NCBI GenBank assembly: GCA_963840335.1 | Contig: CAWIYP010000003.1 | Coordinates: 4,760 to 68,759, forward strand | Direction of reading: 5' to 3' | Origin: an uncultured Chloroflexia bacterium | GTDB lineage: Bacteria > Chloroflexota > Ktedonobacteria > Ktedonobacterales > JADMIN01 | DNA length: 64,000 nucleotides | Part shown: in pieces, positions 1 to 64,000 of the stretch | How positions within the stretch are numbered: the stretch's first letter is position 1 | Layout of the letters: each line of letters starts with the position of its first letter | Position numbers and translations under genes: made by a program | The notes under the pieces: model-generated | What the model was told of the DNA's origin: nothing | Database searches by the model: none | Seen by the model: only the letters and a program-made list of their open reading frames with translations

Positions 1-640
1 GCTGGCCGAGGAAGCTCCCGCGCCGCTCTACGCCGAGACACTGACAGAGCCTGTCGCCTCAGCGCCAGATTCCAGCGAACTCGCGCCAGAGCCAGTGGCG
101 GAAGTCGCTGCGCAAGCGGCTGAGGACGCCGAGCAGCCGACGCCGGAACTTCCAGAGCCGGAACTGACGTCCTCCAACGAGCCAACAGCGGCGATAGCGG
201 CACCTGTCGCTGATGAGCCAGAATTGTCGGCATCCGAAGACGAGGGCGCCGAGGAGGCGGAGGAGCCAGAGCAACCGGAGCGCCGCCGCATGCCGACGCT
301 GTCGGTGATGGTGGCGCTCGCGCCGCGCGCCGAGCCAGCGCCCACCAGGCCGCTGGCCGAGGTGGATGAGTCTCCCAATGAGCTCCCGATGAGTCTCCCG
401 AGGAGCCTGCGGAGGCGCTGACTGAGCCACTGTCCGCCGCGCCCGTGGCCGTACCTGCCGCTGAGATCATGGCCGATGCGCTCGACGTTGCCCCCGCCGC
501 TGTAGACGTTGCGCCGAGCGAGAAGCCTGCGGAGGCGCTCGCTGAGGCTCCAGGCGAGACGTCCGTTGAGGCGCCTGCTGAAGCTCTCGCGGAGGAAGCC
601 GCGGAGGCGCCCGCCGCCGCGGAACCCGCGCCGACCTGAG
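1..640 (+). other. Acidic Ala/Glu/Pro-rich low-complexity coding region entering from upstream of the window; the sense frame switches twice
   Basis: Frame 2 (codons from nt 2) is open from the window edge to TGA 419-421 and reads LAEEAPAPLYAETLTEPV...DESPNELP. The same A/E/P-rich composition continues in frame 1 from ~382 to TGA 637-639 (DESPEEPAEALTEPLSAAP...AAAEPAPT), then in frame 2 again (PEAPDATAEDAPAPP). The 12-mer gatgagtctccc occurs at 365-376 and 388-399, 23 nt apart, at the first switch. Confidence 0.5.
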
Positions 641-2296
641 GCGCCCGATGCGACCGCTGAGGATGCGCCCGCGCCGCCTTCGCGCTCGTGGATGTGGTGG
701 GCGCAGGGGCCACGCCACCACGCCGCGCCAGAGACGCGCCCCATCGTGGCGGAGGAGGCTCCAGCGATGGCGGCCTCTGTCGCGCCAGTGATCGGCGAAG
801 ATGCGGAGCATACGGCGCCACGGCGTGTCGTGCGGCGCGCGGCGGTGGCAGCCGTCGCGGAGGCGCCCGCCCCGCCGCCAGCCGCAAGCGGCGCCGCGAA
901 GACTGTCGCCCGGCGCGCTGACGCTGCGGTAGACGCGCGGGCACAGCGCCGCCGCGCCGCACGCGCCCGCCAGCGCAACGAAGCGAAGCATTCCGCGCGC
1001 GCGGTCGTACTCTCATGGGTGGCGTTTGGCCATGCGGTGGTGGCGAGCATCGCCGCGCTGGTCGCGGTGATCGCGGGGCTGCGCTTCTCCGCTGGCGCCG
1101 GGGCGCAGGCGGTCTTTGGCTGGGCGCTGGCGCTCGCGGTGATCGCGGGGCTGGGCGCCTGGCTGGGCTATCTTTGCGCGCAGCTTGGTCGGCCACTGCT
1201 CGCCACCCTGGCGCTGCTGCTCTCGCAGTTTGGCGCGCTGGCGTGGGCGCTGGGGCTGCTCGGCCCGCGCGCTGCCCTGCTGATGCTGGCTCCGGCGGGC
1301 GTGGCGCTGGCGCTGCGTGGCGCGGGACGGCTGAGCGCGATTGGCGCTGGCCTCGCCTGGTTCACGCTCTACCTCGCGGATCTGGCGCTGACTCTGGCGG
1401 GCGCGCAGCATCCCCATCTCATCCTTGGCCTGGCGGGCGCCGCGCTGGTAGATAGCTCGCTGACACTGGTGGGGCTGTGGTCGATCGTCAACATCCTCAT
1501 CAGCCTCTATACCAGCCGGATGAATGTTGTGGCGCATGGCCGCGCGGTGGAGCATGTGGCGTTGCATACCGAGGCGCAGCTTGACCGCCTGCGCACACAA
1601 ACCGAGGATGACGCCGAGGCGCTACGACGGGCGCTGCTCGAAGCCTTGCGCGGCGAGCAGCCAGCGCGAGTCTATGCGCGTGGGCCGCTGAGCGCGGTGG
1701 CCGAAGTGGTCAATGAGATGGCCGACCGGCTGGTTGATCTGCGCTATGATCGGGCGGAGCGCAAGCGGCTGGAGTCGGCGACACGGCGGCTGACGCGGGT
1801 GATCGAGCGGGCGTGGCTGGGGCTGTCGTGGTCGTGGCCCGACGCCACCGGCACGATTCTCGATGATCTGCTGGCGCTGCTGCGCATGCCACCCTCACCC
1901 GATGCGCCCGCGCTGCCAGACGAAACCTCGCCGACGGGGCAGGTGGTCGCGCCGCATCTCTTCCGTGGCTGGCGCCCAACAGAGCCGACGCCGCGGATCT
2001 CGCGGCCCAGCGCCGAGCAAGAAGTCTTGCCAGGGATGCCCAGCGTCCCCAGCCAGCCGAGCGCGCCTTCGCTGCCCAGCCTGCTGGAGGGCGACACGAG
2101 TGTGCGGCTGACGACACCGCTGGAGCTACCACCCTCGCCACGTTGGCGCGGCCCCAGTGCGCGCTCCAGCGCCCCCGACCAGAGCGGCGCAACGGAAGTC
2201 GCTGACCACGCGAGGAACGCGACAAGCAATCGGCGTGAAATCCCCCCAACGCGACGCGGCATATGCCCCACGTCTCGTGGGGGGATTTGCCTGTGA
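509..2296 (+). CDS. Polytopic membrane protein with a charged helical segment and a Pro/Ser-rich tail; probably the C-terminal part of the same gene as 1-640; N-terminus uncertain
   Basis: ORF 509-2296. The first ~45 aa of the ORF (RRRSLRLQARRP...) look out of frame. From ~aa 170 there are several hydrophobic segments (VVLSWVAFGHAVVASIAALVAVIAGL, LGLLGPRAALLMLAPAGVALAL, SLTLVGLWSIVNILISLY). ATG 692 is the first in-frame ATG after the second frame switch. No family recognised. Confidence 0.6.
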   Translation: MRRARSLRRRSLRLQARRPLRRLLKLSRRKPRRRPPPRNPRRPEAPDATAEDAPAPPSRSWMWWAQGPRHHAAPETRPIVAEEAPAMAASVAPVIGEDAEHTAPRRVVRRAAVAAVAEAPAPPPAASGAAKTVARRADAAVDARAQRRRAARARQRNEAKHSARAVVLSWVAFGHAVVASIAALVAVIAGLRFSAGAGAQAVFGWALALAVIAGLGAWLGYLCAQLGRPLLATLALLLSQFGALAWALGLLGPRAALLMLAPAGVALALRGAGRLSAIGAGLAWFTLYLADLALTLAGAQHPHLILGLAGAALVDSSLTLVGLWSIVNILISLYTSRMNVVAHGRAVEHVALHTEAQLDRLRTQTEDDAEALRRALLEALRGEQPARVYARGPLSAVAEVVNEMADRLVDLRYDRAERKRLESATRRLTRVIERAWLGLSWSWPDATGTILDDLLALLRMPPSPDAPALPDETSPTGQVVAPHLFRGWRPTEPTPRISRPSAEQEVLPGMPSVPSQPSAPSLPSLLEGDTSVRLTTPLELPPSPRWRGPSARSSAPDQSGATEVADHARNATSNRREIPPTRRGICPTSRGGICL

Positions 2297-2422
2297 ATTG
2301 AAAGCGGACATCTGTGCGGCGCGAGGCTGAGATTCGGCCTGCCAGTTGCGATTACATGGGTGGATGGCCACGCCTCGGCGTGCGCCGCACACGTTCGCGA
2401 CAGATTAAGGAGGATAGCAGCT

Positions 2423-3688
2423 ATGGATTCGTCTTCATTGCCACCCAGTCCGGGGTTCGATAGCCCGACTGAAGAAGATATCTCCGCGCGGACTACCCCG
2501 GCGCCCATCACGCGGCCCCAGGCGCCGGACTACCCGACGTATCAGACGTCGCCCATACCGCCAGCGCGCGCCTCACATTTCGCGCCGTGGATGCTGGCGC
2601 TGATCGTGGTGGCGCTGATCGTGGTGGTGGTGGGCGGCGTCGGCATCGGCCTGGCGCTCAACCGCAACAACATCGCCTCCGCATCCACCATCAACGCCGC
2701 GCCAGTGGCGACGCTGCCGGTGAGCACAGGCGCGCAGGACCTGGAATCGCAGGTGGTGAGCGTCATCCGCGCGGTGCAGCCGACGGTCGTGCAGGTGGAG
2801 TCGCTGAGTAGCGCGGGCGGGGCGATTGGCTCTGGCGAGATCGTCAGCAGCGATGGCTACATCGTGACGAACGACCATGTGGTGCGTGGCTTCACGAGCT
2901 ACAAGGTGTTGCTCTCGAATGGCAAGACGTATACCGCGAAGCTCGTCGGTGAGGCGCCGGGCGATGATCTGGCGGTGCTGAAGATCTCTACGGGAACATC
3001 GCTCCAGACCATCGCATTTAACCAGAATCAGCCTCAGGTGGGGCAGTTCGTCATCGCGCTGGGGAGTCCGCTGGGCCTGACGCAATCGGCGACGTTTGGC
3101 ATCGTGAGCGCGCTCAACCGCTCCGCGAGCGAAGGCTCCGAGGGGCCAGCGCAGGAGCTGACGGGACTGATCCAGACGAGCGCGCCGATCAACCCTGGCA
3201 ATAGTGGTGGCGCGCTGGTGAATCTGCGCGGGGAGCTGATCGGTGTGCCGACGCTGGGCGTGGTGGATCCGACGAGTGGAACCGCCGCGAACGGCATCGG
3301 GTTCGCGATTCCCTCGGAGCGCGTGCAATATGTGATGAAACAGCTCATCCAGTATGGGCGTGTGGTGAACACGGGGCAGGGCTTCCTGGGCATCCAGGGG
3401 GAAGATGTGACGCCAGAGATTGCCGCCAGCTATAACCTCGGCTCGAATTCGGGTGTGCTGGTCGTTAACTTCGCGAACTCGGCGAGCGGCAGCAGTCCAG
3501 CGCAGCAGGCGGGCCTGAAGCAAGGCGACATCATCACTGGCGTGAACGACCAGACCATCAACAATAACAGCGACCTGGCCTCGGCGCTGCTCTCGAAGTC
3601 GCCCGGAACCCAGGTGAAGATCACCTACGTGCGCGGGACGAGCACCAGCAGCGTGAATGTGACGCTGGGCGAGCGCCCGGCCAGCTAG
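2423..3688 (+). CDS. HtrA/DegP-family trypsin-like serine protease with N-terminal membrane anchor and C-terminal PDZ domain
   Basis: Motifs TNDHVV (His), GDDLAVLKI (Asp) and NPGNSGGALVN (Ser); a TM helix WMLALIVVALIVVVVGGVGIGLAL; a PDZ-like tail (GLKQGDIITGVNDQ). Strong RBS AAGGAGG 8 nt before ATG 2423; the track ORF starts at 2360. Confidence 0.9.
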   Translation: MDSSSLPPSPGFDSPTEEDISARTTPAPITRPQAPDYPTYQTSPIPPARASHFAPWMLALIVVALIVVVVGGVGIGLALNRNNIASASTINAAPVATLPVSTGAQDLESQVVSVIRAVQPTVVQVESLSSAGGAIGSGEIVSSDGYIVTNDHVVRGFTSYKVLLSNGKTYTAKLVGEAPGDDLAVLKISTGTSLQTIAFNQNQPQVGQFVIALGSPLGLTQSATFGIVSALNRSASEGSEGPAQELTGLIQTSAPINPGNSGGALVNLRGELIGVPTLGVVDPTSGTAANGIGFAIPSERVQYVMKQLIQYGRVVNTGQGFLGIQGEDVTPEIAASYNLGSNSGVLVVNFANSASGSSPAQQAGLKQGDIITGVNDQTINNNSDLASALLSKSPGTQVKITYVRGTSTSSVNVTLGERPAS

Positions 3689-3804
3689 TAGGCAGGCAGG
3701 CGGGCGGATGGCGTGAGACAGGATTAGAGCGGCGCAGATGGCCGTAGGTGGCTGCCGCGCGCCACTATCTCGCACGCGTGCGGAGTCAAAGCCTACAAGC
3801 AGTT

Positions 3805-4083
3805 TCAAAACGGCGCAATAAGGCTCAACTCCTTGCCTCGATACTGGCAGGCGGTTAGCTCCGCGGCACCCGCGGTACTGTCGCGAAAGGAAAGGACCAG
3901 CACCACAGTATAAAGCGCGAGGGCGGTGGCAGTGAGCAGAAGTACCAGCACATATGGGGCACGGAAGGGCAAGGGCCAGGCGTTCAGAAAGGTAGTTACC
4001 ATCGTCAGAGCGCCACTTGTGGCGACGAGCACTATTACGAGATTCTCCCGGCGTCTCTTGTGCCTTGGAGGTAACTGGCTCAT
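3805..4083 (-). CDS. Hypothetical small membrane protein (2 predicted TM helices)
   Basis: 92-aa ORF in a lower-GC stretch. Hydrophobic segments LVIVLVATSGALTMVTTFL and YVLVLLLTATALALYTVVLVL. Weak RBS (GAGTGAGG). No homology recognised. Confidence 0.4.
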   Translation of the reverse strand: MSQLPPRHKRRRENLVIVLVATSGALTMVTTFLNAWPLPFRAPYVLVLLLTATALALYTVVLVLSFRDSTAGAAELTACQYRGKELSLIAPF

Positions 4084-4140
4084 GGACGTGCCTCACTCTC
4101 GTGCAACGGACTGAGCGCCATATTACAGCATTTGGTGGAG

Positions 4141-4394
4141 GTAACTATTCAGGAGGGGCCCAAAATCGAGACAGCGGGCAGTGTGACACAGCATAGCGCT
4201 CTAGCAGCGGCAATACCCTTGTATTCCGGGCTTTTGCTCTCTGCCGCACATCGCTGATTATGCTGTATTCGGCGCCGATATGCCCTGTGATGGGTGCTTG
4301 CGTTCGTCCCGCCCGAACCGCCAGCGTCGCACAAACGCCTATTTCATGGGACTTGGCGCCAAATTCCACCCCAGGTTCGCCTCTGAATAGTTAC
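4141..4394. mobile_element. MITE-like non-autonomous element (254 bp) with terminal inverted repeats and an 8-bp target-site duplication
   Basis: Left end GTAACTATTCAGGAGG (4141-4156). The reverse complement of the right end (4380-4394) is GTAACTATTCAGAGG: 12 perfect bases, then one indel. The identical direct repeat TGGTGGAG flanks it at 4133-4140 and 4395-4402. No transposase is present. Confidence 0.7.
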
Positions 4395-4430
4395 TGGTGG
4401 AGTTTTGAAACTCTCTGTAGTTGATCGAGT

Positions 4431-4552
4431 CATAATCAAGTAAGAGGCGCCTAAACTTGATTAAGGACATGAGTAATGGAGGAATGAATAACTTGATTAT
4501 GGCTGGCGATTTGCTCCATAATCAAGTTAGAGGCCCCTTAGCTTGATTATGG
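4431..4552 (+). repeat. Array of five copies of the motif ATAATCAAG/CTTGATTAT forming two hairpins plus a competing half-site, upstream of the ANTAR regulator gene
   Basis: Copies: CATAATCAAGT 4431-4441; ACTTGATTA 4455-4463; ACTTGATTATGG 4491-4502; CCATAATCAAG 4516-4526; CTTGATTATGG 4542-4552. Hairpin 1 has a 9-bp stem and 13-nt loop. Hairpin 2 has an 11-bp stem and 15-nt loop. 4491-4502 can alternatively pair with 4516-4527 (12 bp). Confidence 0.6.
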
Positions 4553-4707
4553 GCGGTAGTCGTGAACGCGTCCGCCCTCTTCCCGCCGCTCGCTCGCTTC
4601 ATGCCGCCTCGCCCCGCATGTGCTATACTGCGCGCGAAACGTAGGACTGCCCGATGACGCGCAGACATGGCTCAGCGTGGCGCGGAGGGAAGGCGAGGGA
4701 TTAGCAC

Positions 4708-5286
4708 ATGCCTACACGCATCATTCTCGCCGAGGACGACTCGGTGATTCGTATGGATTTGCGCGAAGAGTTGCAGCGCCAGGGCTACCTGGTCGTGGGC
4801 GATGTTGGCGATGGGCAGAGCGCCATCAATCTCGCGCGTGAGTTACACCCTGACCTCGTCATTATGGATATCCGCATGCCGGTGCTGGATGGCATCGAGG
4901 CGGCGCGTGCGCTCACCAGCGAGCGCCTCGCCCCGGTCATGCTGATCACTGGCTTCAGCGACAACGAGTTGATCGAGCGCGCCCGCGAGGCTGGCGTGGT
5001 GAGCTACATCACCAAGCCGTTCCGCGACAGTGACATCAAGCCCGCCATCGAGATCGCCATCGCCCGCTTCCAGGAGTTCCGTGAGATAGAAGCGCAGGTC
5101 AAGACCCTGGAAGAGCAGCTTGCCACGCGCAAGGTGGTCGAGAAGGCCAAAGGCATGCTGATGGAGAAGTACAAGCTCAGCGAGAATGACGCCTTCAAGC
5201 GCATTCAACGGCTCAGCATGAACAACCGCAAGACCATGCGCGAGGTCGCTGAGGCCCTGCTCCTGGCCGAAGAGGCCAATCAATAG
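4708..5286 (+). CDS. Response regulator with receiver domain and ANTAR RNA-binding output domain (PdtaR/AmiR-NasR type antiterminator)
   Basis: The receiver domain has ILAEDDSVIRMDL, DLVIMDIRMP and YITKPF. The C-terminal ANTAR region reads LATRKVVEKAKGMLMEKYKLSENDAFKRIQRLSMNNRKTMREVAEAL. Confidence 0.92.
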   Translation: MPTRIILAEDDSVIRMDLREELQRQGYLVVGDVGDGQSAINLARELHPDLVIMDIRMPVLDGIEAARALTSERLAPVMLITGFSDNELIERAREAGVVSYITKPFRDSDIKPAIEIAIARFQEFREIEAQVKTLEEQLATRKVVEKAKGMLMEKYKLSENDAFKRIQRLSMNNRKTMREVAEALLLAEEANQ

Positions 5287-5384
5287 CGCGCTGGCCCAGG
5301 CGCGCGGCTGGCCGCTCTGGCCGCCGCGCGTCTGGCGTCGTGTACTCCCTGGTGTGTTCCGACAGAAGGTAACGGCAGGCCCTC

Positions 5385-7073
5385 ATGCAGTCCGAGAACG
5401 AGACTGAGACCACGCCCGTCGTCGGCATCCGCTTCCGTCCGGCTGGGCGCATCTATTACTACGATCCCGCTGGCTTCAATCTGAAACCTGGCCTCTGGGT
5501 CATCGTCGAGACGCCGAAGGGTGTCGAGTGTGGCCGCGTGGTCATCGCGCCGAAACACGTCGAGGTCGCGGAGCTTGGCGGCGAGCCGCTCAAGCCCGTG
5601 CAGCGCCTCGCATCGGAGGATGACTTACGTCAGATGCTAGCGTACAAGGCGAAGGAGAAGGCCGCCCTGCGCCGCTGCGCCGAGCGGGTGGATCTCCATA
5701 CCCTGCCGATGAAGCTGGTCGAGGCCGAATACACCTGGGACGGTAGCCGCCTCACCTTCTACTTCGTCGCCGATGAGCGGGTGGACTTCCGCGCGCTCGT
5801 CCGCGACCTCGCCGCGCAGTTCCACACCCGCATCGAGCTACGCCAGATCGGCGCGCGTGACCATGCCAAGCTGCTTGGCGGCGTCGGCATGTGTGGCAAG
5901 ACGCTCTGTTGTAGCTCCTGGCTGACGGAGTTCAACGTCGTCTCGATCAAGATGGCCAAAGAGCAGGGGCTGCCGCTCAACACCAACAAGATCTCCGGCC
6001 TCTGCGGGCGGCTGATGTGCTGCCTGGCCTACGAGAACGACGACTATATCTCCGCCAAGGCCGAGATGCCCGACTACAACGAGATCGTCCATACGCCCAG
6101 CGGGCCGGGGCGTGTCGTCGGCGTCAATGTGCCGCGCGAGTCGGTCGAGGTGATGCTGCAGAGCGGCGCCACCATCACCGTCCCCCTGCGCGAGATCGAG
6201 GGCTACGACAAGCCCGCCCCAGCGCCCACGCTGCCCAGGCAGCGGCGGCTGCGGCAAGCCCAACTGCCGCCACGGCCAGCACGCCCCCAACACCGCCAGC
6301 GCCCCGCGCGACTCGCTCAACTGACGCCCATGCTCACCACCACAAACTATGCCTTAATTCGCCACTGGGTGAGGTGTCGGCTTGGTAGCGACTTCGAGCA
6401 TATAGATGAGCTTGCGGTGATCGAGCACGGCGGCTCCTTCGTCAACTATCGTGGGGTCTACGTCTGGCGGATGGGCCAGAAAACGCTCGTCTCCGTCCCC
6501 TACGGGTCGCTCCCTGGTATGCGTAGAGCGGTGACAAAGCAGCTACGCGGCGGAGAGCCGATGACGGCGCTCACCGATGAAGCATTCTGGCGCGCCGCGC
6601 TGGGTGAGCGCGTGGAGCGCGTCATCGGGCCAGCCTATCAGGGCTTTCTGAACAAGGAAAACTACCAGCCTGCCGACACGCAAGGAGCGAGGCAGCTTAC
6701 CCTGACCGATCACCACGCCCTTCGCGCCTTCATCGCCGCCTGCCCGCCCGACGACTGGCAGGATAGCAGTATCGCCACCAGGCATCTGCCTCTCATCGGC
6801 CTGGAGCGCGACGGCGCGCTGGTCGCGGTGGCCAGCGCCCTTCGCGAGCGGCCCACCATAACGAGCTTATACTCGGTTGGGGTGGTCACGTTGCCCGCGT
6901 GGCGCGGTCAGGGCGCAGGCCTGGCCGTCGTCTCCACCCTGGCGGAGCATTGCCTGGAAAAGCACGCGCAACTGCGCTATCAGACGCTGCGGTCGAATCT
7001 GCCGTCGCTCGCCATCGCTGAGCGTCTGGGCTTCGAGGATGTAGCGACATCGCTGGCCGTGCGCCTGCGCTGA
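5385..7073 (+). CDS. PSP1 (RicT/YaaT-like) domain protein read in one ORF with a C-terminal GNAT (FR47-like) acetyltransferase module; possibly two genes
   Basis: aa 1-~280 match PSP1 (VVGIRFRPAGRIYYYDP, KISGLCGRLMCCLAYENDDY). aa ~316-562 form a GNAT fold (VGVVTLPAWRGQGAGLAVVSTL, IAERLGFEDV). The two are bridged by an Arg/Gln/Pro-rich linker at 6230-6330. There is an internal ATG at 6330 and a local GC dip at 6340-6420. Confidence 0.8.
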   Translation: MQSENETETTPVVGIRFRPAGRIYYYDPAGFNLKPGLWVIVETPKGVECGRVVIAPKHVEVAELGGEPLKPVQRLASEDDLRQMLAYKAKEKAALRRCAERVDLHTLPMKLVEAEYTWDGSRLTFYFVADERVDFRALVRDLAAQFHTRIELRQIGARDHAKLLGGVGMCGKTLCCSSWLTEFNVVSIKMAKEQGLPLNTNKISGLCGRLMCCLAYENDDYISAKAEMPDYNEIVHTPSGPGRVVGVNVPRESVEVMLQSGATITVPLREIEGYDKPAPAPTLPRQRRLRQAQLPPRPARPQHRQRPARLAQLTPMLTTTNYALIRHWVRCRLGSDFEHIDELAVIEHGGSFVNYRGVYVWRMGQKTLVSVPYGSLPGMRRAVTKQLRGGEPMTALTDEAFWRAALGERVERVIGPAYQGFLNKENYQPADTQGARQLTLTDHHALRAFIAACPPDDWQDSSIATRHLPLIGLERDGALVAVASALRERPTITSLYSVGVVTLPAWRGQGAGLAVVSTLAEHCLEKHAQLRYQTLRSNLPSLAIAERLGFEDVATSLAVRLR

Positions 7074-7108
7074 GCGCGCGCATAGACTGCGCGCAAGGAG
7101 ATTCCCAG

Positions 7109-7612
7109 ATGCCAGACGAACCAATGGACAAAGACACGCTGCTCAGCCAGATGGAGGCGAGCTACGCGCGCATCGAGGCGGCGCTGGCCGCGCTGACGCC
7201 GGAGCAATGGCTGGCCACTGCGCAAGCGAATGGCTGGACTGTGAAGGACACCGTCGCGCACATGACCGACTGGCTGGAGCGGCTGGTGGCGGCGGCAGAC
7301 GCGGCGATGAGTGGCAAGCCACCGACTCAGCCAGTCAGCGGCCTGAGTGACGCCGAGGTGGACGCCTGGAACGCGCAGGTCTACGCGAAGCATCGCGACG
7401 ACACAGCGGAGCAGACGCTCGGCGCGTTTCGGCGAGCGTATGGCGCGCTGACGAGCAAGCTCAACGCGCTCACCTGGGGCGACATCGCGCTGGTGGGGCG
7501 CTACCCGTGGCTGGGCGAGACGCCGCTCTGGCGCATCGTCGCCGAGGACACCTGGGAGCATTTCGCCGAGCATCTGCCGGAGATCGAGCGCGTGGCGGGC
7601 GAGCAGGGCTAG
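7109..7612 (+). CDS. DinB/ClbS-like four-helix-bundle protein (function uncertain)
   Basis: 167-aa ORF with RBS AAGGAG 8 nt upstream. Helical pattern with WTVKDTVAHMTDW and WEHFAEHLPEI resembles DinB_2/ClbS-DfsB proteins. Confidence 0.7.
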   Translation: MPDEPMDKDTLLSQMEASYARIEAALAALTPEQWLATAQANGWTVKDTVAHMTDWLERLVAAADAAMSGKPPTQPVSGLSDAEVDAWNAQVYAKHRDDTAEQTLGAFRRAYGALTSKLNALTWGDIALVGRYPWLGETPLWRIVAEDTWEHFAEHLPEIERVAGEQG

Positions 7613-7625
7613 CGGCGCTATCCCA

Positions 7626-8981
7626 TCATGGCCGAGGAGCAGGCGCCGCATGCGTCGGCGCGACGGTGTGCGGCACGCGGCTGGCGCGGGCCGGGCGCGT
7701 GCTGTCGTCCACCGACTCCAGCAGCTTGCCCAGGGCGATCAGGCTGTCGAGCGAGTGGGAGGGCAGGAAGTCATCGATGTAGGGCAGGGCGGCGCGCATG
7801 CCCGCCGTCACCGGGCGGTACTCCGCATGCCCCAGCAGCGGATTCAGCCAGATGAGGCGGTGGCAGTTGCGCTGGAGCCGCTCCATCTCCTGCGAGAGCA
7901 GCCCCGTGTCGCCGCGATCCCAGCCGTCGCTGATGATCAGCACGATCGCGCCGCGTCCCAGCGTGCGCCGCGCCCAGCGGTAGTTGAAGGCGCGCAGCGA
8001 TTCGCCGATGCGCGTGCCGCCCGACCAGTCCTGCACGGTCTTGGTCACCTCCTGCACGGCGGCGTCCACGTCGCGGCGGGCAAGCTGGCGGGTGATGCGC
8101 GTCAGGCGCGTGCCGAAGACGAACGTCTCGACATTCTCGCGGCCATTCGAGACGGTGTGGATGAAGTGGAGCAGCAGCCGCGAGTAGAGGCTCATCGAGC
8201 CGCTGATGTCGCAGATGATGACGAGCGGGCGCGGCTTGCGGCGGCGTTCGCGGCGCGCCAGGCTGACCGGCTCGCCCCCCGCGCGCAGGCTGCGGCGGAA
8301 GGTGCGGCGCAGGTCGAGCTGCGGGCCATGGCGCGCGGGGCGTAGCCGCCGGGTCTCGCGCATGCCCAGCCGCCAGCGCATCTTCGCCAGTAGCTCGCGC
8401 GCCTGGCGCATCTCATCCCAGCTAAACTCCTCGAAGTCCTTGTGGCGCAGCGCCTCCCCCGCGCTGAAGACGCCGTGGCGCTCGTCGCTCTCCTCCTCTT
8501 GCTCCTGCTCCTGGCGCTGCTTGCGTCGGGCGTCGCTCAGCCGCGAGGCGGGATGCCGTGTCTGCGCGCCGGGCTGCGGCGTGGGCTGCGGATGCCGTTT
8601 CGCTTCCTCCTCCTGACGGTTCGGGGGCAGCGCCACCACCGAGCGCTTGCGGCGCGGCGCGTTCTCCAGCTCAGGCGGCGGCGTGGTCAGCGTCTGCCCC
8701 GGCTCGCGCCAGAACCACGCGAAGGCGGCGTCGAAGGTGGCCTCCTGCTCATGGCGCGAGACCAGATTCGCCTTGAGGAAGTGGTAGAACTCCTGGCGGC
8801 TGCCGAGATTGACCAGCGGCAGGCTCTGCGCGACCTCGACCACGCGCCCCGGGCCGATGTCCAGCCCCATTTCCCAGAGCAGGCGGGTGAAGTCAACGAT
8901 CTTGGCCAGCAGTAGCTCGCCGCGCCGCTGCTCCTCTGGCGAGGGGATGATCGTGTCGTGGTCGGCGCCGGGGCTGGTCAT
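7626..8981 (-). CDS. vWA domain protein of the CoxE type (partner of the upstream MoxR ATPase)
   Basis: N-terminal CoxE-like region (LLWEMGLDIGPGRVVEVAQSL). vWA MIDAS motif VIICDISGSMS. C-terminal WLNPLLG motif. The start lies 3 nt after the stop of the MoxR gene. Confidence 0.85.
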   Translation of the reverse strand: MTSPGADHDTIIPSPEEQRRGELLLAKIVDFTRLLWEMGLDIGPGRVVEVAQSLPLVNLGSRQEFYHFLKANLVSRHEQEATFDAAFAWFWREPGQTLTTPPPELENAPRRKRSVVALPPNRQEEEAKRHPQPTPQPGAQTRHPASRLSDARRKQRQEQEQEEESDERHGVFSAGEALRHKDFEEFSWDEMRQARELLAKMRWRLGMRETRRLRPARHGPQLDLRRTFRRSLRAGGEPVSLARRERRRKPRPLVIICDISGSMSLYSRLLLHFIHTVSNGRENVETFVFGTRLTRITRQLARRDVDAAVQEVTKTVQDWSGGTRIGESLRAFNYRWARRTLGRGAIVLIISDGWDRGDTGLLSQEMERLQRNCHRLIWLNPLLGHAEYRPVTAGMRAALPYIDDFLPSHSLDSLIALGKLLESVDDSTRPARASRVPHTVAPTHAAPAPRP

Positions 8982-8984
8982 GCG

Positions 8985-9956
8985 CTAGCTCTTTCCGGTG
9001 GCGTTGCGCGCCTTCTCGACGATTTGCGTGAGCTGGCCGCCATACGTGATCTTCTGCACGTCGTCCTGATATTTCAGCAGCGCGCCGAGGGAGTCGGCGA
9101 CGGCGCCTTCCTCCAGCTCCTTCTGCCCCAGCGTGACCAGCGCGCCCAGCCAATCGAGCGTCTCCGCGACACCGGGCGCCTTGAAGAGATCCTCGCTGCG
9201 GAGCAACTGCGCGAAGGCGACCACCTGCCGCGCGAGGATGTCGGGCGCCTCAGGCACGCGCCTGCGGACGATGGCGTATTCCTTCTCCAGCGTGGGATAG
9301 TCAATCCAGTGGTAGAGGCAGCGGCGGCGCAGCGCGTCGTGGATGTCGCGGGTGCGGTTCGAGGTGATGACGACGACGGGCGGCTGCGCGGCGCGCTGCG
9401 TCCCAATCTCTGGAATGGTGATCTGGTAGTCGCTGAGCAGCTCCAGCAGGTATGCCTCGAACTCGGCGTCGGAGCGGTCCAGCTCGTCAATCAGCAGCAC
9501 GGGCGGGCGCTCGTTCGCGGCGTCGAGGGCCTCCAGCAGGGGGCGGCGGATGAGGAAGTCGGGGCCGAAGACATCTTGCAGGCGCGCGGTGTTCGCGCCA
9601 TCGCCTTCGTGTTCGCGGGCTTCGAGCAGGCGGATATAGAGCAACTGGCGGGCGTAGTTCCACTCATAGACCGCGCTGGACTGGTCGATGCCTTCGTAGC
9701 ATTGCAGGCGGATGAGCTTCGTGCCCAGTAACTCCGCCAGCGCGCGCGCGACCTCGGTCTTGCCGACGCCCGGCTCGCCCTCCAGCAGCAGCGGCTTGTG
9801 GCGCTTCAGCGCGAGGAAGATGGCGGTGGCCAGGCCCCGATCAGCGATGTAGTTGATAGCGCCGAGCGCGCTGATGACATCATCCACACTGGCGGGGTCG
9901 AATGGGGCGGTCGCGCTGGCGCTGGTCGCGGGCGCGGTGGAACGCTTATCACTCAC
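8985..9956 (-). CDS. MoxR/CoxD-like AAA+ ATPase
   Basis: Walker A is LLEGEPGVGKTEVARAL; Walker B is VLLIDELDR; there is an AAA_5-like C-terminal part. RBS GGAGGA lies 8 nt before GTG 9956; the track ORF extends to 10013. Confidence 0.9.
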   Translation of the reverse strand: MSDKRSTAPATSASATAPFDPASVDDVISALGAINYIADRGLATAIFLALKRHKPLLLEGEPGVGKTEVARALAELLGTKLIRLQCYEGIDQSSAVYEWNYARQLLYIRLLEAREHEGDGANTARLQDVFGPDFLIRRPLLEALDAANERPPVLLIDELDRSDAEFEAYLLELLSDYQITIPEIGTQRAAQPPVVVITSNRTRDIHDALRRRCLYHWIDYPTLEKEYAIVRRRVPEAPDILARQVVAFAQLLRSEDLFKAPGVAETLDWLGALVTLGQKELEEGAVADSLGALLKYQDDVQKITYGGQLTQIVEKARNATGKS

Positions 9957-10086
9957 GACGATGCTCCTCCGACTCCGGCGGCTACTCAGGAGGCGGGCTT
10001 GCGGCGCACGCATCCACGCGCAGCCGTCTGTGCCAGATATTGTAGCACGCGGTAGCAGGCCATATGCTTCTCCGCTGGCGTGTCGC

Positions 10087-11089
10087 TCAGTCTACGGGCA
10101 ACTCGCTAATCTTCAGGCTGCGGCGTATCTGGCGCTTGCCCAGGCCGAGCGTCCACGAGCCGAAATCCTGCTCGGCGAGACGCGAGCGCGCCATCAGCGC
10201 GGCGCCCACCTGCGGCAGATAGCGCGGCTCGGTGAAGGTGGCGCGCCGGGCCAGCGTGGGGATGCGCGCACGTAGCGGATCGAGCGTCCAGCGTGACTTG
10301 AAGACGCTGCCGACGACCCCGATGGGGAACGTGTCATCCTCCATCCCCAGCATACGGATCATGGCGGCGATGCTCTCGGCGATGTCATCCGCGGCGCGCG
10401 CCAGAATCGCTTGCGCGACTGGATCGCCCGCGTCGGCGGCGTCGGAGACGTGGCGCGCGAAGTCGGCGATGCGCAGCTTGCCCAGCTTGCCGCTATCCGC
10501 CATGCGCCGCATGTCTTCACCGTCCTCCACGCCGTAGCATTCGCCCATCCGGCGGGCCAGGCTGGTCGGGGGGCGCCGCCCATCCAGCATCTTCATGACC
10601 TCATGGATGCCCGCCTCGCCGATGCGATAGCCGCTGCCCGCGTCCCCCAGCACGTAGTCCCAGCCGTCGGTGCGCCAGAACTCGCCGCGCGCGTTCATCC
10701 CCAGCCCCGTCGCGCCTGTCCCGGCGATGGCCACGATGCCCGCCTCGCCGCCTGTCACCGCCGCCCACGCGCCAAGGACATCATTCTCGAAGATCGTCGG
10801 GCCGTGGTAGCCCAGCAGCGCAATCGCCCGCTGTGGCACGGGCAGATCGAGCTCGGTGTCGAAGCCAGCCAGGCAGAGGCAGATCGCGTCCAGTGAGTCG
10901 AGCGTGGCGCCCGCCAGCGGTCAGCGCGGTGGTGATCGCCTCGGCGATGTTGGCGCCGCTCGCTTCCACACCTACGGAGCGATAGTTCGAGGGGCCTGCG
11001 ACGCCAGAGCCAATCACCGCCAGATCATCACCCACAACTGCCGCGGCGGTCTTGGTGCCGCCGCCATCTACGCCGACGACCATTCCCAT
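10087..11089 (-). pseudogene. BadF/BadG/BcrA/BcrD-type ATPase (N-acetylglucosamine-kinase-like), disrupted by one frameshift as sequenced
   Basis: The N-terminal ORF 10781-11089 begins MVVGVDGGGTKTAAAVV...GPSNY. The body is in ORF 10087-10839 (IVAIAGTGATGLG, DYVLGDAGSGYRIG). The conserved segment AGATLDSLDAICLCLAGFDTELDLP is readable only after dropping one G in ggcggg at ~10910-10915. Confidence 0.8.
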
Positions 11090-11093
11090 GACA

Positions 11094-12146
11094 TCACTCC
11101 TCTATGTGAGCCGCCGCAATCGGCGCGTTCCGTTCTGTGGATTGAAAGGCCGCTGTCACGACGCGCGCGATCTCAGCCTCAGCGCCCGCGCCTGTCAGCG
11201 GCGCCGCGTCCGCCTGGGTGGCGGCGCTGGATGGCGCGAGCCAGAGCAGGTATTCGTGGTTGCCGTCGCGTCCGGCGATGGGCGAGGCGATCAGCCCCAG
11301 CGGCGCCAGCGTCGGCCCAGCGCTCGCGGCGTCGGCGGCGTGGCGCGCGGGCCACTCGGCCAGCCACGCCAGCAGCTCACGCAGCACCCGCCGATGCGCC
11401 GCCGGATCGCTGATGATGCCGCGTCCACGGCTGGCCTCGGCGCGCCCCGCCTCGAACTGTGGCTTGACCAGCGCCACCACCCAGGCGTCCGGCGCGAGCA
11501 GCGCCGCCACCGCTGGCAAGACCAGCCGCAGCGAGATGAACGAGACATCAATTACCGCGCAGTTCACCGCTTCAGGCAGCGCCTCCAGACTGCGGATGTT
11601 GACCTGTTCCATCACGACGACGCGCGGGTCTGCCCGCAGTGTCTCGGCAAGCTGCCCGTGTCCGACATCTACAGCGTAGACACGGCGTACGCCGCGCCGC
11701 AAGAGCACATCCGTAAAGCCACCTGTCGAGGCGCCAACATCCACACAGGCGCGGCCAGTGGGACTGAGCGCGAAGGCGTCGAGGGCGGACTCCAGCTTCA
11801 GCCCGCCACGGCTCACGTAGCGCAATTCCGCCGCCGGGCCAGCCAGCGTCACCGTCGCCGTCTCAGCCACCAGCTCCCCCGCCTTCGTGACGACGCGGCC
11901 ATTCACCAGCGCCTCGCCCGCCACGATCAGCGCGCGGGCGCGTTCGCGGCTGGGCGCCAGGCCACGCTGGGTCAGCAGGAGGTCGAGGCGCAGGCGTGCG
12001 GGCTTGCGGCTCGCCTGCGACGCTGGCGCCGGGGTGGGCGTATGTGGCGGTTTGGCGCTCAGGACAGCGCTCCTTCTCTGCGGCGGCGGATAGCGCGCCT
12101 GACATCCGCGTGCACGGCTTGCGCCGCGATGCGTGTTCGCCCACAT
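11094..12146 (-). CDS. tlyA: TlyA-family rRNA 2'-O-methyltransferase (S4 domain plus FtsJ fold); N-terminus uncertain
   Basis: S4-like region RLDLLLTQRGLAPSRERARALIVAGEALVNG. SAM motif VDVGASTGGFTDVLL. Also ALVKPQFE. The Pro-rich N-terminal ~50 aa of the ORF may not be translated. Confidence 0.85.
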   Translation of the reverse strand: MWANTHRGASRARGCQARYPPPQRRSAVLSAKPPHTPTPAPASQASRKPARLRLDLLLTQRGLAPSRERARALIVAGEALVNGRVVTKAGELVAETATVTLAGPAAELRYVSRGGLKLESALDAFALSPTGRACVDVGASTGGFTDVLLRRGVRRVYAVDVGHGQLAETLRADPRVVVMEQVNIRSLEALPEAVNCAVIDVSFISLRLVLPAVAALLAPDAWVVALVKPQFEAGRAEASRGRGIISDPAAHRRVLRELLAWLAEWPARHAADAASAGPTLAPLGLIASPIAGRDGNHEYLLWLAPSSAATQADAAPLTGAGAEAEIARVVTAAFQSTERNAPIAAAHIEE

Positions 12147-12188
12147 TTGACCACATCCACCAGCGCGCCGTAGTGTCGCTCAGGACGG

Positions 12189-12518
12189 CTAGCGGCGAAA
12201 CCAGGTGTCCGATTCGAGCAGCTTCTCCATATCGCCCTCGACGGTGAACATCCCTTCCTGATAGGCCATCAGCGGGTCGTGGTGATAGGCGATGACGCGC
12301 ATCCACACGTCGAAATCGCTCGTCACCGCCACCGTGGGCGCAGGCGCCAGACCTTCCACCACCGTGAGCGCGCCATCCGCGACGACCGCATAGCAGGCTC
12401 CGGTGGCCGATCCGGTGAAGATATATTGCAGCGTGGCGCGCTGGCCCGCTGCCCGCGTCGCATCGAATGAGCGCCGCAGGGCGTCCATATAGTCTTGCAG
12501 TGATTGAATTGGTGGCAT
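12189..12518 (-). CDS. SCP2 sterol-binding-domain protein
   Basis: 109 aa; ends with LMAYQEGMFTVEGDMEKLLES, typical of the SCP2 fold. RBS GAGGAG upstream. Confidence 0.8.
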   Translation of the reverse strand: MPPIQSLQDYMDALRRSFDATRAAGQRATLQYIFTGSATGACYAVVADGALTVVEGLAPAPTVAVTSDFDVWMRVIAYHHDPLMAYQEGMFTVEGDMEKLLESDTWFRR

Positions 12519-12567
12519 AGGCTCCTCGAACGTTTCATGTCAAACACTAGCGACACGCCAGAATGCC

Positions 12568-13977
12568 TCAGGGGACATCCAGGCGCGTGAGATCAGCGAG
12601 TGTCTCGCGGCGACGAATCAGCCGCGCCTCGCCAGCGCGCAGGGCGACGACGGCGGGACGCGGAACGAGATTATACTGGCTGGCCAGCGGCAGGTGATAG
12701 GCCCCGCTGACGGGAATCGCCAGCGTCTCGCCAGCGCGGGCCTGGGGCAGCGGCGCCGCCTCCACGAGCAGATCGCCCGATTCGCAGTAGCGCCCGACGA
12801 TGCGCGCTGTCTCGCTGGGCGGTTCGGTCATGCGGTCGGCCAGGGCGGCGTGGTAGCGCGCGCCGTAGAGCGCGGGGCGTGGGTTATCGCCCATGCCGCC
12901 ATCCACCGCGACGAAGATTACGTTGGGCGTCACCTTGCGCGGGCCGACGGTGTAGAGCGCGACCCCAGCCCGCGCAACAATCGCGCGCCCAGGCTCGACG
13001 ATCAGCCGGGGCGGGGCCAGGCGCAGGCGCTCGCAGGCGGCGCGCAGGGCGTCCGTCACCGCGCGGGCGTAGTCGTCGGGGGCAAGGTCGCGCTGCTCCG
13101 GGGTGTAGGCCACGCCCGCGCCGCCGCCAGGACTCAGCTCCGCCAGCGTCACGCCCAGCGTCGTCTGGAGCGTGGCGGCGAACTCGGCCAGCGTCTGGGC
13201 GACACGCGCGGCGGGGGTGGCGTCGTAGAGGTTGCTGCCCGCGTGGGCATGCAGGCCGCGCAGATCGAGCCAGGGCGAGGCGACGGCGCGGCGGGCCGCC
13301 GCCAGCGCGGCGCCATCAGCCAGGCCGAGGCCAAACTTCGAGTCGGCGTGTCCGGTCTGGATGCTGGCGTGGGTCTCCGTCGCGATATCGGGGTTGACGC
13401 GCAGCCAGAGCGCGACCGGACGCCCGCGCGCCTCGCCCAGCGCCGCCAGCCGGTCAAGCTCATCGAGGCTATCCACGACGACGCGCCCCACACCGCTCGC
13501 GCCAGCCGCCAGCGCGAAGGCCAACTCGGCGTCGGGCTTGAAGGCGCCGTGCAGGTGGATGCGTTCCGCTGGATAGCCCGCGCCGACCGCCAGCCCGACC
13601 TCGCCCGCCGAGACGGCGTCCAGCTCCAGCCCTTCATCCAGCAGCAGCCCGATGAGCATGGGCGAGAGGTAGGCCTTGCCCGCGTAGGCGACAACGCTCT
13701 CCGGCCAGCGCCGCGCGAACGCCTCGCGGAAGGCGCACATCTGCCCGCGCAGGGTCGCCTCATCGTAGACGTAGAGCGGTGAGCCAAATTCGGCGAGCAG
13801 GTCACTGGCGGCGTGGCCATCCAGCAGCAGGCGGCCAGCGGCGTCCACGCGGGCGGTGTCGGGCCAGAGATGGGCATGCGGCGGCGCGCAGCGCGGCGTC
13901 GGGCGTCGCGCTGGCCGCGGACGGGCGCGGTCGGGGCATGGCGCATCTCCTGTCGGGAATCGAACCGGCGCTATCAT
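12568..13977 (-). CDS. lysA: Diaminopimelate decarboxylase; start codon uncertain
   Basis: Motifs FGSPLYVYDE, YAGKAY, HAHAGSN, RYCESGD and SGAYH. Homology starts near GTG 13848 (VDAAGRLLLDGH). An ATG with a good AGGAG RBS at 13947 is in another frame. Confidence 0.9.
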   Translation of the reverse strand: MIAPVRFPTGDAPCPDRARPRPARRPTPRCAPPHAHLWPDTARVDAAGRLLLDGHAASDLLAEFGSPLYVYDEATLRGQMCAFREAFARRWPESVVAYAGKAYLSPMLIGLLLDEGLELDAVSAGEVGLAVGAGYPAERIHLHGAFKPDAELAFALAAGASGVGRVVVDSLDELDRLAALGEARGRPVALWLRVNPDIATETHASIQTGHADSKFGLGLADGAALAAARRAVASPWLDLRGLHAHAGSNLYDATPAARVAQTLAEFAATLQTTLGVTLAELSPGGGAGVAYTPEQRDLAPDDYARAVTDALRAACERLRLAPPRLIVEPGRAIVARAGVALYTVGPRKVTPNVIFVAVDGGMGDNPRPALYGARYHAALADRMTEPPSETARIVGRYCESGDLLVEAAPLPQARAGETLAIPVSGAYHLPLASQYNLVPRPAVVALRAGEARLIRRRETLADLTRLDVP

Positions 13978-14354
13978 ACCATACCGACCATGCGCACAAT
14001 CACCCTGTCCTCCGCGCCATCCATCCAGCCCTCGCGCAGCGGATCAGTCCGCGGATTTCGCGGCTCGATCGGGTATGCGCGCAGCCCCGCGAAAGATGGA
14101 TTGACCGCTAACGCCAGCAGATGCGGTTGGCGCTAGGCCTCAAATATTTGACATAATATACAGTGAGCGATTCGTCGCGATCACGCTCCATGGTAGCCAG
14201 CGCCAGTCCGTGCAATCCGTTGCCTGGAAGTGGTGGTTACGTATCAATGTGGTACCGCTCTTGCAGTGTTTCAAGCGCGATGCTATAGGCCACGAGTAGG
14301 TGACGCCGCGCCAACCCGCTGAGCGCTCGGCGAATCGCGGATTGGGGGAATCTT

Positions 14355-15017
14355 ATGAGTCTGCCAGAACCCCTGCTTGCGGTACTAAGCGACCCTAATG
14401 TCGCCTATATGCTGTTCCTCGTCGCCATCGCTGGCCTGGTCGCTGAGGCCTATCATCCGGGCGTGTTCGTTCCCGGAGTCGTCGGGGCTGTCGCGCTCAT
14501 TCTGGCGTTGGTGGCATTCAGCCTCCTTGCGGTCAACTGGCTGGGCGTGCTCCTTCTGCTGCTGGCCGTCGGGCTGTTCCTCGCTGAGGCGCATACCCCT
14601 GGTATGGGATTGCTGGGTCTCGGTGGCGTTCTGACGTTTATCATCGGCTCGTTGCTGCTCTTCGCGCCGTTTTCGTCGCCCGCGGGGGCAGCGGCGCTGC
14701 GTGTGAGTCCGTGGCTCATAGCAGCCAGCACACTCGGCGTAACAGCATTCTTCCTGCTTCTCATCCGCGCTTCGCTGCGTACACGACGCCTGCCTGTCAC
14801 CATGGGGCCTGAGGCGCTCCTCGGGAAAGAGGGCATCGCGACGTCCGATCTCTCGCCGCGCGGCGCGGTGCGCGTCGATGGCGAAGACTGGAGTGCGATT
14901 GCGGATGTCGAGCCGATCACTAGTGGAGAGCCAGTTGAGGTCATTGGCGTGGAAGGGGTAACGCTCCGTGTGCATCGCCCGCATGAGTGGCGTCTACCGG
15001 AAGCCCCATCCGCCTGA
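14355..15017 (+). CDS. NfeD-family membrane protein with C-terminal OB-fold
   Basis: Four to five TM segments, then a C-terminal region GAVRVDGEDWSAIADVEPITSGEPVEVIGVEGVTLRV. It sits immediately upstream of an SPFH gene, the conserved nfeD-stomatin pairing. Confidence 0.85.
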   Translation: MSLPEPLLAVLSDPNVAYMLFLVAIAGLVAEAYHPGVFVPGVVGAVALILALVAFSLLAVNWLGVLLLLLAVGLFLAEAHTPGMGLLGLGGVLTFIIGSLLLFAPFSSPAGAAALRVSPWLIAASTLGVTAFFLLLIRASLRTRRLPVTMGPEALLGKEGIATSDLSPRGAVRVDGEDWSAIADVEPITSGEPVEVIGVEGVTLRVHRPHEWRLPEAPSA

Positions 15018-15043
15018 TTGACCCTGTGAAGGAGGCGCCGACT

Positions 15044-15988
15044 ATGCCATCCGTTCTCTTCGTGACGCTGATCCTGATCGTCGCTCTGGTAGTCGTGCTG
15101 GCCTGGCTGGCCATTCGCATCGTGCCAGAGTACCAGCGCCTGGTCGTCTTGCGCCTTGGCCGCCTGATCGGCGTGCGCGGGCCAGGTCTGGTGGTGCTCA
15201 TTCCGATCGTCGATCGTGGGATACGAACTGATCTGCGCGAGCGCTTATTTGACGTGACGCCCCAAAACTGTATCACCGCGGATAACGCCACACTGTCCAT
15301 CGACTTCCTGATCTACTCGAAGATCGTGGATCCAGCGTCGAGCGTGATCAACGTGCAGCAGTACGAAAGCGCGTCGCGCGGCATCGCCATCACGACACTG
15401 CGCGCGGTGGTGGGCGATATGTTGCTCGATGATGTGCTTTCCCGACGTGAGGATATCAACAATACCCTGCGCGGCAAACTGGATGAAGTGACCAACCGCT
15501 GGGGCATCAAAGTGACCGCCGTCGAGATTCGCGAGATCATGCCGCCGCGCGAGGTCCAGGAGGCGATGACGCGGCAGATGTCGGCGGAGCGCACACGGCG
15601 CGCGACGATTCTGGAGGCTGACGGCAAGCGCGACGCCGCGGTGCGCGTGGCGGATGGCCAGAAGCAGTCGGCGATTCTGGAGGCTGAAGGCGCGCGGCAG
15701 TCGGCGATTCTGCGCGCGGAGGGCTATGCGCAGGCGCTGGATCAGATCTCCAGCGTCGCCGGGCGCCTCGATAGTAATACGATGAGCCTGCAATATCTGG
15801 AGGCGCTCAAGGCGCTCGGAGCCGCTCCATCGACGAAGTTGGTGGTGCCAGCGGAGTTGACCAATCTGCTACGGCCACTGACCGAGCATGCGGCGAATAC
15901 AGCGAATCTGGCGAATAATGCCAGCGCGGCGCGGGCGGCGGATCTGCCAGCGGCGGCAGGCGCTTCTCCGCTGCGCTCCTCGGTATGA
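15044..15988 (+). CDS. SPFH/band-7 (stomatin/slipin-like) membrane protein
   Basis: N-terminal anchor, then IVPEYQRLVVLRLGRL, VDLRE-type motifs and a Glu/Ala/Arg-rich coiled coil (ILEADGKRDAAVRVADGQKQSAILEAEG). RBS GAAGGAGG before ATG 15044. Confidence 0.9.
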   Translation: MPSVLFVTLILIVALVVVLAWLAIRIVPEYQRLVVLRLGRLIGVRGPGLVVLIPIVDRGIRTDLRERLFDVTPQNCITADNATLSIDFLIYSKIVDPASSVINVQQYESASRGIAITTLRAVVGDMLLDDVLSRREDINNTLRGKLDEVTNRWGIKVTAVEIREIMPPREVQEAMTRQMSAERTRRATILEADGKRDAAVRVADGQKQSAILEAEGARQSAILRAEGYAQALDQISSVAGRLDSNTMSLQYLEALKALGAAPSTKLVVPAELTNLLRPLTEHAANTANLANNASAARAADLPAAAGASPLRSSV

Positions 15989-17396
15989 GGCGAGATCGCT
16001 GGCCCATCGGGTACCCGATGGGCCAGCGTGGGTGTGCCTTCGGTGAGTGCGCAGCTAACCACATCGACACGCCGCCCCGTTGGCTCATCGTCACCGCGAA
16101 GGTCGCGCTGCTTGCGTGAGAAGGCCTGTCGACTGGTAGTACAGTTCCTTGGAAACATGCTCTGTCAGGCCACCCCATTCGATAGTTCCGCCAGTTCCCT
16201 AGCGCGCTCACCGCCGCGCGCAACTGCGTGTCATCGCCCGCATAGTCGTTGATGTGCGTAATCGCCTGGCGGATGAGCTTGAGTGCGCCGTCTGGATCGC
16301 GGCCCTTGGCAAGCTTCAGCGCGCGGAGCTTCGTGCGCTCGGCATGCGCGAGGCCGACCCAGCGCATCGTCTCGGCGTCGCGTGGCTCATCGGCGCAGGC
16401 TTCATCCGAAGCCGAGGTAAAGGTGATTTCCTGCCAGGGGCCAACCTGCTCGCCACGGTCATCAATCCAGAGGACGCGGGCGCGCACGGTGTAGGCGTAG
16501 GCCTTGTCCTGCCGGGGGAAGCTGAAGCGCACGACAACATCGCGCTCCTCACCATTGAGCAGATCGCCAATCTCCACCTGCCAGCGCTCCGCCTTGCGGT
16601 CGTCCTCCGCCAGCCGATAGGCGCTGATCATCTCCGCGGACATCCCTGGCGTGACTGTCACCTCCAGTCGCGTGCGCAGGGCCACGACCGCGAGCAGCTC
16701 ATCGCGCTCGCCCATGAATGTCTTGGCGAGGTCGTCCACGGTGCGCAGGTGGTGGAACTGGCCGCCACCCGCGACCGCCCAGGGGCCAAGCAGATGCTCG
16801 TTGTAGCTGGGGCCAAGGCCAAACGCGCTGGTACCGACGCCCGCGTTCTCGCGCACACCCGCCGCCTGCGAGGCGATAGTCTCGACATCGGTCTCGCCGA
16901 CATTCGCCAGCCCATCGGTGAGCAGATAGCAGCGCGCCAGGCGGGCCGCTTGCAGGTCGTCGCTGGCGAGCATCTTGCAGCTCGTGAGCCATGCCTCGTG
17001 CAGCGCCGTGGAGCCGCGCGCCTCGACTCCTGCCAGCGCCTGTCGTACCCGCGCTTTCACGGCGGGCGTCATGGTGGCCAGCTCTTGCAGCGTCTCGATC
17101 TTGTCGTCGAAGATGACGACCGCCGCTTCATCCTGCTCCGTCAGGCTATCAATCAGCGAGAGCGCCACCTGCTTCGCCATGCGCAGTGGCTCGCCGCTCA
17201 TCGAGCCGCTGCGGTCGAGGGTCAGCGCCAGCGCCAGCGGACGCCGCGCGATGGGCGCCGCTGTCTCGACCATGTTGGCGCGGATGCCGAAGACTGTGTG
17301 GCGGCGGCTCCCCGTCGGGCGTAGCAGCGTCTTCTCCTGTCGTACCGTGAGGTCTACCATCGCCCGTGGCGACTGGCGGTCATCTGTGTCAGCCAT
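15807..17396 (-). CDS. vWA domain protein with an uncharacterised C-terminal domain; the last ~120 aa of the ORF are probably a frameshift artefact (likely true stop at 16165)
   Basis: MIDAS motif LTLDRSGSMSGEPL. vWA fold through ~aa 220, then a beta-rich and helical region. After ...QLRAAVSALG the ORF turns W/R/P-rich, overlaps the SPFH gene by 182 nt and crosses the 30-nt palindrome. Adding one G in the ggg run near 16200 gives ...ALGELAELSNGVA-stop. RBS GGGAG before ATG 17396. Confidence 0.8.
   Translation of the reverse strand: MADTDDRQSPRAMVDLTVRQEKTLLRPTGSRRHTVFGIRANMVETAAPIARRPLALALTLDRSGSMSGEPLRMAKQVALSLIDSLTEQDEAAVVIFDDKIETLQELATMTPAVKARVRQALAGVEARGSTALHEAWLTSCKMLASDDLQAARLARCYLLTDGLANVGETDVETIASQAAGVRENAGVGTSAFGLGPSYNEHLLGPWAVAGGGQFHHLRTVDDLAKTFMGERDELLAVVALRTRLEVTVTPGMSAEMISAYRLAEDDRKAERWQVEIGDLLNGEERDVVVRFSFPRQDKAYAYTVRARVLWIDDRGEQVGPWQEITFTSASDEACADEPRDAETMRWVGLAHAERTKLRALKLAKGRDPDGALKLIRQAITHINDYAGDDTQLRAAVSALGNWRNYRMGWPDRACFQGTVLPVDRPSHASSATFAVTMSQRGGVSMWLAAHSPKAHPRWPIGYPMGQRSRLIPRSAAEKRLPPLADPPPAPRWHYSPDSLYSPHARSVAVADWSTPLAPPTSSMERLRAP
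15998..16027. terminator. Perfect 30-nt palindrome between the convergent SPFH and vWA genes (candidate bidirectional terminator)
   Basis: GCTGGCCCATCGGGTACCCGATGGGCCAGC is its own reverse complement. It starts 10 nt after the SPFH stop codon. There is no clear U-tract. Confidence 0.55.
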
Positions 17397-17435
17397 GTCT
17401 TCACTCCCTGGCGCCACGCCTGGGCGCCGTTCCAC

Positions 17436-18023
17436 TCACTGACGATGCAATTCCTCGTCGCTGACCTGTCGTAATCGCTCTATCAAGCGCTTGTAGCGTT
17501 TCTCCGCCGCCGTCTGGATGTGCAGCTCCACGCCAGGAGCCAGCTCCACCCGCCGCCATGCGCTGGTCTGGCCACCCGACCCACCCTGCCCCAGCGGACC
17601 ACTGCGCGCGTAGCTGGCCTGCGTCATCCCTGGCGATGGCGAGGCGGGCTCCGGAGGGGATGGCTTGTGCGGCGTGCGCGCCTGGTCGAGCAACGCGGCG
17701 ATATAGTCTTTGGGTGAGACAGCCCGTTCGGCGCGCTCCAGCGCCTGTGAGCGCGCGTCCTCCTCCGCGAGCAGCGCGCGAATCTCGTCCGGCGTCACCC
17801 GCGCCATGACCTCGCGAATCTCCGCCAGCGGAGCGCGCCGCTCCGTCAGGCGGCGAATCAGCCGCAGCCGCAGCAGATGCTCCTCGGTATAGCTCGCGCC
17901 TTTGCCCCGCGAGCCAGGGCCGGGCAGCAAATCCTCCGCGATGTAGTAGCGCACGGTGCGCACGGGCGTCTGGGTCTGCTCGGAGAGTTCTTCGATGGTC
18001 AGGCTGATCTCGTCTTGGTCCAT
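17436..18023 (-). CDS. MerR-family transcriptional regulator with a long C-terminal extension
   Basis: HTH region LTIEELSEQTQTPVRTVRYYIAEDLL, followed by a coiled dimerisation helix. ATG 18023 is preferred over the track's TTG start at 18044 because of the promoter geometry. Confidence 0.85.
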   Translation of the reverse strand: MDQDEISLTIEELSEQTQTPVRTVRYYIAEDLLPGPGSRGKGASYTEEHLLRLRLIRRLTERRAPLAEIREVMARVTPDEIRALLAEEDARSQALERAERAVSPKDYIAALLDQARTPHKPSPPEPASPSPGMTQASYARSGPLGQGGSGGQTSAWRRVELAPGVELHIQTAAEKRYKRLIERLRQVSDEELHRQ

Positions 18024-18029
18024 GTGAAG

Positions 18030-18060
18030 ATAATAATCACACAAACAGTGTCACTGTCAA
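18030..18060 (-). promoter_or_regulatory. MerR-type promoter: TTGACA, 19-bp spacer, TATTAT, with dyads in the spacer
   Basis: The minus strand reads TTGACA(18060-18055) GTGACACTGTTTGTGTGAT TATTAT(18035-18030) CTTCAC ATG(18023). The dyad TGACAC-N5-GTGTGA is centred in the spacer. A perfect palindrome ACAGTGTCACTGT lies at 18045-18057. Confidence 0.5.
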
Positions 18061-18205
18061 ATTAGCCGCGCAAATTCGCTCGCCGCTCGCGTTGACGCTG
18101 GCCCGGGCGCCTCGTATCATGCCTGTGCGGCTGCGCTCCGGCGCGCAGTGGACGGGGAAAGGCGGAGGGCTAAATGGATGAGCCGACCAATGCGGCGGAA
18201 CGCGC

Positions 18206-20428
18206 GTGAGCCATATCACCTGCCCACTCTGCGAGGCGACCTGCGGGCTGACGATAACGACGGTCGGGCGCGAGGTGCGCTCCATTCGTGGCGATGAGGA
18301 AGATGTCTTCAGCCACGGCTACCTCTGCCCCAAGGCCGCCGCGCTCAAGGCGCTGGACGCCGACCCCGACCGCCTGCGCGCGCCGATGGTGCGCCAGGGC
18401 GAGGTCTGGCGCGAGGTAAGCTGGGACGAGGCCTGGGAGGAGGTGGAGCGGCTGCTCGCCGCCGTCATCGCCGACTATGAGCGCGACGCGGTGGCTATCT
18501 ATCTCGGCAACCCCAACGTCCACAACCTCTCTGGCCAACTCTATAATTCGCCGCTGATTCGCGCGCTGCGCAGCCGCAACATCTACTCCGCCTCGACGCT
18601 CGACCAGATGCCGAAGCACATCTCCTCCGGCCTGATGTTTGGCGGCCCGCTCACCATCCCCATCCCTGACGTGGATCGCTGCGACTACCTGCTCATCCTG
18701 GGGGCAAATCCGCTTGTCTCGAATGGCAGCCTGCTCACGGCGCCGAACATGCGCGACCGCCTGCGGGCGTTGCGGGCGCGCGGCGGGCGCATCGTCGTGG
18801 TGGATCCGCGCCGCACACGCACCGCGCAGGAGGCCGACACCCACCACTTCATCCAGCCGGGGACCGATGCGCTGCTACTCTTCGCGCTGATCCAGACGCT
18901 CTTTGCCGAGGGGCTGACGCGCCCCGACCGCCTTGCCGAGCATCTGAACGGGCTGGAGGAGCTGCGCGCCGCCGCCGCGCCGTTCACTCCGGAGGCTGTG
19001 GCGCCCGCCTGCCGCATCAGCGCCGAGGCGATCCGGACGCTGGCGCGCGAGCTGGCCGCCGCGCCACATCCCGCCGTCTACAGCCGCATAGGCGCCTGCG
19101 CGCAGGAGTTCGGGACGCTGACGAGCTGGCTGGTGGATGCGCTGAACACGCTGCTTGGCGCGCTCGACCACGAAGGTGGCGTGATGTTCCCGAAGGCCGC
19201 GGCGGGCGCGCGCAACACCAGCGGCGCTCCGGGGCGTGGACGCGGGATGCGGCTGGGACGCGCGCGGAGCCGGGTGCGTGGCGCGCCGGAAGTTCTGGGC
19301 GAGTTCCCCACCGCCTGCCTGGCGGAGGAGATGGACACGCCAGGCGAGGGCCAGATACGCGCGCTCATCACCATCGCGGGCAACCCTGTCATCAGCGCGC
19401 CGAACAGCGACCGGCTGGCGGCGGCGCTGGCTGGGCTGGAGGCGATGATCTGCGTAGACGCCTACCTCAACGAGACGACACGCCACGCGCACGTCATCCT
19501 GCCGCCACCATCGCCGCTAGAGCGCAGCCACTACGACCTGGCGTTCTACCAGCTCTCCACCCGCAACATCGCGCACTACTCGCTGCCCGTCTTCGCCCGC
19601 GCGCCCGGCCAGCCCGACGAATGGGAGATCCTGCTGCGGCTGATGGGCGCCGTCGCGGGGCGCTACCGCGAGACGCCCATCGCCGCGCTGGATGAGGCGG
19701 TCGCGCGACAGCTCATCGCGGCGGAGGCGCACACAGCGGGGTCGCCGGTCGCTGGGCGCGATGTGGAGGAGCTGCTAGCGGCGCTGGAGCCTCGGCGTGG
19801 GCCAGAGCGCCTGCTCGACTTCATGCTGCGCGTCGGCCCGTACGGCGATGGCTTCGGCGCGCGTCCCGGCGGCCTGACGCTGGCGACGCTGGAGCGCGAG
19901 CCCCATGGCGTAGACCTCGGCGCGCTCCAGCCACGCATCCCGGAGGTTCTGCGCACGCCATCGGGCAAGATCGAGCTGGCGCCAGAGCCACTGCTGGCCG
20001 ACATTCCACGGCTACGGGCGGCGCTGGAGCGTCCTCGGCCAGAGCTGCTGCTGATCGGGCGGCGTGAGTTGCGCTCGAACAACTCGTGGATGGCCAACCT
20101 GGAGCCGCTGGTGAAGGGCGGCGACCCCTGCGCGCTGCTGGTGAGCGAGGCTGACGCCGCGCGGCTGGGGCTGGCCGACGGTGGGCAGGCGCGCGTCACC
20201 TCCGCCGTCGCCTCGCTGGTGGCGCCTGTCCGCGTGACGGATGAGATGGCGCCCGGCGTCGTGAGTCTGCCGCATGGCTGGGGCCACGACCAGCCCGGCG
20301 CGCGGCTGCGGGTGGCGCGCGAGCATGCTGGCGTTAACCTCAACCGCCTCATCCCCGATGCGGCTATCGAGCCGCTCTCCGGCGACGCCTTGCTGAATAG
20401 TACGCCAGTGACGGTCGAGCCGGCCTGA
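18206..20428 (+). CDS. Molybdopterin (bis-MGD) oxidoreductase family protein, substrate unknown
   Basis: N-terminal Cys cluster CPLCEATCG...CPK. Molybdopterin-binding regions (LLILGANPLVSNG, ITIAGNPVIS). C-terminal beta-barrel (ARVTSAVASLVAPVRVTDEMAPGVVSLPHGWGH). Confidence 0.85.
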   Translation: MSHITCPLCEATCGLTITTVGREVRSIRGDEEDVFSHGYLCPKAAALKALDADPDRLRAPMVRQGEVWREVSWDEAWEEVERLLAAVIADYERDAVAIYLGNPNVHNLSGQLYNSPLIRALRSRNIYSASTLDQMPKHISSGLMFGGPLTIPIPDVDRCDYLLILGANPLVSNGSLLTAPNMRDRLRALRARGGRIVVVDPRRTRTAQEADTHHFIQPGTDALLLFALIQTLFAEGLTRPDRLAEHLNGLEELRAAAAPFTPEAVAPACRISAEAIRTLARELAAAPHPAVYSRIGACAQEFGTLTSWLVDALNTLLGALDHEGGVMFPKAAAGARNTSGAPGRGRGMRLGRARSRVRGAPEVLGEFPTACLAEEMDTPGEGQIRALITIAGNPVISAPNSDRLAAALAGLEAMICVDAYLNETTRHAHVILPPPSPLERSHYDLAFYQLSTRNIAHYSLPVFARAPGQPDEWEILLRLMGAVAGRYRETPIAALDEAVARQLIAAEAHTAGSPVAGRDVEELLAALEPRRGPERLLDFMLRVGPYGDGFGARPGGLTLATLEREPHGVDLGALQPRIPEVLRTPSGKIELAPEPLLADIPRLRAALERPRPELLLIGRRELRSNNSWMANLEPLVKGGDPCALLVSEADAARLGLADGGQARVTSAVASLVAPVRVTDEMAPGVVSLPHGWGHDQPGARLRVAREHAGVNLNRLIPDAAIEPLSGDALLNSTPVTVEPA

Positions 20429-20605
20429 CCGTCGCACACCCATCAGCATATGTGAGGCGCATCGGGAGATAGCATAGAGCGCGCGTCGAAATAGGCATGC
20501 CTGATGCGCTGTTGTCGCATGCGCGAGAGATGGTTTTCAAGCGCGCACAATCGCGCTGATCTCTCACGGTAGTCACTCAGACTTCACTGGCTGAGGGAGG
20601 AAGCG

Positions 20606-21370
20606 ATGCGACTCGAAGGGAAAGTGGCGATCATCACGGGCGCCGCCTCAGGCATGGGACTGGCGATGGCCAAACTCTTCACAGCGGAGGGCGCAAGCGT
20701 CGTCGCCGCGGACTGGAACGCGGAGCGGCTCGAAAGCGCCGTCGCGAGCATTCGGGCGACTGGCGGAAAGATCGCCGGCTCGCAGGGCAATATCGCCGAC
20801 AAGGCGACGGCGGAGGGGCTGATCGATCTCGCGGTCAGCACCTATGGAAAGCTGGACATCCTCTGCAACAATGCGGGCGTGATGGACTACATGCAGGGCG
20901 TGGGTGAGCTATCAGACGACATCTGGCGCAAGGTCATGGGCATCAACCTGGATGGGCCGATGTTCGCGACACGCAAGGCCGTGCAGTATATGCTGGCGCA
21001 TGGCGGTGGCTCCATCGTGAACACCGCCTCGACCGCCGGACTCCACGGCGGCGCGGCGGGTGTCGCTTACACTGCCTCCAAGCATGCGCTGGTGGGTCTC
21101 ACCCGCAGTACCGCCTGGATGTACGCCAAGCGTGGCATTCGCTGCAATGCCATTTGCCCCGGCGCGACCAAGACGAATATCGCTGAGACGATGCCACAGG
21201 AGCGGCTGGATCCCACCGGAGGACAGCGCGCGCAGGAGTTCGCGGCGCTGGCGCCCGCCTACCTGGAGCCAGAGGACATCGCGGTGGTCGCGCTCTTCCT
21301 CGCCTCGGATGAATCCCGCCACATCAACGGCGCGATTATCCCCGCCGATGGTGGCTGGGACGCCGTGTAG
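20606..21370 (+). CDS. Short-chain dehydrogenase/reductase (SDR)
   Basis: Motifs TGAASGMGLA, NNAG and YTASKHAL. RBS GGGAGGAAG upstream. Confidence 0.9.
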   Translation: MRLEGKVAIITGAASGMGLAMAKLFTAEGASVVAADWNAERLESAVASIRATGGKIAGSQGNIADKATAEGLIDLAVSTYGKLDILCNNAGVMDYMQGVGELSDDIWRKVMGINLDGPMFATRKAVQYMLAHGGGSIVNTASTAGLHGGAAGVAYTASKHALVGLTRSTAWMYAKRGIRCNAICPGATKTNIAETMPQERLDPTGGQRAQEFAALAPAYLEPEDIAVVALFLASDESRHINGAIIPADGGWDAV

Positions 21371-21429
21371 CGCCGTGCGCAGTACAGGCGCGACTCCCAA
21401 CCGCTGATGCGGCGACGGGCGCGCCTGGG

Positions 21430-21933
21430 CTACGCCTGGCCACCGCTGAGCTGGCGCAGGGTGGTGAGCGCCTCGGTGATGTGCTTGTTGATGTTGATCT
21501 GCGACGTGAAGACGTTGCGGATGACGCCCTGCTTGTCGATGACGTAGGTGACGCGCCCCGGCAGAATGCCCAGCGTGTTCGGCACATCGAAGGCGCGGCG
21601 CGCCACACCCTGCGTGTCGCTCAGCAGCGGGAAGGGCAGGCGATACTGCTCGGCGAAGCCCTTGTGCGATGCCTGCGAGTCGGAACTGACACCGATCACC
21701 TCGGCGCCCATCGCGAGAATCTCGTCGTAGTTGTCGCGGAATGAGCAAGCCTCAGCCGTGCAGCCGCCCGTGTAGTCCTTCGGGTAAAAGTAGACGACAA
21801 CATCCTTCTTCCCCCGGTAGTCGCTCAGGCGGATGATTTCCCCCTCCGCATTGGGGAGCGCGAAGTCGGGCGCGCTATCACCCACGCCCACGCGCCCCGT
21901 TGTCCGCTGTCCTGCCTCTTCCTGATCGTCCAT
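21430..21933 (-). CDS. bcp: Peroxiredoxin of the Bcp/PrxQ type
   Basis: Motifs APDFALPNAEGE and VVVYFYPKDYTGGCTAEAC. Start at ATG 21933; the track ORF begins at 21963. Confidence 0.9.
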   Translation of the reverse strand: MDDQEEAGQRTTGRVGVGDSAPDFALPNAEGEIIRLSDYRGKKDVVVYFYPKDYTGGCTAEACSFRDNYDEILAMGAEVIGVSSDSQASHKGFAEQYRLPFPLLSDTQGVARRAFDVPNTLGILPGRVTYVIDKQGVIRNVFTSQININKHITEALTTLRQLSGGQA

Positions 21934-22066
21934 ATGCGCTCGATTCCCATCTCTTCCTGCCATGCGCTGCGAGAGACCACAGCGCGATCATCTATTCTAC
22001 ATAGCTCTATACGCAGAACGTAACACTCCGCGTTGGCGCGCGCCATCTTGACGCCGCTGGTATGCT

Positions 22067-22684
22067 GTGGCCAATCACAGAGGACAGGCGGCGAAGATTG
22101 AGGTGATGGGCATGGGGACGATACTCGGCTGGATGCGCTCGTGGGTGTTTCTCGCGGGGAACGCTGTCGCGCTCGTCGCGCTGCTGGCAGTGGCGGGCGT
22201 CCGGCTGGCGCCGATGATTCAGGCGGCGCTGAGCCAGCCCGCGCAATCGGCCATCACGATCACTGGCCCCGGCGTCGGCGCGCCCACCACGATCACCGCC
22301 TACATCCTCGGCGATGTCGCCGCGCCCGGTGTCTACACCCTCGCGGCGGACGCGCGCGTGCAGGCGCTGGTCGCGGCGGCTGGTGGCGTCTATCGCGACG
22401 CCGATCTGGCGCGGGTTGATCTCGCCGCGCATGTCGCCGATGGGCAGGAAATCTACGTCCCGCGCATCGGCGAGACGATCCCGCTGATGCTTGGCGGCAA
22501 GGTGGATATCAATGTCGCCAGCGCCGCCGACCTGCACAATGCGCTCGGCATCCAGTTAGCTACCGCTCGGCGCATCGTCGCATACCGCACGGCGCATGGC
22601 TCATTCACCGCCGTCAGCCAGCTCCTGCTCGTGCCGATCAGCCTGACGACCTACGACCATATCAAGACGCTGGTGACGGTGTGA
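22067..22684 (+). CDS. comEA: ComEA-like DNA-binding protein (membrane anchor, SLBB-like region, helix-hairpin-helix)
   Basis: C-terminal region VDINVASAADLHNALGIQLATARRIVAYRTAHGSFTAVSQLL. A likely alternative start is ATG 22112. Confidence 0.8.
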   Translation: MANHRGQAAKIEVMGMGTILGWMRSWVFLAGNAVALVALLAVAGVRLAPMIQAALSQPAQSAITITGPGVGAPTTITAYILGDVAAPGVYTLAADARVQALVAAAGGVYRDADLARVDLAAHVADGQEIYVPRIGETIPLMLGGKVDINVASAADLHNALGIQLATARRIVAYRTAHGSFTAVSQLLLVPISLTTYDHIKTLVTV

Positions 22685-22720
22685 GGCTCTTCCGTACTCC
22701 TTGCGGGGAATCTCTGAGGC

Positions 22721-23143
22721 TTAGAGCGCCGCGACAACACGCTCCAGGCGGGCGCGGGCATCCTGCGCGACCGCGTTCAGGTCGTCGTTGCGCACGATAT
22801 TCATCATGCTGACGGGATCGGCCACCTCGACGCGGGTGCGTGGTTGGCCCGCCTCATCCGGTAGCGCGCGCACGACGACGTTGCACGGCAGCAGCAGCCC
22901 GACGTTCGGGTCAGCCGTCAGCGCGCGGTGCGCCAGCGGCGGATTGCACGCGCCCAGGATGGCGTACTGTGGGAAGTCTATGTCGAGCTTGGCCTTCATC
23001 GTCGCCTTCACGTCGATCGAGGTCAGCACGCCGAAACCCTCGACCTTCAGCGCATCTGTCACGCGCGCTACGGCGTCATCGTAGCCCAGCGCGAGGGTGC
23101 GCCCAAAGCCATAGTCCGGGCTGGTCAGTGTATCATTGTCCAT
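22721..23143 (-). CDS. DUF302 domain protein
   Basis: Motifs GFGVLTSIDVKATMKAKL...YAILGACNP and LLPCNVVV. RBS CAGGAG before ATG 23143. Lies downstream of the ArsR gene on the same strand. Confidence 0.85.
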   Translation of the reverse strand: MDNDTLTSPDYGFGRTLALGYDDAVARVTDALKVEGFGVLTSIDVKATMKAKLDIDFPQYAILGACNPPLAHRALTADPNVGLLLPCNVVVRALPDEAGQPRTRVEVADPVSMMNIVRNDDLNAVAQDARARLERVVAAL

Positions 23144-23175
23144 GCGGGACAGCTCCTGTCGTTGCCTGTCAGTAC

Positions 23176-23625
23176 TCATTTATCTTCTGTGGCGTCCGTT
23201 GGAGTCACTGTCGCGACACCAAGCGCCTGCGCCTGCCGAGCAGCGCCTTCCTGCACACCAGCGCATAGCACATCGCAGAGGCGCAGCACGAGCGGATCGG
23301 CGATGGAATAGAGGGCCACCAGACCCGCCTTGCGCCGTCGCACCAGGCCGCCCTGCGCCAGCGCCGCCAGGTGTTTCGAGACATTCGGCTGTCCGGCGCC
23401 CGTCATCTCGACGAGATCGCCGACGCTCTGCTCACCGCCCGCCAGCGCCGCTACCAGCTTCAGGCGCAGCGGCTCGCCCAGCAGACGAAATCGCAGCGCG
23501 ATTTGCTCGATCAGCGGATCGGCGAACCCATGCACGCTATCGTGACTGCGCCAGGCGGAGGCCTTGACCTGGGGTAAATTCTCCCAGGGGACGGTGATCT
23601 CCTCATCCTCCTGTGATCGAGACAT
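23176..23625 (-). CDS. ArsR/SmtB-family transcriptional repressor
   Basis: Winged HTH region LGEPLRLKLVAALAGGEQSVGDLVEMTGAGQPNVSKHLAALAQGGLVRRRK. A Cys pair LCDVLC near the C-terminus. RBS GAGGAGGAG upstream. Confidence 0.85.
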   Translation of the reverse strand: MSRSQEDEEITVPWENLPQVKASAWRSHDSVHGFADPLIEQIALRFRLLGEPLRLKLVAALAGGEQSVGDLVEMTGAGQPNVSKHLAALAQGGLVRRRKAGLVALYSIADPLVLRLCDVLCAGVQEGAARQAQALGVATVTPTDATEDK

Positions 23626-23910
23626 GGCAGCTACTCCTCCTCGCAGGCGCTCCGCCCAGGGTGCGCAACTATATGCCTATACGATAATATAATAATGTAT
23701 ATGGTGTCAAGAGAAAACGCCTCGCTGCGGTAATGGACGCCACTCGCACGCATGCTTGCGGCTATCCGCGTATCAATTTTTGCGGCGCCTCTTGCATATC
23801 TATATTCCAATATGGTAATGTATTGACGTCACGACAAGATGATGCGCGGCGGAGTGACACGAACCGCTTACGTCGCGCGCAATCCCCACGCATGAAGATG
23901 AGGAGTGTAC

Positions 23911-24258
23911 ATGTTCGATCGGCTGTTTGGTCGTCCTGGCGCGAGTGTCCCCAATGTTAGCCCGCGTGATGCCTGGGAGCGATTTTCGACCGCGAAGAGC
24001 GATACCGTTCTGATCGATGTCCGCGAGGTCGGCGAATTCTCCCGTGGCCACGCGAAGGGCGCCCGGAACATTCCCCTGAGTCAGTTCAACCGCCGCTTCA
24101 AGGAAATTCCCGCTGAGAAAGATGTCCTGCTGATTTGCCAGAGCGGTAATCGCAGCATGCAGGCCGCGCATCTGCTGAAGGGCCAGGGCTACGAGCGTGT
24201 CTCGAATGTCTCTGGCGGCACGGCTGTCTGGCGCATGAGCCAGCTCCCAATGGAATAG
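23911..24258 (+). CDS. Single-domain rhodanese (sulfurtransferase)
   Basis: Active-site loop LICQSGNRS. RBS GAGGAG 6 nt before ATG 23911. Confidence 0.85.
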   Translation: MFDRLFGRPGASVPNVSPRDAWERFSTAKSDTVLIDVREVGEFSRGHAKGARNIPLSQFNRRFKEIPAEKDVLLICQSGNRSMQAAHLLKGQGYERVSNVSGGTAVWRMSQLPME

Positions 24259-24310
24259 GTGTCACGCCAGGGGTCACCCTCTGCGCCAACAACTCTAGCA
24301 GGTGGATGCT

Positions 24311-25735
24311 ATGCGGATTGAACAATTCTTCCTTGAGGGACTGGGGCATCAGTCGTATCTCATCAGCGATGGGGCGGCTGGGGTGGCCGCTGTGGTTGAC
24401 CCACGGCGTGACATCGAGATCTATCTCAGCGCGGCGGAACACGAAGGAGTGCGGATTACCCACGTCTTCGAAACCCATGTCCACAATGACTATGTCACTG
24501 GCGCGCTGGAGCTACACGACCGCGTGGGCGCGACCATTGTGGCCGCCGCCGCCGCCGGAGTGCGCTACGAGCATCTCGGCGTGCGCGAGGGCGATAGCGT
24601 CACTGTGGGCGCCATGCGCTTCGTCACGGTGGAGACGCCCGGCCACACGCCCACGCACATCAGCTTCGCGCTGTATGAGCCTGCGGGCAGCGAGCCGCAC
24701 GCCGTCTTCACTGGCGGCAGCATGCTCTCTGGCAACGCTGGACGCACCGATCTGGTCAGCCCTGGCATGACGTTGACGCTGACACGCGACCAGTACCGTT
24801 CACTGCGCCGCCTGCTCGATACGATGCCGGAAGCGACGTTGATCTATCCGACGCATGGCGCGGGCTCATTCTGCGGCGCCACCGCGACCCAGGATGCCCG
24901 CCACTCTACGATCGCGCTGGAGCGGCAGATCAGCCCAGCCGCACTGGCGGAGGACGAAGCGGAATTCGTTCGCCAGCAGATGGCGGGTTATGGTCTATAT
25001 CCCTCCTACTATGGCTACATGCGCGACATCAACACCTTTGGCCCGAATATCCTGCATGGCGCGCCTGAGGTTCCCGGCCTGACACCCCAGCAGATCGCCG
25101 ACCTGATGCGCACGGGCATCCCATTGCTGGATAGTCGCTCGCGCGATGACTTCGCCCACGAGCACGCCCCCGGCGCGATCAACATTGAGATGGACAGCTC
25201 ATTCGGCATCTACGCGGGCTGGCTGTTCCCCTTCAACGCGCCCGTCACGCTGCTGACTGAAGACGAGCGAGAACGCCACGAGGCAATCGCCCAGCTCATC
25301 CGCATCGGCTTCGAGCAGACGCGCGGCTACCTGGAGGGCGGCATGCGCGCCTGGACCACGGCTGGCCTGCCGACGGAGTCCTACGAACGCATCACGGTGG
25401 ATGAGCTGCATCGCCGCGTGACCTCAGCCGAGGCGCCCGCGGTGCTGGATGTGCGCGACGAGACGGAGTGGCGCGCAGGGCATATCCCCGGCGCCCAGCA
25501 CATCCATGTCGCCGACCTGCCGCGCCATCTGCATGAGACGCCGCTGGATCGCCCCGTCGCGATTGTCTGCCGCTCTGGCTACCGCGCCTCGATTGCCGCG
25601 AGTATGCTCGCGGCCCTGGGACGCCCGACCATCGCCGTGCAGGGCGGTGTCGGCGACTGGATCGCCGCTGGTTATCCGACACGCTTTGGTGAGCACGACG
25701 AGGGCGCGCCAGGGCTAGAGCACTCGCATCCCTAA
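24311..25735 (+). CDS. Metallo-beta-lactamase-fold persulfide-dioxygenase-like protein fused to two rhodanese domains (CstB/Blh-like architecture)
   Basis: MBL motif ETHVHNDYVTG, with HTPTH and PTHGAGS. The C-terminal rhodanese domain has the catalytic loop VAIVCRSGYRAS. A middle rhodanese-like domain has no Cys loop. Confidence 0.88.
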   Translation: MRIEQFFLEGLGHQSYLISDGAAGVAAVVDPRRDIEIYLSAAEHEGVRITHVFETHVHNDYVTGALELHDRVGATIVAAAAAGVRYEHLGVREGDSVTVGAMRFVTVETPGHTPTHISFALYEPAGSEPHAVFTGGSMLSGNAGRTDLVSPGMTLTLTRDQYRSLRRLLDTMPEATLIYPTHGAGSFCGATATQDARHSTIALERQISPAALAEDEAEFVRQQMAGYGLYPSYYGYMRDINTFGPNILHGAPEVPGLTPQQIADLMRTGIPLLDSRSRDDFAHEHAPGAINIEMDSSFGIYAGWLFPFNAPVTLLTEDERERHEAIAQLIRIGFEQTRGYLEGGMRAWTTAGLPTESYERITVDELHRRVTSAEAPAVLDVRDETEWRAGHIPGAQHIHVADLPRHLHETPLDRPVAIVCRSGYRASIAASMLAALGRPTIAVQGGVGDWIAAGYPTRFGEHDEGAPGLEHSHP

Positions 25736-25831
25736 TTCTCATCACACGCAACGGCTGTGTTGGCGCGCATACGCTCGCGCAGCCGCCCATTTGGCTCGCG
25801 CCGCCTGAACTGGCGCGAGGAGAGTTCCATC

Positions 25832-26428
25832 ATGGAAAAGATTCTGACTGACGCCAACTTCACCGCGACTGTGGAGCAGTCTGGCGTGACCCTGGTAGAC
25901 TTCTGGGCGCCGTGGTGCATGCCCTGCCGCATGGTCGAGCCGATCATCAAGCGCGTGGCCAAGCAGTATGAGGGCAAGGCGACCGTCGCGCGGATGAACG
26001 TGGACGAAAACCCACAGACGGCGGCCCGCTTCCACATCAGCAGCATCCCGACCGTCGCGGTCTTCCGCGATGGCAAGGTGGTGAATACGTTGGTGGGTGT
26101 GCGCCCGGAGCGCATCTATGCGCAGGCGCTCGACATCGCGCTGAAGCCTGCCGCGAAGGCCACTGACGCCGCAGCTGGCGAGGCGAAAAAGCATCAGGTG
26201 GTCGTCTTCTCGACGCCGACCTGCCCGTGGTGCTCGCGCCTGAAGGCCTACCTGCGCCAGAACAATGTCGCGTTCAAAGATGTGGACGTGAGCCTGGACG
26301 CCAACGCCGCGCGCGATATGGTGATGAAGTCGGGCCAGATGGGCGTGCCCCAGGCCTGGATCGATGGGCAGGTCGTCGTCGGCTTCGACCGGGCGCGGGT
26401 GGATAGCCTGCTGCATCTGAGCGCGTAA
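25832..26428 (+). CDS. Thioredoxin fused to a glutaredoxin-like (NrdH/YruB-type) domain
   Basis: The N-terminal half has FWAPWCMPCRMV (WCxxC). The C-terminal half has VVVFSTPTCPWCSRLKAYL...GVPQAWIDGQVVVGFD. RBS GAGGAG before ATG 25832. Confidence 0.85.
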   Translation: MEKILTDANFTATVEQSGVTLVDFWAPWCMPCRMVEPIIKRVAKQYEGKATVARMNVDENPQTAARFHISSIPTVAVFRDGKVVNTLVGVRPERIYAQALDIALKPAAKATDAAAGEAKKHQVVVFSTPTCPWCSRLKAYLRQNNVAFKDVDVSLDANAARDMVMKSGQMGVPQAWIDGQVVVGFDRARVDSLLHLSA

Positions 26429-26463
26429 TCTGACGCATAGAGCGACAGTACAGGAGCATCATC

Positions 26464-26766
26464 ATGAAGACTATTCAACCGTTGGGCGACCGCGCGCTGG
26501 TCAAGGTGGTCGCGGCGCCAACACAGACCGCGAGCGGTCTCTACATCCCCGATACGTCGAAGGAGCGCCCCACCGAGGGTGAGGTCGTGGCCGTGGGCGA
26601 TGGCGAGATCATCATCAGCAAGCTGGCGGTGGGAGAGCATGTGCTCTTCCAGAAGTTCGCTGGCGCTGAGATCAAGCTGGACGATGGCGACTATATCATC
26701 CTCAACGAGAGCGACATCCTGGGGCGCATCGTCGAGGTGGAGCAGATTGCGCACGGCGCCGCGTAG
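26464..26766 (+). CDS. groES: GroES/Cpn10 co-chaperonin with no adjacent groEL
   Basis: Reads IQPLGDRALVKVVAAPTQTASGLYIPDTSKERPTEGEVVAVGDG...ILNESDILGRI. RBS CAGGAG upstream. Confidence 0.85.
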   Translation: MKTIQPLGDRALVKVVAAPTQTASGLYIPDTSKERPTEGEVVAVGDGEIIISKLAVGEHVLFQKFAGAEIKLDDGDYIILNESDILGRIVEVEQIAHGAA

Positions 26767-26787
26767 GCGACGCCAGCGAACCGAGCC

Positions 26788-27224
26788 GGGGGCGGCTGAT
26801 GAAGTTTTAGAAAATAGGACGAGCATTTCGCCGTAGCAAGCTGGCGAATACATTCGCGCCTGGATGGCCTGCGGGCCGCGAAGCCCGCCTTCGCGGGCTG
26901 GGTCTCGGCGAACATGGTAGCGGATGAGCAGGCGGATCGTCTGGCGTCGCCTGGTTCTTAGTCCGCGTCGGCGGACTTTGCGGCGGAACGCCATCCAGGC
27001 GCGGTTTCAACCGCCAGCCGCCCCGCGCGGCGCTCGCGTTCATTTCTAAAACATCATAAGCCGCGGCTAGGGGCGTGCGCGCCACGAAGCCTGCCTGCGC
27101 AGGCTGGGTTTCCGGCAGCGCATCGAGTGTCTGGCGGTGTCACAGCGACTGCGAAGGCGGAACCCAGGCCGCGCAGGCGGCCTTTGTGGCGCGCACGCCC
27201 CTAGCCGCGGCTTCAGCCGCCCCC
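26788..27224. repeat. Compound palindromic repeat cluster: an A-type inverted pair with a B-type inverted-pair element nested in its left arm
   Basis: GGGGGCGGCTGA (26788-26799) plus AGCCGCGGCTAGGGG (27059-27073) together equal the reverse complement of the intact right arm 27197-27224. The 259-bp insert at 26800-27058 has 13/14-matching ends TGAAGTTTTAGAAA / TGATGTTTTAGAAA (reverse complement). Confidence 0.8.
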
Positions 27225-27230
27225 GCTTGC

Positions 27231-27608
27231 TTAGTTGCGCCCCGGCTCGCCATCGCCAAAAGCATCGCCGAAATCGTCGCTATCTTCGTCAACACTGAGG
27301 GTGTCGCCCTGGTCGGCGCGATACTCATCGCTGAAGAAGCCCACTTCGGTTCCGTTGTAGGTGTTCACCAGCAAATCCTCGCGCGGCACATCAGCGGAGA
27401 GGACGAGGTCTTCGTCTATCCGCTCGATCAGCCGCGCGATTTGCTCGCGCTCCAGCGTCTTCTCCAGAATCAGCGTGCAGCGGACATCGGTCTGCGTGAA
27501 GTGCAGATCAACCGTCGCGAGGCGCTCGCCTTTGACCATGACGTGGTAGCCCTCGGATGAGGGGGTACGAAAGTGGCGGTCGAACCGCAGTTGATCCAGA
27601 TCGTCCAT
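27231..27608 (-). CDS. Hypothetical acidic protein (125 aa)
   Basis: ORF with coding-like composition; Asp/Glu-rich C-terminus (SVDEDSDDFGDAFGDGE). No family recognised. Confidence 0.55.
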   Translation of the reverse strand: MDDLDQLRFDRHFRTPSSEGYHVMVKGERLATVDLHFTQTDVRCTLILEKTLEREQIARLIERIDEDLVLSADVPREDLLVNTYNGTEVGFFSDEYRADQGDTLSVDEDSDDFGDAFGDGEPGRN

Positions 27609-27837
27609 GTCGCTCCTCCTGACGTTCGCCGCCGCCAGCTTGCTCTTTTGGTAGCACCTCGCCGATAGCGTAGCTTCTCACAGCCTTCTCCGCATGCTAT
27701 CACACCGCGACGCCCCCGTGCGAACAGGCCAATTCACGGCCCCAGCGCTGGCTTGCGCGCCAACTTGGCCCTTGCCCCGCCCCATCTCCCGACGTACCAT
27801 AGGCTACGAATAGCCTGCGCGGCGCGCTGTCGCGGGG

Positions 27838-30047
27838 GTGAGCCAGGGGAGAGCGCCGATGTCCGCCACACCGCCAGACATGAATGGAGCGCAGAGAGCC
27901 ACGGGAGCGATTCGCGTCGTGCGCGGGGCCTGTCCGCACGATTGCCCCGACACCTGCGCCACCATCACCACTGTTCAGGATGGCCGCGCCATCAGCTTCG
28001 GCGCCGCCAGCGACCACCCCATCACCCAGGGCTGGCTCTGCGCCAAGGTGCGCCCGTACCTGGAGCGTGTCTACCATCCCGACCGCCTGCCATACCGCTG
28101 CGGCGTGTCGGCCCCAAGGGCGGCGAACCGCAGTGGCGGCGCATTAGTTGGGATGAGGCGATTGGCGAGATCACCGACCGCTGGAAGACGATCATCGCGG
28201 AGTATGGCGCGGCGGCCATCCTGCCCTACTCGTATAGCGGCACGCTGGGGCTGCTCCAGCTTGGCGTCTGCGATGAGCGGCTCTGGAATCGCATGGGCGC
28301 GAGCGGACTGAACAGCGAGGCCATCTGCGGGGCCGCCGCCGAGCGCGCGGTGACGGCGACGCTGGGCGACCGCTGGGGCATCGACATGCGCGACTTCGTT
28401 CACAGCAAGCTCATCATCATCTGGGGGAATAATCCCGCCAGCACTGGCCCGCACCTGATGCCCTTCCTGCGCGAGGCGCAGCGGCGCGGCGCGTATGTCG
28501 TCGTGGTAGACGCCCGCCGCACACTCACCGCGAAGTCCGCCGATGAGTTCATCCAGCCGCTGCCCGCCACCGACGCCGCGCTGGCCCTTGGTCTGATGCA
28601 GGTCATCTTCGCCGAGGGGCTGCACGACGAGGCCTGGCTCGAAGCGCACAGTGTCGGCTGGCGCGACCTCCGCGACCGCGCGGCGAGCTATCCGCCGGAG
28701 CGGGTGGCCGCCATCACCGGCGTCGCGGCGGAGACGATCATCGCGCTGGCCCGCCGCATCGGCGCCTCGAGCCCCACCCTGCTGAAGTTCGCCGATGGGG
28801 TGCAGCGCCACGGCAACGGCGGCCAGACGGCCCGCGCGCTCGCCTGCCTCAGCGCCATCACCGGACAGATCGGCCTGCGTGGCGGCGGGCTATCCTACAG
28901 CACGAGCGGCTACATCCACTGGGACGAAGAGGCGCTGGGGCATGCCAGCGACTCGCCGCCGGAGCCGCGCATCGTCAATATCAACCGCCTGGGCGCGGCG
29001 CTCGCGGGCGAGGTGGCCGACCCGCCCATCATGTCGCTCTACGTCTACTGCGCCAATCCCGCCGCCTCCACGCCCAACACGCGGCGTGTGCTCGAAGGGC
29101 TGCGCCGCGACGACCTCTTCACCGTCGTCCATGACCTCTTCCTGACGGATAGCGCGCGTGAGGCCGACATCGTTCTACCCGCCACCAGCCAGCTAGAGCA
29201 TGTGGATCTGCACAAAGCCTATGGGCAGACGTTCCTCACCTACAATGCGCCCGCCATCGCGCCACTGGGCGAGGCCAAGAGCAACTGGGATGTCATGCGT
29301 CTGCTGGCCGCCGGGATGGGCTACGATGAGCCGTGGCTGCGGCAGGAGGCCGATGAGGTGATCGCGGAAGTGTTGGACGCCACCCGCGCGACCAACCCGC
29401 TGCTGGCGGGGATTACGCTGGAGCGGCTGAAGGCGGAGGGCGCTATTCCGCTGGCCTTCGCGCCGGGACAGGAAGTTCCCTTCGCCGACCTGCGCTTCCC
29501 GACGCCTTCGGGCAAGGTGGAGTTACGCAGCGAGCGCATGGCCGCCGAGGGGCTGGATCCGCTGCCCGACTACACGCCGCCCGCCGAGTACGCGGGCTGG
29601 GCCGAGCGGCGTGCGGCGGGCGAGGATGACCGCCTGGCGCTGATCTCCGGCGCGGCGCACCACTTCGTCTCCAGCAGCCTGGCGAACCTGCCCAGTCTGC
29701 TCAAGCGCGAGGGTGAGCCGTTCATCGAGCTGCACCCAGAGGATGCAGAGGCGCGTGGCATTGCTGATGGCGACCTCGTTGAGGTGAGCAATGCGCGTGG
29801 GTCGTGCCAGCTTCGCGCCCGGCTGACGACGACGGCGCAGCGCGGGGTCGCTGTCTCGCCCAAGGGCCACTGGCCCGGCCTCACCGCTGATGGCCGCAAC
29901 ATCAACTGGACGACCTCTGACGAACTGGGCGACATTGCCGGACAGAGCACATTCCACAGCAACCTCGTGCGGGTACGGCCCGTCGCGCCTGGCGACGCGG
30001 AGAAATCCACCGCAACCGTTGGCGCGGCTCCGGTGTTTCACCCCTAG
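27838..30047 (+). CDS. Molybdopterin oxidoreductase family protein with N-terminal 4Fe-4S motif; one frameshift as sequenced
   Basis: N-terminal ~85 aa (CPHDCPDTCA...GWLCAKVRPYLERVYHPDRLPY) are in the frame of ORF 27838-28311. The rest (PLRRVGPKGGEPQWRRISWDEA onward) is in ORF 27753-30047. The junction is one missing base in the C run at ~28093-28097. Confidence 0.8.
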
Positions 30048-30095
30048 GCGCGTGAACCTGCGCGCCGTGCGGCTGGCGGGAGTGCGCCAGCCGAC

Positions 30096-31061
30096 ATGGG
30101 GAGCGAGGACGATTGGGTGAAAGCGCGCGACTTTGGGGCGCTCATCGCGCTCGCCGCTGTATGGGGCGGCTCATTCCTGTTCATCCGAATCGCGGCGCCT
30201 GTTGTGGGGCCAGTCGCGCTGGCGGAGACGCGCGTTCTCCTGGCGGGGGCGGGGCTGCTGCTCTACGCCGGGGCCATGCGCGTTGACCTGGAGCTGCGAC
30301 GGCGGTGGAAGAGCTTCCTGGCCATCGGAATACTGAACTCAGCGATTCCCTTCGTCTTCATCGGTGCGGGGGAGCTGTATCTCACGTCCGGCATGGCCGC
30401 CATCCTGAATGCCACGACACCGCTCTTTGGCGCGCTCGTCGCCGCCTTCTGGATTCACGAACGCCTCTCCATCGGAAAGATTGTGGGGCTGGCCATTGGC
30501 CTGTTCGGCGTCGTGGCGTTGATGGGCTGGAGCGCGCTGCCCGCGACTGCCAGCAGTGCGCTGGCGGTGGGCGCGGCGTTGCTGGGCGCGCTCTCCTATG
30601 GCCTCGCGGGCGTCTATGCCAAGCGCGCCTTCGCGGGTGTCGCGCCGCTAGCCACCGCGACCGGGCAACAACTCGGCGCGATGGTGGCGCTGACGCCGCT
30701 TGCGTTGCCCGTGGTGGCGACGACCGCGCCGTGGACGCATCTGACGGCGGAAGTCGCCTGGGCGATTGTGATTCTGGCGCTGGTCTGCACCTCAGCCGCG
30801 TACATCGTCTATTTCTCGCTCATTGCCAGCGTGGGGCCGACGCCCGCGCTGAGTGTGACCTTTCTGGTTCCGATCTTCAGCCTGCTCTGGGGCGCGCTGT
30901 TCCTGGGCGAGCGTGTGACGCCGGGAACATTCGGCGGGATGGCGATCATCTTTGTTGGCGTTCTGCTGGTCATGGGCGCGCGTCTGCCACGCCGCAAGCG
31001 GCTCGCGCAGGGCGCCGCCAGCATCAGCGGGCGCGGCCATCCGGCGGAGGTGGGCCGATGA
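30096..31061 (+). CDS. EamA/DMT-family transporter (10 TM)
   Basis: Two EamA repeats. Hydrophobic throughout (ALIALAAVWGGSFLFIRI...). Confidence 0.85.
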   Translation: MGSEDDWVKARDFGALIALAAVWGGSFLFIRIAAPVVGPVALAETRVLLAGAGLLLYAGAMRVDLELRRRWKSFLAIGILNSAIPFVFIGAGELYLTSGMAAILNATTPLFGALVAAFWIHERLSIGKIVGLAIGLFGVVALMGWSALPATASSALAVGAALLGALSYGLAGVYAKRAFAGVAPLATATGQQLGAMVALTPLALPVVATTAPWTHLTAEVAWAIVILALVCTSAAYIVYFSLIASVGPTPALSVTFLVPIFSLLWGALFLGERVTPGTFGGMAIIFVGVLLVMGARLPRRKRLAQGAASISGRGHPAEVGR

Positions 31062-31726
31062 GCGCGGCTACAAAGACGCCGCGCCAGGAGTGTACGATGA
31101 CCTGTGATGAAGCGCTGGCCCTCGCGCTCGCGGAGGATCTCGACGGCGCATTCGAGCGTTTCGCCCGCGCCTGGGAGCAGCGGCTCTACGCCTTTGCCCT
31201 GCGCATGACCGGGCGCCCGCGCGACGCCGAGGAGCTGGCGGAGGAGACCCTGACGCAGGCCTGGCGGGCGCTGACGGACTACACGCCAGCGCGACGGCGG
31301 GAGCTGCGCCTGCAACCCTGGCTCTTCCAGATTGCCGCGAACCTGGCCCGCAATCGCGCACGCTCCGCGCGCCGCCACGACACGCTCTCGCTCGATGGCG
31401 CCGCCCCAGCCAGCGATGGCGGCGCGGGTGAGCCGGGCGCGCTGGCCGAGCGCATCGCCGACGACGATCCGCTGGGCATGCCAGAAGTGGCGCTGGCGCG
31501 CGAGCAACGCCTGGCCGACCTCGCGGCGCTGCTGCTGACGCTGCCAGAGACCCAGCGCGTCGCGGTGATCCTGCGGCATGTCGAAGGGATGGGTTATGCG
31601 GCCATCGCTGAGGCGATGTGTGAGCCAGTGGGAACCGTCAAATCGCATGTGAACCGTGGTGTGGCGCGGCTGCGCCGTGCGCTGGAGCGCGAGCGCCTGA
31701 TCGAGGCGCGGGAGGTAGCGCGATGA
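31058..31726 (+). CDS. ECF-type sigma-70 family RNA polymerase sigma factor
   Basis: Region 2 reads RDAEELAEETLTQAWRAL...QPWLFQIAANLARN. Region 4 reads LPETQRVAVILRHVEGMGYAAIAEAMCEPVGTVKSHVNRG. The ATG overlaps the EamA stop (ATGA at 31058-31061). RBS GGAGG upstream. Confidence 0.88.
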   Translation: MSAATKTPRQECTMTCDEALALALAEDLDGAFERFARAWEQRLYAFALRMTGRPRDAEELAEETLTQAWRALTDYTPARRRELRLQPWLFQIAANLARNRARSARRHDTLSLDGAAPASDGGAGEPGALAERIADDDPLGMPEVALAREQRLADLAALLLTLPETQRVAVILRHVEGMGYAAIAEAMCEPVGTVKSHVNRGVARLRRALERERLIEAREVAR

Positions 31727-32550
31727 ACGACAAGCAAACACCCACCCCGGCGAGCGCCCACCGCGCGCTGCTCAGCGACTGCCGCGCGCTGGGCAAGGCG
31801 ACCACCACGGCGCCGATCGCCGAGGATGCGCTGATCCAACTGGGGCGGGCCGACGCCTACACGACCATCGAGACGCCGCTGGGAACGGTCTACGTCGCCT
31901 GGAATGCGCGCGGCCTCTCCGCCGTCACGCGGTCAGACTCGGCTGGCGACTTCGAGGTATTCGCGGCGGACCTGCTGGGGCGCAAGGTCTATCCCAGGGA
32001 AGCGGCGCCGGAGCGACTGACCCGCGCGATGGCGGCCTGGCTGGCGGGCGACCGGCGGGCGGCGCTCACCTTTGACCTGCGCGGTGTGACGCCGTTCGTG
32101 CGTGATGCGCTGCTCAAGGCGCGCGAGATTCCGCATGGCGAGGTGCGCCCGTATAGCTGGATCGCGCGTGAGATCGGGCATCCTCACGCGGTGCGCGCGG
32201 TCGGCACGGCGATGGCGCGCAACCCCATCCCGCTCTTCATCCCCTGCCACCGCGTCGTCCGCGCGGACGGGCATCTGGGCGCGTACGGGCTGGGCGGCCC
32301 AGAGTCGAAGAAGCGCATTCTTAGCGCCGAGGGGATAGATGTCGCGGAGGTCGAGGCGCTCGCGAGCGCGGGCGTGCGCTATGTTGGCAGCGACTCATCC
32401 TCGCACGTCTACTGCTATCCGACATGCCATCACGCCTACCGCATCGCCGATGAGCATCGTGTCACCTTCGCCAGCGAGGAGGAGGCGCACGACGCGGGCT
32501 ATCGCCCCTGCCACAACTGTCGCCCACCCGAGGCGCTGCTGGCAGGCTGA
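31723..32550 (+). CDS. Methylated-DNA-protein-cysteine methyltransferase (MGMT/Ogt) with a C-terminal Ada-type zinc-binding domain
   Basis: MGMT active site IPCHRVV, with YSWIAREIG. C-terminal region YCYPTCHHAYRIADEHRVTFASEEEAHDAGYRPCHNCRP. The ATG overlaps the sigma-factor stop (ATGA at 31723-31726). Confidence 0.88.
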   Translation: MNDKQTPTPASAHRALLSDCRALGKATTTAPIAEDALIQLGRADAYTTIETPLGTVYVAWNARGLSAVTRSDSAGDFEVFAADLLGRKVYPREAAPERLTRAMAAWLAGDRRAALTFDLRGVTPFVRDALLKAREIPHGEVRPYSWIAREIGHPHAVRAVGTAMARNPIPLFIPCHRVVRADGHLGAYGLGGPESKKRILSAEGIDVAEVEALASAGVRYVGSDSSSHVYCYPTCHHAYRIADEHRVTFASEEEAHDAGYRPCHNCRPPEALLAG

Positions 32551-33158
32551 GCCGCGCGACGGCGCGGGAGCGGGCGGTGATTAACGTATTGATTGGGAAA
32601 TGACCTGGCGCGCGTCGGCTGGCGAAAGATGGTGCTGTATCTTTGCCAGACATCGTTCTCTTAGGTGAGAACGCTCGCCACTGAGGCTTATCGGCCAGGC
32701 GCGCGCCGTTAGTTCTTAAAACGTATCTTTTTATTTTGACTCTTGTCCAATTCCAACGCCACAGGCAAGCGCATGAAATGGTCGAACACCAGCGGCGCCT
32801 TGCTTCATTGCTTGTCGCTGTCGCGCCGCAATGGGTCAGGTTACGCTCAGACACGCTGACTCTCGCCGAAGACCAGGTCATAGTGAACCTTTCCTCCATC
32901 ACTGGGGCCGTGCGTCGCCCAGATTGCCAACAATACTTACGCCGTGTCCACAGCTGGTTTCCCCCTGTATGCGCAAAGTGGCGCAACACAGTTGCGAAAT
33001 GTGGTTGTGAAGGCCAACCGCGCAGGATTGACACCTATCGGACGCCGACATACACTTCGCCACAGTTGGCAGGTTGGGGCTGTCTTGTGACCAATCCTCA
33101 TGGGCCTGCTCGCCACGCGACAAAGCACGCTACCGTGTGACAGTGAGGAGCGCTCTTT

Positions 33159-34856
33159 ATGGAACCAATCATGGAGCCAATCGCGCACCATCGCCGCTTC
33201 CGCCTCCCTGTAGTGCTTGCTGGTAATGTGTTTGTACTTGTGCTGATCCTCGCATGCTGCAATCCTGGCCCTACCACATCAGGCCACGCCAGCGTCACCA
33301 TCTGCGCCAATGATGCGGCGCGTGCGCTCGACTTTCCCGCGGACGCATGCTTCAGCGGAACGTTCCATGCGGTTGGACAGGCTGAGTCGCTGCGTATCGC
33401 GGCAGTCGATAAGAGCGGGAACCCGCTCAAACAGCGGCAACTCAACGTGACCGTCAGCGGCGCTAATGCGCGCGCCGCGACCGTGACCACCGATGGCGGA
33501 GGACTCGCGACGTATACCTATACAGCCATCAATGCGGGGACAGACGCTATCCAGGTGGCGGTCTCGAATGACAGCGCAAGCAAGTCAGCGCGCTCTGCGG
33601 TAGTGCACTGGATCACGCCTCAGCACTTATCGCATCCGATCATCCTCGTGCATGGTATCCGTGAGGACGCCGGTGACTTCGCCCATCAGTTCAATCCAGG
33701 ATCAGTGACAGATAGCGATCAGGCGAGCGACGCGCAGGAGCAAACCTGGACGTCGTTGATAGAAGGACTGAAGCTCGTCTATGATCCTGGATCCATGGAG
33801 GCTTTCTGCTACGTGGATGATGTCGCGTGGGTGAAGACTCCTGCCGCCTGTCCGGGAATCGAGGCGCCGACCTGTGACACGTCGCTGCCGGTGAATAGCT
33901 CCTCGCTCAATGCCTGCGCCAGCCAGAGCTCCGTAGATCTGAACGGGGTCACGCTCGCGCATGTCATCAAGGATCTCAGCGCGCGCAACGGTGGCAAGAA
34001 AGTGACGCTGCTTGCATACAGCATGGGAACCGCTATCGTGCGAACATTACTGGCGGGCTGCCTGAACTCGTTCGGCCCGACCGACCAGCTGGACTGCGCC
34101 AATGCCGGCCAGCTCGTGGATAACGCCTTCTTCCTGAATGGCGCGCAGCAAGGCTCATGGCTGCTCACTATCAAGCGCGGCTATGATCCGTCGACGCTCG
34201 CGGGCGATAACATTCCTGACACTGCCAGCTCACCGTTTACCTCAGTACTCCCGCTGATCGCCCAGAGTATTACCGGCGCGGTCAATGACAAGCTGGGAAT
34301 CAATCTCAATAACGGCGCTGAGACCGACCTCTCGCCGCAAAGCGCGAACATCCTCGCGCACAACAGCGTGCAGCCTGTGTCGGCTGTCAACCTCTATACC
34401 TTCTACGGTGACATCGAGTTCGGCATGGATGTGAACTTCTATGTGTACACGCTTCCTGCGACGAACACCCTGCCGTTAGGTGACCTGGTAATGCTCGCGC
34501 AAAACGACAATCCCCTGGCCTCGCCATTATGGGGTGGAGGCTCACTCTGCGACAACTGCGGCGCGCTGGTGAACGGGTATCACAGCAACGGGCGCTATCA
34601 TGCCTGGGCGCTCACCCAGCGGTATATCGTGAACATCAATGGTCTGGCGCCGCTGCTCTCCGCGCCCGACGCGGTCTCCGCATTTCAGGGAGTGCTCCAG
34701 TCACCGGCGCAGCACTTGAACGTATCTCAGCCCGTCGCCCAGGCGCCTGGGTCCACGCTCCAGGTGGCGGACGCGACTGGGCTCGCTGGCGCCACGACGA
34801 CTGACATGCCGTATGAGATTCTGCTCACGTTGATGCACAGCGATGGGTTGATCTAG
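33159..34856 (+). CDS. Secreted lipoprotein with an Ig-like domain and an alpha/beta-hydrolase lipase/esterase domain
   Basis: Lipobox LILAC. Ig-like segment LNVTVSGANARAATVTTDGGGLATYTYTA. HPIILVHGI, and the nucleophile elbow AYSMG (an AxSxG variant, as in small Bacillus lipases). RBS GAGGAG upstream. Local GC is about 10 points below its surroundings. Confidence 0.75.
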   Translation: MEPIMEPIAHHRRFRLPVVLAGNVFVLVLILACCNPGPTTSGHASVTICANDAARALDFPADACFSGTFHAVGQAESLRIAAVDKSGNPLKQRQLNVTVSGANARAATVTTDGGGLATYTYTAINAGTDAIQVAVSNDSASKSARSAVVHWITPQHLSHPIILVHGIREDAGDFAHQFNPGSVTDSDQASDAQEQTWTSLIEGLKLVYDPGSMEAFCYVDDVAWVKTPAACPGIEAPTCDTSLPVNSSSLNACASQSSVDLNGVTLAHVIKDLSARNGGKKVTLLAYSMGTAIVRTLLAGCLNSFGPTDQLDCANAGQLVDNAFFLNGAQQGSWLLTIKRGYDPSTLAGDNIPDTASSPFTSVLPLIAQSITGAVNDKLGINLNNGAETDLSPQSANILAHNSVQPVSAVNLYTFYGDIEFGMDVNFYVYTLPATNTLPLGDLVMLAQNDNPLASPLWGGGSLCDNCGALVNGYHSNGRYHAWALTQRYIVNINGLAPLLSAPDAVSAFQGVLQSPAQHLNVSQPVAQAPGSTLQVADATGLAGATTTDMPYEILLTLMHSDGLI

Positions 34857-34877
34857 CGAAGGCGAAGGAGGCACTAG

Positions 34878-35975
34878 ATGAAAAGGTCGAACAGGTCTCG
34901 TTCTCTCCGGCAGGATCGCTTGCGGCGCATATCGCAGCGCACAACGCAGCGCGCAATGTGGCGTTCAGTCTTCGCTACACGCTGGTCCGCGATACAGCGG
35001 CGCGGCCTTGGCGGTCGTATAGGGGCTGCTGCTCTGCTCATGGTGTGCGCATCGCTGTTGACTGGCGCGCGATTGGGTGGCGCAGCGGGAATGGGACCCA
35101 GCAAGCAGTACACCGCGCTTCGCGTGAGCCCGCCATCGGGCTTTCCGCAGGTGGCGCGGTGGATTGATGTGAATCATGGCACATCCTATACGCTTGATCT
35201 TCGAGGGAACGCCTCAAGAGGCGTGTTGGTGGCGGCGGCTGGCTATCGGTTCACCTTCACGACACCCACTGGTGATCAACTGGCGGCATCGCTCCCAATC
35301 ACAAAGCTCGCGGATGGCTCGTACACGCAGTCGACGCCGGTCAACTCCACGACGGGGGCGCTCACATGCCTCCAAGGTGTGCTACGCCTGAGCAAGAGTA
35401 GCGGAGGGGCGCAAGGTATCGTCTATACGCTGGTGACGCGCTTCGACCAGTATGCGATGGTAGCCTATGCGCATCTGGTGTACGCATCGACGCGCGACAA
35501 GGCAGGCGCGGCGGGTGTCTGTTCGGGACAGACGGGTCAAGGTAGTGAACAAGCGCTTGACATGTTGTCAGGTTGCACGGTGAGCGACTGCGCCAGCCCG
35601 GTAGATACCGCGGGGCCAACGGTTACCGCGTTCGATTCGTCGGTGGTGGGCGCCGCCAAGCAAGGGAGTCCGCAGTCGTGGAAGAAGATCTATGCGGGCA
35701 CGTCACGTGTCATGACAGCGCAGTATGGCGGCGATCGCTTCGGGACGCTCATCGCGCAGCAGGCTCAGAAGAAGGGGCGCATCAAGTCCATCACGCCGTC
35801 GAATTCGTCTCCGCAGGTCCAGTTTGACGCGGCGGGGCAGGCATACTTCACCGTGACGGACGCGGTGGGGCTGGATAAGGGAGGTGGTAACACCTCGGTG
35901 GTCACCGTCACCACATATTACCTTCTGGAATCAGGTCAGTGGGTGTTCTGGTTCTCGATGCCTGTGGGATCCTGA
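34878..35975 (+). CDS. Hypothetical secreted protein (Thr/Gly/Ser/Val-rich, beta-type composition)
   Basis: Strong RBS GAAGGAGG. Basic N-terminus, then the hydrophobic segment AAALLMVCASLLTGARLGGAAG. Lies 21 nt after the lipase gene. No family recognised. Confidence 0.7.
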   Translation: MKRSNRSRSLRQDRLRRISQRTTQRAMWRSVFATRWSAIQRRGLGGRIGAAALLMVCASLLTGARLGGAAGMGPSKQYTALRVSPPSGFPQVARWIDVNHGTSYTLDLRGNASRGVLVAAAGYRFTFTTPTGDQLAASLPITKLADGSYTQSTPVNSTTGALTCLQGVLRLSKSSGGAQGIVYTLVTRFDQYAMVAYAHLVYASTRDKAGAAGVCSGQTGQGSEQALDMLSGCTVSDCASPVDTAGPTVTAFDSSVVGAAKQGSPQSWKKIYAGTSRVMTAQYGGDRFGTLIAQQAQKKGRIKSITPSNSSPQVQFDAAGQAYFTVTDAVGLDKGGGNTSVVTVTTYYLLESGQWVFWFSMPVGS

Positions 35976-36235
35976 CAAGCTAAGGCTTTAGCCCCTGCGG
36001 AGCGCCAACGAAGGGAATCCCGCCTCAAGCTGCGCTCGTTGAATGGCAGCGAGAGCTGGGCTTCTCTTTGGCTTTCGTCCCTGGACATAGAGTGATACAG
36101 CCTGGATTCCGCAGGTTGCGACGACGCATCTCTCGACTTTCCACGCGGATGCTGGAAAGCCCGAATTGAAGCCGAGAAGGCCCCCAGCGATGGTGCTAAG
36201 TAGGTGGCCAATACGATCTGGAGGCGCCACCAAGT

Positions 36236-36257
36236 AGGGGCGGGTTCACCCGCCCCT
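36236..36257. other. Isolated GC-rich hairpin sharing the GGGGCGGGT..ACCCGC core of the A-type repeats
   Basis: AGGGGCGGGTTCACCCGCCCCT is a perfect palindrome. It lies in a 400-bp noncoding gap between convergent genes. Confidence 0.45.
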
Positions 36258-36376
36258 TCCTCGTCTTCCACATGCGATTGGCTATTCACTTAGGGGATCT
36301 TCTCAGGTGCGCATGCGAGATTCATTGCCAAGCCATGGCTTGCCCAAACAAGCTAAACAGCAGACATCCAGGCGGC

Positions 36377-37144
36377 TCAGAAGGCGCCCATTTCTGGCGT
36401 GAAGAGCGTCGCCTGGCAGATCATCACCACCGACGCGCCGATCTGCCGCATGTTGGTCGCGACCATCAGCATGCGCTGCAATTCTGGCGCGCTGTTCGGA
36501 TCGTTCTTGATGTGATTATTCAGGCGCAGGTAGAGGCCGTGGAAATAGTCCTCCACCGCGGCGTGATTCTTGACGAGCGAGCGCGCCTGCGCCATGTCAC
36601 GCGCCGCCGTCACCAGGAAGACACCGCGCATCTGCTCATAGACCAACGCGATGAGGATGTGGAGGATGTCGGGCGCATCTGGCGACACGTTGTCGAGGAG
36701 TTGGTCGCCAGACCCACGCAGCAAGAGCGCCTGGTCAGAGATGTGGCTTGACCGCTCGGCGATGCGCGCGAGGTGGTTGATAGCCTGCTGTAGCTCGACG
36801 ATACGGCGCACCTCGTCGCCGACGGGGCGGTAGCGCTGGATGATCGAGCGGACGCGCGCATCGAGCATGCTGGCCGCCTGCGCCACCCATGCGTGCGACT
36901 CCGCGACGAAGCGGGCGATCTCTGGCTCTTCGCCAAAGAGGCCAGCGCAGGCATAGCGGAACATATCGCCAACGACGATGCCCAGCTCCGTGGTATCGGT
37001 GGCGAGTTTGCCGACCGCATCTGATAGCTGCTCGGTCGGACCTACGGTCTGCGGCCATTCTGTTCGCCTCATCACTAGCTCTGAAGGCCTGGGCGTCACT
37101 TCGCCCATTCGCCTGCGCGTTTGCGTTCGCGCCATCAGTAGCAA
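36377..37144 (-). CDS. PhoU-domain-like protein (two helical repeats)
   Basis: VELQQAINHLARIAERSSHISDQA and MVATNMRQIGASVVMICQA resemble the ERIgDha-nIa motif of PhoU repeats. The assignment is tentative. Confidence 0.6.
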   Translation of the reverse strand: MLLMARTQTRRRMGEVTPRPSELVMRRTEWPQTVGPTEQLSDAVGKLATDTTELGIVVGDMFRYACAGLFGEEPEIARFVAESHAWVAQAASMLDARVRSIIQRYRPVGDEVRRIVELQQAINHLARIAERSSHISDQALLLRGSGDQLLDNVSPDAPDILHILIALVYEQMRGVFLVTAARDMAQARSLVKNHAAVEDYFHGLYLRLNNHIKNDPNSAPELQRMLMVATNMRQIGASVVMICQATLFTPEMGAF

Positions 37145-37255
37145 GCAATCTTCGTGCCAGGATCCCGGTTGTTCTCTCCAAGTGTAACGCCAATCTCTAT
37201 GAAGTGTACTGGCCTGGTATCACAAGATGCCATTTGGGCCAGCCTGATGATCTTG

Positions 37256-38288
37256 TTATGGCGCGTCGGTAGCGCCGGGGCGGAGATGATCCCATCCATG
37301 CGCATCGAGCGGCTTCAGGTCGCCGTTCGGCTCGCGCACACGCACCCCCAGCTCTGGCGCCGTGATCTCGCCAATGACGGTGGCCACGCCGCCTACCGCG
37401 CGCACGGCAGCGAGCGCCGCCGCCACGCCAGCGGGACGCACCGTGAAGAGCAGCTCGTAGTCGTCGCCACTGCTCAGCGCCAGGCGTTGCGGATCGCGTC
37501 CCAGCGCCAGGGCCAGCGCCCGCGTCGCGGCATCCACTGGCAGCGCGGCCAGCTCCACCACGGCGCCGACGCCACTGCGCTCGCAGATGTGGCCCAGGTC
37601 GCCCGCCAGGCCATCGCTCACGTCGAGCATCGCCGTCACCTGCGCCAGTCGCGGCGAGGGCCTGCCCTTCGCGCACACGCGGCTCCGGCGTCACCATTGC
37701 CCGGCGCGCGTCACTCAGCGCCTCTGGGGGTATCACCGCTCCCTCTGGCGCGGCGGTATAGGCCAGCAGCGCCGCCACCGCCGCGCCCAGGCGTCCCGTG
37801 ACCAGCAGCAGATCGCCTGGCTGAGCGCCCGCCCGCGTCAGCATGCGCTCGCGGGTGACGCGCCCCAGCAGCGTGATGTCGAGTGTGAGCGGCCCATCGC
37901 TGGCGGCGACATTGCCGCCGACAATCGCGACGTTGTAGCGTCGCGCCAGCGAGCGCATGCCCGCATAGATGCCGTCGAGCGTCGTGACATCGAGCGTGGG
38001 CGGGGCGATCAGCGAGACGAGCGCCCAGAGCGGCTCGCCACCCATCGCGGCGATGTCGCTCAGGTTCACCGCCAGCGCCTTGTGGCCGATCTCCTCAGGC
38101 GCGGCGACGCTCGGCAGGAAGTGCGTGCCTTCCACCTGCGCATCGCAGGTCGCGAGCAGCAGGTGATCGGCGCCCAGGTCGAGCGCGGCGGCGTCATCGC
38201 CTGGCCCCAGCGCCACATCTGGGCGCGACTCCAGCCCGGCGGTCAGCCGCGCGATGAGCGGAAATTCGCCCAGATCATCGAGTCGCAT
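37256..38288 (-). pseudogene. thiL: Thiamine-monophosphate kinase, one frameshift as sequenced
   Basis: N-terminal ~215 aa are in ORF 37197-38288 (GEFPLIARL, GDDAAAL, ATCDAQVEGTHF, KALAVNLSDIAAMGG). The C-terminal part is in ORF 37256-37678 (AMLDVSDGLAGDLGHICERSGVGA, SGDDYELLFT). The frame change is at ~37640-37665. Confidence 0.8.
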
Positions 38289-38387
38289 ACGTTCGCCTCA
38301 CTGTTGGGCGGCCTGTCAAAGCGCCCGAGGCATGCTAACACCATTGGCCGCCCGCGCGCAAGTGGTGGGCGTTAAAGCGAGCGGGCG

Positions 38388-39083
38388 CTATTCCTTGACG
38401 TGGGCGTAGGTGAAGAGGTGATGCACGGTGAAGTTGTAGGCGGTGGCGAGGACGAGCGCGATGGCCTGCGCCACCAGCGACTTCAGCCCGACGACATGGA
38501 AGAGCGTCGCCGAGATGATGAACGTCACCGCGACACCGCTCAGGCTGGTGATGTGGAAGCGCAGGCAGCGCGCGAGCCATGAGCGCTTGTGGCCGTTTAG
38601 ATGGCGGAAGGTGAAGTAGTCGTTGGGGATGAAGTTCGCGAGGATAGATAGCTCGTAGGCGACGACGTTGGCGAGCAACCAGTACCAGAGCACCTTGTCT
38701 GAGTGAAAGTGGAAGAAGATCGCGAAGACGGCCAGATTCACCGCCGCCGCTGAGCCGCCGATGACCAGATACGATGCGAGACGCTGGATTAGCCCAGCGC
38801 GCCCATGCGTGACGCGATCGGCCAGCGCCAGCGCGCGATTGATCAGTGGCCAGCGGGTATCAATATAGCTCTGCGTGGCCGAGACGATTCGCGGGCTGCT
38901 GGGGGTTGGCGCAGGCGCGGCGCTCCTGACGGCGGAGACTGGGAGCGTCGGGTCAACGCGGGCCGCCTCAGCCTGAGCCTGCTCATCGAGCGCGCTCCAT
39001 CGCTGGCGCTTTGTCACCTGATCCGCCAATGTATCCTCCCGCGCGCCGCTATGGCCGCCAGTCCCGCCACGCTCATCGTTCAT
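38388..39083 (-). CDS. GtrA-family membrane protein with a long N-terminal extension
   Basis: The C-terminal ~130 aa have four TM helices and YLVIGGSAAAVNLAVF...NFIPNDYFTF, typical of GtrA. Confidence 0.8.
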   Translation of the reverse strand: MNDERGGTGGHSGAREDTLADQVTKRQRWSALDEQAQAEAARVDPTLPVSAVRSAAPAPTPSSPRIVSATQSYIDTRWPLINRALALADRVTHGRAGLIQRLASYLVIGGSAAAVNLAVFAIFFHFHSDKVLWYWLLANVVAYELSILANFIPNDYFTFRHLNGHKRSWLARCLRFHITSLSGVAVTFIISATLFHVVGLKSLVAQAIALVLATAYNFTVHHLFTYAHVKE

Positions 39084-39288
39084 CCGTGAGCGCGTGACTA
39101 TTCCTCAGCCAACGCTCGCGCGCTATTACGAGCTTTAGCGTAGCCCATCCGCATAGTCGCTGGCAAGAGAGAGGCCACTAATGGGCATGGGGCTACCGTC
39201 GCGGCCATGAATGGCCGGCGCACGGACGATTGGGGAGCCGCTCACCAGCCCTCGCGGGGGAGGGGCCGGGGGTGGGGGCACGCCCGCG

Positions 39289-40044
39289 CTACCCTGGCTG
39301 CGCGGTGCTCCAGGCGAGCGCGATGGCTGGGCCGACGACCTTATTGGAGAGTTCCTCCAGCTCTTCGGTGAGGGGGTATTCGTCGGTGGCCCACAGCTCC
39401 ATCGCGATGGCGATGCAGCGCATGCGATCCACCTCGTCTACCAGCTCCTCATCCTCGTCGTCCTCATCGGGGGCGCTGGTTGGCTCGCCCGCATCGTGCC
39501 GCTCCCACCAGCCGGGGGCCAGCTCCACGCGCCAGAACTCCTCTGGCGCGATGCCCTCTGGCAGCAGGTCAGCGAACCGCTCAGGCCGCCCGCGCATCGT
39601 CTCGACATCCGCAGGCGTGGCGGCGGCGTCCTCGGCCTCGCCCCCCTCGGCGTCGCCCGCGAAGGCGGTGGGGTCGCTGCAATAGCGATCAACCTCCACG
39701 CCCTCGCGTGTGACCCGATAGCCGGAGACCATTTCGCCATACTGGTAGACGGTGAAGATCGTTGCGCCATCGAGCGCGCGGGATAGCTCCACGTCCAGCC
39801 CTTCTGTGCGCTGGCCAAGCTCCAGCAGCGGCGCCCAGTCGCCCGCGCCATGTGGGCGCAGCAGCAGATACCGATAGCTCCCGTCCAGCTCTGGGTCATC
39901 CACACGCGCCAGCACGGCGGTGTAGGAACCTTCGACACGCAGCGCGGACGGGCGCTCCTCGCGGGCGAAGATGCTGGCGAGCGCGGCCTCGATCTGCTCT
40001 GGCGAGCGCCCCTGGATATGCAGAATAGTAGATGCGATACTCAT
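39289..40044 (-). CDS. Hypothetical acidic protein (251 aa)
   Basis: ORF with coding-like composition and an Asp/Glu run (PDEDDEDEELVDEVD). No family recognised. Confidence 0.6.
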   Translation of the reverse strand: MSIASTILHIQGRSPEQIEAALASIFAREERPSALRVEGSYTAVLARVDDPELDGSYRYLLLRPHGAGDWAPLLELGQRTEGLDVELSRALDGATIFTVYQYGEMVSGYRVTREGVEVDRYCSDPTAFAGDAEGGEAEDAAATPADVETMRGRPERFADLLPEGIAPEEFWRVELAPGWWERHDAGEPTSAPDEDDEDEELVDEVDRMRCIAIAMELWATDEYPLTEELEELSNKVVGPAIALAWSTAQPG

Positions 40045-40146
40045 GCGCCTATTGTACGCATCACAGCCTGCCCTACCGCAAATCAGTCGTCCCGCGCGAG
40101 AGGGCTATGCGCGTTGACAGCCCAGCGTGGGCGGGGCTAAGCTGAA

Positions 40147-41673
40147 ATGCGCCTGCGTCATCATGGCGCCCGCGCCGAGGACACGAAATGGCGCGCGTCG
40201 GAGTGGCGAGACACGGGGCGCGTAGGCGCGGGAAAAGAGCTACGGGTGAAGTCTCAGGACGCAGACAAACAGCCACGACAACAGACCATACGCCAGACAG
40301 CGCTCGCGAACGGTAACGGTTCGTCGCCCGCTGGCAGCGACGCCGCGCCCTATTACATCATCGAGGGGGGCGTGCCGCTGCGAGGTGAAGCGCAGCTCAG
40401 CGGCGCCAAGAACGCCGCCACCAAGCTGATGGTCTCGTCGCTGCTCACCGAAGACCAGTGTGTCATCCGCAACGCGCCGTTGCAGCTTGGCGACCTGCGC
40501 ATCACCGAGGATGTCGTCACAGCCCTGGGCGCGATTGTCAGGCGTAGTGAAGAGCATGTCGCCAGCATCCAGACCGCCCACATCACCAGCCACGCCGTGC
40601 CGCTGGAGCTGGGGCGCAAGAATCGGCTGGCCATCCTGACCGCCGGGCCGCTGCTGCACCGCGTCGGCGAGGCGATCATTCCAGAGCCGGGTGGCGACCG
40701 CATCGGCCCGCGCCCGATCAACTTCCACCTCGACGGCCTCCAGCGCATGGGCGCCATCCTGGAGACACGCGAAGGGCTGTACCATTTCCGCACGCCGACG
40801 GGTGGCCTGCGCGGCGCGACCATCGAGCTGCCCTTCCCCAGCGTCATGGCGACGGAGACGCTCATCATCGCCGCCACGATGGCGCGCGGCGTCACGACCA
40901 TCCAGAACGCCGCCATCGAGCCGGAGATCATCGACCTCATCAAGTTCTTGCAGAAGATGGGCGCCATCATCGAGCAGCGCGTTGACCGCAAGATCGTCAT
41001 CGAAGGCGTGGATCGGCTGCACGGCGCCGAGCATCGCGTCATCCCCGACCGCAACGAAGCTGTCTCGCTGGCCATCGCCGCCTACCTGACGCATGGCGAC
41101 ATCCGCGTGGTGGGGGCCGATCAGGGCGTGCTGCTTACCTTCCTCAACACGCTCTATCGCGTCGGGCTGGATTTCGCGGTGGATGACCAGGGCATCCGCT
41201 TCTTTGGCGGCGACACGCCCATCAAGCCAATCGCGCTGGAGACCGATGTCTACCCCGGCTTCATGACCGACTGGCAGCAGCCATTCACCGTCCTGCTGAC
41301 CCAGGCGCAGGGGATGTCTGTCATCCACGAGACGATCTACGAAGACCGCTTCACCTACACGCTGGACCTCAACCGCATGGGCGCCGACACGGGCCTCTAC
41401 TCGAAATGCCTGGGTGAGCTGGATTGTCGCTTCCGCGGGCGCAACTTCAAGCATAGCTGTGTGGTGCGCGGGCCGACGCCACTCCAGGCCACCAAACTCA
41501 CGATGCCCGACGTGCGCGCGGGCGCTTCCTACATCCTCGCCGCGCTCTGCGCGCATGGCGCCTCCGAGGTGCGCGGCATCGAGCATATCGAGCGTGGCTA
41601 CGAGAATCTCGCGCTCAAGTTGCGTGACCTCGGCGCCCACATCACCCGCGTCCCGGAGCTTGACGCCCGCTAG
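40147..41673 (+). CDS. murA: UDP-N-acetylglucosamine 1-carboxyvinyltransferase with Asp at the Cys115-equivalent position; start uncertain
   Basis: Motifs YIIEGGVPLRGEAQLSGAKNAATKL, PEPGGDRIGPRPINFHLDGL and MTDWQQPFTVLLTQAQG. Homology starts ~70 codons into the ORF; GTG 40246 is a possible start. Confidence 0.9.
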   Translation: MRLRHHGARAEDTKWRASEWRDTGRVGAGKELRVKSQDADKQPRQQTIRQTALANGNGSSPAGSDAAPYYIIEGGVPLRGEAQLSGAKNAATKLMVSSLLTEDQCVIRNAPLQLGDLRITEDVVTALGAIVRRSEEHVASIQTAHITSHAVPLELGRKNRLAILTAGPLLHRVGEAIIPEPGGDRIGPRPINFHLDGLQRMGAILETREGLYHFRTPTGGLRGATIELPFPSVMATETLIIAATMARGVTTIQNAAIEPEIIDLIKFLQKMGAIIEQRVDRKIVIEGVDRLHGAEHRVIPDRNEAVSLAIAAYLTHGDIRVVGADQGVLLTFLNTLYRVGLDFAVDDQGIRFFGGDTPIKPIALETDVYPGFMTDWQQPFTVLLTQAQGMSVIHETIYEDRFTYTLDLNRMGADTGLYSKCLGELDCRFRGRNFKHSCVVRGPTPLQATKLTMPDVRAGASYILAALCAHGASEVRGIEHIERGYENLALKLRDLGAHITRVPELDAR

Positions 41674-41773
41674 CGGTTGCGGACGGCTCTTCGCGGCGCG
41701 ACAGTCAGGCAAATCCACGCGATACAATGTGCCTGCCATCTGGGGCCGTGATTCGATCAGGAGGAGGCGCCGC

Positions 41774-42760
41774 ATGCCTTTCGATTTCCCCAAAATTCCC
41801 AAGCTGGGACACATGATGCCGCGTTTCGGCGATATGTTGCGGGAGCATCGCACCCTGCGCGGGATCTCCGTCGAGGAGTTGGCGGCGGCGGCGAACATCG
41901 CCCCCAGCGCGCTACGCGAGATCGAGGCGAACACACGGCCCGCGCCCTCGAAGACCTTCGTGCGCGCGATGGCCGATGCGCTGAAGCTCACGAAGGACGA
42001 GCGCGAGGATCTATTCGACATCGCCGAGTTGGATGAGCCAGCGGTACGAGCCGTGTTGGGACGTGGCGCGGCGCCAGCGGCGCAGGCGGCGCCGTCCGCC
42101 GCGATCTTCGTTTTCCTCATCGCCGATATTCGCGGCTACACCAGCTTCACCGAGCGCTACGGCGACCAGGCGGCGGCGCAACTGAGTACGCGCTTCGCCG
42201 AGATCGCGCGCGACGTCTTCGAGCGCTGGGATGGCCGCCTGGTGGAGATGCGCGGCGACGAGGCGCTGGGCGCGTTCGCCTCGGCGCGGCAGGCGGTGCG
42301 GGCCGCTGGCGAGCTGCACGCGGCCTATGCGGAGGAGGAAGGCCAGCGCGCGGGGTGGCCCGCTGGCATCGGCGTCGGCCTCGACATCGGTGAGGCGGTT
42401 CCGGTGGATGACGGCTATCGCGGGGTCGCGCTCAACCGCGCGGCGCGGCTCTGTAGCCTGGCTGGCCCCGGCGAGACGCTGATCTCCCCTGGCGTCTTCT
42501 ATGTTGCGCCGCATGTCGAAGGCGTGCGCTTCATCCCGCGCGGGCAGGAGTTGCTGAAGGGCTTCCCGGAGCCAGTGGAGATTCTGCTGGCCGCGCCGAC
42601 GCGGGTGGTTGACGCGGCGGAGCCAGCGCCCGATCGACCCGCCGGACGCTTGACCTCACCCCCAACCCCTCTCCCACAGGGAGAGGGGAGTTCGGATTTC
42701 CCTCTCCCCGTGGGAGAGGGGGTAGGGGGTGAGGTCGCGCCGCTAGGCCTGATTGTGTGA
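41774..42760 (+). CDS. XRE-type HTH domain fused to a class III adenylate/guanylate cyclase domain
   Basis: HTH region LREHRTLRGISVEELAAAANIAPSALREIE. Cyclase motifs FLIADIRGYTSFTE, EMRGDEALGAF and ALNRAARL. RBS CAGGAGGAGG before ATG 41774. The upstream part of track ORF 41414 overlaps murA and is discounted. Confidence 0.85.
   Translation: MPFDFPKIPKLGHMMPRFGDMLREHRTLRGISVEELAAAANIAPSALREIEANTRPAPSKTFVRAMADALKLTKDEREDLFDIAELDEPAVRAVLGRGAAPAAQAAPSAAIFVFLIADIRGYTSFTERYGDQAAAQLSTRFAEIARDVFERWDGRLVEMRGDEALGAFASARQAVRAAGELHAAYAEEEGQRAGWPAGIGVGLDIGEAVPVDDGYRGVALNRAARLCSLAGPGETLISPGVFYVAPHVEGVRFIPRGQELLKGFPEPVEILLAAPTRVVDAAEPAPDRPAGRLTSPPTPLPQGEGSSDFPLPVGEGVGGEVAPLGLIV
42652..42736. repeat. 85-bp nested palindrome (GEG-type element) embedded in the 3' end of the cyclase ORF
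   Basis: Outer arms are GACCTCACCCCCAACCCCTCTCCCAC (42652-42677) and GTGGGAGAGGGGGTAGGGGGTGAGGTC (42710-42736). Inner hairpin is GGGAGAGGG...CCCTCTCCC. It is translated as LTSPPTPLPQGEGSSDFPLPVGEGVGGEV. Confidence 0.75.
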
Positions 42761-42850
42761 TGCGCTGCATAGGAAACGGGCCGCGCGCCGACTACAATTG
42801 CCCGCAGCATCCGCCGCGTGAGCGGATGCGCACAGCAAGGCAGGGGACTT

Positions 42851-43795
42851 ATGACGCAGCGCGTACACACATTTCTCGCAGGCGGTTTATCCCTGGTCGT
42901 GGCGCTCTGTCTGGTAGGGTGCGCTGGTATCCCCGGCGGTGGCGGTAGTGGCTCGACGACGGCGCAGGCCACGGCGACCGCGACGGCGACCGCGACGGCG
43001 CAGCCAACCGCAACGCCGCAGCCAGCGTGCGTCCAGCTCGTGCCGGGAGCGGCGCACTTTACGGGTGTCTCTGGCGTCACCGGGTTGACGCTGCCCTCCG
43101 GCGCCTACATCAGCAGCGGCGCCTATAGTGGCGGCGGGGCGGGCCAGTACAACGTCACGACGTACACCGCCTGCTTCCACGGGGTCGAGAGCGCGATCGA
43201 CGGCTTCTCCGGTTCGACCGTGGCGAATCTGCATGCGTCGGGCTGGGCGCTGAACAATCTCTTCCCCGATCCCAGCAGCTTCGCGTACCTCGACTATTGC
43301 AGCGGCAGCCACAACTGCCTGGATCAGGGCGGCACGGGCAGTCCGTTCACCTTCGTCGGCTTTGACCAGTACGCCAGCCATGCCGGTGGCTACATGACGT
43401 TCCGGCTGCAAGTGGCGAGCATCGGCGCGCCAAGCTGCCTCAACAACGCGCAATACTACTCTGGCACGCCGAAGTACACGCTCTTCTACGATGGCAATAG
43501 CGCCAGCCCCAGTGGCGACGCCTGGGATCACTTCCAGATGCCGCCGGGGACGCGCGTCAGCACCTTCAACGGCGGCGGCACGGCAGGCTCGACGTATGTC
43601 TACTATTGCGGCGCAGGCTCCCAGGCGACCGTCGTCGCGTTCCTCGAGCAGGCGATGCAAAACGTTGGCTGGACGATCTCTGGCCTGACGGCGAGCGGCT
43701 TCAGCGCCAGCTATGGCAGCAGCCCGACCTATCGGATTGATGTCAGCGTCCAGAATCCGAACAACTACTATCTGCGGGTCTTCATCCCGATGTAG
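42851..43795 (+). CDS. Hypothetical lipoprotein with a Thr/Ala linker
   Basis: Signal peptide with lipobox LVGC, then TTAQATATATATATAQPTATPQP, then a Gly/Ser/Tyr-rich domain. No family recognised. Confidence 0.7.
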   Translation: MTQRVHTFLAGGLSLVVALCLVGCAGIPGGGGSGSTTAQATATATATATAQPTATPQPACVQLVPGAAHFTGVSGVTGLTLPSGAYISSGAYSGGGAGQYNVTTYTACFHGVESAIDGFSGSTVANLHASGWALNNLFPDPSSFAYLDYCSGSHNCLDQGGTGSPFTFVGFDQYASHAGGYMTFRLQVASIGAPSCLNNAQYYSGTPKYTLFYDGNSASPSGDAWDHFQMPPGTRVSTFNGGGTAGSTYVYYCGAGSQATVVAFLEQAMQNVGWTISGLTASGFSASYGSSPTYRIDVSVQNPNNYYLRVFIPM

Positions 43796-43800
43796 GGGGT

Positions 43801-44085
43801 GGTTGAATCGAAGCGGGGCGGGCAGCGTATCGCCGCTCGGCTGGCGAATAAATTCGCGCCTGGATGGCCTGCGCGCCACGAAGTGCCGCCTTCGCGCACT
43901 GGGTTTTCGACGGCGCTGGAATGCGCAGGGCAAGCGATACTGCTCGCTACGCGCACAACGGGTACGGGAATGACCCAGTCCGCGGCGGCGGACTTCGTGG
44001 CCCGCACGCCCTTAGCCGCGGGTTTACCCGCCCCTGCTCCCGCGCGCCGTATCCGCATCAATTCGTTAAATCGCTTCAACCGTCG
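43801..44085. repeat. Composite palindromic repeat (B-type arm + loop + A-type arm, reverse orientation)
   Basis: B arm is at 43840-43912 (TTCGCGCCTGGATGGCCTGCGCGCCACGAAG...). A arm is at 43974-44081. The A arm's reverse complement is ~90% identical to 57670-57768. Confidence 0.8.
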
Positions 44086-44092
44086 GCACGCT

Positions 44093-45076
44093 TCAGCCTT
44101 TCAGCAGTTGGCTCAGTGGCACGATGGTGTAGCCGCGCTGCTCCAGTTCGGCGATAATGACCGGGAGCGCCTCCGCTTCGTGCGCGCTATTGACGTGCAT
44201 CAGGATGATCGCCCCTGGCCGCAGGTTGGGGCTGCTGAGGATGCTGTTTTCGATGTCCTGGGCGGTATTCGCGGAATCCCAGTCGCGGGGATCGATGCTC
44301 CAGAGAATCGTCCGGTAGCCCAGTTTCGCCGCGAGCGCGCGCACCTGCGTGTTGTAGTTGCCGCCGTATGGCCGGAAGTATGGGCGTGTCGTTCGCCCCG
44401 TGATGCCTGCGATGACGCGGTCGGCCTGCGTCAACTCGTTGCAAATATAGCTATCTGAACGCGGGGGCGAGGTCAGATCCGTGTGGTCCATCGTGTGATT
44501 GCCGATGTCGTCTCCTCGCTTGAGCATCCGCTGGACCAGGCTGAGGTTCGCTTGCGCGAAATACCCTGTCAGGAACCAGGTCGTGCGGATACCGTACTCG
44601 TCCAGGGTGTTGAGGTAGCTCGTGGCATTGCCCGCGCTGCCACCATCCGAATCGAAGGTCAGGCTCACCTGGCGTTTGCTCGTCGAGACGGAACCGATGA
44701 CGCTGGATGACACCGGCTGAACGCCTGGCGCGGGGACGCACGCCGAGGATGGCGGCGCCGTGGGGCGCGGGGTCGGGCGGGGCGTCGCGGTGGGACGTGG
44801 CGTCGGCCTGGGTGTCGCCGTCGGGCGCGGTGTCGCCGTCGGGCGCGGTGTCGCCGTCGGGCGCGGTGTCGCCGTCGGGCGCGGTGTCGCCGTCGGCGCA
44901 AGCGTCGGCGTCGGGGTCGGCGTCGCCGTGGCGGTTGGCGTGGCGGTGGCCTGCGGTGTGGGTGTGGGGCTGAGCGCCGTTGTCGTGGCGCCGCAGCCGG
45001 AGAGCAGCAGGAGCGTGATCGCAAGGAAGAGAAAAATGCCGCTGAGACGCTGGTTCAACCGATGTGCCTGAGACAT
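44093..45076 (-). CDS. Polysaccharide deacetylase (NodB/CE4) lipoprotein with a Pro/Thr/Ala/Arg repeat linker
   Basis: Lipobox LLSGC. NodB motifs TFDSDGG and GNHTMDH, plus RPYGG. RBS GAAGGA upstream. Confidence 0.88.
   Translation of the reverse strand: MSQAHRLNQRLSGIFLFLAITLLLLSGCGATTTALSPTPTPQATATPTATATPTPTPTLAPTATPRPTATPRPTATPRPTATPRPTATPRPTPRPTATPRPTPRPTAPPSSACVPAPGVQPVSSSVIGSVSTSKRQVSLTFDSDGGSAGNATSYLNTLDEYGIRTTWFLTGYFAQANLSLVQRMLKRGDDIGNHTMDHTDLTSPPRSDSYICNELTQADRVIAGITGRTTRPYFRPYGGNYNTQVRALAAKLGYRTILWSIDPRDWDSANTAQDIENSILSSPNLRPGAIILMHVNSAHEAEALPVIIAELEQRGYTIVPLSQLLKG
44812..44900. repeat. Perfect 18-nt tandem repeat (about 4.9 copies) inside the deacetylase linker
   Basis: GTGTCGCCGTCGGGCGCG repeats at 44812, 44830, 44848 and 44866, with a partial copy at 44884. 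It encodes the (PTATPR)n tract. Degenerate copies lie upstream. Confidence 0.9.
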
Positions 45077-45420
45077 GGAATCCTTCTTTCTGTGGCGCGG
45101 TGTTCACCCCATTGCCTGCCCTTCAGACGCCAGCCTCCTTATCTGATCCGCAAAATAGCGTACATGGCGCCGCTCACAGTGCCGTCTCACACACACGAAC
45201 GCCATCAACACTTCCTCACAACATCCTCTCGGCATGGGGCCAGTTCCCGCCAGTCCCCGATTTGTCCTGCCAGCAATCGCCGCGTCATCCGTGGGCGCCC
45301 CTTGCGCCCGGCGCAGCCAGCGCGTATTGCTAGTGGCTGGAAAATAGAACGTGTGTTCAGCCAGACAGCGACAGGCGCGGGGATAGCGGAGACGCCGCGC
45401 CGTGGAGAGGAGACATTCCG

Positions 45421-46453
45421 ATGACGACGCCAACACCAGCGACGATCACCTACACCATTCCCGGCGCGCGGACGCTGGATCAACTGAACGAGCCGACGGT
45501 GGACGGCCACCCAGACGAGGACGCGCGCGAGAACTGCGTCGCGGCCTCGCTCGCCGAGGCGCTGCGGATGCTGACGGGGAATCAGACCTTCGATGGCGAC
45601 ATGCTCAAAGACGCGGTGTATGGCCAGGGGTACGTCGGCGTCCAGTCGGCCCACGCCTACATCGCGTATTGCGCGGCGCGGGGCGTCACGCTGGCGGCGG
45701 TCAGCGCCGCGACACAGGCGGGCCTCGTCGCCGCCATCCACCACGCCGTCAGCGCGGGAGAGCCGACGCTGGTGACGATGCCCTCGGACTGGAACACCGC
45801 GCCCGCAGACCCGCGCCATCCCAGCGGCTCCACGCATGTCGGGCTGGCCGTGGGCGTCGGCCCAGCCGCCATCCGCGTGATGAACCCGTGGCATGGCTTC
45901 ATGCAGGACGCGAGCGACGCCTGGTGGGCCGCGCGTCTCTGCGAGGGTGAGGTCTGGACGCTGCGAAAAGCCGCCGCCACGACCACCAGCGCCGCGAAGA
46001 TCAGCGTCCCGGCGGGCTGGCGCGACGATGGCGCGACGCTGACCGCCCCGAACGGCATCGCGGTGGTGCGCGGCATCCGCGAGCGGGTGCTGGGCTGGCC
46101 GGGCGGCTGGCCCGCGTGGGACACGCCGCTGGAGCCAGAGCGCCATCTCGACCAGTTGGAGCTATTCAATCCCGCGCTGGGCGGCGGCGCGCAGCAGGTC
46201 TTCCGCGCCTCCGCGCTGGAGTGGACGCCCACCCATGGCGTGCTGCTGATGCCCATCGGCGCAGAACTGCTGGCCACCCGCGCCGCGCTCGCCACGGCCC
46301 AGACGGCGCTCACCGCCGCGCAGAGCGAAAACGCCGCCCTGCGCGCGCAACTGGCGGCGGCGCAGACGGCGCAAGCTCCGACAGCGCGCGCAGGCGCCCA
46401 CCTCCGACGAGTTGACGCGAGCGGCGGCGCACAACTTCGGCGCAGCGGGCTAG
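45421..46453 (+). CDS. Hypothetical protein with a tentative papain-like Cys/His motif and a C-terminal Ala/Gln coiled coil; probable frameshift near 46390-46400
   Basis: RBS GGAGAGGAG. ENCVAASLAEAL and GSTHVGLAVG are candidate Cys/His sites. Tail LATRAALATAQTALTAAQSENAALRAQLAAAQTAQAPT. As sequenced the ORF runs to 46959, antisense through a TPR fragment. Shifting frame in the (CG)n run gives AQAPTSDELTRAAAHNFGAAG-stop at 46451-46453. Confidence 0.6.
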
Positions 46454-46848
46454 GCGCTGGGGGTGTCGCGGATCGTCGCTTCGATCAACGCGCAGAGTCG
46501 GGTAGCATCCTGGAGGTCTACCGGACTAAAGCTAGCGTACACGTCACGCGAGCCCTGGGCGGCGGCCAGCGCATCACGGAGCAGGCGCAGGCGCTCGGCG
46601 GGTGTTGTGGCGTCGGCGGCCATGTCGCGGTAGAGCAGCGCAATGTTGAATTGGGTCATCGCCCAGTCGGCGGGGGCGGCCTCGCGGGTGCGGACGGTCA
46701 GCGCCGCGCGGTAGGCCTCCACGGCCTCGGCGAGCAGCCGCGCGCGCCTGCCCCTCGGCCAGCCCCGCCTGGTCGCTCAGCGCGACGGCCAGGTTGTTCT
46801 GGGTCATCGCCCAGTCGGCGGGGGCGGCCTCGCGGGTGCGGACGGTGC
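46450..46848 (-). pseudogene. 3' fragment of a TPR-repeat protein gene (no N-terminus, internal frameshift)
   Basis: Repeat units read ...TVRTREAAPADWAMTQ(N/F)N(L/I)A... Two perfect 47-nt copies sit at 46652-46698 and 46790-46836. The frame changes at ~46728-46740 in a (GC)n run. Homology ends abruptly near 46848. Confidence 0.65.
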
Positions 46849-46859
46849 AGGGCGAGCGC

Positions 46860-47021
46860 GGTGGAACCGACTACCGCCGCTTCTTCTTCCGCGATGACAA
46901 GCTGGTGGGCGGTGTTTTTCTCGGCAGCCCCAAGGGACGCAAGAAGGTCGTGGAGCTGATTCGCGCGGGGACGGTCTGCCGCACGGCGAGCGAGCGGGCG
47001 ACGCTCTTCGACGTGCGCTAG
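46860..47021 (+). pseudogene. 3' fragment of a pyridine-nucleotide-disulfide/FAD oxidoreductase gene
   Basis: Reads DYRRFFFRDDKLVGGVFLGSPKGRKKVVELIRAGT, resembling the C-terminal dimerisation segment of NAD(P)/FAD oxidoreductases. No upstream body is present. It abuts the TPR fragment. Confidence 0.45.
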
Positions 47022-47131
47022 CGTGCCATCCAGCGCGCGTGGCGAGGTTGTGTCCTCGCCTCTCTGGTGATCTTGGGAAAGCCGCCGGAGTCATCCACTT
47101 CAGCGAGACGCGGGCGGCGGCGCGGCTCTCC

Positions 47132-48343
47132 CTACGGCGCGAGATACTCCAGCGTGGCGCGGGCCAGCGTCTCCAGCCCGATGGCGAGCGAGTCCTCGGC
47201 GATGTCGAAGCGGGGGCTGTGGTGCGGCGCGTCAATGCCGTGCGTCGGGTCGCCCGCGCCGACGAAGAAATAGCAGCCCGGCGCCGCCTCCAGGAAATAG
47301 GCCATGTCGTCGCTGGCCGCCTGTCGCTGATCGCCGCCGGGAACCTGCTCCTCGCCCACCGTCGCGATGGCCGCGCGCCGCACCAGCGCCGCCATCGCTG
47401 GATCGTTCACGCAGGCTGGGCAGCCGCCGCGTATCTCATAATCCACCGCCGCGCGCATGCCCTCGGCCACCGCGTGCGCCACCTCGCCAATGCGCCGCCG
47501 CAGCAGCTCGCGATCTTCCGCCGCGTAGGCGCGCAACGTGCCGCTCATCTCCACGACATCCGCGATGACATTGAATGCGCCGCCACCGTGAATCGCGCCG
47601 AAGGTGACCACGGCGGGATTGAATGGCGAGACCTCGCGCGAGACCAGGGTTTGCAGCGCCGAGATGATCTCCGCCGCGACGACGATCGGGTCCACCGCTA
47701 GGTGTGGCATCGCGCCATGCCCGCCGCGTCCATAGATGCGCAGCGCAATCTCATCCGCGCTGGAGAAGACGGCCCCCGCCTGCGCTGAGACCTGCCCCAC
47801 GGGCACAGGCGTCCAGAGGTGTAGGCCGATGGTCGCGTCCACCTTTGGGTGATGCGCCACGCCATCCGCCAGCATCGCCAGCGCCCCGCCGATGCGCTCC
47901 TCCGCTGGCTGGAAGACGAAGAGCGCCGCCCCAGCGAACGACTCGCGCCGCGCCATCAGCAGCTCGGCCAGAGTCAGCGCGATGGCGATGTGCCCATCGT
48001 GGCCGCAGGCGTGCATTACGCCGGGGCGCCGCGAGCGCCAGGGGCGCGTCGCCTCGTCGGCCTCCTCCTCGATGGGCAGCGCGTCAATATCGGCGCGAAT
48101 CAGCAGCGTCCGCGCGGGGCGGCTGCTGGGGGCCAGCCCGCGGAGCAGCGCGACCACCCCATGCCCGCCCACGCCTTCCTGCGGCTCCAGCCCCAGCGCG
48201 CGCAGCCGCTCGGCGATCTCGCGGGCAGTCTCTACCTCCTCGAAGGACAGCTCTGGCCGCTGGTGGAAGTAGCGGCGTAGCTCGACCAGACGCTCACGGC
48301 GGCGCTCCACATCCTCGGTGATCTCATCGCGCGCTGCTGGCAT
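47132..48343 (-). CDS. M20-family amidohydrolase (N-acyl-amino-acid amidohydrolase/hippurate hydrolase type)
   Basis: Motifs YFHQRPELSFEE, MHACGHDGH, FQPAEE and GGHGAMPH. RBS GAAGGAG before ATG 48343. Confidence 0.9.
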   Translation of the reverse strand: MPAARDEITEDVERRRERLVELRRYFHQRPELSFEEVETAREIAERLRALGLEPQEGVGGHGVVALLRGLAPSSRPARTLLIRADIDALPIEEEADEATRPWRSRRPGVMHACGHDGHIAIALTLAELLMARRESFAGAALFVFQPAEERIGGALAMLADGVAHHPKVDATIGLHLWTPVPVGQVSAQAGAVFSSADEIALRIYGRGGHGAMPHLAVDPIVVAAEIISALQTLVSREVSPFNPAVVTFGAIHGGGAFNVIADVVEMSGTLRAYAAEDRELLRRRIGEVAHAVAEGMRAAVDYEIRGGCPACVNDPAMAALVRRAAIATVGEEQVPGGDQRQAASDDMAYFLEAAPGCYFFVGAGDPTHGIDAPHHSPRFDIAEDSLAIGLETLARATLEYLAP

Positions 48344-48546
48344 GCTCTTCTCCTTCGGCGGGCCGCGCCGATCATCTGGATGCTCGCCCGATACCAGGGG
48401 TCGCGCCGCCCCGCGCGACGCGCCCCGCCTGGGCATTGTACACTGCGAGAGGCTGTGGCGGGGCGCGTAGGCGCGTCGCAAAGCCTGCGCCGTAAATCCG
48501 TGGCGCCGCGTGACGTCTCATCTGGCGTGGAGGGATAACAAAACGC

Positions 48547-49023
48547 ATGGCCGAACCGATGACGACCGATGACCTGCTGGCGCTGCTGGCCAGTGTGCCC
48601 GATCAACTCGACGCCGCGCTGTCCGCCAGCACGCGCCAGGAACCAGCGCCGCAGCCCGGTGTGACGACTGGCGAAGGCGACTGGACGACCAGCGAGCTGG
48701 TGGGCCACCTCTGCGACTCCGCGCGCTATTGGGGTGGCCGGATGCGCCTCGTTGTCTACGAAGAGACACCAGAGCTACCCGTCTATGACCAGGACACGTT
48801 CGTGCGGCTGGCGGCCTATCGCTACCTCTCGCCAGAAACCCTGGCCCAGGAGTTCCGGCTGATCAGCGCGGCGAATCTGGCGCTGCTGCGCGGGTTGCGC
48901 CCGGAGCAGTGGGAGCGCGTCGGACTCCATGCGGAGCGCGGGCAGCTCACCCTGCGCGATATCGTCGCTATCGAGGCGCAGCACGAGCGCGACCATGCGC
49001 GGCAGATCGCCGCGGGACGCTGA
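48547..49023 (+). CDS. DinB-family (DinB_2) protein
   Basis: Four-helix pattern with ELVGHLCDSARYW and IEAQHERDHARQI (His triad). Confidence 0.85.
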   Translation: MAEPMTTDDLLALLASVPDQLDAALSASTRQEPAPQPGVTTGEGDWTTSELVGHLCDSARYWGGRMRLVVYEETPELPVYDQDTFVRLAAYRYLSPETLAQEFRLISAANLALLRGLRPEQWERVGLHAERGQLTLRDIVAIEAQHERDHARQIAAGR

Positions 49024-49302
49024 GCGAGCGCCGCGTGAATTTTCTTTGCTCGCGTCAATGCCTGTTGTCACACAGGGAGCGATGGCGTATACTCGGCGAG
49101 AAAGGCGAAGCGCGGGCGGTGGCCATGCTCAACATGTGGCCTGCCAGCAGCGATGCGCCTGTGTGGAGATGCGCGTTTCCCTGATGGCCATACATGACCA
49201 CAGCCCGAGCGCTGGGCGGCGGGGCGTGTCCGTTGACCGATAACCCGCTTCGGATTCCCGCCCGCGCGTCTGTTCGCAAGGTGCAGGAGCTTTTCAGAAG
49301 TT

Positions 49303-50004
49303 ATGGATAGCTCGATTACAGCGTCGTCCAGGCGTCAGATCTCTCTGATCGAGACGCTGGCGATTCTCGTCATCTTTGTCCCTGGATTGTTCCAGGGGTC
49401 CATTGTTACCACCATCTCGTTCGTCGGCGTGGCGATCGCGGTGATCGGCTGGGGCTATGCGATGTTCACCGCCGCGCGCGTACGCGCGAACGGCTGGGTG
49501 GTGTTGCTCGGCATTAGCTTCGTAATCGCACTCGCGCTCGTGGGATACTCGCTTATCCGTGAGGGGAGCACAGGACCGCTGGGCGCCTCGCAGCTTGGCT
49601 TCTTGTCGCTCGCCTTCCTCACGCTTGGCTACACAACTATGGGTGGCGACGCGCAGGTGATTGAACGTGGTATCGCGGCTTTCTATGGTGGCTGGGGCTT
49701 GCTCACGCTGGTCATCGGCGGCACGCTTGTTGGCGGCGCCATCGGCTCCACCATCAGCGCGGCGGCTGGCTACATCATCGCGTTCGGCTTCCAGCTCTAT
49801 GCGGTCGCTGGCGTACTCGGCGCCTTCGCGTGGGTCATTGGCCTGATCGCAGGATACCGCACGAAGGCCTGGGGCTGGTTCGCGCTCATCGTGTTGCTAC
49901 CCGCAATCGGCGCGTTCATGTTCGGCCTCTTTGGCCCCACCCGCCACGACGTGCTGATGGCGCAGGAGCAGACGCGCCAGCGCAAAGCGGTCGGCCTGAG
50001 CTAG
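49303..50004 (+). CDS. Hypothetical multi-pass membrane protein with a PLD-nuclease-N-like C-terminal helix pair
   Basis: Six or so hydrophobic segments. C-terminal region WGWFALIVLLPAIGAFMFGLFGP. Confidence 0.7.
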   Translation: MDSSITASSRRQISLIETLAILVIFVPGLFQGSIVTTISFVGVAIAVIGWGYAMFTAARVRANGWVVLLGISFVIALALVGYSLIREGSTGPLGASQLGFLSLAFLTLGYTTMGGDAQVIERGIAAFYGGWGLLTLVIGGTLVGGAIGSTISAAAGYIIAFGFQLYAVAGVLGAFAWVIGLIAGYRTKAWGWFALIVLLPAIGAFMFGLFGPTRHDVLMAQEQTRQRKAVGLS

Positions 50005-50027
50005 CGCGCCTTCCACATTGGCGATAC

Positions 50028-50074
50028 AATCCGCGCGCCCGATGGTCTTTAGCATTGGGACGCGCGGATTTTTT
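50028..50074 (+). terminator. Rho-independent terminator after the 49303-50004 gene
   Basis: AATCCGCGCG (50028-50037) pairs with CGCGCGGATT (50061-50070), followed by a run of six T (50069-50074). Confidence 0.65.
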
Positions 50075-50277
50075 CATGTCACGAGAGATGGAGCGCCTGA
50101 GAAATCGTCTAGAAATAAGGCCCATTTGCTGTCTTCACGCCATTGCGGGGCGTATAATCTCTCACAAGGATCAAAGGCGGCGCGAGCGTCCCAGGGAATA
50201 GGCGATAAGTCACGCGCATGGCGCGCATCGTTGTGTAGCGCCTATCCCAGAAAAGACCCGGGAAATGGAGTGACGCT

Positions 50278-50556
50278 ATGCCATTGCACTGGACTGATCT
50301 GCTCATCATCGTCGTGCTGGGTCTGATATTCTTCGGGCCGAAGCGCCTGCCAGAGATGGGGGCGGCGCTGGGCAAGACGATTCGCGAGTTCCAGAAATCT
50401 ATGCGCGAAGTGACGAATCCTGAGCCAACAACGTCCTTAACGCCAAACGCGGCGCAATCCGTGCAGCCGCCAACACCCGCCGCCGAGACCCCCTCCCGCG
50501 AGCCGCTGACTGTGGCGGATGACGCCCCCCATGCGCGCGAGGAGACGGTTCGCTAG
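50278..50556 (+). CDS. tatA: Twin-arginine translocase subunit TatA/E
   Basis: Reads LLIIVVLGLIFFGPKRLPEMGAALGKTIREFQKSM. A perfect TATAAT hexamer lies at 50153-50158, ~120 nt upstream. Confidence 0.9.
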   Translation: MPLHWTDLLIIVVLGLIFFGPKRLPEMGAALGKTIREFQKSMREVTNPEPTTSLTPNAAQSVQPPTPAAETPSREPLTVADDAPHAREETVR

Positions 50557-50601
50557 CTTGGGGTCAGCGGCGCCACGCCGTACATGGGCAGGGAGCGTGA
50601 G

Positions 50602-51396
50602 ATGGCAGCGATAGACACGCGACAGACCGAGCCTCAATCAGCCATGCCGGGCGATGAGCCAGAAGCAGAGCTTGCTGTCATGACCCTGGTGGAGCATCTC
50701 GAAGAGTTGCGCCGCCGGTTACTCATCTCGCTCATCGCCATCGCGGTAGGCAGCGTCGTCGCGTTCATCTTCTGGGATCCCATCTTTGGCTTCCTGCTCT
50801 CACCGATGCCACGAGTGGTCGCAGGCAGCGCGAACATCATGCAGCAAGGCAAGCTGGTCATTTCTGATCCCACCGGCCCCTTCATGGTGGCGCTCAAGGT
50901 CTCCATCGGCGTCGGTATCGCGCTCGCCGCGCCCGTCATACTCTATCAGGTGTGGGGCTTCCTCTCCCCGGCGATGACGAATAAAGAGCGCAAATACGCC
51001 GTGCCCTTCACGCTGCTTGGCGTTGGCCTCTTTGTCGCTGGACTGATCGTCGGCTTCATTGTCCTGCGCTTCCCCATCGAATGGCTGATTAGCTTCGGCT
51101 CCAACCGCTTCATCCCGCTCATCTCCGCCGACGCCTACCTCACGTTTGTCACCTACTTCCTGCTGGCGTTTGGCCTCGTCTTCGAGTTGCCGCTGGTACT
51201 CACCTTCCTCGGTGTTCTCGGCGTCATCAATAGCCAGATGCTGCGGGCCAAGCGGATGTACATCCTCTTCGGGCTGTGGGTGCTTTCGTGCTTCATCACC
51301 CCAGGCGCCGACCCGATCAGCCCGATCATTATCGCGGTGGCGCTGACCGCGCTCTTTGAGTTGAGCGTCTTGCTCCTGCGTTTCATCAAGCGATGA
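50602..51396 (+). CDS. tatC: Twin-arginine translocase subunit TatC
   Basis: Reads LVEHLEELRRRLLISL, followed by six TM segments, with FITPGADPISP. Confidence 0.9.
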   Translation: MAAIDTRQTEPQSAMPGDEPEAELAVMTLVEHLEELRRRLLISLIAIAVGSVVAFIFWDPIFGFLLSPMPRVVAGSANIMQQGKLVISDPTGPFMVALKVSIGVGIALAAPVILYQVWGFLSPAMTNKERKYAVPFTLLGVGLFVAGLIVGFIVLRFPIEWLISFGSNRFIPLISADAYLTFVTYFLLAFGLVFELPLVLTFLGVLGVINSQMLRAKRMYILFGLWVLSCFITPGADPISPIIIAVALTALFELSVLLLRFIKR

Positions 51397-51403
51397 GCGC
51401 GAC

Positions 51404-52489
51404 ATGACGCAGGCGGATGCCAGTGAGCTATCGCCGGCGCGTATTTCGCGCGGGCCTGTAGCGCTGGTCTACAGCCCCTACGCTGGCTCAGCGCATGGCG
51501 CGCATCCGCAAGCGCTGCTGGAAGCTGCGGGCATCCGTGTGGGGCTGGCGCTGCCAGTCGCGGCGCTCGACGGCGCCGAGGCGCAGGGGCCGCGCTGGCG
51601 TGAGGCGGGCTGCGTGGCGGTCGTCGCGGCGGGCGGCGATGGCACGGTAGGCGCGGTGGCCAGCCATGCCGCCGAGGTTGATCTGCCGTTGGGCATCTTG
51701 CCGCTGGGTACCGCGAACGACATCGCCCGCGCGCTCGGCATTCCGATAGCGCCTGACGCCGCCGCGCAGATCATCGCGCAGGGCGCCCTGCGGCGGATGG
51801 ACGCCGGGCAGGTCATCCCCGCGCAGACGGCGCCGCACGCCAGCGCCACCGACCCCGTGGCGGCGCGCGGGGCATATTTCCTGCATGCGATGTCCCTCGG
51901 CCTGAACGTCGAGTTCGCCCGCCGCGCGACCAACGTGGCGCAGCGGCGAATTTGGGGTAAGCTAACGTATGTCGTCTCAGCGATCGAGTCACTAGAGCAT
52001 CTGCGGCCCACAGAAGTGACGCTGCGGTTCATCGGGACGCCAGGCGGGGCGAGCTTCGAGACGCGCTGCGAGACGACATTCTTGATGGCGATCAATCTGC
52101 CGGTGTTTGGCGGACGGCTGGAGCTGCGCATGCCAGCGATTCGCACGGATGACCGCATGCTGGATGTAATCGTCGTCGAGACGCCAGAGCCACACGGCGC
52201 GCATGCGGCCTTCGAGGCCGCGCTGGAGGCGCTCGCGGGGGCGGCGCGGCTGTTTGGCGTTGGCGCGAAGGCTGCGACGACAACAGACACGGAGCCTCCC
52301 GCGTGGGCGCCAGAGGGTGTGGCGCTGCCAGGGGGACGCTGGTATCGCGCGCGGTCAGTCGAGATTGCGACCGCGCAGCCCGTGGAACTGACGCTGGATG
52401 GCGAGTTGCGCGGGCAGACGCCAGCGGTGGCGCGCGTGGCGCCGCATGCCGTGTGGGTGATCGCTCCAGCGGGCGCCGAAGAGGCGTGA
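51404..52489 (+). CDS. Diacylglycerol-kinase-family lipid kinase (YegS/BmrU type)
   Basis: Motifs VVAAGGDGTVGAV and LGILPLGTANDIARALG. Confidence 0.85.
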   Translation: MTQADASELSPARISRGPVALVYSPYAGSAHGAHPQALLEAAGIRVGLALPVAALDGAEAQGPRWREAGCVAVVAAGGDGTVGAVASHAAEVDLPLGILPLGTANDIARALGIPIAPDAAAQIIAQGALRRMDAGQVIPAQTAPHASATDPVAARGAYFLHAMSLGLNVEFARRATNVAQRRIWGKLTYVVSAIESLEHLRPTEVTLRFIGTPGGASFETRCETTFLMAINLPVFGGRLELRMPAIRTDDRMLDVIVVETPEPHGAHAAFEAALEALAGAARLFGVGAKAATTTDTEPPAWAPEGVALPGGRWYRARSVEIATAQPVELTLDGELRGQTPAVARVAPHAVWVIAPAGAEEA

Positions 52490-52534
52490 GGGTCGCGCCT
52501 GAGTTGTGATGATGTGAGGCGACAGGACGAGAAG

Positions 52535-55342
52535 ATGAGCGGCAACGACAAGGGCAAGTATCGCTTTCCCAAGCGGCGCACGAATCGCCCCGGCCAGGGT
52601 GGCGCGAGCCAGGGTGGCGCGAGCCAGGGGAATACCAGCCGTGGCAAACGCCGCGACGAGAAGCCACGCCATCCGCCGCTGGAGACGCGACTCAGCGCGA
52701 CCACCAGCGAGCATCGCCGCCGTAGCCGCGAGTTGGGCGTCGAGTCGCAGCCCGTCACGCGCGCGTGGACGCTGGAGTGGGACGACGAGGCGCGGACGTT
52801 GGTAGACGCTTTCGCGGCGGAGCAGCCTTATCCCCTCGACCCCTTCCAGCTCGAAGCCGGACAGCATCTGGCCGAGGGCCGTTCGGTGCTGGTCGCGGCG
52901 CCCACGGGAACTGGCAAGACGGTCGTGGCGGAGGTGGCCATCTGGCTGGCGCGGCGCGAGGGCAAGCGCGCCATCTACACGGCGCCGATTAAGGCGCTCT
53001 CGAACCAGAAGTTCCGCGACCTGCGGGCGCGCTATGGCGCCGACGAGGTGGGCCTGCTCACCGGCGACATCGTCGAGAATCCCAGCGCGCGTATCGTCGT
53101 GATGACGACCGAGATCTATCGCAACATGCTGCTAGAGGGCCTGCGCGCCGCGCATGTCACTCCCCAGGCCGAGGCGAGCGAGCTGCTTGCGGAGGTTGAT
53201 GCGCGCCAGAACCCACGGATCGAGGCGCCCATCGCGCCCTCCGATGTCGCGGAGATGGCCCGCCGCGCCCGGCTGGATGAGGAGCTATCCAGCGTCGGCT
53301 GTGTGATCTTCGATGAGCTGCACTTCCTCAACGACCCGGAGCGTGGGCCAGTCTGGGAGGAGGCGATCATCCACTCCCCGCCGCATGTCATCTTCGTCGG
53401 CCTCTCCGCCACGGTGAGCAACGCCGATGAGCTGCGCCAGTGGATCGAACAGGTGCATGGCCCGATGGGGCTGGTCTACCACACCGAGCGCTCCGTGCCG
53501 CTGGAGCACTTCTACTTCCTGGATGGCCAGTTGCGGCTGGCGCAGAATGCCGATGGGCAGCGTGTCGAGCGCTTCCCTGGCATCGGCGGCGAGACGAAGC
53601 TGGCGCGTCTGCTCCAGCGCGGGCGGCGCTACACCTTCGATGGCGAGACACGCGCCCCCGCCGCCGCTCCAGCGGCCAGCAAGTCCGGCGAGCCAGCCTC
53701 GGCCAGCGCGGAGGAGGCAACGCCTCCAGAGCGTCCCACACCGGAGCCGGGCGAAGTGCTGACGGCGCTGCGCACAGCGGAGATGCTGCCCGCGCTCTAC
53801 TTCCTGCCGGGGCGGCGTGCGGTGGAACAGGCGGCGGAGAGCGCGGCGAGCCACCTCTTCACCACGCCTGACCAGCGCCAGCGGCTCCACCGCGAGGTGC
53901 AAGAGTGGGTGCGCGCATTGCCTGCCGAAGACCAGCGCCTCGATCAGGTGCGGCGGCTGGCGTTGCTCTTGCCGCGCGGACTGGGCTTCCATCATGCGGG
54001 GCTGCTGCCGGGCCTGAAGGTGATGGTCGAGACCCTCTTCCAGCGTGGCGAACTCAAAGCCGTCTTTGCCACCGATACGCTGGCGCTGGGCGTCAACATG
54101 CCCGCGCGCAGTGTCGTGCTGGGGAGCCTGAGCAAGTTCGACGGCACGCAGATGCGGCTGATGACGCCGAATGAATACCAGCAGCTTACCGGGCGCGCGG
54201 GCCGCCGTGGCATTGACGCGCACGGAGCCGCCATCATCCCCTACTCGCCGTGGGACGCCTTCGAGCCTGCGTTTTCCGCGCTGACGGCGCCGCTACTGCC
54301 GGTGACGAGCGCCTTCACCGTGCGCTACAACACCGTGCTGAACCTGTGGCGGCCTGGCGATCTGACGCGACTGCGGAAGGCGGTGGGCGCCAGCCTGCGC
54401 GAGTTCCAGCGGCGGCGAGTCGTTGTGACGGCGGGCCACCGTGCGCGTCGCCATGAAGATGTGCGCGCGCGCTACGAGCCAGGCGCCGAGGAGACGCCGG
54501 CACGCGCCGAGCGCCATGCCACAGGCCTGAGTCGCGCGGCCCTGGCCGAGCTGAACGCGACGATCTACGTGCTGCGGGCGCTGGGCTATATTGGCGAGGA
54601 TGACGCGCTGAGCGTGCGCGGACGCATGCTGCGGTCGATCTTCCATCCAGCGGGGATCATGATCTGCGAGCTGGTCTTCAGCGGCGCGCTGGATGAGCTT
54701 AGCCCGGCGGAGCTGGCCGAGGTGATGAGCTGGTTCACCTTCGACAGCGACCGCTCACTGCGCAATGGCTTCCTCATGCCGGAGAAGGTGCTGCAAACGC
54801 GGCGGGTGGCGCAACGGACACAGCGCTTTGTCCAGCAATTCGAGTATGACGAAGGGCTTGACATGAGTCCCGGCATCGTGGACGCCTTCCATAGCGTCGC
54901 GCTGAACTGGGCGCGCGGCGTGACGCTGAGCGGCCTGCTCAACCGCATCGAGCTGGCGGAGGGCGACCTGCTGGTGACGCTGAACCAGACGATCGACCTG
55001 CTGCAACAGACGCAGAGCGCGCTGGCCCAGACCCTCGACGCGCGCGACCTCTGGCGGCCTGTCGGCCCCGACGCGCGCGGTCGCCGTCAGCAGGCGCTGG
55101 CGCAGACCCGCGCGCGCATGGATGCGCTGCGCCCGCGCCTCAGCGAGGCCTGGCGCATGATGCTGCGCGGCAGTGTCGCCATGAGCCGCGCGATTCCGGC
55201 GATGGCCACGCCCGCACTGGCCGAGACGGAGGAGGCGGAGGCCGCGCTCGCCGCCCTGCCTCCGCTGGCGATGGCGGAGGACGAAGACCCCGCCGAGGTC
55301 GCCGCCGACCTCGCCGAGGAGGCGCCGGGCGCGGAGGGGTGA
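52535..55342 (+). CDS. Ski2/HelY-like DEAD/DEAH-box helicase with a basic N-terminal tail
   Basis: Motifs AAPTGTGKT, FDELHFLND, LSATVSN, HHAGLLP and TGRAGRRG. C-terminal Ski2-type arch/DSHCT-like region. The track ORF starts at 52514. A 15-nt tandem duplication (GQGGASQGGASQG) lies at ~52594-52623. Confidence 0.88.
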   Translation: MSGNDKGKYRFPKRRTNRPGQGGASQGGASQGNTSRGKRRDEKPRHPPLETRLSATTSEHRRRSRELGVESQPVTRAWTLEWDDEARTLVDAFAAEQPYPLDPFQLEAGQHLAEGRSVLVAAPTGTGKTVVAEVAIWLARREGKRAIYTAPIKALSNQKFRDLRARYGADEVGLLTGDIVENPSARIVVMTTEIYRNMLLEGLRAAHVTPQAEASELLAEVDARQNPRIEAPIAPSDVAEMARRARLDEELSSVGCVIFDELHFLNDPERGPVWEEAIIHSPPHVIFVGLSATVSNADELRQWIEQVHGPMGLVYHTERSVPLEHFYFLDGQLRLAQNADGQRVERFPGIGGETKLARLLQRGRRYTFDGETRAPAAAPAASKSGEPASASAEEATPPERPTPEPGEVLTALRTAEMLPALYFLPGRRAVEQAAESAASHLFTTPDQRQRLHREVQEWVRALPAEDQRLDQVRRLALLLPRGLGFHHAGLLPGLKVMVETLFQRGELKAVFATDTLALGVNMPARSVVLGSLSKFDGTQMRLMTPNEYQQLTGRAGRRGIDAHGAAIIPYSPWDAFEPAFSALTAPLLPVTSAFTVRYNTVLNLWRPGDLTRLRKAVGASLREFQRRRVVVTAGHRARRHEDVRARYEPGAEETPARAERHATGLSRAALAELNATIYVLRALGYIGEDDALSVRGRMLRSIFHPAGIMICELVFSGALDELSPAELAEVMSWFTFDSDRSLRNGFLMPEKVLQTRRVAQRTQRFVQQFEYDEGLDMSPGIVDAFHSVALNWARGVTLSGLLNRIELAEGDLLVTLNQTIDLLQQTQSALAQTLDARDLWRPVGPDARGRRQQALAQTRARMDALRPRLSEAWRMMLRGSVAMSRAIPAMATPALAETEEAEAALAALPPLAMAEDEDPAEVAADLAEEAPGAEG

Positions 55343-55405
55343 TGGATGGCGCGGAGTCGTGGCTGGCGAATCTACGCGCCAGCCACTTTCCCGCTTGTAA
55401 GCTGG

Positions 55406-55756
55406 CTACTCTGGGCGCACCGCGGCGCCGAAGTCGAGGAATACGCAGGGGTCATCGCCGACGACCCAGCCGTCGTGGCCAGGAGGGATGGTCGCGAGAT
55501 CGCCTGGCCCGATTTCCAGCGCTGTACCATCGGCCAGGACGACATGCGTCCGACCGGAGAGCACATAGAGGAAGTGGTTGACCTGGCAGAGGTCCGTCCC
55601 AGCCATTGGCTTGATGTCTTGGCTCCAGCGCCAGCCGGGTTGATAGGTAATGCGCGTAACGACCCGGTCGCCGAATTTCACCGATTCCATCGTGGTATTG
55701 GGTGGGTCGCGCCGCTCATCAGGCGAGTTGAAGTTCTTCTTCGCGAGGCTTGTCAT
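55406..55756 (-). CDS. Cupin-domain protein
   Basis: 116 aa. Reads HFLYVLSGRTHVVLADGTALEIGPGDLATIPPGHDGWV. Confidence 0.8.
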   Translation of the reverse strand: MTSLAKKNFNSPDERRDPPNTTMESVKFGDRVVTRITYQPGWRWSQDIKPMAGTDLCQVNHFLYVLSGRTHVVLADGTALEIGPGDLATIPPGHDGWVVGDDPCVFLDFGAAVRPE

Positions 55757-55760
55757 GAGA

Positions 55761-57512
55761 CTACCCTTTCACGCTGCGACAAACAATCTCCCACGGCCAG
55801 AGGTCTAGAGTGGAGCGGCGCCGTTCTACACGCTGCGCATACCCGCCGCTCATCCGCCTGTAGTATCCACGCGCATCCGGGCCACCGCTATCAGCAATAG
55901 CATGCAGTGGCGCGTGCCTGGCGGCGGGCACGCGCTCACCCCGCCTGCGTGCCCAGTCCTTCAGCAGGGCCTGGGCGGCGTTGTGGCCGGGGGCGCCCAT
56001 CACGCCGCCGCCGGGATGGCAGCCGGAGCCGCAGAGGTAGAGGCCGCCGACGGGTGTGCGGTAGCGGGCGACTTCCGGCGCGGGGCGCAGCGAGAAGAGC
56101 TGGTCGGGCGTGATCTCGCCCTGGAAGATGTTGCCGTTGGGCAGGCCGTAGCGCGCCTCGATGTCCACTGGGCTGAGCATCTGGCGGTCAATGACGGCGT
56201 CGGCGAAGTTGGGCGCGAAGCGCGTCATCGTGGCGATGATGCGGTCGGCCATGTCGTTGCGCTCCTCGTCGCGTCCACTCGCGGTCCTTCAGGTGGTAGG
56301 GCGCGTACTGGCAGAACATCGAGATGGTGTGGTAGCCCTGCGGCGCCACGGTGGGGTCGGTGGACGGACTGCATGTACGCCTCGATCCACGGCTTGCGCG
56401 AAAGCTCGCCGTGCGCGGCGTCCTCGTAGGCGGTCTGCACCCAGTCTGGCGTCGGGCTGATCTCGCAGGAGCCGAAGTGCTGGAGGCCGGGCGCTGTCCC
56501 GGGCAGGCAGGTGAAGCTGGGCAGCTCGCGCAGGGCGATGTTGAGCTTGAAGATGGCGCTATCGGTCTTGAACTGGCTGATGCGGCGCAGGAAGTCGGCG
56601 TCGAGTCCGGCGTCGTCGCAGAAGCGCTGGAAGGTCGTCTTGGGGTCCACATTCGAGAGCACGGCGTCCGCGCGTAGCTCCTCGCCACCCTCCAGCCGCA
56701 CGCCCTCGACCCGCCCGTTGTTGATCAGCAGCTCCTTGACGCGCGTGTTCAGGCGAATCTGCGCGCCGTGGGCCTCAGCGCTGGCGGCCATCGCGTAGCT
56801 GATGCGCCCCATGCCGCCGCGCACGTAGCCCCACATGCCCTTCTCGCCATTGACCTCGCCGAACATGTGGTGCCACATGACGTAGACCGAGCCGGGCGTC
56901 TTCGGGCCGATGAACGCGCCGATGACGCCCTGCCCCGCGAAGGCCGCGCGCATGTAGTCCGACTCGAAGTAGTCGGCCAGCATGTCGTAGAGCGAGCCGA
57001 ACATCAGCCGCCGGTAGATTTCCTCATCCTCGCCCTTGAAGCGCGCGGCGAGGTCGGCGACCGACTGGCGGCTCCTCCAGCAGGATGGGGTTGAGGATTT
57101 CGGAGGCGCGGTCGAAGAACTCCAGGAACTTCGGGTAGATCTCGGCGTCGTGCGGCGAGAGCCGGCGAATGCTCTTCGATCGTCTTCTCGGTGCTGGCGC
57201 GGAAGAAGAGATGCTCGCCATCGAGGATAGCGGCACGAACATCTGCGGGTCTTTGACGTAGGCGTCGAAGCCGTATTTATGCAGCTCCAGATCGCGGATG
57301 ATCTCTGGCCGCAGCAGGCTGACGACGTAGGCGCAGGGTGACATGGTGAAGCCGGGGAACGGCTCCTCCAGCGTGCAGGCGCCGCCGACGCGGTCGCGCT
57401 GCTCCACGACGAGCACGCGCTTGCCCGCCCGCGCCAGATAGCCCGCCGCGACCAGTCCATTGTGTCCCGCGCCGATGATGATCGCGTCCCAGTGGTCGTG
57501 CTGTGTCGCCAT
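55761..57512 (-). pseudogene. Phytoene-desaturase-family (CrtI-like) NAD(P)/FAD oxidoreductase with at least five frameshifts
   Basis: Conserved segments are spread over three frames: WDAIIIGAGHNGLVAAGYLARAGKRVLVVEQRDRVGGA; AILDGEHLFFRASTEKT; IRRLSPHDAEIYPKFLEFFDRASEILNPILLEE; SVADLAARFKGEDEE...GMWGYVRGGMG...; DPTVAPQGYHTISMFCQYAPYHL; MADRIIATMTRFAPNF...LYLCGSGCHPGGGVMGAPGHNAA. Frame changes occur near 57228, 57170, 57065, 56345 and 56270. Confidence 0.8.
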
Positions 57513-57669
57513 TGCCTGGTCGCTCCCTTCTCGCCTCGCGCGGGTCGCGTCATCGCGCCGCGTTGTGGGCATTCTATCAGATGCGGGCCAGCCCGCGAGA
57601 GATGCTATACTGCAACTTGGCTGGCGAGTAATGGTATTGAACGATTGCGAGGCGGCTGGCAGTTGATGC

Positions 57670-57855
57670 GGTTGAACGAATTGATGGGGATACGGCGCGC
57701 GGGAGCCGAGGCGGGTAAAGCCGCGGCTAAGGGCGTGCGCGCCACGAAGCCCGCCGACGCGGGCCGGGTCCTGGCGTTCGATTTTTAGTCTGCGCAGGCG
57801 GACTTCGCGGCGGAACGCCCTCCAGGCGCGGCTTGAGCCGCCAGCCGTCCCCCAG
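57670..57855. repeat. Composite palindromic repeat (A-type arm + short loop + B-type arm)
   Basis: A arm is at 57670-57768 (GGTTGAACGAATTGATGGGGATACGGCGCGCGGGAGCCGAGGCGGGTAAAGCCGCGGCTAAGGGCGTGCGCGCCACGAAGCCCGCC...). B arm is at 57786-57855, in reverse orientation. Confidence 0.8.
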
Positions 57856-57920
57856 CCACGCTCCCATCACTCGCCCGCCACTGAAGCTATCCTCATCTCA
57901 CTATTGGCAGGGCGCGCTCA

Positions 57921-59867
57921 ATGAGTCTCATCGGTGTCGCGGGGCATGTGGATCACGGCAAGTCGACGCTCGTCATGGCGCTGACGGGCATTGACCCTGA
58001 CCGACTCGCCGAGGAAAAGGCGCGTGGCATGACCATCGACCTCGGCTTCGCGTGGCTCACGCTCCCCGGCGGGCGCGAGGTCAGCGTGGTGGATGTGCCG
58101 GGCCATGAGGCCTTCATCAAGAACATGCTCGCGGGCGTCGGCAGCCTGGATGCCGCGCTGCTGGTCATCGCCGCCGATGAGGGCGTGATGCCGCAGACGG
58201 CGGAGCATCTGGCCATCCTCGATCTGCTGCGCGTGGGCAGCGGCGTCGTCGCGCTGAACAAGGCTGATCTGGTCGAGCCGGACTGGCTGGAGCTGGTGCG
58301 CGCGGAGGTCGAGGAGGTGTTGGCGCCGACCACGCTGGCGGGCGCGCCGATCATTCCCTGCTCCGCTGTGACGGGCGCCGGGCTGCCGGAACTGCTGGCC
58401 GCGCTCGCCGCTGCGCTGGAGCATGCCCCCGCGCGCCGCGACCTGGGGCGTCCGCGTCTGAGCGTGGATCGCGTCTTCACCATCACCGGCTTCGGCGTGG
58501 TCGTCACGGGCGCGCTACAGGATGGCGCGCTGGCCGTGGGGCAGGAGGTCGAGCTGCTGCCCTCGCAGCGCCGCGCGCGCATTCGCGGCCTCCAGACGCA
58601 CAAGCGCAAGATCGAGCGCGGCGAGCCGGGCGCGCGGCTGGCGGTGAATCTCGCTGGCGTGGAGAAGAGCGACCTCGCGCGCGGCGACATCCTCTCGCTG
58701 CCGGGGCGGCTGCGGACGACGCAGACCATCGATGTGCGGCTGGAGACGCTGGCCAGCGCGGCGCGTCCCATCGCGCACAATGCCATGCTCGACCTCTATC
58801 TGGGCGCCGCCGAGACCCAGGCCCGCGTCATCCTGCTGGACACCGAGGCGCTGGCGCCGGGCGCGTCCGGCTGGGCGCAGTTGCGGCTAGCGCGGCCCTT
58901 CGTCGCGGCGCGGGGCGACCGCTTCATCCTGCGGACGCCTTCGCCGAGCGAGACGGTTGGCGGTGGGGTGGTGGTCGAGCCAGCCGCGCGGCGGAGGCGC
59001 CGCTTCGATCCCGCGACCATCGCCCGGCTGGAGTTGCTGGCGCGCGGCGATCCGGCGGACGTGACGCTGACGGCGCTGCGAGGCGAGCGCCGCGCGACCA
59101 CGGCGAAGGCTCAGCGCGCCGAGAGCTTCGCTGGGCGCGCCGAGGCTGACCTGCCGCAGGCGACAGGGTTGCCAGCGGAGGATGTGGCCGACGCGCTGGC
59201 CGAGCTAGCGACACGCGAGCAGGCGCGACGCATCGGCGCGCAGTGGTACGCTACCAGCGAATGGCAGCGGCTGCGCACGGCGAGCGACACCGCGTTGGCG
59301 ACCTATCATGCGCGCTATCCGCTGCGCCCCGGCATGCCGCGCGAGGAGTGGCGCGCACGGCTGGGCATTCCCCCGCGCGAGGCGGCGGAGGTGGTGGCGG
59401 CGCTGGCGGCGGAGGGCGCGCTGGCCGAGGCGAGTGTCGCGGGGGCTGGCGGCGAGCGTCGCGGCTGGCTGCGGTCGCCAGAGCATCGCGCTGAGCCGAC
59501 GCCAGCGCAACGGGCGACGGTGGATGCCCTGCTGGCCCGCTTCGCCGCCGCGCCCTTCGCGCCGCCCACACGCGCGGAGGTGGAGGCCGAGCTGGGGCCA
59601 GAGCTGACGCAGGCGCTGCTCGACCGTGGCGAACTGGTACGGGTCAGCGAGAGCATCGTCCTGACCCCCGCCGCGTTGGCCGAGGCGACCCGGCGCATCG
59701 TCGCGCATCTGCGCGCCCATGAGACGATCACCGTGGCCGAGGCGCGCGACCTGCTCGACACAACGCGCAAGTATATGCTCGCCATCTTCGAGTATCTCGA
59801 CGAACAGCGCATCACCGAGCGGCGTGGCGACGACCGCGCGCTGGGTAGCGCGGCGGTGGGTGGATGA
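57921..59867 (+). CDS. selB: Selenocysteine-specific translation elongation factor
   Basis: G domain motifs GHVDHGKSTL, DVPGHE and LNKADL. EF-Tu-like domains II and III. C-terminal winged-helix repeats (ITVAEARDLLDTTRKYMLAIFEYLDEQRIT). Confidence 0.92.
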   Translation: MSLIGVAGHVDHGKSTLVMALTGIDPDRLAEEKARGMTIDLGFAWLTLPGGREVSVVDVPGHEAFIKNMLAGVGSLDAALLVIAADEGVMPQTAEHLAILDLLRVGSGVVALNKADLVEPDWLELVRAEVEEVLAPTTLAGAPIIPCSAVTGAGLPELLAALAAALEHAPARRDLGRPRLSVDRVFTITGFGVVVTGALQDGALAVGQEVELLPSQRRARIRGLQTHKRKIERGEPGARLAVNLAGVEKSDLARGDILSLPGRLRTTQTIDVRLETLASAARPIAHNAMLDLYLGAAETQARVILLDTEALAPGASGWAQLRLARPFVAARGDRFILRTPSPSETVGGGVVVEPAARRRRRFDPATIARLELLARGDPADVTLTALRGERRATTAKAQRAESFAGRAEADLPQATGLPAEDVADALAELATREQARRIGAQWYATSEWQRLRTASDTALATYHARYPLRPGMPREEWRARLGIPPREAAEVVAALAAEGALAEASVAGAGGERRGWLRSPEHRAEPTPAQRATVDALLARFAAAPFAPPTRAEVEAELGPELTQALLDRGELVRVSESIVLTPAALAEATRRIVAHLRAHETITVAEARDLLDTTRKYMLAIFEYLDEQRITERRGDDRALGSAAVGG

Positions 59868-59910
59868 GGGGTGAAGGACAGGCAGCAGCGTCGCGTATCG
59901 GCGAGGCGTA

Positions 59911-60178
59911 GGGGCGGGTAAACCCGCGTCTAAGGGCGTGCGCGCCACGAAGCCCGCCTGCGCGGGCTGGGCCTTGGCGAGTATTAGCGCGCAGACGCAT
60001 GCGGTTTGTCTTGCGCCACTTGGCTGCTTGGTCGTCTGTGTGAATGAGCGCTCCGACACCGTGAAGACCTGACGCAGAACGACCCTCGTCCAATGTAAGG
60101 CGCCGGTCCGCCGGAACCCAGGCCGCGTCGGCGGCCTTCGTGGCGCGCACGCCCTTAGCCGCGGGTTTACCCGCCCCC
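59911..60178. mobile_element. MITE-like A-type element: ~63-nt terminal inverted repeats around a 141-nt core
   Basis: 59911-59973 reads GGGGCGGGTAAACCCGCGTCTAAGGGCGTGCGCGCCACGAAGCCCGCCTGCGCGGGCTGGGCC. It is nearly identical to the reverse complement of 60115-60178. The element fills most of the gap between selB and the kinase gene. Confidence 0.75.
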
Positions 60179-60224
60179 CTTGGCGCTATTTCGTTAATCC
60201 TCATCACTCGCCCCGCCCTCGACG

Positions 60225-61604
60225 CTATTTGCCCGCCTGCGCCATGCTCTCCTCATCCTCTTCGTCGTCGGGGCTGGCGAGCGGGAGGGTGAACGAGAAG
60301 ACGCTGCCGTGGCCCACGCGGCTCTCAGCCCAGATGCGTCCGCCGTGCAATTCGACGAGGTGGCGGGCGATGGCCAGGCCCAGGCCTGTGCCCGCCGCCG
60401 CCTGCGCCTGCGAACCAGCCGCCGCATTGGGGCTTTCTTCGCTGCCTGGGCGCACCTCAGCTTGCGCCACCGCCAGCCGCCGTGTGCGGGCGCGATCCGC
60501 CTTGAAGAAACGCTCGAAGACGCGCGGCAGGTCGTAATCGCTGATGCCGACCCCATTGTCTGTCACGCGCGTCACCAGCATTGGTCGCGATGTGCGGGTG
60601 TGCGCGCCCGATGCGCTGAGTGAGACGGGCGCCGCCTCCTCGATAACCTCAGCCGAAACCGTCACCTGCCCCCCGGGATTCGTATATTTCAGGCCGTTGT
60701 GGATCAGGTTGACCAGCACCTCGTTGATGCGCTCACCATCGCAGAGCGCGTCAGGCAGCGGCTCCGGGAGGTTGACGGTCAGCAAGACGCCGCGCTCTTC
60801 GCTCAGGGGGCGCATCAGATCAATCACCACCTCGATCAGGGCCGCCATATCGGTTGGCTCGGCGCGCAGGGTGATCTTCCCCGACTCGATGCGCGAAAGC
60901 TCCAGCAGCTCCGCGACCATCTGCGCCAGGTGCTCCGTCTCGGCGGAGATGCGCTGGGCAAAGCCACGCGCGGCGGGCGGGTCGCGGTCGATCGCCGTTT
61001 CCAGCGTATCGGACATCAACCGGATGGCCGCCAGCGGTGTGCGCAGTTCATGCGAGACATGCGAGACAAAATCGCGGCGAACCGTTTCGAGGCGCCGTAA
61101 CTCGGTGAGGTCTTCGATGGTGAGCGCGAGATCCGTCACCTCGCCGCCATCGTCGCCGCCCAGCCGCAGCGGTGTGACGGTGACGCGCCATGTCTGCCCG
61201 GTCGTCACGCGCTGGAAGGTGCGCTCGCGGCTCTCGCCGCGCCGCGCCGCCTGCGTCAGCAGTTGCATGGTGTCGTAGTCTTGCAGGACAGGCGCGGCGC
61301 CCCGCCCGATGACGTTCTCCGCCGCCTGCCCCAGCAACTCCAGCGCGGCGGGATTCGCGAAGAGGATGACGCGGTCGCGGCTGGTGACGATGACGGGGCG
61401 CGGGTAGGCGTCGAGCACGCCTGTCAGCATGACATTGGCGCGTGTGGCGGTGGCGCGCAAATGCTGATTCTCGCGGGCGGCGCTGGAGAAGAGGCTCTCG
61501 GCCCGCGCCCGTTGCTGGCTCGTGGTGTGAATCTGCGCCCAGGCGATGGCGGTGGTGATGAGTACCCCAAGAATGAAGGCCACCGCGATTGGGAAGAATG
61601 TCAT
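60225..61604 (-). CDS. PhoR-like sensor histidine kinase (TM, PAS, HisKA, HATPase_c) with no adjacent response regulator
   Basis: H box is FVSHVSHELRTPL. N box is LIHNGLKYT. G boxes are VTDNGVGIS and GTGLGLAIARHLVELHGG. Start at ATG 61604 (MTFFPIAVAF). There is a ~35-aa insertion before the G2 box. Confidence 0.88.
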   Translation of the reverse strand: MTFFPIAVAFILGVLITTAIAWAQIHTTSQQRARAESLFSSAARENQHLRATATRANVMLTGVLDAYPRPVIVTSRDRVILFANPAALELLGQAAENVIGRGAAPVLQDYDTMQLLTQAARRGESRERTFQRVTTGQTWRVTVTPLRLGGDDGGEVTDLALTIEDLTELRRLETVRRDFVSHVSHELRTPLAAIRLMSDTLETAIDRDPPAARGFAQRISAETEHLAQMVAELLELSRIESGKITLRAEPTDMAALIEVVIDLMRPLSEERGVLLTVNLPEPLPDALCDGERINEVLVNLIHNGLKYTNPGGQVTVSAEVIEEAAPVSLSASGAHTRTSRPMLVTRVTDNGVGISDYDLPRVFERFFKADRARTRRLAVAQAEVRPGSEESPNAAAGSQAQAAAGTGLGLAIARHLVELHGGRIWAESRVGHGSVFSFTLPLASPDDEEDEESMAQAGK

Positions 61605-61870
61605 GCTCGTACCCGACCCCGCATGGTTCGCAGCGCCGAGGCCCCATGTCCCCTTGCGCGCCCCACCACTGTAGCACATGGCGCGCTACGGGCGGTGACG
61701 GGGTTGATGCGTTTGTTTGCCATATTCCTATGTCCGCACCGAAACTTGACATATCTCAATGTGTCACATAAGCTGGCGCATAATAATACGCCTCGCCCGC
61801 TACTGCGTTAGTGATGGATGCGATATGGCATACAGCCGCGCGGAATGGGATAGAGGATGAGGAGGCAGCT

Positions 61871-62356
61871 ATGCGGATAGCGCTGCGCATCCTGGCCATT
61901 GTGAGCATCGCGTTGATTGCTGTTGGACTGACGATTTTGTATGGGAGTGGTGGTTTAGGGGACACCGACCCACGCTTTGGCGCATCAATTCTAGCGATGG
62001 GAATAGGCATTCTCGTTGGGATCGCCACCTTCATCGCTGGGCTGATTGCCACAGCGATGCGGCGACAGCTCGCCTGGATGGGCGGCCTTATCCTCGCTGA
62101 TGTGATTACTGTTTTCGGCCCAATCATCGCGTCCATCATGCTGAGCTACACAGTGAACCAGACACTTTCCTCGCCTGAATGCCAGAACGGCGCTCCTATC
62201 GCGCCGCAGTGTCAGCCCACGGCAATGCAAACATTCTTGCTCAACTTACCACAGTTACTTACTTTCACTGGCGTGATCCTGGCTAGCCTCATCGCTCTGG
62301 TCTACAGTTTCCGGATGTCTAGAACGCCTGTCGCGGTTCCAGTAGCTCGGACTTGA
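61871..62356 (+). CDS. Hypothetical membrane protein (4 TM) in a lower-GC stretch
   Basis: RBS GAGGAGG before ATG 61871. Hydrophobic segments ILAIVSIALIAVGLTIL, ILAMGIGILVGIATFIAGLIA, GGLILADVITVFGPIIASIML and TFTGVILASLIALVY. Confidence 0.6.
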   Translation: MRIALRILAIVSIALIAVGLTILYGSGGLGDTDPRFGASILAMGIGILVGIATFIAGLIATAMRRQLAWMGGLILADVITVFGPIIASIMLSYTVNQTLSSPECQNGAPIAPQCQPTAMQTFLLNLPQLLTFTGVILASLIALVYSFRMSRTPVAVPVART

Positions 62357-62515
62357 GAGTGACTGCCAGCCCCATCATACTGACATGGCTGGGCAGCGAT
62401 GGCATGAGAGTGGCTCCCCCTTCTCGCTTGCATTCCCCTCGCGCGTCTGCTAGGGTGAAGGCCAGCGCAAGTAGGCGCTGGTCGGCGGCGCGACAGGATT
62501 GCGGAGGGCGTGGGC

Positions 62516-64000
62516 ATGAGCGAAGCACCCCAGGCAGGTCAGCCGACAAACCCCTCCGCCTGGGGCCAGCCCATCGCCGAGGCGCGCCAGGCGGAGCTGG
62601 ATACCCTCGCCAGCCAGCAGACGGCATGGGCCGCGCAGCCTGCCGAGAGCAGGGATAGCGGGCCGCTCTGGCGTGTCGCGCTGACCGGAGCCGATGTCTT
62701 CTGGCTGGCCAAACGCGCGCTGGCGGAACCGCACGGCGATATGGACGCCGCCGAGAGGAAGCTGCTCACGGAAGACTTCATCGAGCGACAATCGCTGAAC
62801 CTCCCGGCTCTTCATCTGGAGGGCGCCGACCTGCGCGAGACAGCGCTGGAACGGGCAATCCTCAGCGCCGCGCACCTGGAGCAAGCCGATCTCAGCGCCG
62901 CGTCGCTGGGGCAAGCCGACCTCAGCGCGGCGCATCTGGAGCGGGCCATCTTCCGCGCGGCATCGCTAGAGCGGGCCGATCTCACTGGGGCGCATCTGGA
63001 GCAGGCGGTTCTGCGCGAGGCGCATCTGGAGGGCGCGGTACTCATCGAAGCGCGCCTGGAGTTGGCCTATCTCAGCGCCGCGCATCTGGAGGGCGCCCAC
63101 CTCAACCAGGCGCGTCTGAGCGGCGCCGTCCTCCGCGAAGCCCATCTGGAGGGCGCTGATTTTCCCGAGGCGCACCTCGCAGGGAAGGTTTACGCAGCCG
63201 ATGACGCGGACTGGCTGCGTGTACGTGCGGTGTTTCCCGACTTCCCGCAAGCGCTGCCCGCCGCCGATCTCCGAGAAGCGTTTTTCGATAGCGTCACCAT
63301 GCTGCGCAATGTCACCTTTGCCGCGCCATCCACCGCTGGCGGCGTGATGAGCGCGGGACCACGCATCGCCGATGTCCGGTGGGGCGATGTCAATCTGGCC
63401 CTGATTGATTGGTTTCCCCTGATCGAACATGGCGTCATCCTGGGCGATGAGCGCGAGGCGCGTGCCTGGCAGCCAGAGCCGTATGTGGAGCAGGAGGACG
63501 CCGCCACGCAGCCCGAGGAATCCCGCCTCGACGCCGAGAGCGCACATGCCGAGCGCCAGCGGCGACAGGGCTTCAGCGTCTGGGCGGCGGCTGCCCGCGC
63601 CAACCGCCAGTTCGCCACAGCCCTGCGCGACCAGGGGATGAGCGACGAAGCCGATTACTTCTCGTACCGCGCGCAGGTCGTGCAGCGAGCGATGTGGCGG
63701 CGGCGGCGCAAATGGGGGCGCTGGCTCTTCTCAGGCTTCCTCGACCTGCTGGCTGGCTATGGCTACAAGGCCCAGCGCAGCCTGAGCGCCTACCTCCTCC
63801 TCCTCGCCGTCTTCACTGTCCTCTATCTGCTGGCGAGCAACGGCTGGCTCACCTTCGGGCTGCCACGCTCAACGGTGCATCCGCTCCAGTGGTATGAGGC
63901 GGTTGTGTTGAGTGTGTCATCCTTCCACGGGCGCGGCTTCTTCCAGCCCGTGCAGAGTTCCAGCGACCCCATCGCCATGCTCGCGGCCATCGAAGCCGTC
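62516..64000 (+). CDS. Pentapeptide-repeat protein with a C-terminal membrane/channel-like region (3' end beyond the window)
   Basis: My own translation from ATG 62516 (RBS GGAGGG) is open to the window end, 495 codons. About 60 residues x 5-residue periodicity (LHLEGADLRETALERAILSAAHLEQADLSAASLGQADLSAAHLERA...). This is followed by WLFSGFLDLLAGYGYK, a TM helix and VVLSVSSFHGRGFF. It is absent from the ORF track because it is unterminated. Confidence 0.85.
   Translation, partial: MSEAPQAGQPTNPSAWGQPIAEARQAELDTLASQQTAWAAQPAESRDSGPLWRVALTGADVFWLAKRALAEPHGDMDAAERKLLTEDFIERQSLNLPALHLEGADLRETALERAILSAAHLEQADLSAASLGQADLSAAHLERAIFRAASLERADLTGAHLEQAVLREAHLEGAVLIEARLELAYLSAAHLEGAHLNQARLSGAVLREAHLEGADFPEAHLAGKVYAADDADWLRVRAVFPDFPQALPAADLREAFFDSVTMLRNVTFAAPSTAGGVMSAGPRIADVRWGDVNLALIDWFPLIEHGVILGDEREARAWQPEPYVEQEDAATQPEESRLDAESAHAERQRRQGFSVWAAAARANRQFATALRDQGMSDEADYFSYRAQVVQRAMWRRRRKWGRWLFSGFLDLLAGYGYKAQRSLSAYLLLLAVFTVLYLLASNGWLTFGLPRSTVHPLQWYEAVVLSVSSFHGRGFFQPVQSSSDPIAMLAAIEAV

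Follow-up and report, generated by a model that had tools for sequence, protein, structure and literature searches.

The region downstream of groES raises the question of how one palindromic repeat came to lie within the arm of another, and of which of its parts was the mobile one. The window, i.e., the whole stretch of 64,000 nucleotides that was analysed (contig C3, positions 4760-68759, of the genome G000), belongs to a metagenome-assembled draft of 3.38 Mb with 64.5% GC, which is distributed over 40 contigs and is 67% complete. Within it, the open reading frame listing places groES at 26464-26766 on the plus strand, encoding a Cpn10 protein of 100 amino acids (a Logan contig with an identical protein is annotated as Cpn10), and a convergent ORF of 125 amino acids with an acidic C-terminus, which has orthologues in congeneric genomes, at 27231-27608 on the minus strand. 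The repeat cluster occupies the 3' gap between these two genes, with 6 nt between the stop codon of the 125-aa ORF and the end of the outer A/A doublet. We consider that this nest is, with good confidence, explained by the insertion of an IS630-derived MITE at the dyad centre of the tip hairpin of an A/A REPIN-like doublet. This reading is carried by the way in which the arm is split and can be restored exactly, by the homology of the insert ends to those of an insertion sequence, by the family of the transposase, and by the recurrence of the hairpin-centre position in three repeat families and two genomes, all of which are observed directly.

The outer doublet has one intact arm and one broken arm. 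The intact right arm (27161-27225, minus strand), recognized by alignment and as an inverted repeat, retains an unbroken tip hairpin, GCGGCTGAAGCCGC, and is separated by a spacer, or loop, of 50 nt (27111-27160) from the main part of the left arm (27058-27110, plus strand), which starts with the 3' half of the hairpin (AAGCCGC) and continues with the arm body. Repeat finding pairs 27058-27110 with 27161-27213 over 53 nt at 91% identity, and the same inverted repeat resumes beyond the insert, where 26787-26799 pairs with 27213-27225 over 13 nt at 100%. The outer stub of the left arm (26787-26798, plus strand), CGGGGGCGGCTG, is made up of the lead and the 5' half of the tip hairpin, and matches the end of the right arm at 12/12 positions. 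Read as a single string, the right-arm sequence GGGGGCGGCTGAAGCCGCGGCTAGGGG (27198-27224, minus strand) has a left copy that is interrupted by 259 nt, with GGGGGCGGCTGA at 26788-26799 and AGCCGCGGCTAGGGG at 27059-27073, and the split arm is identical to its partner at 27/27 positions.

This match is not a coincidence, given that the right-arm 27-mer has a single occurrence in the window at up to three mismatches (shuffled sequences are expected to yield 0), and that excision of the 259 nt leaves a left arm that can be aligned without gaps with its right-hand partner and with seven further A-type arms from the same genome. The original prediction, that a discrete palindromic element had been inserted cleanly into the arm of another, was thus borne out by both the 27/27 match and the ungapped alignment after excision. 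It had also allowed for a target-site duplication of 1-2 nt at most, and 0 or 1 nt was found at the junction, which reads GGCTG/ATGAAG...CATCAT/AAGCC. The limits of the insert are either 26799-27057 or 26800-27058, an ambiguity of 1 nt that arises because the bases at 26799 and 27058 are both A, so that the duplication is of either 0 or 1 nt. In the symmetric reading, ATGAAG...CATCAT (26799-27057), no nucleotide is duplicated, and taking the insert out brings back GCGGCTGAAGCCGC, the duplication being of 0 nt (or 1 nt). The original prediction overlooked that the insert lies precisely at the midpoint of a conserved hairpin of 14 nt, here the dyad centre of GCGGCTG^AAGCCGC, and that this hairpin is the recurrent target of the element.

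The identity of the insert was established from its ends. The terminal sequences are TGAAGTTTTAGAAA (26800-26813) and TGATGTTTTAGAAA (27043-27056, minus strand); they are matched nowhere else in the window, with 0.02 matches expected by chance, and repeat finding delimits the inverted ends of the insert at 26792-26824 and 27032-27064. The ends have the form ATGA(A/T)GTTTTAGAAA followed by some 10 nt, and correspond to the terminal inverted repeats of an insertion sequence of 1.17 kb of the IS630 family. The left terminal inverted repeat, ATGAAGTTTTAGAAAATAGGACGAGC (26799-26824, plus strand), matches the left ends of the copies in a second genome, G006, and on the metagenome contig L026, while the right one (27032-27057, minus strand), which reads inwards as ATGATGTTTTAGAAATGAACGCGAGC, resembles the right end on L026, ATGAAGATTTAGAAATTAGGCCGC. 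As these ends are the repeats of an IS630-family insertion sequence, the 259-nt insert is, on the evidence of its sequence, a non-coding derivative of this family, that is, a MITE, which has a REPIN-like B/B' doublet (179 nt; 26840-27018) as its cargo. The doublet was identified as an inverted repeat with a complete tip hairpin in each arm, and the MITE that contains it is therefore itself a long palindrome; only spurious ORFs cross it.

The complete form of the insertion sequence, of approximately 1.17 kb, is found on L026 (VFSW01328229.1), where a first reading frame encodes HTH_29/HTH_32 and a second, overlapping frame encodes DDE_3 (PF13358, 4.5e-16). On NF033545, the NCBIfam model of the IS630 family, the L026 transposase reaches 105.6 bits (cut-off 100), and the insertion sequence can be aligned with the MITE over some 25 nt at the ends. 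In G006, the metagenome-assembled genome Ktedonobacterales bacterium GZL_HYHR_2_bin.65, which is of the same genus as G000, three contig ends carry ATGATGTTTTAGAATAAAGGACG... followed by the start of an ORF; these contigs terminate in ATGATGTTTTAGAATAAAGGACGTACAGG..., and then a ribosome-binding site and the ORF start MPTPIQLPLEAEARQALCDLRDHGPKA. The left ends in G006 (L015, L016 and L018) and on L026 read ATGATGTTTTAGAAT(A/T)AAGGACG and match that of the MITE. Scans of the collections with ATGATGTTTTAGAANNNAGGACG returned only the three G006 contig ends, the full copy on L026 and a chance match in the AT-rich L027, and ATGATGTTTTAGAAA, at one mismatch or fewer, occurs in three of the 41 genomes of the family (18 times in G000, five in G006 and three in G049). 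No autonomous copy was found in G000 at E<=1e-30, in a draft that is 67% complete, and the search of the G006 bin for the remainder of its insertion sequence returned only the contig-end copies. Among the solved structures, the only match was to the Sleeping Beauty transposase; it is not significant (E = 0.23) and is not counted as evidence.

The B-type unit was therefore not the mover, as had been proposed; the insert is indeed a discrete mobile unit, but its ends are those of an IS630-family insertion sequence and the B/B' doublet is cargo. B/B' doublets elsewhere in the genome mostly cover only positions ~37-219 of the insert. The GTTTTAGAAA ends accompany B/B' copies on both sides in four (BLAST) to seven (pattern search) cases and on one side in 12, whereas 27 long B/B' copies, in units of 183-185 nt, are devoid of them, so the ends constitute a separate module. 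The expectation that other B-type copies would share the ends was thus realized only in part, and the locus speaks for the mobility of the IS630-derived MITE alone, not for that of B doublets in general. The two-ended MITE copies number seven, including one duplicate pair, and the insert is 74-91% identical to the six others in the genome. The order and age of the events are inferred and, given that the copies are only this similar, the insertions would be old.

The host repeats have a common architecture. A tip hairpin of 14 nt, GCGG-N-T-NA-A-N'-CCGC, opens every arm type (A, B, B' and D) after a short lead, and position 5/10 of its stem (N/N') covaries as T-A, G-C or C-G. The 14-nt form has 89 intact copies in the genome, the 13-nt form only seven and the 12-nt form only one. 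BLAST with the A and B parts delimits ~91 repeat regions, for which ~185 nt is the modal length, and the repeat arms are present in 26 of 31 related genomes, whereas the transposon ends are restricted to three of 41. The genome has three Y1_Tnp genes, and one of these, on contig C17 (72070-72483; PF01797, 3.5e-22), is flanked upstream by a B arm (71939-72020) and downstream by a B'/B doublet (72470-72645). As this gene lies between B arms, the A/A, B/B' and D/D host doublets are classed, from their sequence features, as REPIN-like, given also that hairpin-bearing inverted doublets and a flanked Y1 gene are hallmarks of REP/REPIN-RAYT systems (PMC2817692, PMC3116915, PMC3333891). The Y1 protein passes the IS200/IS605 model NF033573 (73.4 bits, cut-off 55) and fails that of the REP-associated tyrosine transposases, NF047646 (18 bits, cut-off 80). 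REPs are expected to have a GTAG or CGTC tag adjoining the palindrome (PMC3733652); in an informal inspection by eye, the arm leads read GCTG, CAGGG or GCGCCA, with no constant GTAG/CGTC tag.

The position of the insertion within the hairpin is not peculiar to the groES locus. In a second clean nest, the right arm of a D/D doublet contains the MITE (C38:74916-75172). The removal of the MITE restores GCGGTTGAAACCGC there, in an ungapped alignment to four intact D arms and with no TA duplication, and the MITE has the opposite orientation relative to the hairpin. The G006 copies adjoin the first half of a central or tip hairpin in three different host repeats; the flanks end in GGCGCGGTTT and GGCGCGGTTG at D-type doublets and in GATGGGGCTT at an E-type element, an unrelated palindrome (GGGGCT-TC-AGCCCC). 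A strict [CG][GC]GGNTN half hairpin adjoins 15 of the 27 MITE ends in G000, against a background of 0.0048 per position, and the other ends mostly have variants of the half hairpin with one or two mismatches. Across the A, D and E types, and in both G000 and G006, the copies have a fixed position, the dyad centre of GCGGNT-NA-AN'CCGC or of GGGGCT-TC-AGCCCC. These observations fit a choice of target that is centred on palindromes, and disfavour the idea that the half hairpins belong to the element. In another genus (G049), no obvious palindrome surrounds the related elements, which counts against such a choice of target.

Two groups of copies have unusual flanks. At C14:174404-174678, its near-duplicate C19:35930-36204, C25:5594-5838 and L026, a lead with a 5' half hairpin is found on both sides of the element, with no arm, which is not explained, on sequence, by simple insertion into an arm; no stand-alone palindrome that could account for them was found intact in the genome. 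Three one-ended hybrids, at C22:43331-43551, C14:27429-27642 and C13:47952-48174, have a half hairpin with an A lead next to the right end of the transposon, followed by a B' arm and an A arm. Recombination, either between copies or between cargo and host doublet, would be the likely source of both the odd flanks and the hybrids.

The half hairpins could instead be the MITE's own extended terminal repeat, GGCGG(C/T)TG-ATGATG..., with the junction in the A arm produced by homologous recombination or by chance juxtaposition. Some 8-14 nt beyond ATGATG are alike in most copies, as this reading expects, and the copies C14:174404-174678, C25:5594-5838 and L026, with a lead and a 5' half on both sides and no arm, as well as the failure to find the palindrome GGCGCCAGCGGTTGAAACCGCTGGCGCC intact, also favour it. 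The outer 12 nt at the groES locus, however, are those of the partner A arm at 12/12 positions, with its GGGGG lead and C variant, rather than the commonest MITE flank, GCCAGCGGTTG. The flanks also track the type of host repeat, with an A lead, GCAGGGGCGGGTA, or a D lead, GGCGCCAGCGGTTG, and extending to GGGGCTT at the E type in G006. Moreover, the letters that adjoin the element are unequal, being G and A in four of the six two-ended copies, which is the commonest loop of the intact hairpins and indicates a split GA loop rather than a symmetric repeat, and the canonical 14-nt hairpin is restored exactly at two loci. Taken with the evidence on both sides, the extended terminal repeat is an improbable source of the half hairpins, although it fares better than the other alternatives.

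It is very unlikely, on the other hand, that a Y1 transposase (IS200-like or RAYT-like) moved the 259-nt palindrome as a REPIN, through single-strand excision and insertion without duplication. The junction does show no duplication, the same genome has a Y1 gene between B arms, and the insert is a long hairpin with internal B arms, all of which would suit such a mechanism. Its boundaries are, however, IS630-type inverted repeats of ~25 nt and not B arms, and the 27 end-less B/B' doublets are not seen in split hairpins. Elements mobilized by Y1 transposases (IS200/IS605) have no terminal inverted repeats and insert in a strand-specific manner 3' of a short target, whereas the MITE occurs in both orientations with respect to the target hairpin, and the score of the Y1 protein on the REP-associated model also falls far below the cut-off.

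An assembly artefact, in which the draft would have joined repeat copies from different loci or strains, is just as hard to credit, even though this is a 40-contig metagenome draft and the only record returned by the exact look-up of groES, an independent Logan contig, breaks off within the repeat, ~97 nt past the stop codon, given that copies with 9-26% divergence can be distinguished by short reads, that both junctions fall at one and the same phosphodiester bond of the hairpin, that the architecture recurs at C38 and in the independent assemblies G006 and L026, and that the length of the Logan contig is compatible with the left part of the MITE following the A stub.

In the preferred reading, the insertion of an IS630-derived MITE at the hairpin centre, a cut-and-paste transposase would move the MITE in trans, with this supply suggested by the insertion sequence of the congener. 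The MITE would have landed at the dyad centre of GCGGCT-G^A-AGCCGC, at the start of the left arm of the A/A doublet, and the insertion sequence and its MITEs would prefer hairpins of the GCGGNTNAANCCGC type as their target, in either orientation. We infer that the transposase recognizes the palindrome. The outcome is a nest with three levels: the MITE lies within the A/A doublet and itself encloses the B/B' doublet.

This sits uneasily with the known behaviour of the family, given that IS630/Tc1 elements insert at TA and duplicate it (PMC2170065), whereas the target here is the centre of a T-N^N-A palindrome, with no TA duplication at the two reconstructable sites, groES and C38, where 0 nt, or 1 nt at most, is duplicated. 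Models with a duplication of 2 bp (TA or GA), 3 bp (TNA) or 4 bp (TGAA) were considered and rejected, as none of them yields both hairpin junctions, and only the models of 0 or 1 nt do. All junctions may also be written as TNA/TGATG...CATCA/TNA. The N is equal on the two sides in three of six more distant autonomous relatives (TCA/TCA and TAA/TAA in G045, and TTA/TTA in G049) and unequal in L042, L034 and L026. As judged from the flanks of these relatives, this would be compatible with a duplication of 3 bp (TNA) where the target is an ordinary one, and this rule gives the hairpin junctions only if an identical mutation is repeated. An empty site was also sought for the copies in G045 that are 99.7% identical, and the orthologous match in G039 ends 156 nt before the site. 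The missing TA duplication may reflect either a divergent mechanism behind the family assignment or a misreading of the ends.

The element shares a number of features with IS630/Tc1-mariner transposons and the bacterial MITEs derived from them (ISY100; Correia, RUP), such as a transposase with helix-turn-helix and DDE_3 domains that passes the IS630 model, a length of ~1.2 kb, terminal inverted repeats of ~25 nt, and short non-coding derivatives in which just the ends are retained; Correia and RUP are themselves cited as IS630-derived (PMC2817692). Apart from the target, it differs in that the MITE holds a host REPIN-like doublet as its cargo. The host doublets, in turn, resemble REP, BIME and REPIN-RAYT systems (Nunvar 2010, PMC2817692; Bertels and Rainey 2011, PMC3116915; Ton-Hoang 2012, PMC3333891) in their inverted doublets of hairpin-bearing units, their intergenic location in ~90 regions per genome, their order-wide spread, and the flanking of one Y1 gene. 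They differ in the length of their arms (~65 nt, with doublets of ~185 nt), in the presence of several arm families that share nothing beyond an inner hairpin and the tip hairpin of 14 nt, in a Y1 protein that fits the IS200 model and not the curated REP-associated one, and in the host phylum, which is Chloroflexota (Ktedonobacterales) and not Proteobacteria.

REP hairpins are already known as targets of insertion sequences, and the IS630-type element described here is a new variation on this theme. The survey of such elements covers five families, IS3, IS110, IS4, IS256 and IS5, and IS630 is absent from it (Tobes and Pareja 2006, PMC1525189); the examples include IS1397 and ISKpn1 (IS3), IS621, ISPa11, ISPpu9 and ISPpu10 (IS110), and ISRm22 (IS4). 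The likeness lies in the fixed site within a short, GC-rich, repeated extragenic palindrome, and in the conversion of the host repeats into nests of mobile DNA. The present element differs not only in its family, but also in that its copies in this genome are for the most part non-coding MITEs and not complete insertion sequences, and in its use of the exact dyad centre with no visible duplication. Members of the IS3 family duplicate 3-4 bp. Nested plant transposons (PMC6911290) provide a looser comparison, in that one repeat lies within another, which reveals their relative order and discreteness. They differ from the present case, in which the targeting depends on the sequence and structure of a 14-nt hairpin, and in which there are three levels and two unrelated mobility systems.

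A broader reading is tentative, and somewhat more likely to be wrong than right. A Ktedonobacteria clade of IS630/Tc1-mariner elements may have dropped the TA duplication and come to integrate at palindrome centres (T-N^N-A), with the tip hairpins of REPINs serving as safe sites, while its MITEs captured REPIN doublets, which would leave the Y1/REPIN and DDE/IS630 systems interlocked. More immediately, the compound palindromes in the intergenic regions of the Ktedonobacterales can be separated into Y1-tied REPIN-like doublets, on the one hand, and an IS630-derived MITE within the tip hairpins, on the other. Were the use of the exact hairpin centre without TA duplication, as read at the two reconstructable sites, to be confirmed by an assay, IS630 would join the families that recognize REP-like structures, and a non-canonical target rule would be added to a family that is regarded as strictly TA-specific.

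The effect on the cell is probably small, with the convergent intergenic site acting as a neutral "safe haven", and it is at most the 3' end of the groES transcript that may be influenced. Nothing indicates a function other than selfish persistence at a neutral site. The MITE ends have weak hairpins that resemble terminators, but these are no commoner than in shuffled sequence, and the sub-threshold Rfam matches, to plant microRNA precursor families (long GC-rich hairpins) and to CRISPR-DR28 (25-28 bits against 35), were set aside as generic hairpin matches.

The original prediction suggested that the region downstream of groES should be compared among relatives. In the congener G004 (C75), groES and the downstream ORF are kept, at ~76% identity, with a spacer of 125 nt from which the repeat is absent, so the whole cluster is lineage-specific; this locus is too diverged for an exact empty-site comparison. 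The gene order around the locus is different in G003 and G010. The exact-protein look-up of the 125-aa ORF returned no record. When the 453-nt region is folded as single-stranded DNA, it forms a three-way junction at -180.8 kcal/mol (z = -15.8 against shuffled sequences). The closest paralogue of the A/A doublet lies elsewhere in the same genome, at C11:50218-50391, with 88.6% identity over 175 nt.

The IS630-type transposase of the complete insertion sequence found on the metagenome contig L026 (positions 205-1297) is divided over two overlapping frames, 205-480 and 470-1294. Either the frameshift is a programmed one, or this copy is broken. More distant IS630 relatives, with protein identities of 33-38%, are present in the genomes G031 and G045 (loci L034, L036, L040, and L042), and their ends resemble those of the IS630-type element (ATGCAGTTTTACAAC and ATGAACATTGAC). 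These relatives are likewise hosted by short palindromes, i.e., GGCCAT-GT-ATGGCC, TGCCCT-GT-AGGGCA, and CCCT-NN-AGGG.

A further palindromic repeat family, referred to here as E-type (AAAGGCCGGCGCACGG...GGGGCTGAAGCCCC...GGCCTTCAGGCCGCGTCCGCGTGCTCCGGCCTTT), was observed in the host genome, G000, outside the window, with approximately 14 copies of about 110 nt, located at C22:34760-34900, C22:35810-35930, C13:123700-123830, and some 11 other loci. The family is also represented in the congeneric genome G006 (L015:110-215), where the IS630-type element occupies its central hairpin.

In the case of the MITE, the IS630-derived insert downstream of groES, a small GC hairpin precedes the T-rich terminal repeat (TTTCTAAAAC) when either end is read outward, at window positions 26818-26832 (minus strand) and 27025-27039 (plus strand). 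Both hairpins have a terminator-like score, but this count of two lies inside the shuffle expectation (0.9 +/- 0.9). In the congeneric genome G004 (C75, locus L006), the orthologous interval that separates groES from the downstream ORF is free of the repeat and contains three tandem copies of GACATCCGAGA.

Elsewhere in G000, one-ended hybrids were found at C22:43331-43551, C14:27429-27642, and C13:47952-48174. In each, an A-lead half hairpin is followed by the right transposon end, after which come a B' arm, a spacer, and lastly an A arm, and these three loci look like a full nest whose middle was probably lost via recombination between similar inner hairpins. Two MITE copies on different contigs, C14:174404-174678 and C19:35930-36204, share 98% identity and nearly identical flanks; either a segment was duplicated recently, or variants from two strains were placed in one bin.

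Two further Y1_Tnp-like ORFs, of 150 aa (C25:148286-148735) and 161 aa (C38:90307-90789), have no A/B repeats within 5 kb. At the IS200-like Y1 transposase gene on C17, the B'/B doublet that comes after the gene is directly adjoined by a tract in which GGCCCCCTCGCGCTGGCCCCCTGGCTTT and similar units form a degenerate tandem array (L001:2050-2210, C17:72646-72800).

Follow-up and report, generated by a model that had tools for sequence, protein, structure and literature searches.

In E. coli and Pseudomonas, REP/REPIN-RAYT systems (REPtrons) comprise short, GC-rich palindromic repeats that lie between genes at high copy number, mostly as inverted doublets with compensatory changes in their stems, together with a low-copy Y1 transposase gene that has these repeats, inverted, on its two sides. 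Further REPtron studies reportedly include those of Nunvar (2010) and Ton-Hoang (2012). REP hairpins are also the targets of insertion sequences and MITEs, such as IS1397, ISKpn1, ISPpu9/10 and IS621. Our comparison with REPtrons draws on Bertels & Rainey (2011; PMC3116915). A related kind of system, the TIRtrons, is described by Di Nocera, De Gregorio & Rocco (2013; PMC3733652) as tyrosine transposase (TIRYT) genes flanked by long inverted repeats, some of them doubly palindromic, with moderately abundant dispersed copies that occur as dimers or clusters. Among the Y1 transposases, TnpA_Y1 subclass 1.2 is characterized by the signature Y---Q--HH, an HVH motif, a core of ~137 aa and low copy number; it is mostly limited to Cyanobacteria and Bacteroidetes, is generally without the typical IS200 terminal structures, and no REP association was reported for it (Quentin et al. 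2018; PMC6006769). Our search for later literature on subclass 1.2 found nothing beyond that study, and a literature search with strings of the repeat sequence described here gave no matches. Finally, IS200/IS605 elements (IS608, ISDra2) are multicopy insertion sequences with the HUH/Y1 fold and hairpins beside the ends of their gene; TnpA recognises these subterminal hairpins, which both lie on one strand, inverted terminal repeats are absent, and insertion takes place 3' of a fixed tetra- or pentanucleotide.

The window, that is, the whole analysed stretch of 64,000 nucleotides, lies on contig C3 of a 3.38-Mb Ktedonobacterales MAG of a soil bacterium, the assembly of which is 67% complete. 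A first-pass annotation had listed ten stem-loops whose stems differ in sequence and stay complementary, and all ten are present in the window. Compensatory change in REP stems is textbook knowledge, and the finding as first written is ordinary. The hairpin in question, here termed H3, forms the inner stem in a REP-like module of ~61 nt that is composed of H1, a conserved linker, H2, CGAAG and H3, in the order 5'-CTGG-H1 (GCGgtTGAAacCGC)-GCCTGGA linker-H2-CGAAG-H3-TGGG-3'. The stem had been placed directly after GAAG; its first base is in fact the last G of GAAG, so that the stem overlaps the core, and most H3 stems reach 7 bp through an A-T pair outside the 6-bp stem. Five window copies (26961, 27167, 43978, 57788 and 60121) have the opposite orientation, with GAAG on the other strand, and the ten copies represent five inverted pairs of one repeat family rather than ten independent samples. 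Pairing is perfect in eight of the nine regular window copies, as against a mean of 2.2 when the 3' arms are redealt among the copies (P=0.0003).

The leftmost site is a nested one, in which an A-type module on the plus strand (26841..26902; C3:31600-31661; H1 GCGAATACATTCGC, H2 GGCC-TGCG-GGCC, H3 GCCCGC/GCGGGC at 26883-26898) forms the left half, and a B-type module on the minus strand (26957..27017; C3:31716-31776; H2 GGCG-TTC-CGCC, H3 GTCCGC/GCGGAC at 26961-26976) the right half, of a 259-bp T2-type unit (26799..27057, unstranded; ATGAAGTTTTAGAAA...TTTCTAAAACATCAT). This unit sits, without target duplication, at the H1-loop apex of the next module, and its flanks, GGCGGCTG (ending at 26798) and AAGCCGC (from 27058), restore an intact H1, GGCGGCTGAAGCCGC. 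The module so interrupted is of C type, on the plus strand (27048..27108; C3:31807-31867; H3 GCCTGC/GCAGGC at 27089-27104), with the 5' half of its split H1 at 26788-26798, and has as its inverted partner another C-type module on the minus strand (27163..27223; C3:31922-31982; H3 GGCCGC/GCGGCC at 27167-27182). Between two convergent genes, an A-like module on the plus strand (43841..43903; C3:48600-48662) is paired with a C-type module on the minus strand (43974..44034; C3:48733-48793; H3 GTCCGC/GCGGAC at 43978-43993); the bulged H3 of the former, GTG(C)CGC/GCGCAC, spans 43883-43899 (17 nt) and not 43884-43899, as previously recorded. Between divergent genes, amine-oxidase-like on the minus strand and selB on the plus strand, lie a C-type module on the plus strand (57708..57768; C3:62467-62527; H3 GCCCGC/GCGGGC at 57749-57764) and a B-type module on the minus strand (57784..57844; C3:62543-62603; H3 GTCCGC/GCAGAC at 57788-57803). 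The latter stem had been read as GTCTGC/GCGGAC with one G-T pair, which is correct for the plus strand, but in the repeat's own orientation this position is a C.A mismatch. The last pair, with a 145-bp spacer between convergent selB and histidine kinase genes, consists of C-type modules on the plus strand (59911..59971; C3:64670-64730; H3 GCCCGC/GCGGGC at 59952-59967) and the minus strand (60117..60177; C3:64876-64936; H3 GGCCGC/GCGGCC at 60121-60136). All four sites are intergenic, two of them between convergent genes. The flanks of selB in 14 relatives carry no full module, so that the insertions in the window are lineage-specific; a genus-level search with window positions 57000-60700, aimed at empty sites that would define the element ends, found selB, but synteny around it was not conserved and the sequences beyond its downstream end did not align.

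Iterated nhmmer searches recovered about 154 module copies from the genome, 136 of which form 68 convergent inverted pairs (plus, then minus) with a modal spacer of 54 bp. When five diverse copies were folded as single-stranded DNA, H1 and H3 were the minimum-energy structure in each. The concern that a larger copy set might hold many non-complementary stems was not borne out, since H3 is perfect in 84.3% of the 134 regular copies, compared with 26.6 +/- 3.5% after shuffling (maximum 39.6% in 2000 shuffles), and 97.3% of H3 pair cells are paired genome-wide, compared with 84.4% in shuffled sets. Seven fully complementary stem types occur, namely GCCCGC (40 copies), GTCCGC (39), GGCCGC (18), GCCTGC (9), GTGCGC (5), GCCCAC (2) and ACCCGC/GCGGGT (about 12). 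Much of this within-genome covariation separates subfamilies, or the dissimilar ends of amplified units, from one another, the independent events being far fewer than the copies. Two or three pair types are seen at each of H3 positions 1 to 5, position 6 alone being invariant, and within-genome diversity (pi 0.3-0.7) is concentrated in the inner pairs of the stems and the centres of the loops, with the linker and the closing pairs near-invariant. Types of H1, H2 and H3 are found in mosaic combinations, and H3 intermediates with a single mismatch (C.A, G.G, G.T) are present. Mismatch types (G.T versus A.C) indicate opposite strands for H1 and H3, and no single active strand can be named.

A link with an HUH/Y1 transposase encoded elsewhere in the genome, which had been raised as a possibility, was found. 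Three Y1 genes were detected by a PF01797 search, and the only intact IS200-like one is a single-copy gene on contig C17. Its 137-aa product scores 79.6 bits against PF01797, 74.9 bits against the NCBIfam IS200/IS605 model NF033573 (cut-off 55), and 17.9 bits, below the cut-off of 80, against the curated RAYT/TnpA-REP model NF047646. The best solved relative is ISHp608 TnpA (E=2e-9), with the HuH motif and the catalytic Tyr aligned (DHVHLL, YIARQ), and the motif YIARQKEHH fits the signature Y---Q--HH (PMC6006769). By this signature, its short core and its low copy number, the predicted transposase belongs to TnpA_Y1 subclass 1.2. Module copies lie 61 nt upstream of the gene, across its stop codon, and, in inverted orientation, 35 nt further on. 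A canonical RAYT on contig C38 was also considered as the mobilising enzyme and rejected, as it is flanked by an unrelated hairpin of its own, which occurs about twice, and has no module close by.

The same arrangement extends to other genomes. With covariance model R1, the module was found to bracket the Y1 homologue in 12 of 12 Ktedonobacterales relatives. Among the 23 closest homologous loci (L004-L025 and L029, L023 being without a match), which come from Chloroflexota (Chloroflexia), Cyanobacteria, Gemmatimonadota and Armatimonadota, about 20 have it in plus orientation upstream and in minus orientation downstream. Inverted repeats bracket 62 of 77 homologous Y1 loci from many phyla, nine loci checked by eye showing 2-3 hairpins; HVH plus Y[IV]xxQxxHH is encoded in 73 of 80 homologous loci; and many loci, such as L001, L008-L010 and L150-L152, have, 3' of the gene, a second module in the same orientation. 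Across 62 lineage-independent flank copies of the module, in an alignment that was fitted to the model's structure and hence favours pairing, 97.7% of cells are paired versus 79.5% shuffled, and the covariation score is 0.464 versus 0.140 shuffled (reached in 0 of 500 shuffles), slid controls giving at most 0.07. Pairing of H3 in this set is 99.7%, and two-sided changes are seen at four of the six pairs of H3 and at five of the six of H1. Together, the genome-wide pairing and the covariation across lineages support the proposal of the first-pass annotation that the fold, rather than the primary sequence, is maintained. Within the order, each of the 18 genomes that have a close Y1 homologue also has modules, and none of the nine genomes without modules has such a homologue; one to three diverged Y1 paralogues occur in relatives. 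No close subclass 1.2 gene was found in 14 of 32 module-bearing relatives, most of those 14 assemblies being incomplete and one of them a single-contig genome with 75 modules, which implies that copies can persist, or spread, without the enzyme. The module also reaches 64 copies in Nodularia, 91 in another cyanobacterium and at least 150 each in Longimicrobium and two Chloroflexia.

Some module copies travel within larger units. The T1 carrier, a 243-bp MITE with the terminal inverted repeat GGTTCTACCAAAAA, shows a 9-bp target duplication in 10 of 10 copies, and it alone combines terminal inverted repeats with a fixed target duplication, as expected of a DDE-type MITE; T2/T3 units and bare module pairs are without target duplication. 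The T1 carrier moves by a mechanism other than Y1 transposition, and part of the copy number and of the A and B stem counts is hitch-hiking. No full-length IS with T1 termini was found in the assembly, and a search for the T1/T2/T3 outer arms beside Y1 genes in 15 loci found none, so that these arms are not attributable to the transposase. In the 176-bp core unit, the A end (GCCCGC) is always joined with the B end (GTCCGC). Units armed with T2, T3 or T4 have inserted exactly within the H1 loops of other modules, which results in nested arrays, and such duplication-free insertions at a hairpin apex offer a concrete lead on target choice.

It could be argued that descent and hitch-hiking account for everything, the stems merely marking a few subfamilies, or the unlike ends of units, that were amplified recently by other machinery and are intact because they are young. 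The constant joining of A and B ends, the intact target duplications of T1, the correlation of H3 stem type with H2 type, and the mismatched GCCCGC/GCGGAC stem, which was seen eight times as one lineage, are all in keeping with this. However, the same stem positions covary, at nearly complete pairing, in flank copies from different phyla, which argues against it as the whole story; moreover, the diversity is in paired columns while unpaired linkers are invariant, and identical backbones carry different perfect stems. We consider this account quite unlikely. Template-switch correction of imperfect palindromes is an established mechanism in bacteria, and such quasi-palindrome switching during replication, which copies one arm onto the other, would restore complementarity mutationally without functional selection. 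Copies with no differences in 45 backbone positions have stems that differ at 2-4 bases, all of them complementary, and the single-mismatch intermediates point the same way; yet whole-hairpin exchange between subfamilies by recombination, as in the H1/H2/H3 mosaics, would give the same picture, and templated correction leaves unexplained both the fixed distance from conserved unpaired motifs and the adjacency to Y1 genes across phyla. With these data it is inseparable from selection or recombination; it is an unlikely explanation in itself, and may contribute alongside selection.

Pairing might also be kept by a role in RNA, with the hairpins acting as terminators or as 3'-end stabilisers of mRNA like some E. 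coli REPs, and their GC-rich, stable stems and intergenic location, partly between convergent genes, would suit it. Against this, one of the four sites is flanked by divergent genes, a search of the complete window at gathering thresholds yielded no Rfam match, none of the six H3 sites in 43500-60500 was picked up in a terminator scan, and the window H3 stems are followed not by a T run but by TGGG or TAGG. In addition, copies in inverted pairs place both orientations in either transcript, which counts against such a role, and it is to a DNA transposase gene that the module is linked in a conserved way. A role in RNA is very improbable. The structure had been expected to be recognised by a protein or to act in RNA: the first alternative is favoured by the gene association, as far as sequence can indicate, and the second has found no support.

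Given the observed repeat family, its architecture, gene association and covariation, and by analogy with characterized systems, the module and the Y1 gene probably constitute a REPtron- or REPIN-like system, in which the hairpins would be the single-strand DNA recognition elements of a transposase that binds and cleaves DNA and moves the copies. The module litters the genome and brackets the Y1 gene here and in four other phyla, which makes the hairpin most likely the DNA recognition site of that enzyme. As in IS608 TnpA and E. coli TnpA-REP, the transposase would bind folded hairpins on single-stranded DNA, would read the invariant unpaired nucleotides (those of the linker and of CGAAG, and the C at either end of the H3 loop) sequence-specifically, and would cut and rejoin nearby, copying module pairs to new sites. 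If folded copies were the sole substrates, inner stem pairs would be free to change as long as they stayed complementary, and the compensatory pattern would follow. More tentatively, subclass 1.2 may supply the enzyme for a REPIN-like system of multi-hairpin repeats that extends across phyla, in which each genome of Ktedonobacterales, Chloroflexia, Longimicrobium and Nostocales-type cyanobacteria has from 60 to more than 150 repeats, and the derivatives integrate exactly at the H1-loop apex of older copies without target duplication; this is possible rather than probable, and, if true, such integration would be targeted by structure, in a way so far undescribed for Y1 transposases.

The REPtron features outlined at the outset all recur here. 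Unlike in REPtrons, the enzyme is an IS200-like transposase of subclass 1.2, whereas RAYTs form class 2; the repeat, 50-65 nt long, combines several hairpins (H1, optional H2, H3) and a conserved single-stranded linker instead of having one hairpin; and the module family is recognisable by sequence across at least four phyla. The tag of REPs is a GT[AG]G tetranucleotide at the 5' foot of the hairpin; on the complementary strand, cyanobacterial and some C-type module copies have GTAG or TTAG 2 nt 5' of H1, and the A, B, D and E types have CCAG in its place. TIRtrons are alike in their inverted-repeat-flanked tyrosine transposase genes, doubly palindromic repeats and dispersed dimers or clusters, but are only moderately abundant, whereas copy numbers in several lineages here are at least 130-150 per genome. 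The T2/T3/T4-armed units resemble the insertion sequences and MITEs that target REP hairpins in their precise insertion into a hairpin, but have no target duplication and themselves carry the same modules. With IS200/IS605 the system shares the HUH/Y1 fold and hairpins beside the gene ends, and the same-orientation 3' module of many loci resembles LE/RE; in contrast, the ends are inverted and the gene is single-copy, one copy being present in the genome and not several identical whole elements. The gene agrees with published subclass 1.2 in its motifs, ~137-aa core, low copy number and presence in Cyanobacteria, and differs in that most homologous loci are bracketed by inverted repeats and that the closest clade has an amplified repeat family. 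A subclass reported without cognate repeats is here found, in several phyla, between inverted copies of a conserved module made up of several hairpins, and the module has amplified to high copy number in lineages (Chloroflexota, Gemmatimonadota and Cyanobacteria) whose REP/REPIN biology has received very little study. The module and the Y1 gene offer a testable enzyme-substrate pair for single-strand DNA transposition, and the copies a natural mutant series for asking which stem pairs and unpaired bases matter; the module also accounts for many of the contig breaks and clustered repeats of soil MAGs. Taken against the described systems, it is most likely a system of a well-known type, present here in a form that has been little described.

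The 6-bp hairpin singled out by the first-pass annotation is the third stem-loop (H3) of a ~61-nt module with the consensus CTGGCGGTTGAAACCGCGCCTGGAGGCCTGCGGGCCGCGAAGCCCGCCGACGCGGGCTGGG and the order H1-linker-H2-CGAAG-H3, in which H1 is GCGgtTGAAacCGC and H2 reads GGCC-tgcg-GGCC, GGCG-ttc-CGCC or GGCGGC-n4-GCCGCC. The source organism is an uncultured member of the Ktedonobacterales (Chloroflexota), whose SelB is 82% identical to that of Ktedonobacterales MAGs. An iterated nhmmer search, seeded with the ten window copies, recovered about 154 module copies from its genome, which is 67% complete and assembled as 3.38 Mb in 40 contigs with 64.5% GC; 136 of the 154 are arranged as 68 convergent inverted pairs, in which the modal spacer length is 54 bp. 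Each of the ten stem-loops described earlier is found at its position in the window sequence, five of them in the opposite orientation, and in most an outer A-T pair lengthens the stem to 7 bp. The hairpin is indeed fixed next to the core, but it had been placed directly after GAAG, whereas in oriented copies it comes after CGAA, the stem starting with the G of GAAG; likewise, the bulged copy exists, but its span is 43883-43899. Eight of the nine regular H3 copies in the window are perfectly paired, as compared with a mean of 2.2 when the 3' arms are re-dealt among copies (P = 0.0003). All four module sites in the window are intergenic, lying between tandem genes (one), convergent genes (two) or divergent genes (one).

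A larger copy set might have held many non-complementary stems, as the first-pass annotation had cautioned; across the genome, perfect H3 pairing is found in 84.3% of 134 regular copies, against 26.6 ± 3.5% with shuffled arms, and 97.3% of the pair cells are paired, against 84.4%. Seven fully complementary H3 stem types occur, with two or three pair types at each of positions 1-5, and differing perfect stems are carried by copies with identical 45-nt backbones. Within subfamilies, it is mainly the inner pairs of the stems and the centres of the loops that vary (pi 0.3-0.7); the closing pairs and the linker, which is unpaired, are nearly invariant. In single-strand DNA folding of five diverse copies, the minimum-energy structure consists of H1 and H3, with folding energies that are ordinary for GC-rich sequence (z -1.2 to -2.9). 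In the alignment of all module copies from this genome, read in module orientation, the non-Watson-Crick pairs of H1 are 17 G.T and 4 A.C, and those of H3 are 21 A.C and 5 G.T; the two asymmetries are opposed, and mismatch types do not identify the active strand. The H1 mismatches occur on different backbones and are mainly CpG to TpG changes in the module strand.

Module copies within this genome are not very independent. In the common 176-bp core, one end is always of the A type (GCCCGC, H2 GGCC..GGCC) and the other of the B type (GTCCGC, H2 GGCG-TTC-CGCC); modules also sit within longer units with differing outer arms. One such unit, T1, is a 243-bp MITE with the terminal inverted repeat GGTTCTACCAAAAA, whose interior comprises an A-module and an inverted B-module separated by a spacer of 54 bp. 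T1 copies lie on contigs C9 (for example, C9:84826-85068), C11, C15, C16, C27, C34 and C36, and none lies in the window. All ten complete copies are flanked by a 9-bp target-site duplication, which argues that T1 was moved by a DDE-type enzyme, with the modules as passengers; no full-length IS with T1 ends was found in the assembly. The T2, T3 and T4 units have the arms ATGATGTTTTAG.., ATGCAATTTAAC.. and ATGATGTTTAATTCG.., respectively, and lack a target duplication. Genome-wide, about 30 of 45 of their termini adjoin the 5' half of an H1, the subfamily of which varies; insertion was therefore at the apex of the H1 loop in an older module, exactly between GGTTG and AAACC, and has given nested arrays, as with the unit at 26799-27057, which lies inside H1 of the module at 27048-27108.

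Three Y1 transposase genes were detected in the genome with the PF01797 profile. The product of the gene on contig C17 (137 aa; C17:72073-72486) scores 74.9 bits with the NCBIfam IS200/IS605 model and 17.9 bits with the RAYT model (cut-off 80); among solved structures, ISHp608 TnpA is the closest, with the HuH motif and Tyr in alignment. The C17 protein has the motif YIARQKEHH, which fits the Y---Q--HH pattern that marks TnpA_Y1 subclass 1.2. A link between the hairpin and HUH/Y1 transposases, put forward for testing by the first-pass annotation, is borne out here, since the C17 gene is bracketed by modules, as are homologues elsewhere: one module lies 61 nt upstream, a second at the gene end, and an inverted one 35 nt further. 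The ORF ends within a module (C17:72476-72486), its last codons (..EEAGG) and TGA being supplied by CTGGCGGTTGA, with the TGA in the H1 loop; the homologous region in eight relatives examined has no such run of the ORF into a module. The Y1 gene on contig C25 (L002:1456-1908) is a truncated IS200-like ORF, probably a decayed copy, whose match to the Y1_Tnp profile is limited to positions 2-89 of 121. The third, on contig C38 (L003:1351-1833, minus strand), encodes a canonical RAYT (NF047646, 104.8 bits) with an unrelated inverted flanking hairpin of its own, GGCGTCAACT-N6-AGTTGACGCC, present only about twice in the genome. This gene is AT-richer than the genome and seems to be located immediately after a truncated aminotransferase-like ORF; it may be a recent insertion.

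With a covariance model of 37 diverse copies, its structure restricted to H1 and H3, the homologous gene proved to have a module(+) upstream and a module(-) downstream at about 20 of the 23 nearest loci (L004-L025 and L029), which represent Chloroflexia, Cyanobacteria, Gemmatimonadota and Armatimonadota; the same bracketing holds in 12 of 12 Ktedonobacterales relatives. In 62 flank copies, 97.7% of cells are paired (79.5% shuffled), with a covariation score of 0.464 that none of 500 shuffles reached (0.140 shuffled; slid controls ≤0.07). The alignment was fitted to the covariance model, which favours pairing, although the hairpins are short and their register is unambiguous. In H3, 99.7% of cells are paired and four of the six pairs show two-sided changes; in H1, five of six do, one position having four pair types. 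Further afield, HVH and Y[IV]xxQxxHH motifs occur at 73 of 80 homologous loci and inverted-repeat bracketing at 62 of 77; nine bracketed loci that were inspected have two or three hairpins each, with compensated differences between ends. Loci L026-L083 (Planctomycetota, Verrucomicrobiota, Acidobacteriota and others) hold more distant subclass 1.2-like Y1 genes, likewise bracketed by inverted repeats, of 60-145 nt; in the nine inspected, the hairpins are unrelated in sequence, and upstream and downstream copies differ in a compensated manner.

The module searches extended over roughly 45 genomes. Modules number 64 in a Nodularia, 91 in another cyanobacterium, and at least 150 each in a Longimicrobium and two Chloroflexia. 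Within the order, 32 of 41 genomes carry modules: all 18 with a close homologue, and 14 without a detectable one. The relatives compared are mostly fragmented MAGs, and one of the 14 is a single contig with 75 copies. None of the nine module-free genomes has a close homologue. No full module was found at the selB flanks of 14 relatives, and the window insertions are therefore lineage-specific.

Association and covariation together point to a subclass 1.2 Y1 transposase that would recognise the H1 and H3 hairpins in single-strand DNA; only foldable copies would be replicated, and stems would thus stay complementary as their sequence drifts. Binding, cleavage positions, the strand that is active and the part of the enzyme in spreading copies are inferences. 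The pairing pattern may also owe something to template-switch correction and to recombination among subfamilies. A purely RNA role of the hairpins, the other option raised by the first-pass annotation, is unsupported. TnpA_Y1 subclass 1.2 has been described as low-copy, without typical IS200 ends and with no reported REP partners (Quentin et al. 2018, PMC6006769). The system is best read as similar to REPtrons/REPINs or to the 'TIRtron' systems (Di Nocera et al. 2013, PMC3733652).

Follow-up and report, generated by a model that had tools for sequence, protein, structure and literature searches.

Repeat units in the window

The window (the whole 64-kb stretch of DNA that was analysed, ~66% G+C) contains the gene for the selenocysteine elongation factor SelB (57921-59867) and ten intergenic repeat units of ~64 nt. 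An earlier note on this DNA had described one repeat family, with long, palindromic and GC-rich copies in intergenic DNA at four loci. This description was confirmed: the four loci were read directly, and all of them carry units where the note had placed them. A gapless repeat search recovered the family as well as its inverted arrangement. When the ten proposed units were aligned in one orientation, a common core of ~64 nt emerged. A profile search built from the units returned these ten (E 1e-14 to 1e-17) and nothing further in the window. The core pattern GCCRCGAAGNCCGCCNNCGCGGNCTGGG, which spans 28 nt, matches the window eight times with up to three mismatches, compared to 0.01 matches expected from shuffled sequences. 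The similarity covers the whole ~64-nt unit and is not confined to a short GC-rich core, an outcome that the earlier note had considered. According to the coordinates from a covariance model (R1, see below), the ten units (u1 to u10) form five pairs, and each pair is arranged head-in, a forward unit being followed by a reverse one. There are two subtypes, A and B, and the assignment of subtypes within the window pairs agrees with the claim that pairs may combine them.

The first locus carries two elements. In the first of these, u1 (26840-26904, forward, subtype B; 80.4 bits with R1, also found by nhmmer) has the three hairpins GCGAA-TACA-TTCGC (H1), GGCC-TGCG-GGCC (H2) and AGCCCGC-CTTC-GCGGGCT (H3). 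It faces u2 (26955-27018, reverse, subtype B; 62.6 bits) across a 50-nt spacer. A further inverted repeat of 22 nt lies outside u1 and u2 (26792-26813 and 27043-27064, 91%), and the outer limits of this element were set at 26792-27064 by blastn of the flanks against the window and by reading of the sequence. The second element begins with u3 (27047-27110, forward, subtype A; 66.2 bits), which according to its fold has lost the 5' half of H1. It faces u4 (27161-27224, reverse, subtype A; 81.2 bits), with arms of 53 nt that are 91% complementary (inverted repeat I7).

At the second locus, u5 (43840-43905, forward, subtype B; 62.8 bits) has a one-base bulge in H3. Its partner u6 (reverse, subtype A; 76 bits) consists of a core (43972-44035) and a 5' extension of ~50 nt, so that it covers 43972-44087 in total. 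This extension is common only to u6 and to u7 of the third locus (forward, subtype A; 70.4 bits; core 57707-57770, with extension 57655-57770), and the two form inverted repeat I1. The "A consensus" of ~105-116 nt, which had been proposed as the shared unit, was not upheld, as similarity over this length (116 nt, 87%) is restricted to 43972-44087 and 57655-57770. Across an 11-nt spacer, u7 faces u8 (57782-57845, reverse, subtype B; 57.6 bits), in which H3 and the tail are decayed, as judged from the fold. Both u7 (57707-57770) and u8 have stem mismatches.

The fourth locus is the element that had been flagged. It has u9 as its left arm (59910-59973, forward, subtype A; 83 bits), u10 as its right arm (60115-60178, reverse, subtype A; 80.5 bits) and a 141-nt spacer in between (59974-60114). 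The terminal inverted repeats, which had been put at ~63 nt and near-perfect, are present, but the arms (59911-59971 and 60117-60177, inverted repeat I4) span 61 nt at 92% complementarity and are separated by 145 nt. The potential to form a long hairpin was also confirmed: as single-stranded DNA, the element folds into one hairpin (-104.5 kcal/mol, z = -9.6). Spacers in the window (~10-140 nt) are longer than the ~16 nt that is usual in other genomes. By blastn, neither the window spacers nor the 5' extensions are similar to loci with a Y1 transposase gene (see below) or to other genomes, so that the spacers are not recognisable gene remnants. The 141-nt spacer is, in addition, dissimilar to the other spacers and loci and to the Y1 genes themselves.

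All ten units are intergenic according to GC3-based gene calls, which agrees with the statement that they do not overlap credible genes. Some ORF peptides had been attributed to the repeats, and GGCGTGCGCGCCACGAAG indeed translates to GVRATK. Three of the four loci are located between convergent genes, each gene being followed by a forward unit. Searches for tRNA and tmRNA genes in the window were negative, and no Rfam family was found in it at the gathering score. The best permissive Rfam match of the flagged element, CRISPR-DR28 (H3 and its flanks, 59946-59969; 29 bits, gathering score 35), was rejected as a chance likeness between GC-rich hairpins because there is neither an array nor a regular spacing.

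Three further repeats in the window concern coding regions. The ORF at 44093-45076 (reverse strand), which has a polysaccharide deacetylase domain, includes eight tandem copies of an 18-nt sequence similar to CGTCGGGCGCGGTGTCGC (44753-44926), and its protein would contain a hexapeptide-repeat stretch. A 59-nt direct repeat (46640-46698 and 46788-46846, 92% identical, 148 nt apart) is found among overlapping long ORFs. The ORFs at 18206-20428 and 27753-30047 have a stretch of 78 nt in common (18760-18837 and 28466-28543, 73%), which suggests that they are paralogues.

Structure of the unit and its occurrence in other genomes

The unit consists of three small hairpins (H1, H2 and H3), which are joined by conserved linkers. 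H1 has the core stem GCGGN with a TGAA or TAAA loop and is followed by a nearly invariant CT. H2 has a stem of variable length, often GGCC-TGCG-GGCC, and is connected by the linker (A/G)CGAAG to H3. The latter is a 7-bp stem with a CNNC loop (AGNCCGC-CNNC-GCGGNCT), after which the unit ends with a GGG tail (the CTGGG motif). The structure was fixed by hand on a seed of 48 sequences, from which the covariance model R1 was built. Covariation was evaluated in an alignment of the 150 best R1 matches, taken from the window and 99 other loci. Standard pairs are formed in 98.3% of 2376 cells, and two-sided changes occur in 13 of the 16 pairs (287 cells). None of 500 shuffles reached these values of pairing and covariation, and pairing dropped to 25-55% when the partner column was slid. 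This alignment was fitted to R1, which favours the structure, and the compensatory pair types are also plain in an unfitted MAFFT alignment (UA/CG/GC 71/60/13 in H3; UA/CG/GC/AU 70/43/25/8 in H1). The hairpins are conserved through compensatory change. RNAalifold, when applied to the MAFFT alignment, found H3 alone, since H1 and H2 are shifted in register there. Single units do not fold with better energies than shuffles (z +0.3 to -2.8); the support for the hairpins is thus comparative, not thermodynamic.

Among units that are linked to a transposase gene (see below), those from lower-GC lineages have an A-rich linker in place of H2, so that H1 and H3 are the conserved modules. The units in the window do not have a GT[AG]G head; instead, H1 is followed by CTAA, CTAG or CTGG. 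The sequence CTAC, which is the reverse complement of GTAG, follows H1 in 8 of the 150 genomic units and in 23 of 124 gene-linked units. Both the CT that is conserved after H1 and CTAC, where it occurs, are leads on a candidate recognition or cut site.

The earlier note had considered that the four loci might be the only copies, with none in relatives. This is not the case, as copies are abundant in relatives. When species-representative genomes were scanned, at least 115 stretches matched the exact 28-nt pattern, and all but two of these come from MAGs that are labelled Thermomicrobiales, Ktedonobacterales, Ktedonobacteria, Chloroflexia or Chloroflexi. The two exceptions among the matches listed are one Frankia locus and one Longimicrobium locus. 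The Longimicrobium MAG has two good R1 matches (L113, 1536-1592 and 6593-6651; 40 and 47 bits), while Frankia sp. QA3 has a single weak one (L093, 4672-4749; 27 bits). The unit family, or a look-alike, may occur in phyla beyond Chloroflexota.

With a profile made from the fitted alignment, 246 units were found in the window and the 115 loci among the matches listed. Where neighbouring units in the listed loci are less than 350 nt apart, 72 of 80 cases are convergent, two are divergent and six are tandem, the median gap being 16.5 nt. The claim that units always occur as facing inverted pairs holds in the window (five of five pairs), but not elsewhere, since 81 of the ~225 scorable units in the listed loci are solo. 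In one well-assembled MAG, the doublets are ~135 nt long, and their two arms are distinct subtypes which differ in the H1-H2 linker, the length of H2, the sequence of H3 and the tail. Sequence conservation throughout a phylum is unusual for selfish repeats, and the units may have a host function as well.

A comparison of close strains was possible around the selB gene, a homologue of which (95% identity of SelB) is present on three short contigs from other samples (L122-L124). Upstream of selB, the flanks are 94-97% identical, and a block of ~250 nt that comprises u7, u8 and their extensions is missing from these contigs (57621-57868 in the window, with approximate boundaries; alignment A7). 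The block is replaced by ~18 unrelated bases, so that it does not represent a clean insertion. No target duplication is visible at the junctions examined, where the ends of the element are not defined to the base. Downstream of selB, the three contigs end inside a B-subtype unit ~88 nt past the stop codon; the window has an A/A doublet which begins 44 nt past the stop codon. The absence of the block upstream and the different unit downstream indicate that elements are gained, lost or replaced between close strains. In relatives with 81-83% identity of SelB, synteny is not conserved downstream of selB, so that an empty-site comparison is uninformative there.

Two further observations were made at these loci. 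In one of the more distant relatives (L125, 83% identity of SelB), two adjacent ORFs upstream of selB (1179-2318) have the domains HTH_OrfB_IS605 and Cas12f1-like_TNB. This pair looks like a split TnpB-like gene, and the window has a REPIN on the corresponding side of selB. In each of the three contigs from the close strains, which come from independent short-read assemblies, the end falls within a unit (L122, 4378-4401; L123, 2180-2203; L124, 2161-2184), from which we conclude that the repeats break assemblies of Chloroflexota.

A Y1 transposase gene between inverted units

An iterated search of the six-frame ORFs did not reveal a Y1 transposase gene in the window, consistent with the earlier statement that neither a RAYT nor another transposase is encoded there. 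Such a result is expected if the gene is present in one copy, and it does not inform on the genome outside the window. Relatives therefore provide the link to an enzyme: in them, a linked IS200-like transposase, proposed earlier as something to look for, was found. A RAYT probe returned one borderline ORF (E 0.05) at locus L110, which proved to encode a Y1_Tnp protein (Pfam PF01797, E 7.7e-20). As the probe caught this gene only at the borderline, it is too divergent to be useful. Upon an iterated search of the six-frame ORFs from the window and the 115 listed loci, a second Y1 gene was detected at locus L037. Both genes are located between inverted units: the forward unit lies upstream of the start codon (by 22 nt in L037 and ~70 nt in L110), and the reverse unit is found at the stop codon or just past it. 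In L037, an extra forward unit completes a full doublet downstream of the gene. The same layout (forward unit, gene, reverse unit) occurs in four more homologues, which were fetched by protein identity and come from a 3.0-Mb contig, a 1.0-Mb contig, a Thermomicrobiales MAG and a Ktedonobacterales MAG. There are thus six independent genomic loci with a unit-bracketed Y1 gene (L037, L110, L116, L118, L119 and L120).

The vicinity of the Y1 gene in L037 contains additional short repeats. Upstream of the gene (4080-4360), the 16-nt unit GCCCGGCGGCGGCATC, which corresponds to the H1 module and neighbouring bases, is present in tandem at least six times. Downstream (4865-4960), a unit of ~33 nt with GCGGGTTTACCCGCC occurs three times.

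The association was followed in 80 metagenomic loci, the contigs of which were scanned with an alignment of 30 sequences, units being called by R1. It depends on the similarity of the encoded protein. Units are present at all 15 loci with a protein identity of at least 50%, 14 of which have a forward unit within 200 nt upstream and 11 a reverse unit downstream. They are present at 22 of 27 loci with 43-49% identity (37 of 42 for all loci with at least 43%), at 4 of 16 with 38-42% and at 1 of 22 with 37% or less. At the metagenomic loci, the distance to the gene is 6-150 nt for the forward unit, which lies upstream, and 12-148 nt for the reverse unit, which lies downstream. The two units which flank one Y1 gene are near-identical, and units differ between lineages. 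Five of the metagenomic loci (L134, L136, L138, L140 and L153) have 7-11 units around the Y1 gene with a regular spacing of ~100 nt; these arrays resemble BIME-type clusters, and some positions in them were called on both strands.

Concerning the class of the enzyme, the two Y1 proteins score 58-60 bits with the NCBIfam model for IS200 (cut-off 55) and 17-21 bits with that for RayT (cut-off 80). Among solved structures, the transposases of IS608 and ISDra2 and archaeal IS200 transposases come closest (E ~1e-13); the REP-associated enzyme from E. coli was not matched at E <= 0.01. In 120 homologues with a median length of 147 aa, the motif DH[VI]H is found in 111 and WQG in 116, and YIxxQ[RK]xHH is dominant. 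TnpA-Y1 subclass 1.2 is characterised by DH[IV]H, WQ and YIKNQKEHH, by a length of 148 aa and by a mean of 1.7 copies per genome (Quentin et al. 2018, PMC6006769). Judged by these model scores, motifs and length, the predicted enzyme is IS200-like and matches this subclass, and it is not a canonical RAYT. Subclass 1.2 was found mostly in Cyanobacteria and Bacteroidetes, is low-copy and not IS-like, has no typical terminal structures and is listed with "REP: no" (PMC6006769). In a separate study, a group of IS200 proteins was described which behaves like RAYTs, having no duplicates and abundant flanking 16-mers (Bertels et al. 2017, PMC5581495).

Interpretation and comparison with known systems

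We consider it probable that the four loci represent five elements of the REPIN/BIME type and that their unit family belongs to a REPtron system, a link that is seen in relatives. As part of this same explanation, these extragenic elements, each of which consists of two inverted, REP-like units of ~64 nt, would be non-autonomous. The earlier note had set the repeats apart from REP/BIME families. This distinction did not survive, as the repeats are extragenic and multi-copy, form inverted doublets of two subtypes and have the layout of a REPtron in relatives.

According to the proposed mechanism, a Y1 HUH endonuclease/transposase would be encoded elsewhere in such genomes by a low-copy gene between two inverted units, and the genome from which the window derives presumably still encodes this enzyme. 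The most likely course, by analogy, is the one which is established for TnpA from IS200/IS605 and has been proposed for TnpA-REP from E. coli: the enzyme would bind the hairpins where the DNA is single-stranded, as at a replication fork, cleave next to them and religate the ends. Doublets of units might thus be copied or moved into other intergenic sites. Mobilisation, catalysis, the hairpin that is recognised and the position of the cut are inferred, and the absence of the block 57621-57868 from close strains bears on mobilisation only indirectly. What was observed comprises the anatomy of the unit, its covariation, abundance and inverted pairing, the linkage to a Y1 gene and the difference in element content between close strains.

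A rather unlikely alternative is an ordinary, multi-copy insertion sequence (IS) of the IS200 family that is accompanied by MITEs. A Y1 gene between terminal inverted units is IS-like, and an internal deletion of the unit-gene-unit arrangement would leave a doublet. The scores with the IS200 model and the proximity to the TnpA proteins of IS608 and ISDra2 among solved structures would fit as well. However, IS200/IS605 elements end in asymmetric hairpins that lie on the same strand and do not form inverted repeats (background in PMC6006769). The copy numbers also argue against this alternative: only two Y1 genes compared to 246 units were found in ~870 kb of sampled sequence from the loci listed, and the 684 homologues of the L037 protein form clusters that are nearly all restricted to one contig each; duplicated copies of the gene were not seen in either set. 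The YIxxQxxHH motif and the median of 147 aa fit a subclass described as low-copy and not IS-like (PMC6006769), and the window spacers lack similarity to Y1 genes.

Less probable still is a structured RNA, in which case the unit would stabilise 3' UTRs, terminate transcription or act as a small RNA, and the pairs would result from convergent genes with one unit each. Such a role would account for the location of three window loci between convergent genes and for the strong covariation in three stems, and an influence on the 3' ends of mRNAs is known for classical REPs (PMC3733652). The idea of a 3'-UTR element or terminator was, however, not borne out in other genomes. There, doublets occur in 28 co-directional, 10 convergent and 8 divergent intergenic regions, roughly in background proportions (based on crude home-made gene calls), so that the convergent setting in the window is not a rule. 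With the same crude gene calls, solo units in co-directional regions are sense in 25 and antisense in 16 cases, without a clear strand bias. G.T pairs are not commoner in the stems than A.C pairs (11 and 19, respectively), an observation that disfavours selection on a single transcribed strand of RNA. At the window loci, H3 is not followed by a run of T, and Rfam matches at the gathering score are lacking. An RNA function would also not explain why a gene for a DNA transposase is so tightly linked. A secondary effect at the RNA level is compatible with the main explanation.

It is highly improbable that the units are DNA sites which the host maintains by selection and not by transposition, for the nucleoid, a topoisomerase or another chromosomal protein: conservation of the unit sequence extends over several orders and includes loops and linkers, and E. 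coli BIMEs bind host proteins (PMC2817692), but presence/absence and subtype turnover is seen between strains with 95% identity of SelB, several window copies are decayed, the systematic bracketing of a Y1 gene points to a transposase, and no candidate host protein was identified.

The foremost case of a domesticated transposase coexisting with a repeat population of its own is provided by REP/REPIN-RAYT systems, knowledge of which, as far as we are aware, derives almost entirely from Proteobacteria. The assignment to a REPtron system would extend such systems to Chloroflexota. It would provide a likely substrate for a Y1 subclass, with a modular unit of two or three hairpins compared to the single hairpin of classical REPs, and it bears on the question of whether IS200 gave rise to REP association a single time or repeatedly. 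On the practical side, the units create spurious ORFs and break short-read assemblies, and the covariance model would improve the annotation of Chloroflexota MAGs. Only GTAG repeats were mentioned for Chloroflexota by Di Nocera (2013), and our search of openly accessible literature returned no description of REPIN/RAYT systems in this phylum.

Several known systems can be compared. ERIC and Correia elements are likewise imperfect, intergenic palindromes (100-300 bp) that are conserved across genera. They are, however, devoid of modular, covarying hairpin units and of a Y1 link, and a target-site duplication was not seen for the elements described here. IS200/IS605 elements (IS608, ISDra2) have the closest enzyme by sequence and among solved structures and share the chemistry of hairpins in single-stranded DNA. 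In contrast to their asymmetric one-strand ends, multiple copies and frequent tnpB gene, the ends here are inverted, the gene looks low-copy and there is no adjacent tnpB. The REPtron-like loci of TnpA-Y1 class 3 (Solibacter usitatus, with ~600 atypical structures), which were described as intermediate between IS and REPtron, are similar in their IS200-like Y motif and in the atypical hairpins that flank the gene and are highly repeated in the genome (PMC6006769). They differ by the motifs NHVH and Y----Q, by a CnGA foot and by their occurrence in other phyla.

The TnpA-Y1 proteins of subclass 1.2 agree in their motifs (DH[IV]H, WQ and Y---Q--HH), in a length of ~148 aa and apparently in a low copy number. 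The subclass is reported with "REP: no" and from Cyanobacteria and Bacteroidetes, whereas the genes described here are bracketed by hairpin units which are also dispersed in the genome. We put forward, with somewhat less than even confidence, that subclass 1.2 enzymes partner a multi-hairpin REP/REPIN class of their own across Chloroflexota and related uncultured lineages. This would be a REPtron that originated or persisted on the IS200 side of the family tree, separate from the canonical RAYTs, and its units, having been maintained over a long time by compensatory change, may also serve the host.

The closest parallel are the REP/BIME/REPIN-RAYT REPtrons from E. coli and Pseudomonas fluorescens. 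There are differences. The unit (55-70 nt, two or three hairpins) is two to three times longer than a classical REP, which has one hairpin of 20-40 nt. The window units have no GT[AG]G head, while a GT[AG]G or CGTC foot would be expected. The enzyme is IS200-like and of class 1 (Y...Q..HH), RAYTs being of class 2 (YIxxNP), and the host belongs to Chloroflexota. As the layout agrees, but not the GT[AG]G head, the RAYT clade and the unit size, the family is not a member of the classical REPs. Both have extragenic hairpin units that are rich in GC, occur in many copies and mostly form inverted doublets of two subtypes; in both, a Y1 HUH gene lies between inverted units and is, at the loci sampled here, far outnumbered by the doublets. 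The doublets with distinct arms in the well-assembled MAG recall the Y and Z REPs of E. coli BIMEs (PMC6006769).
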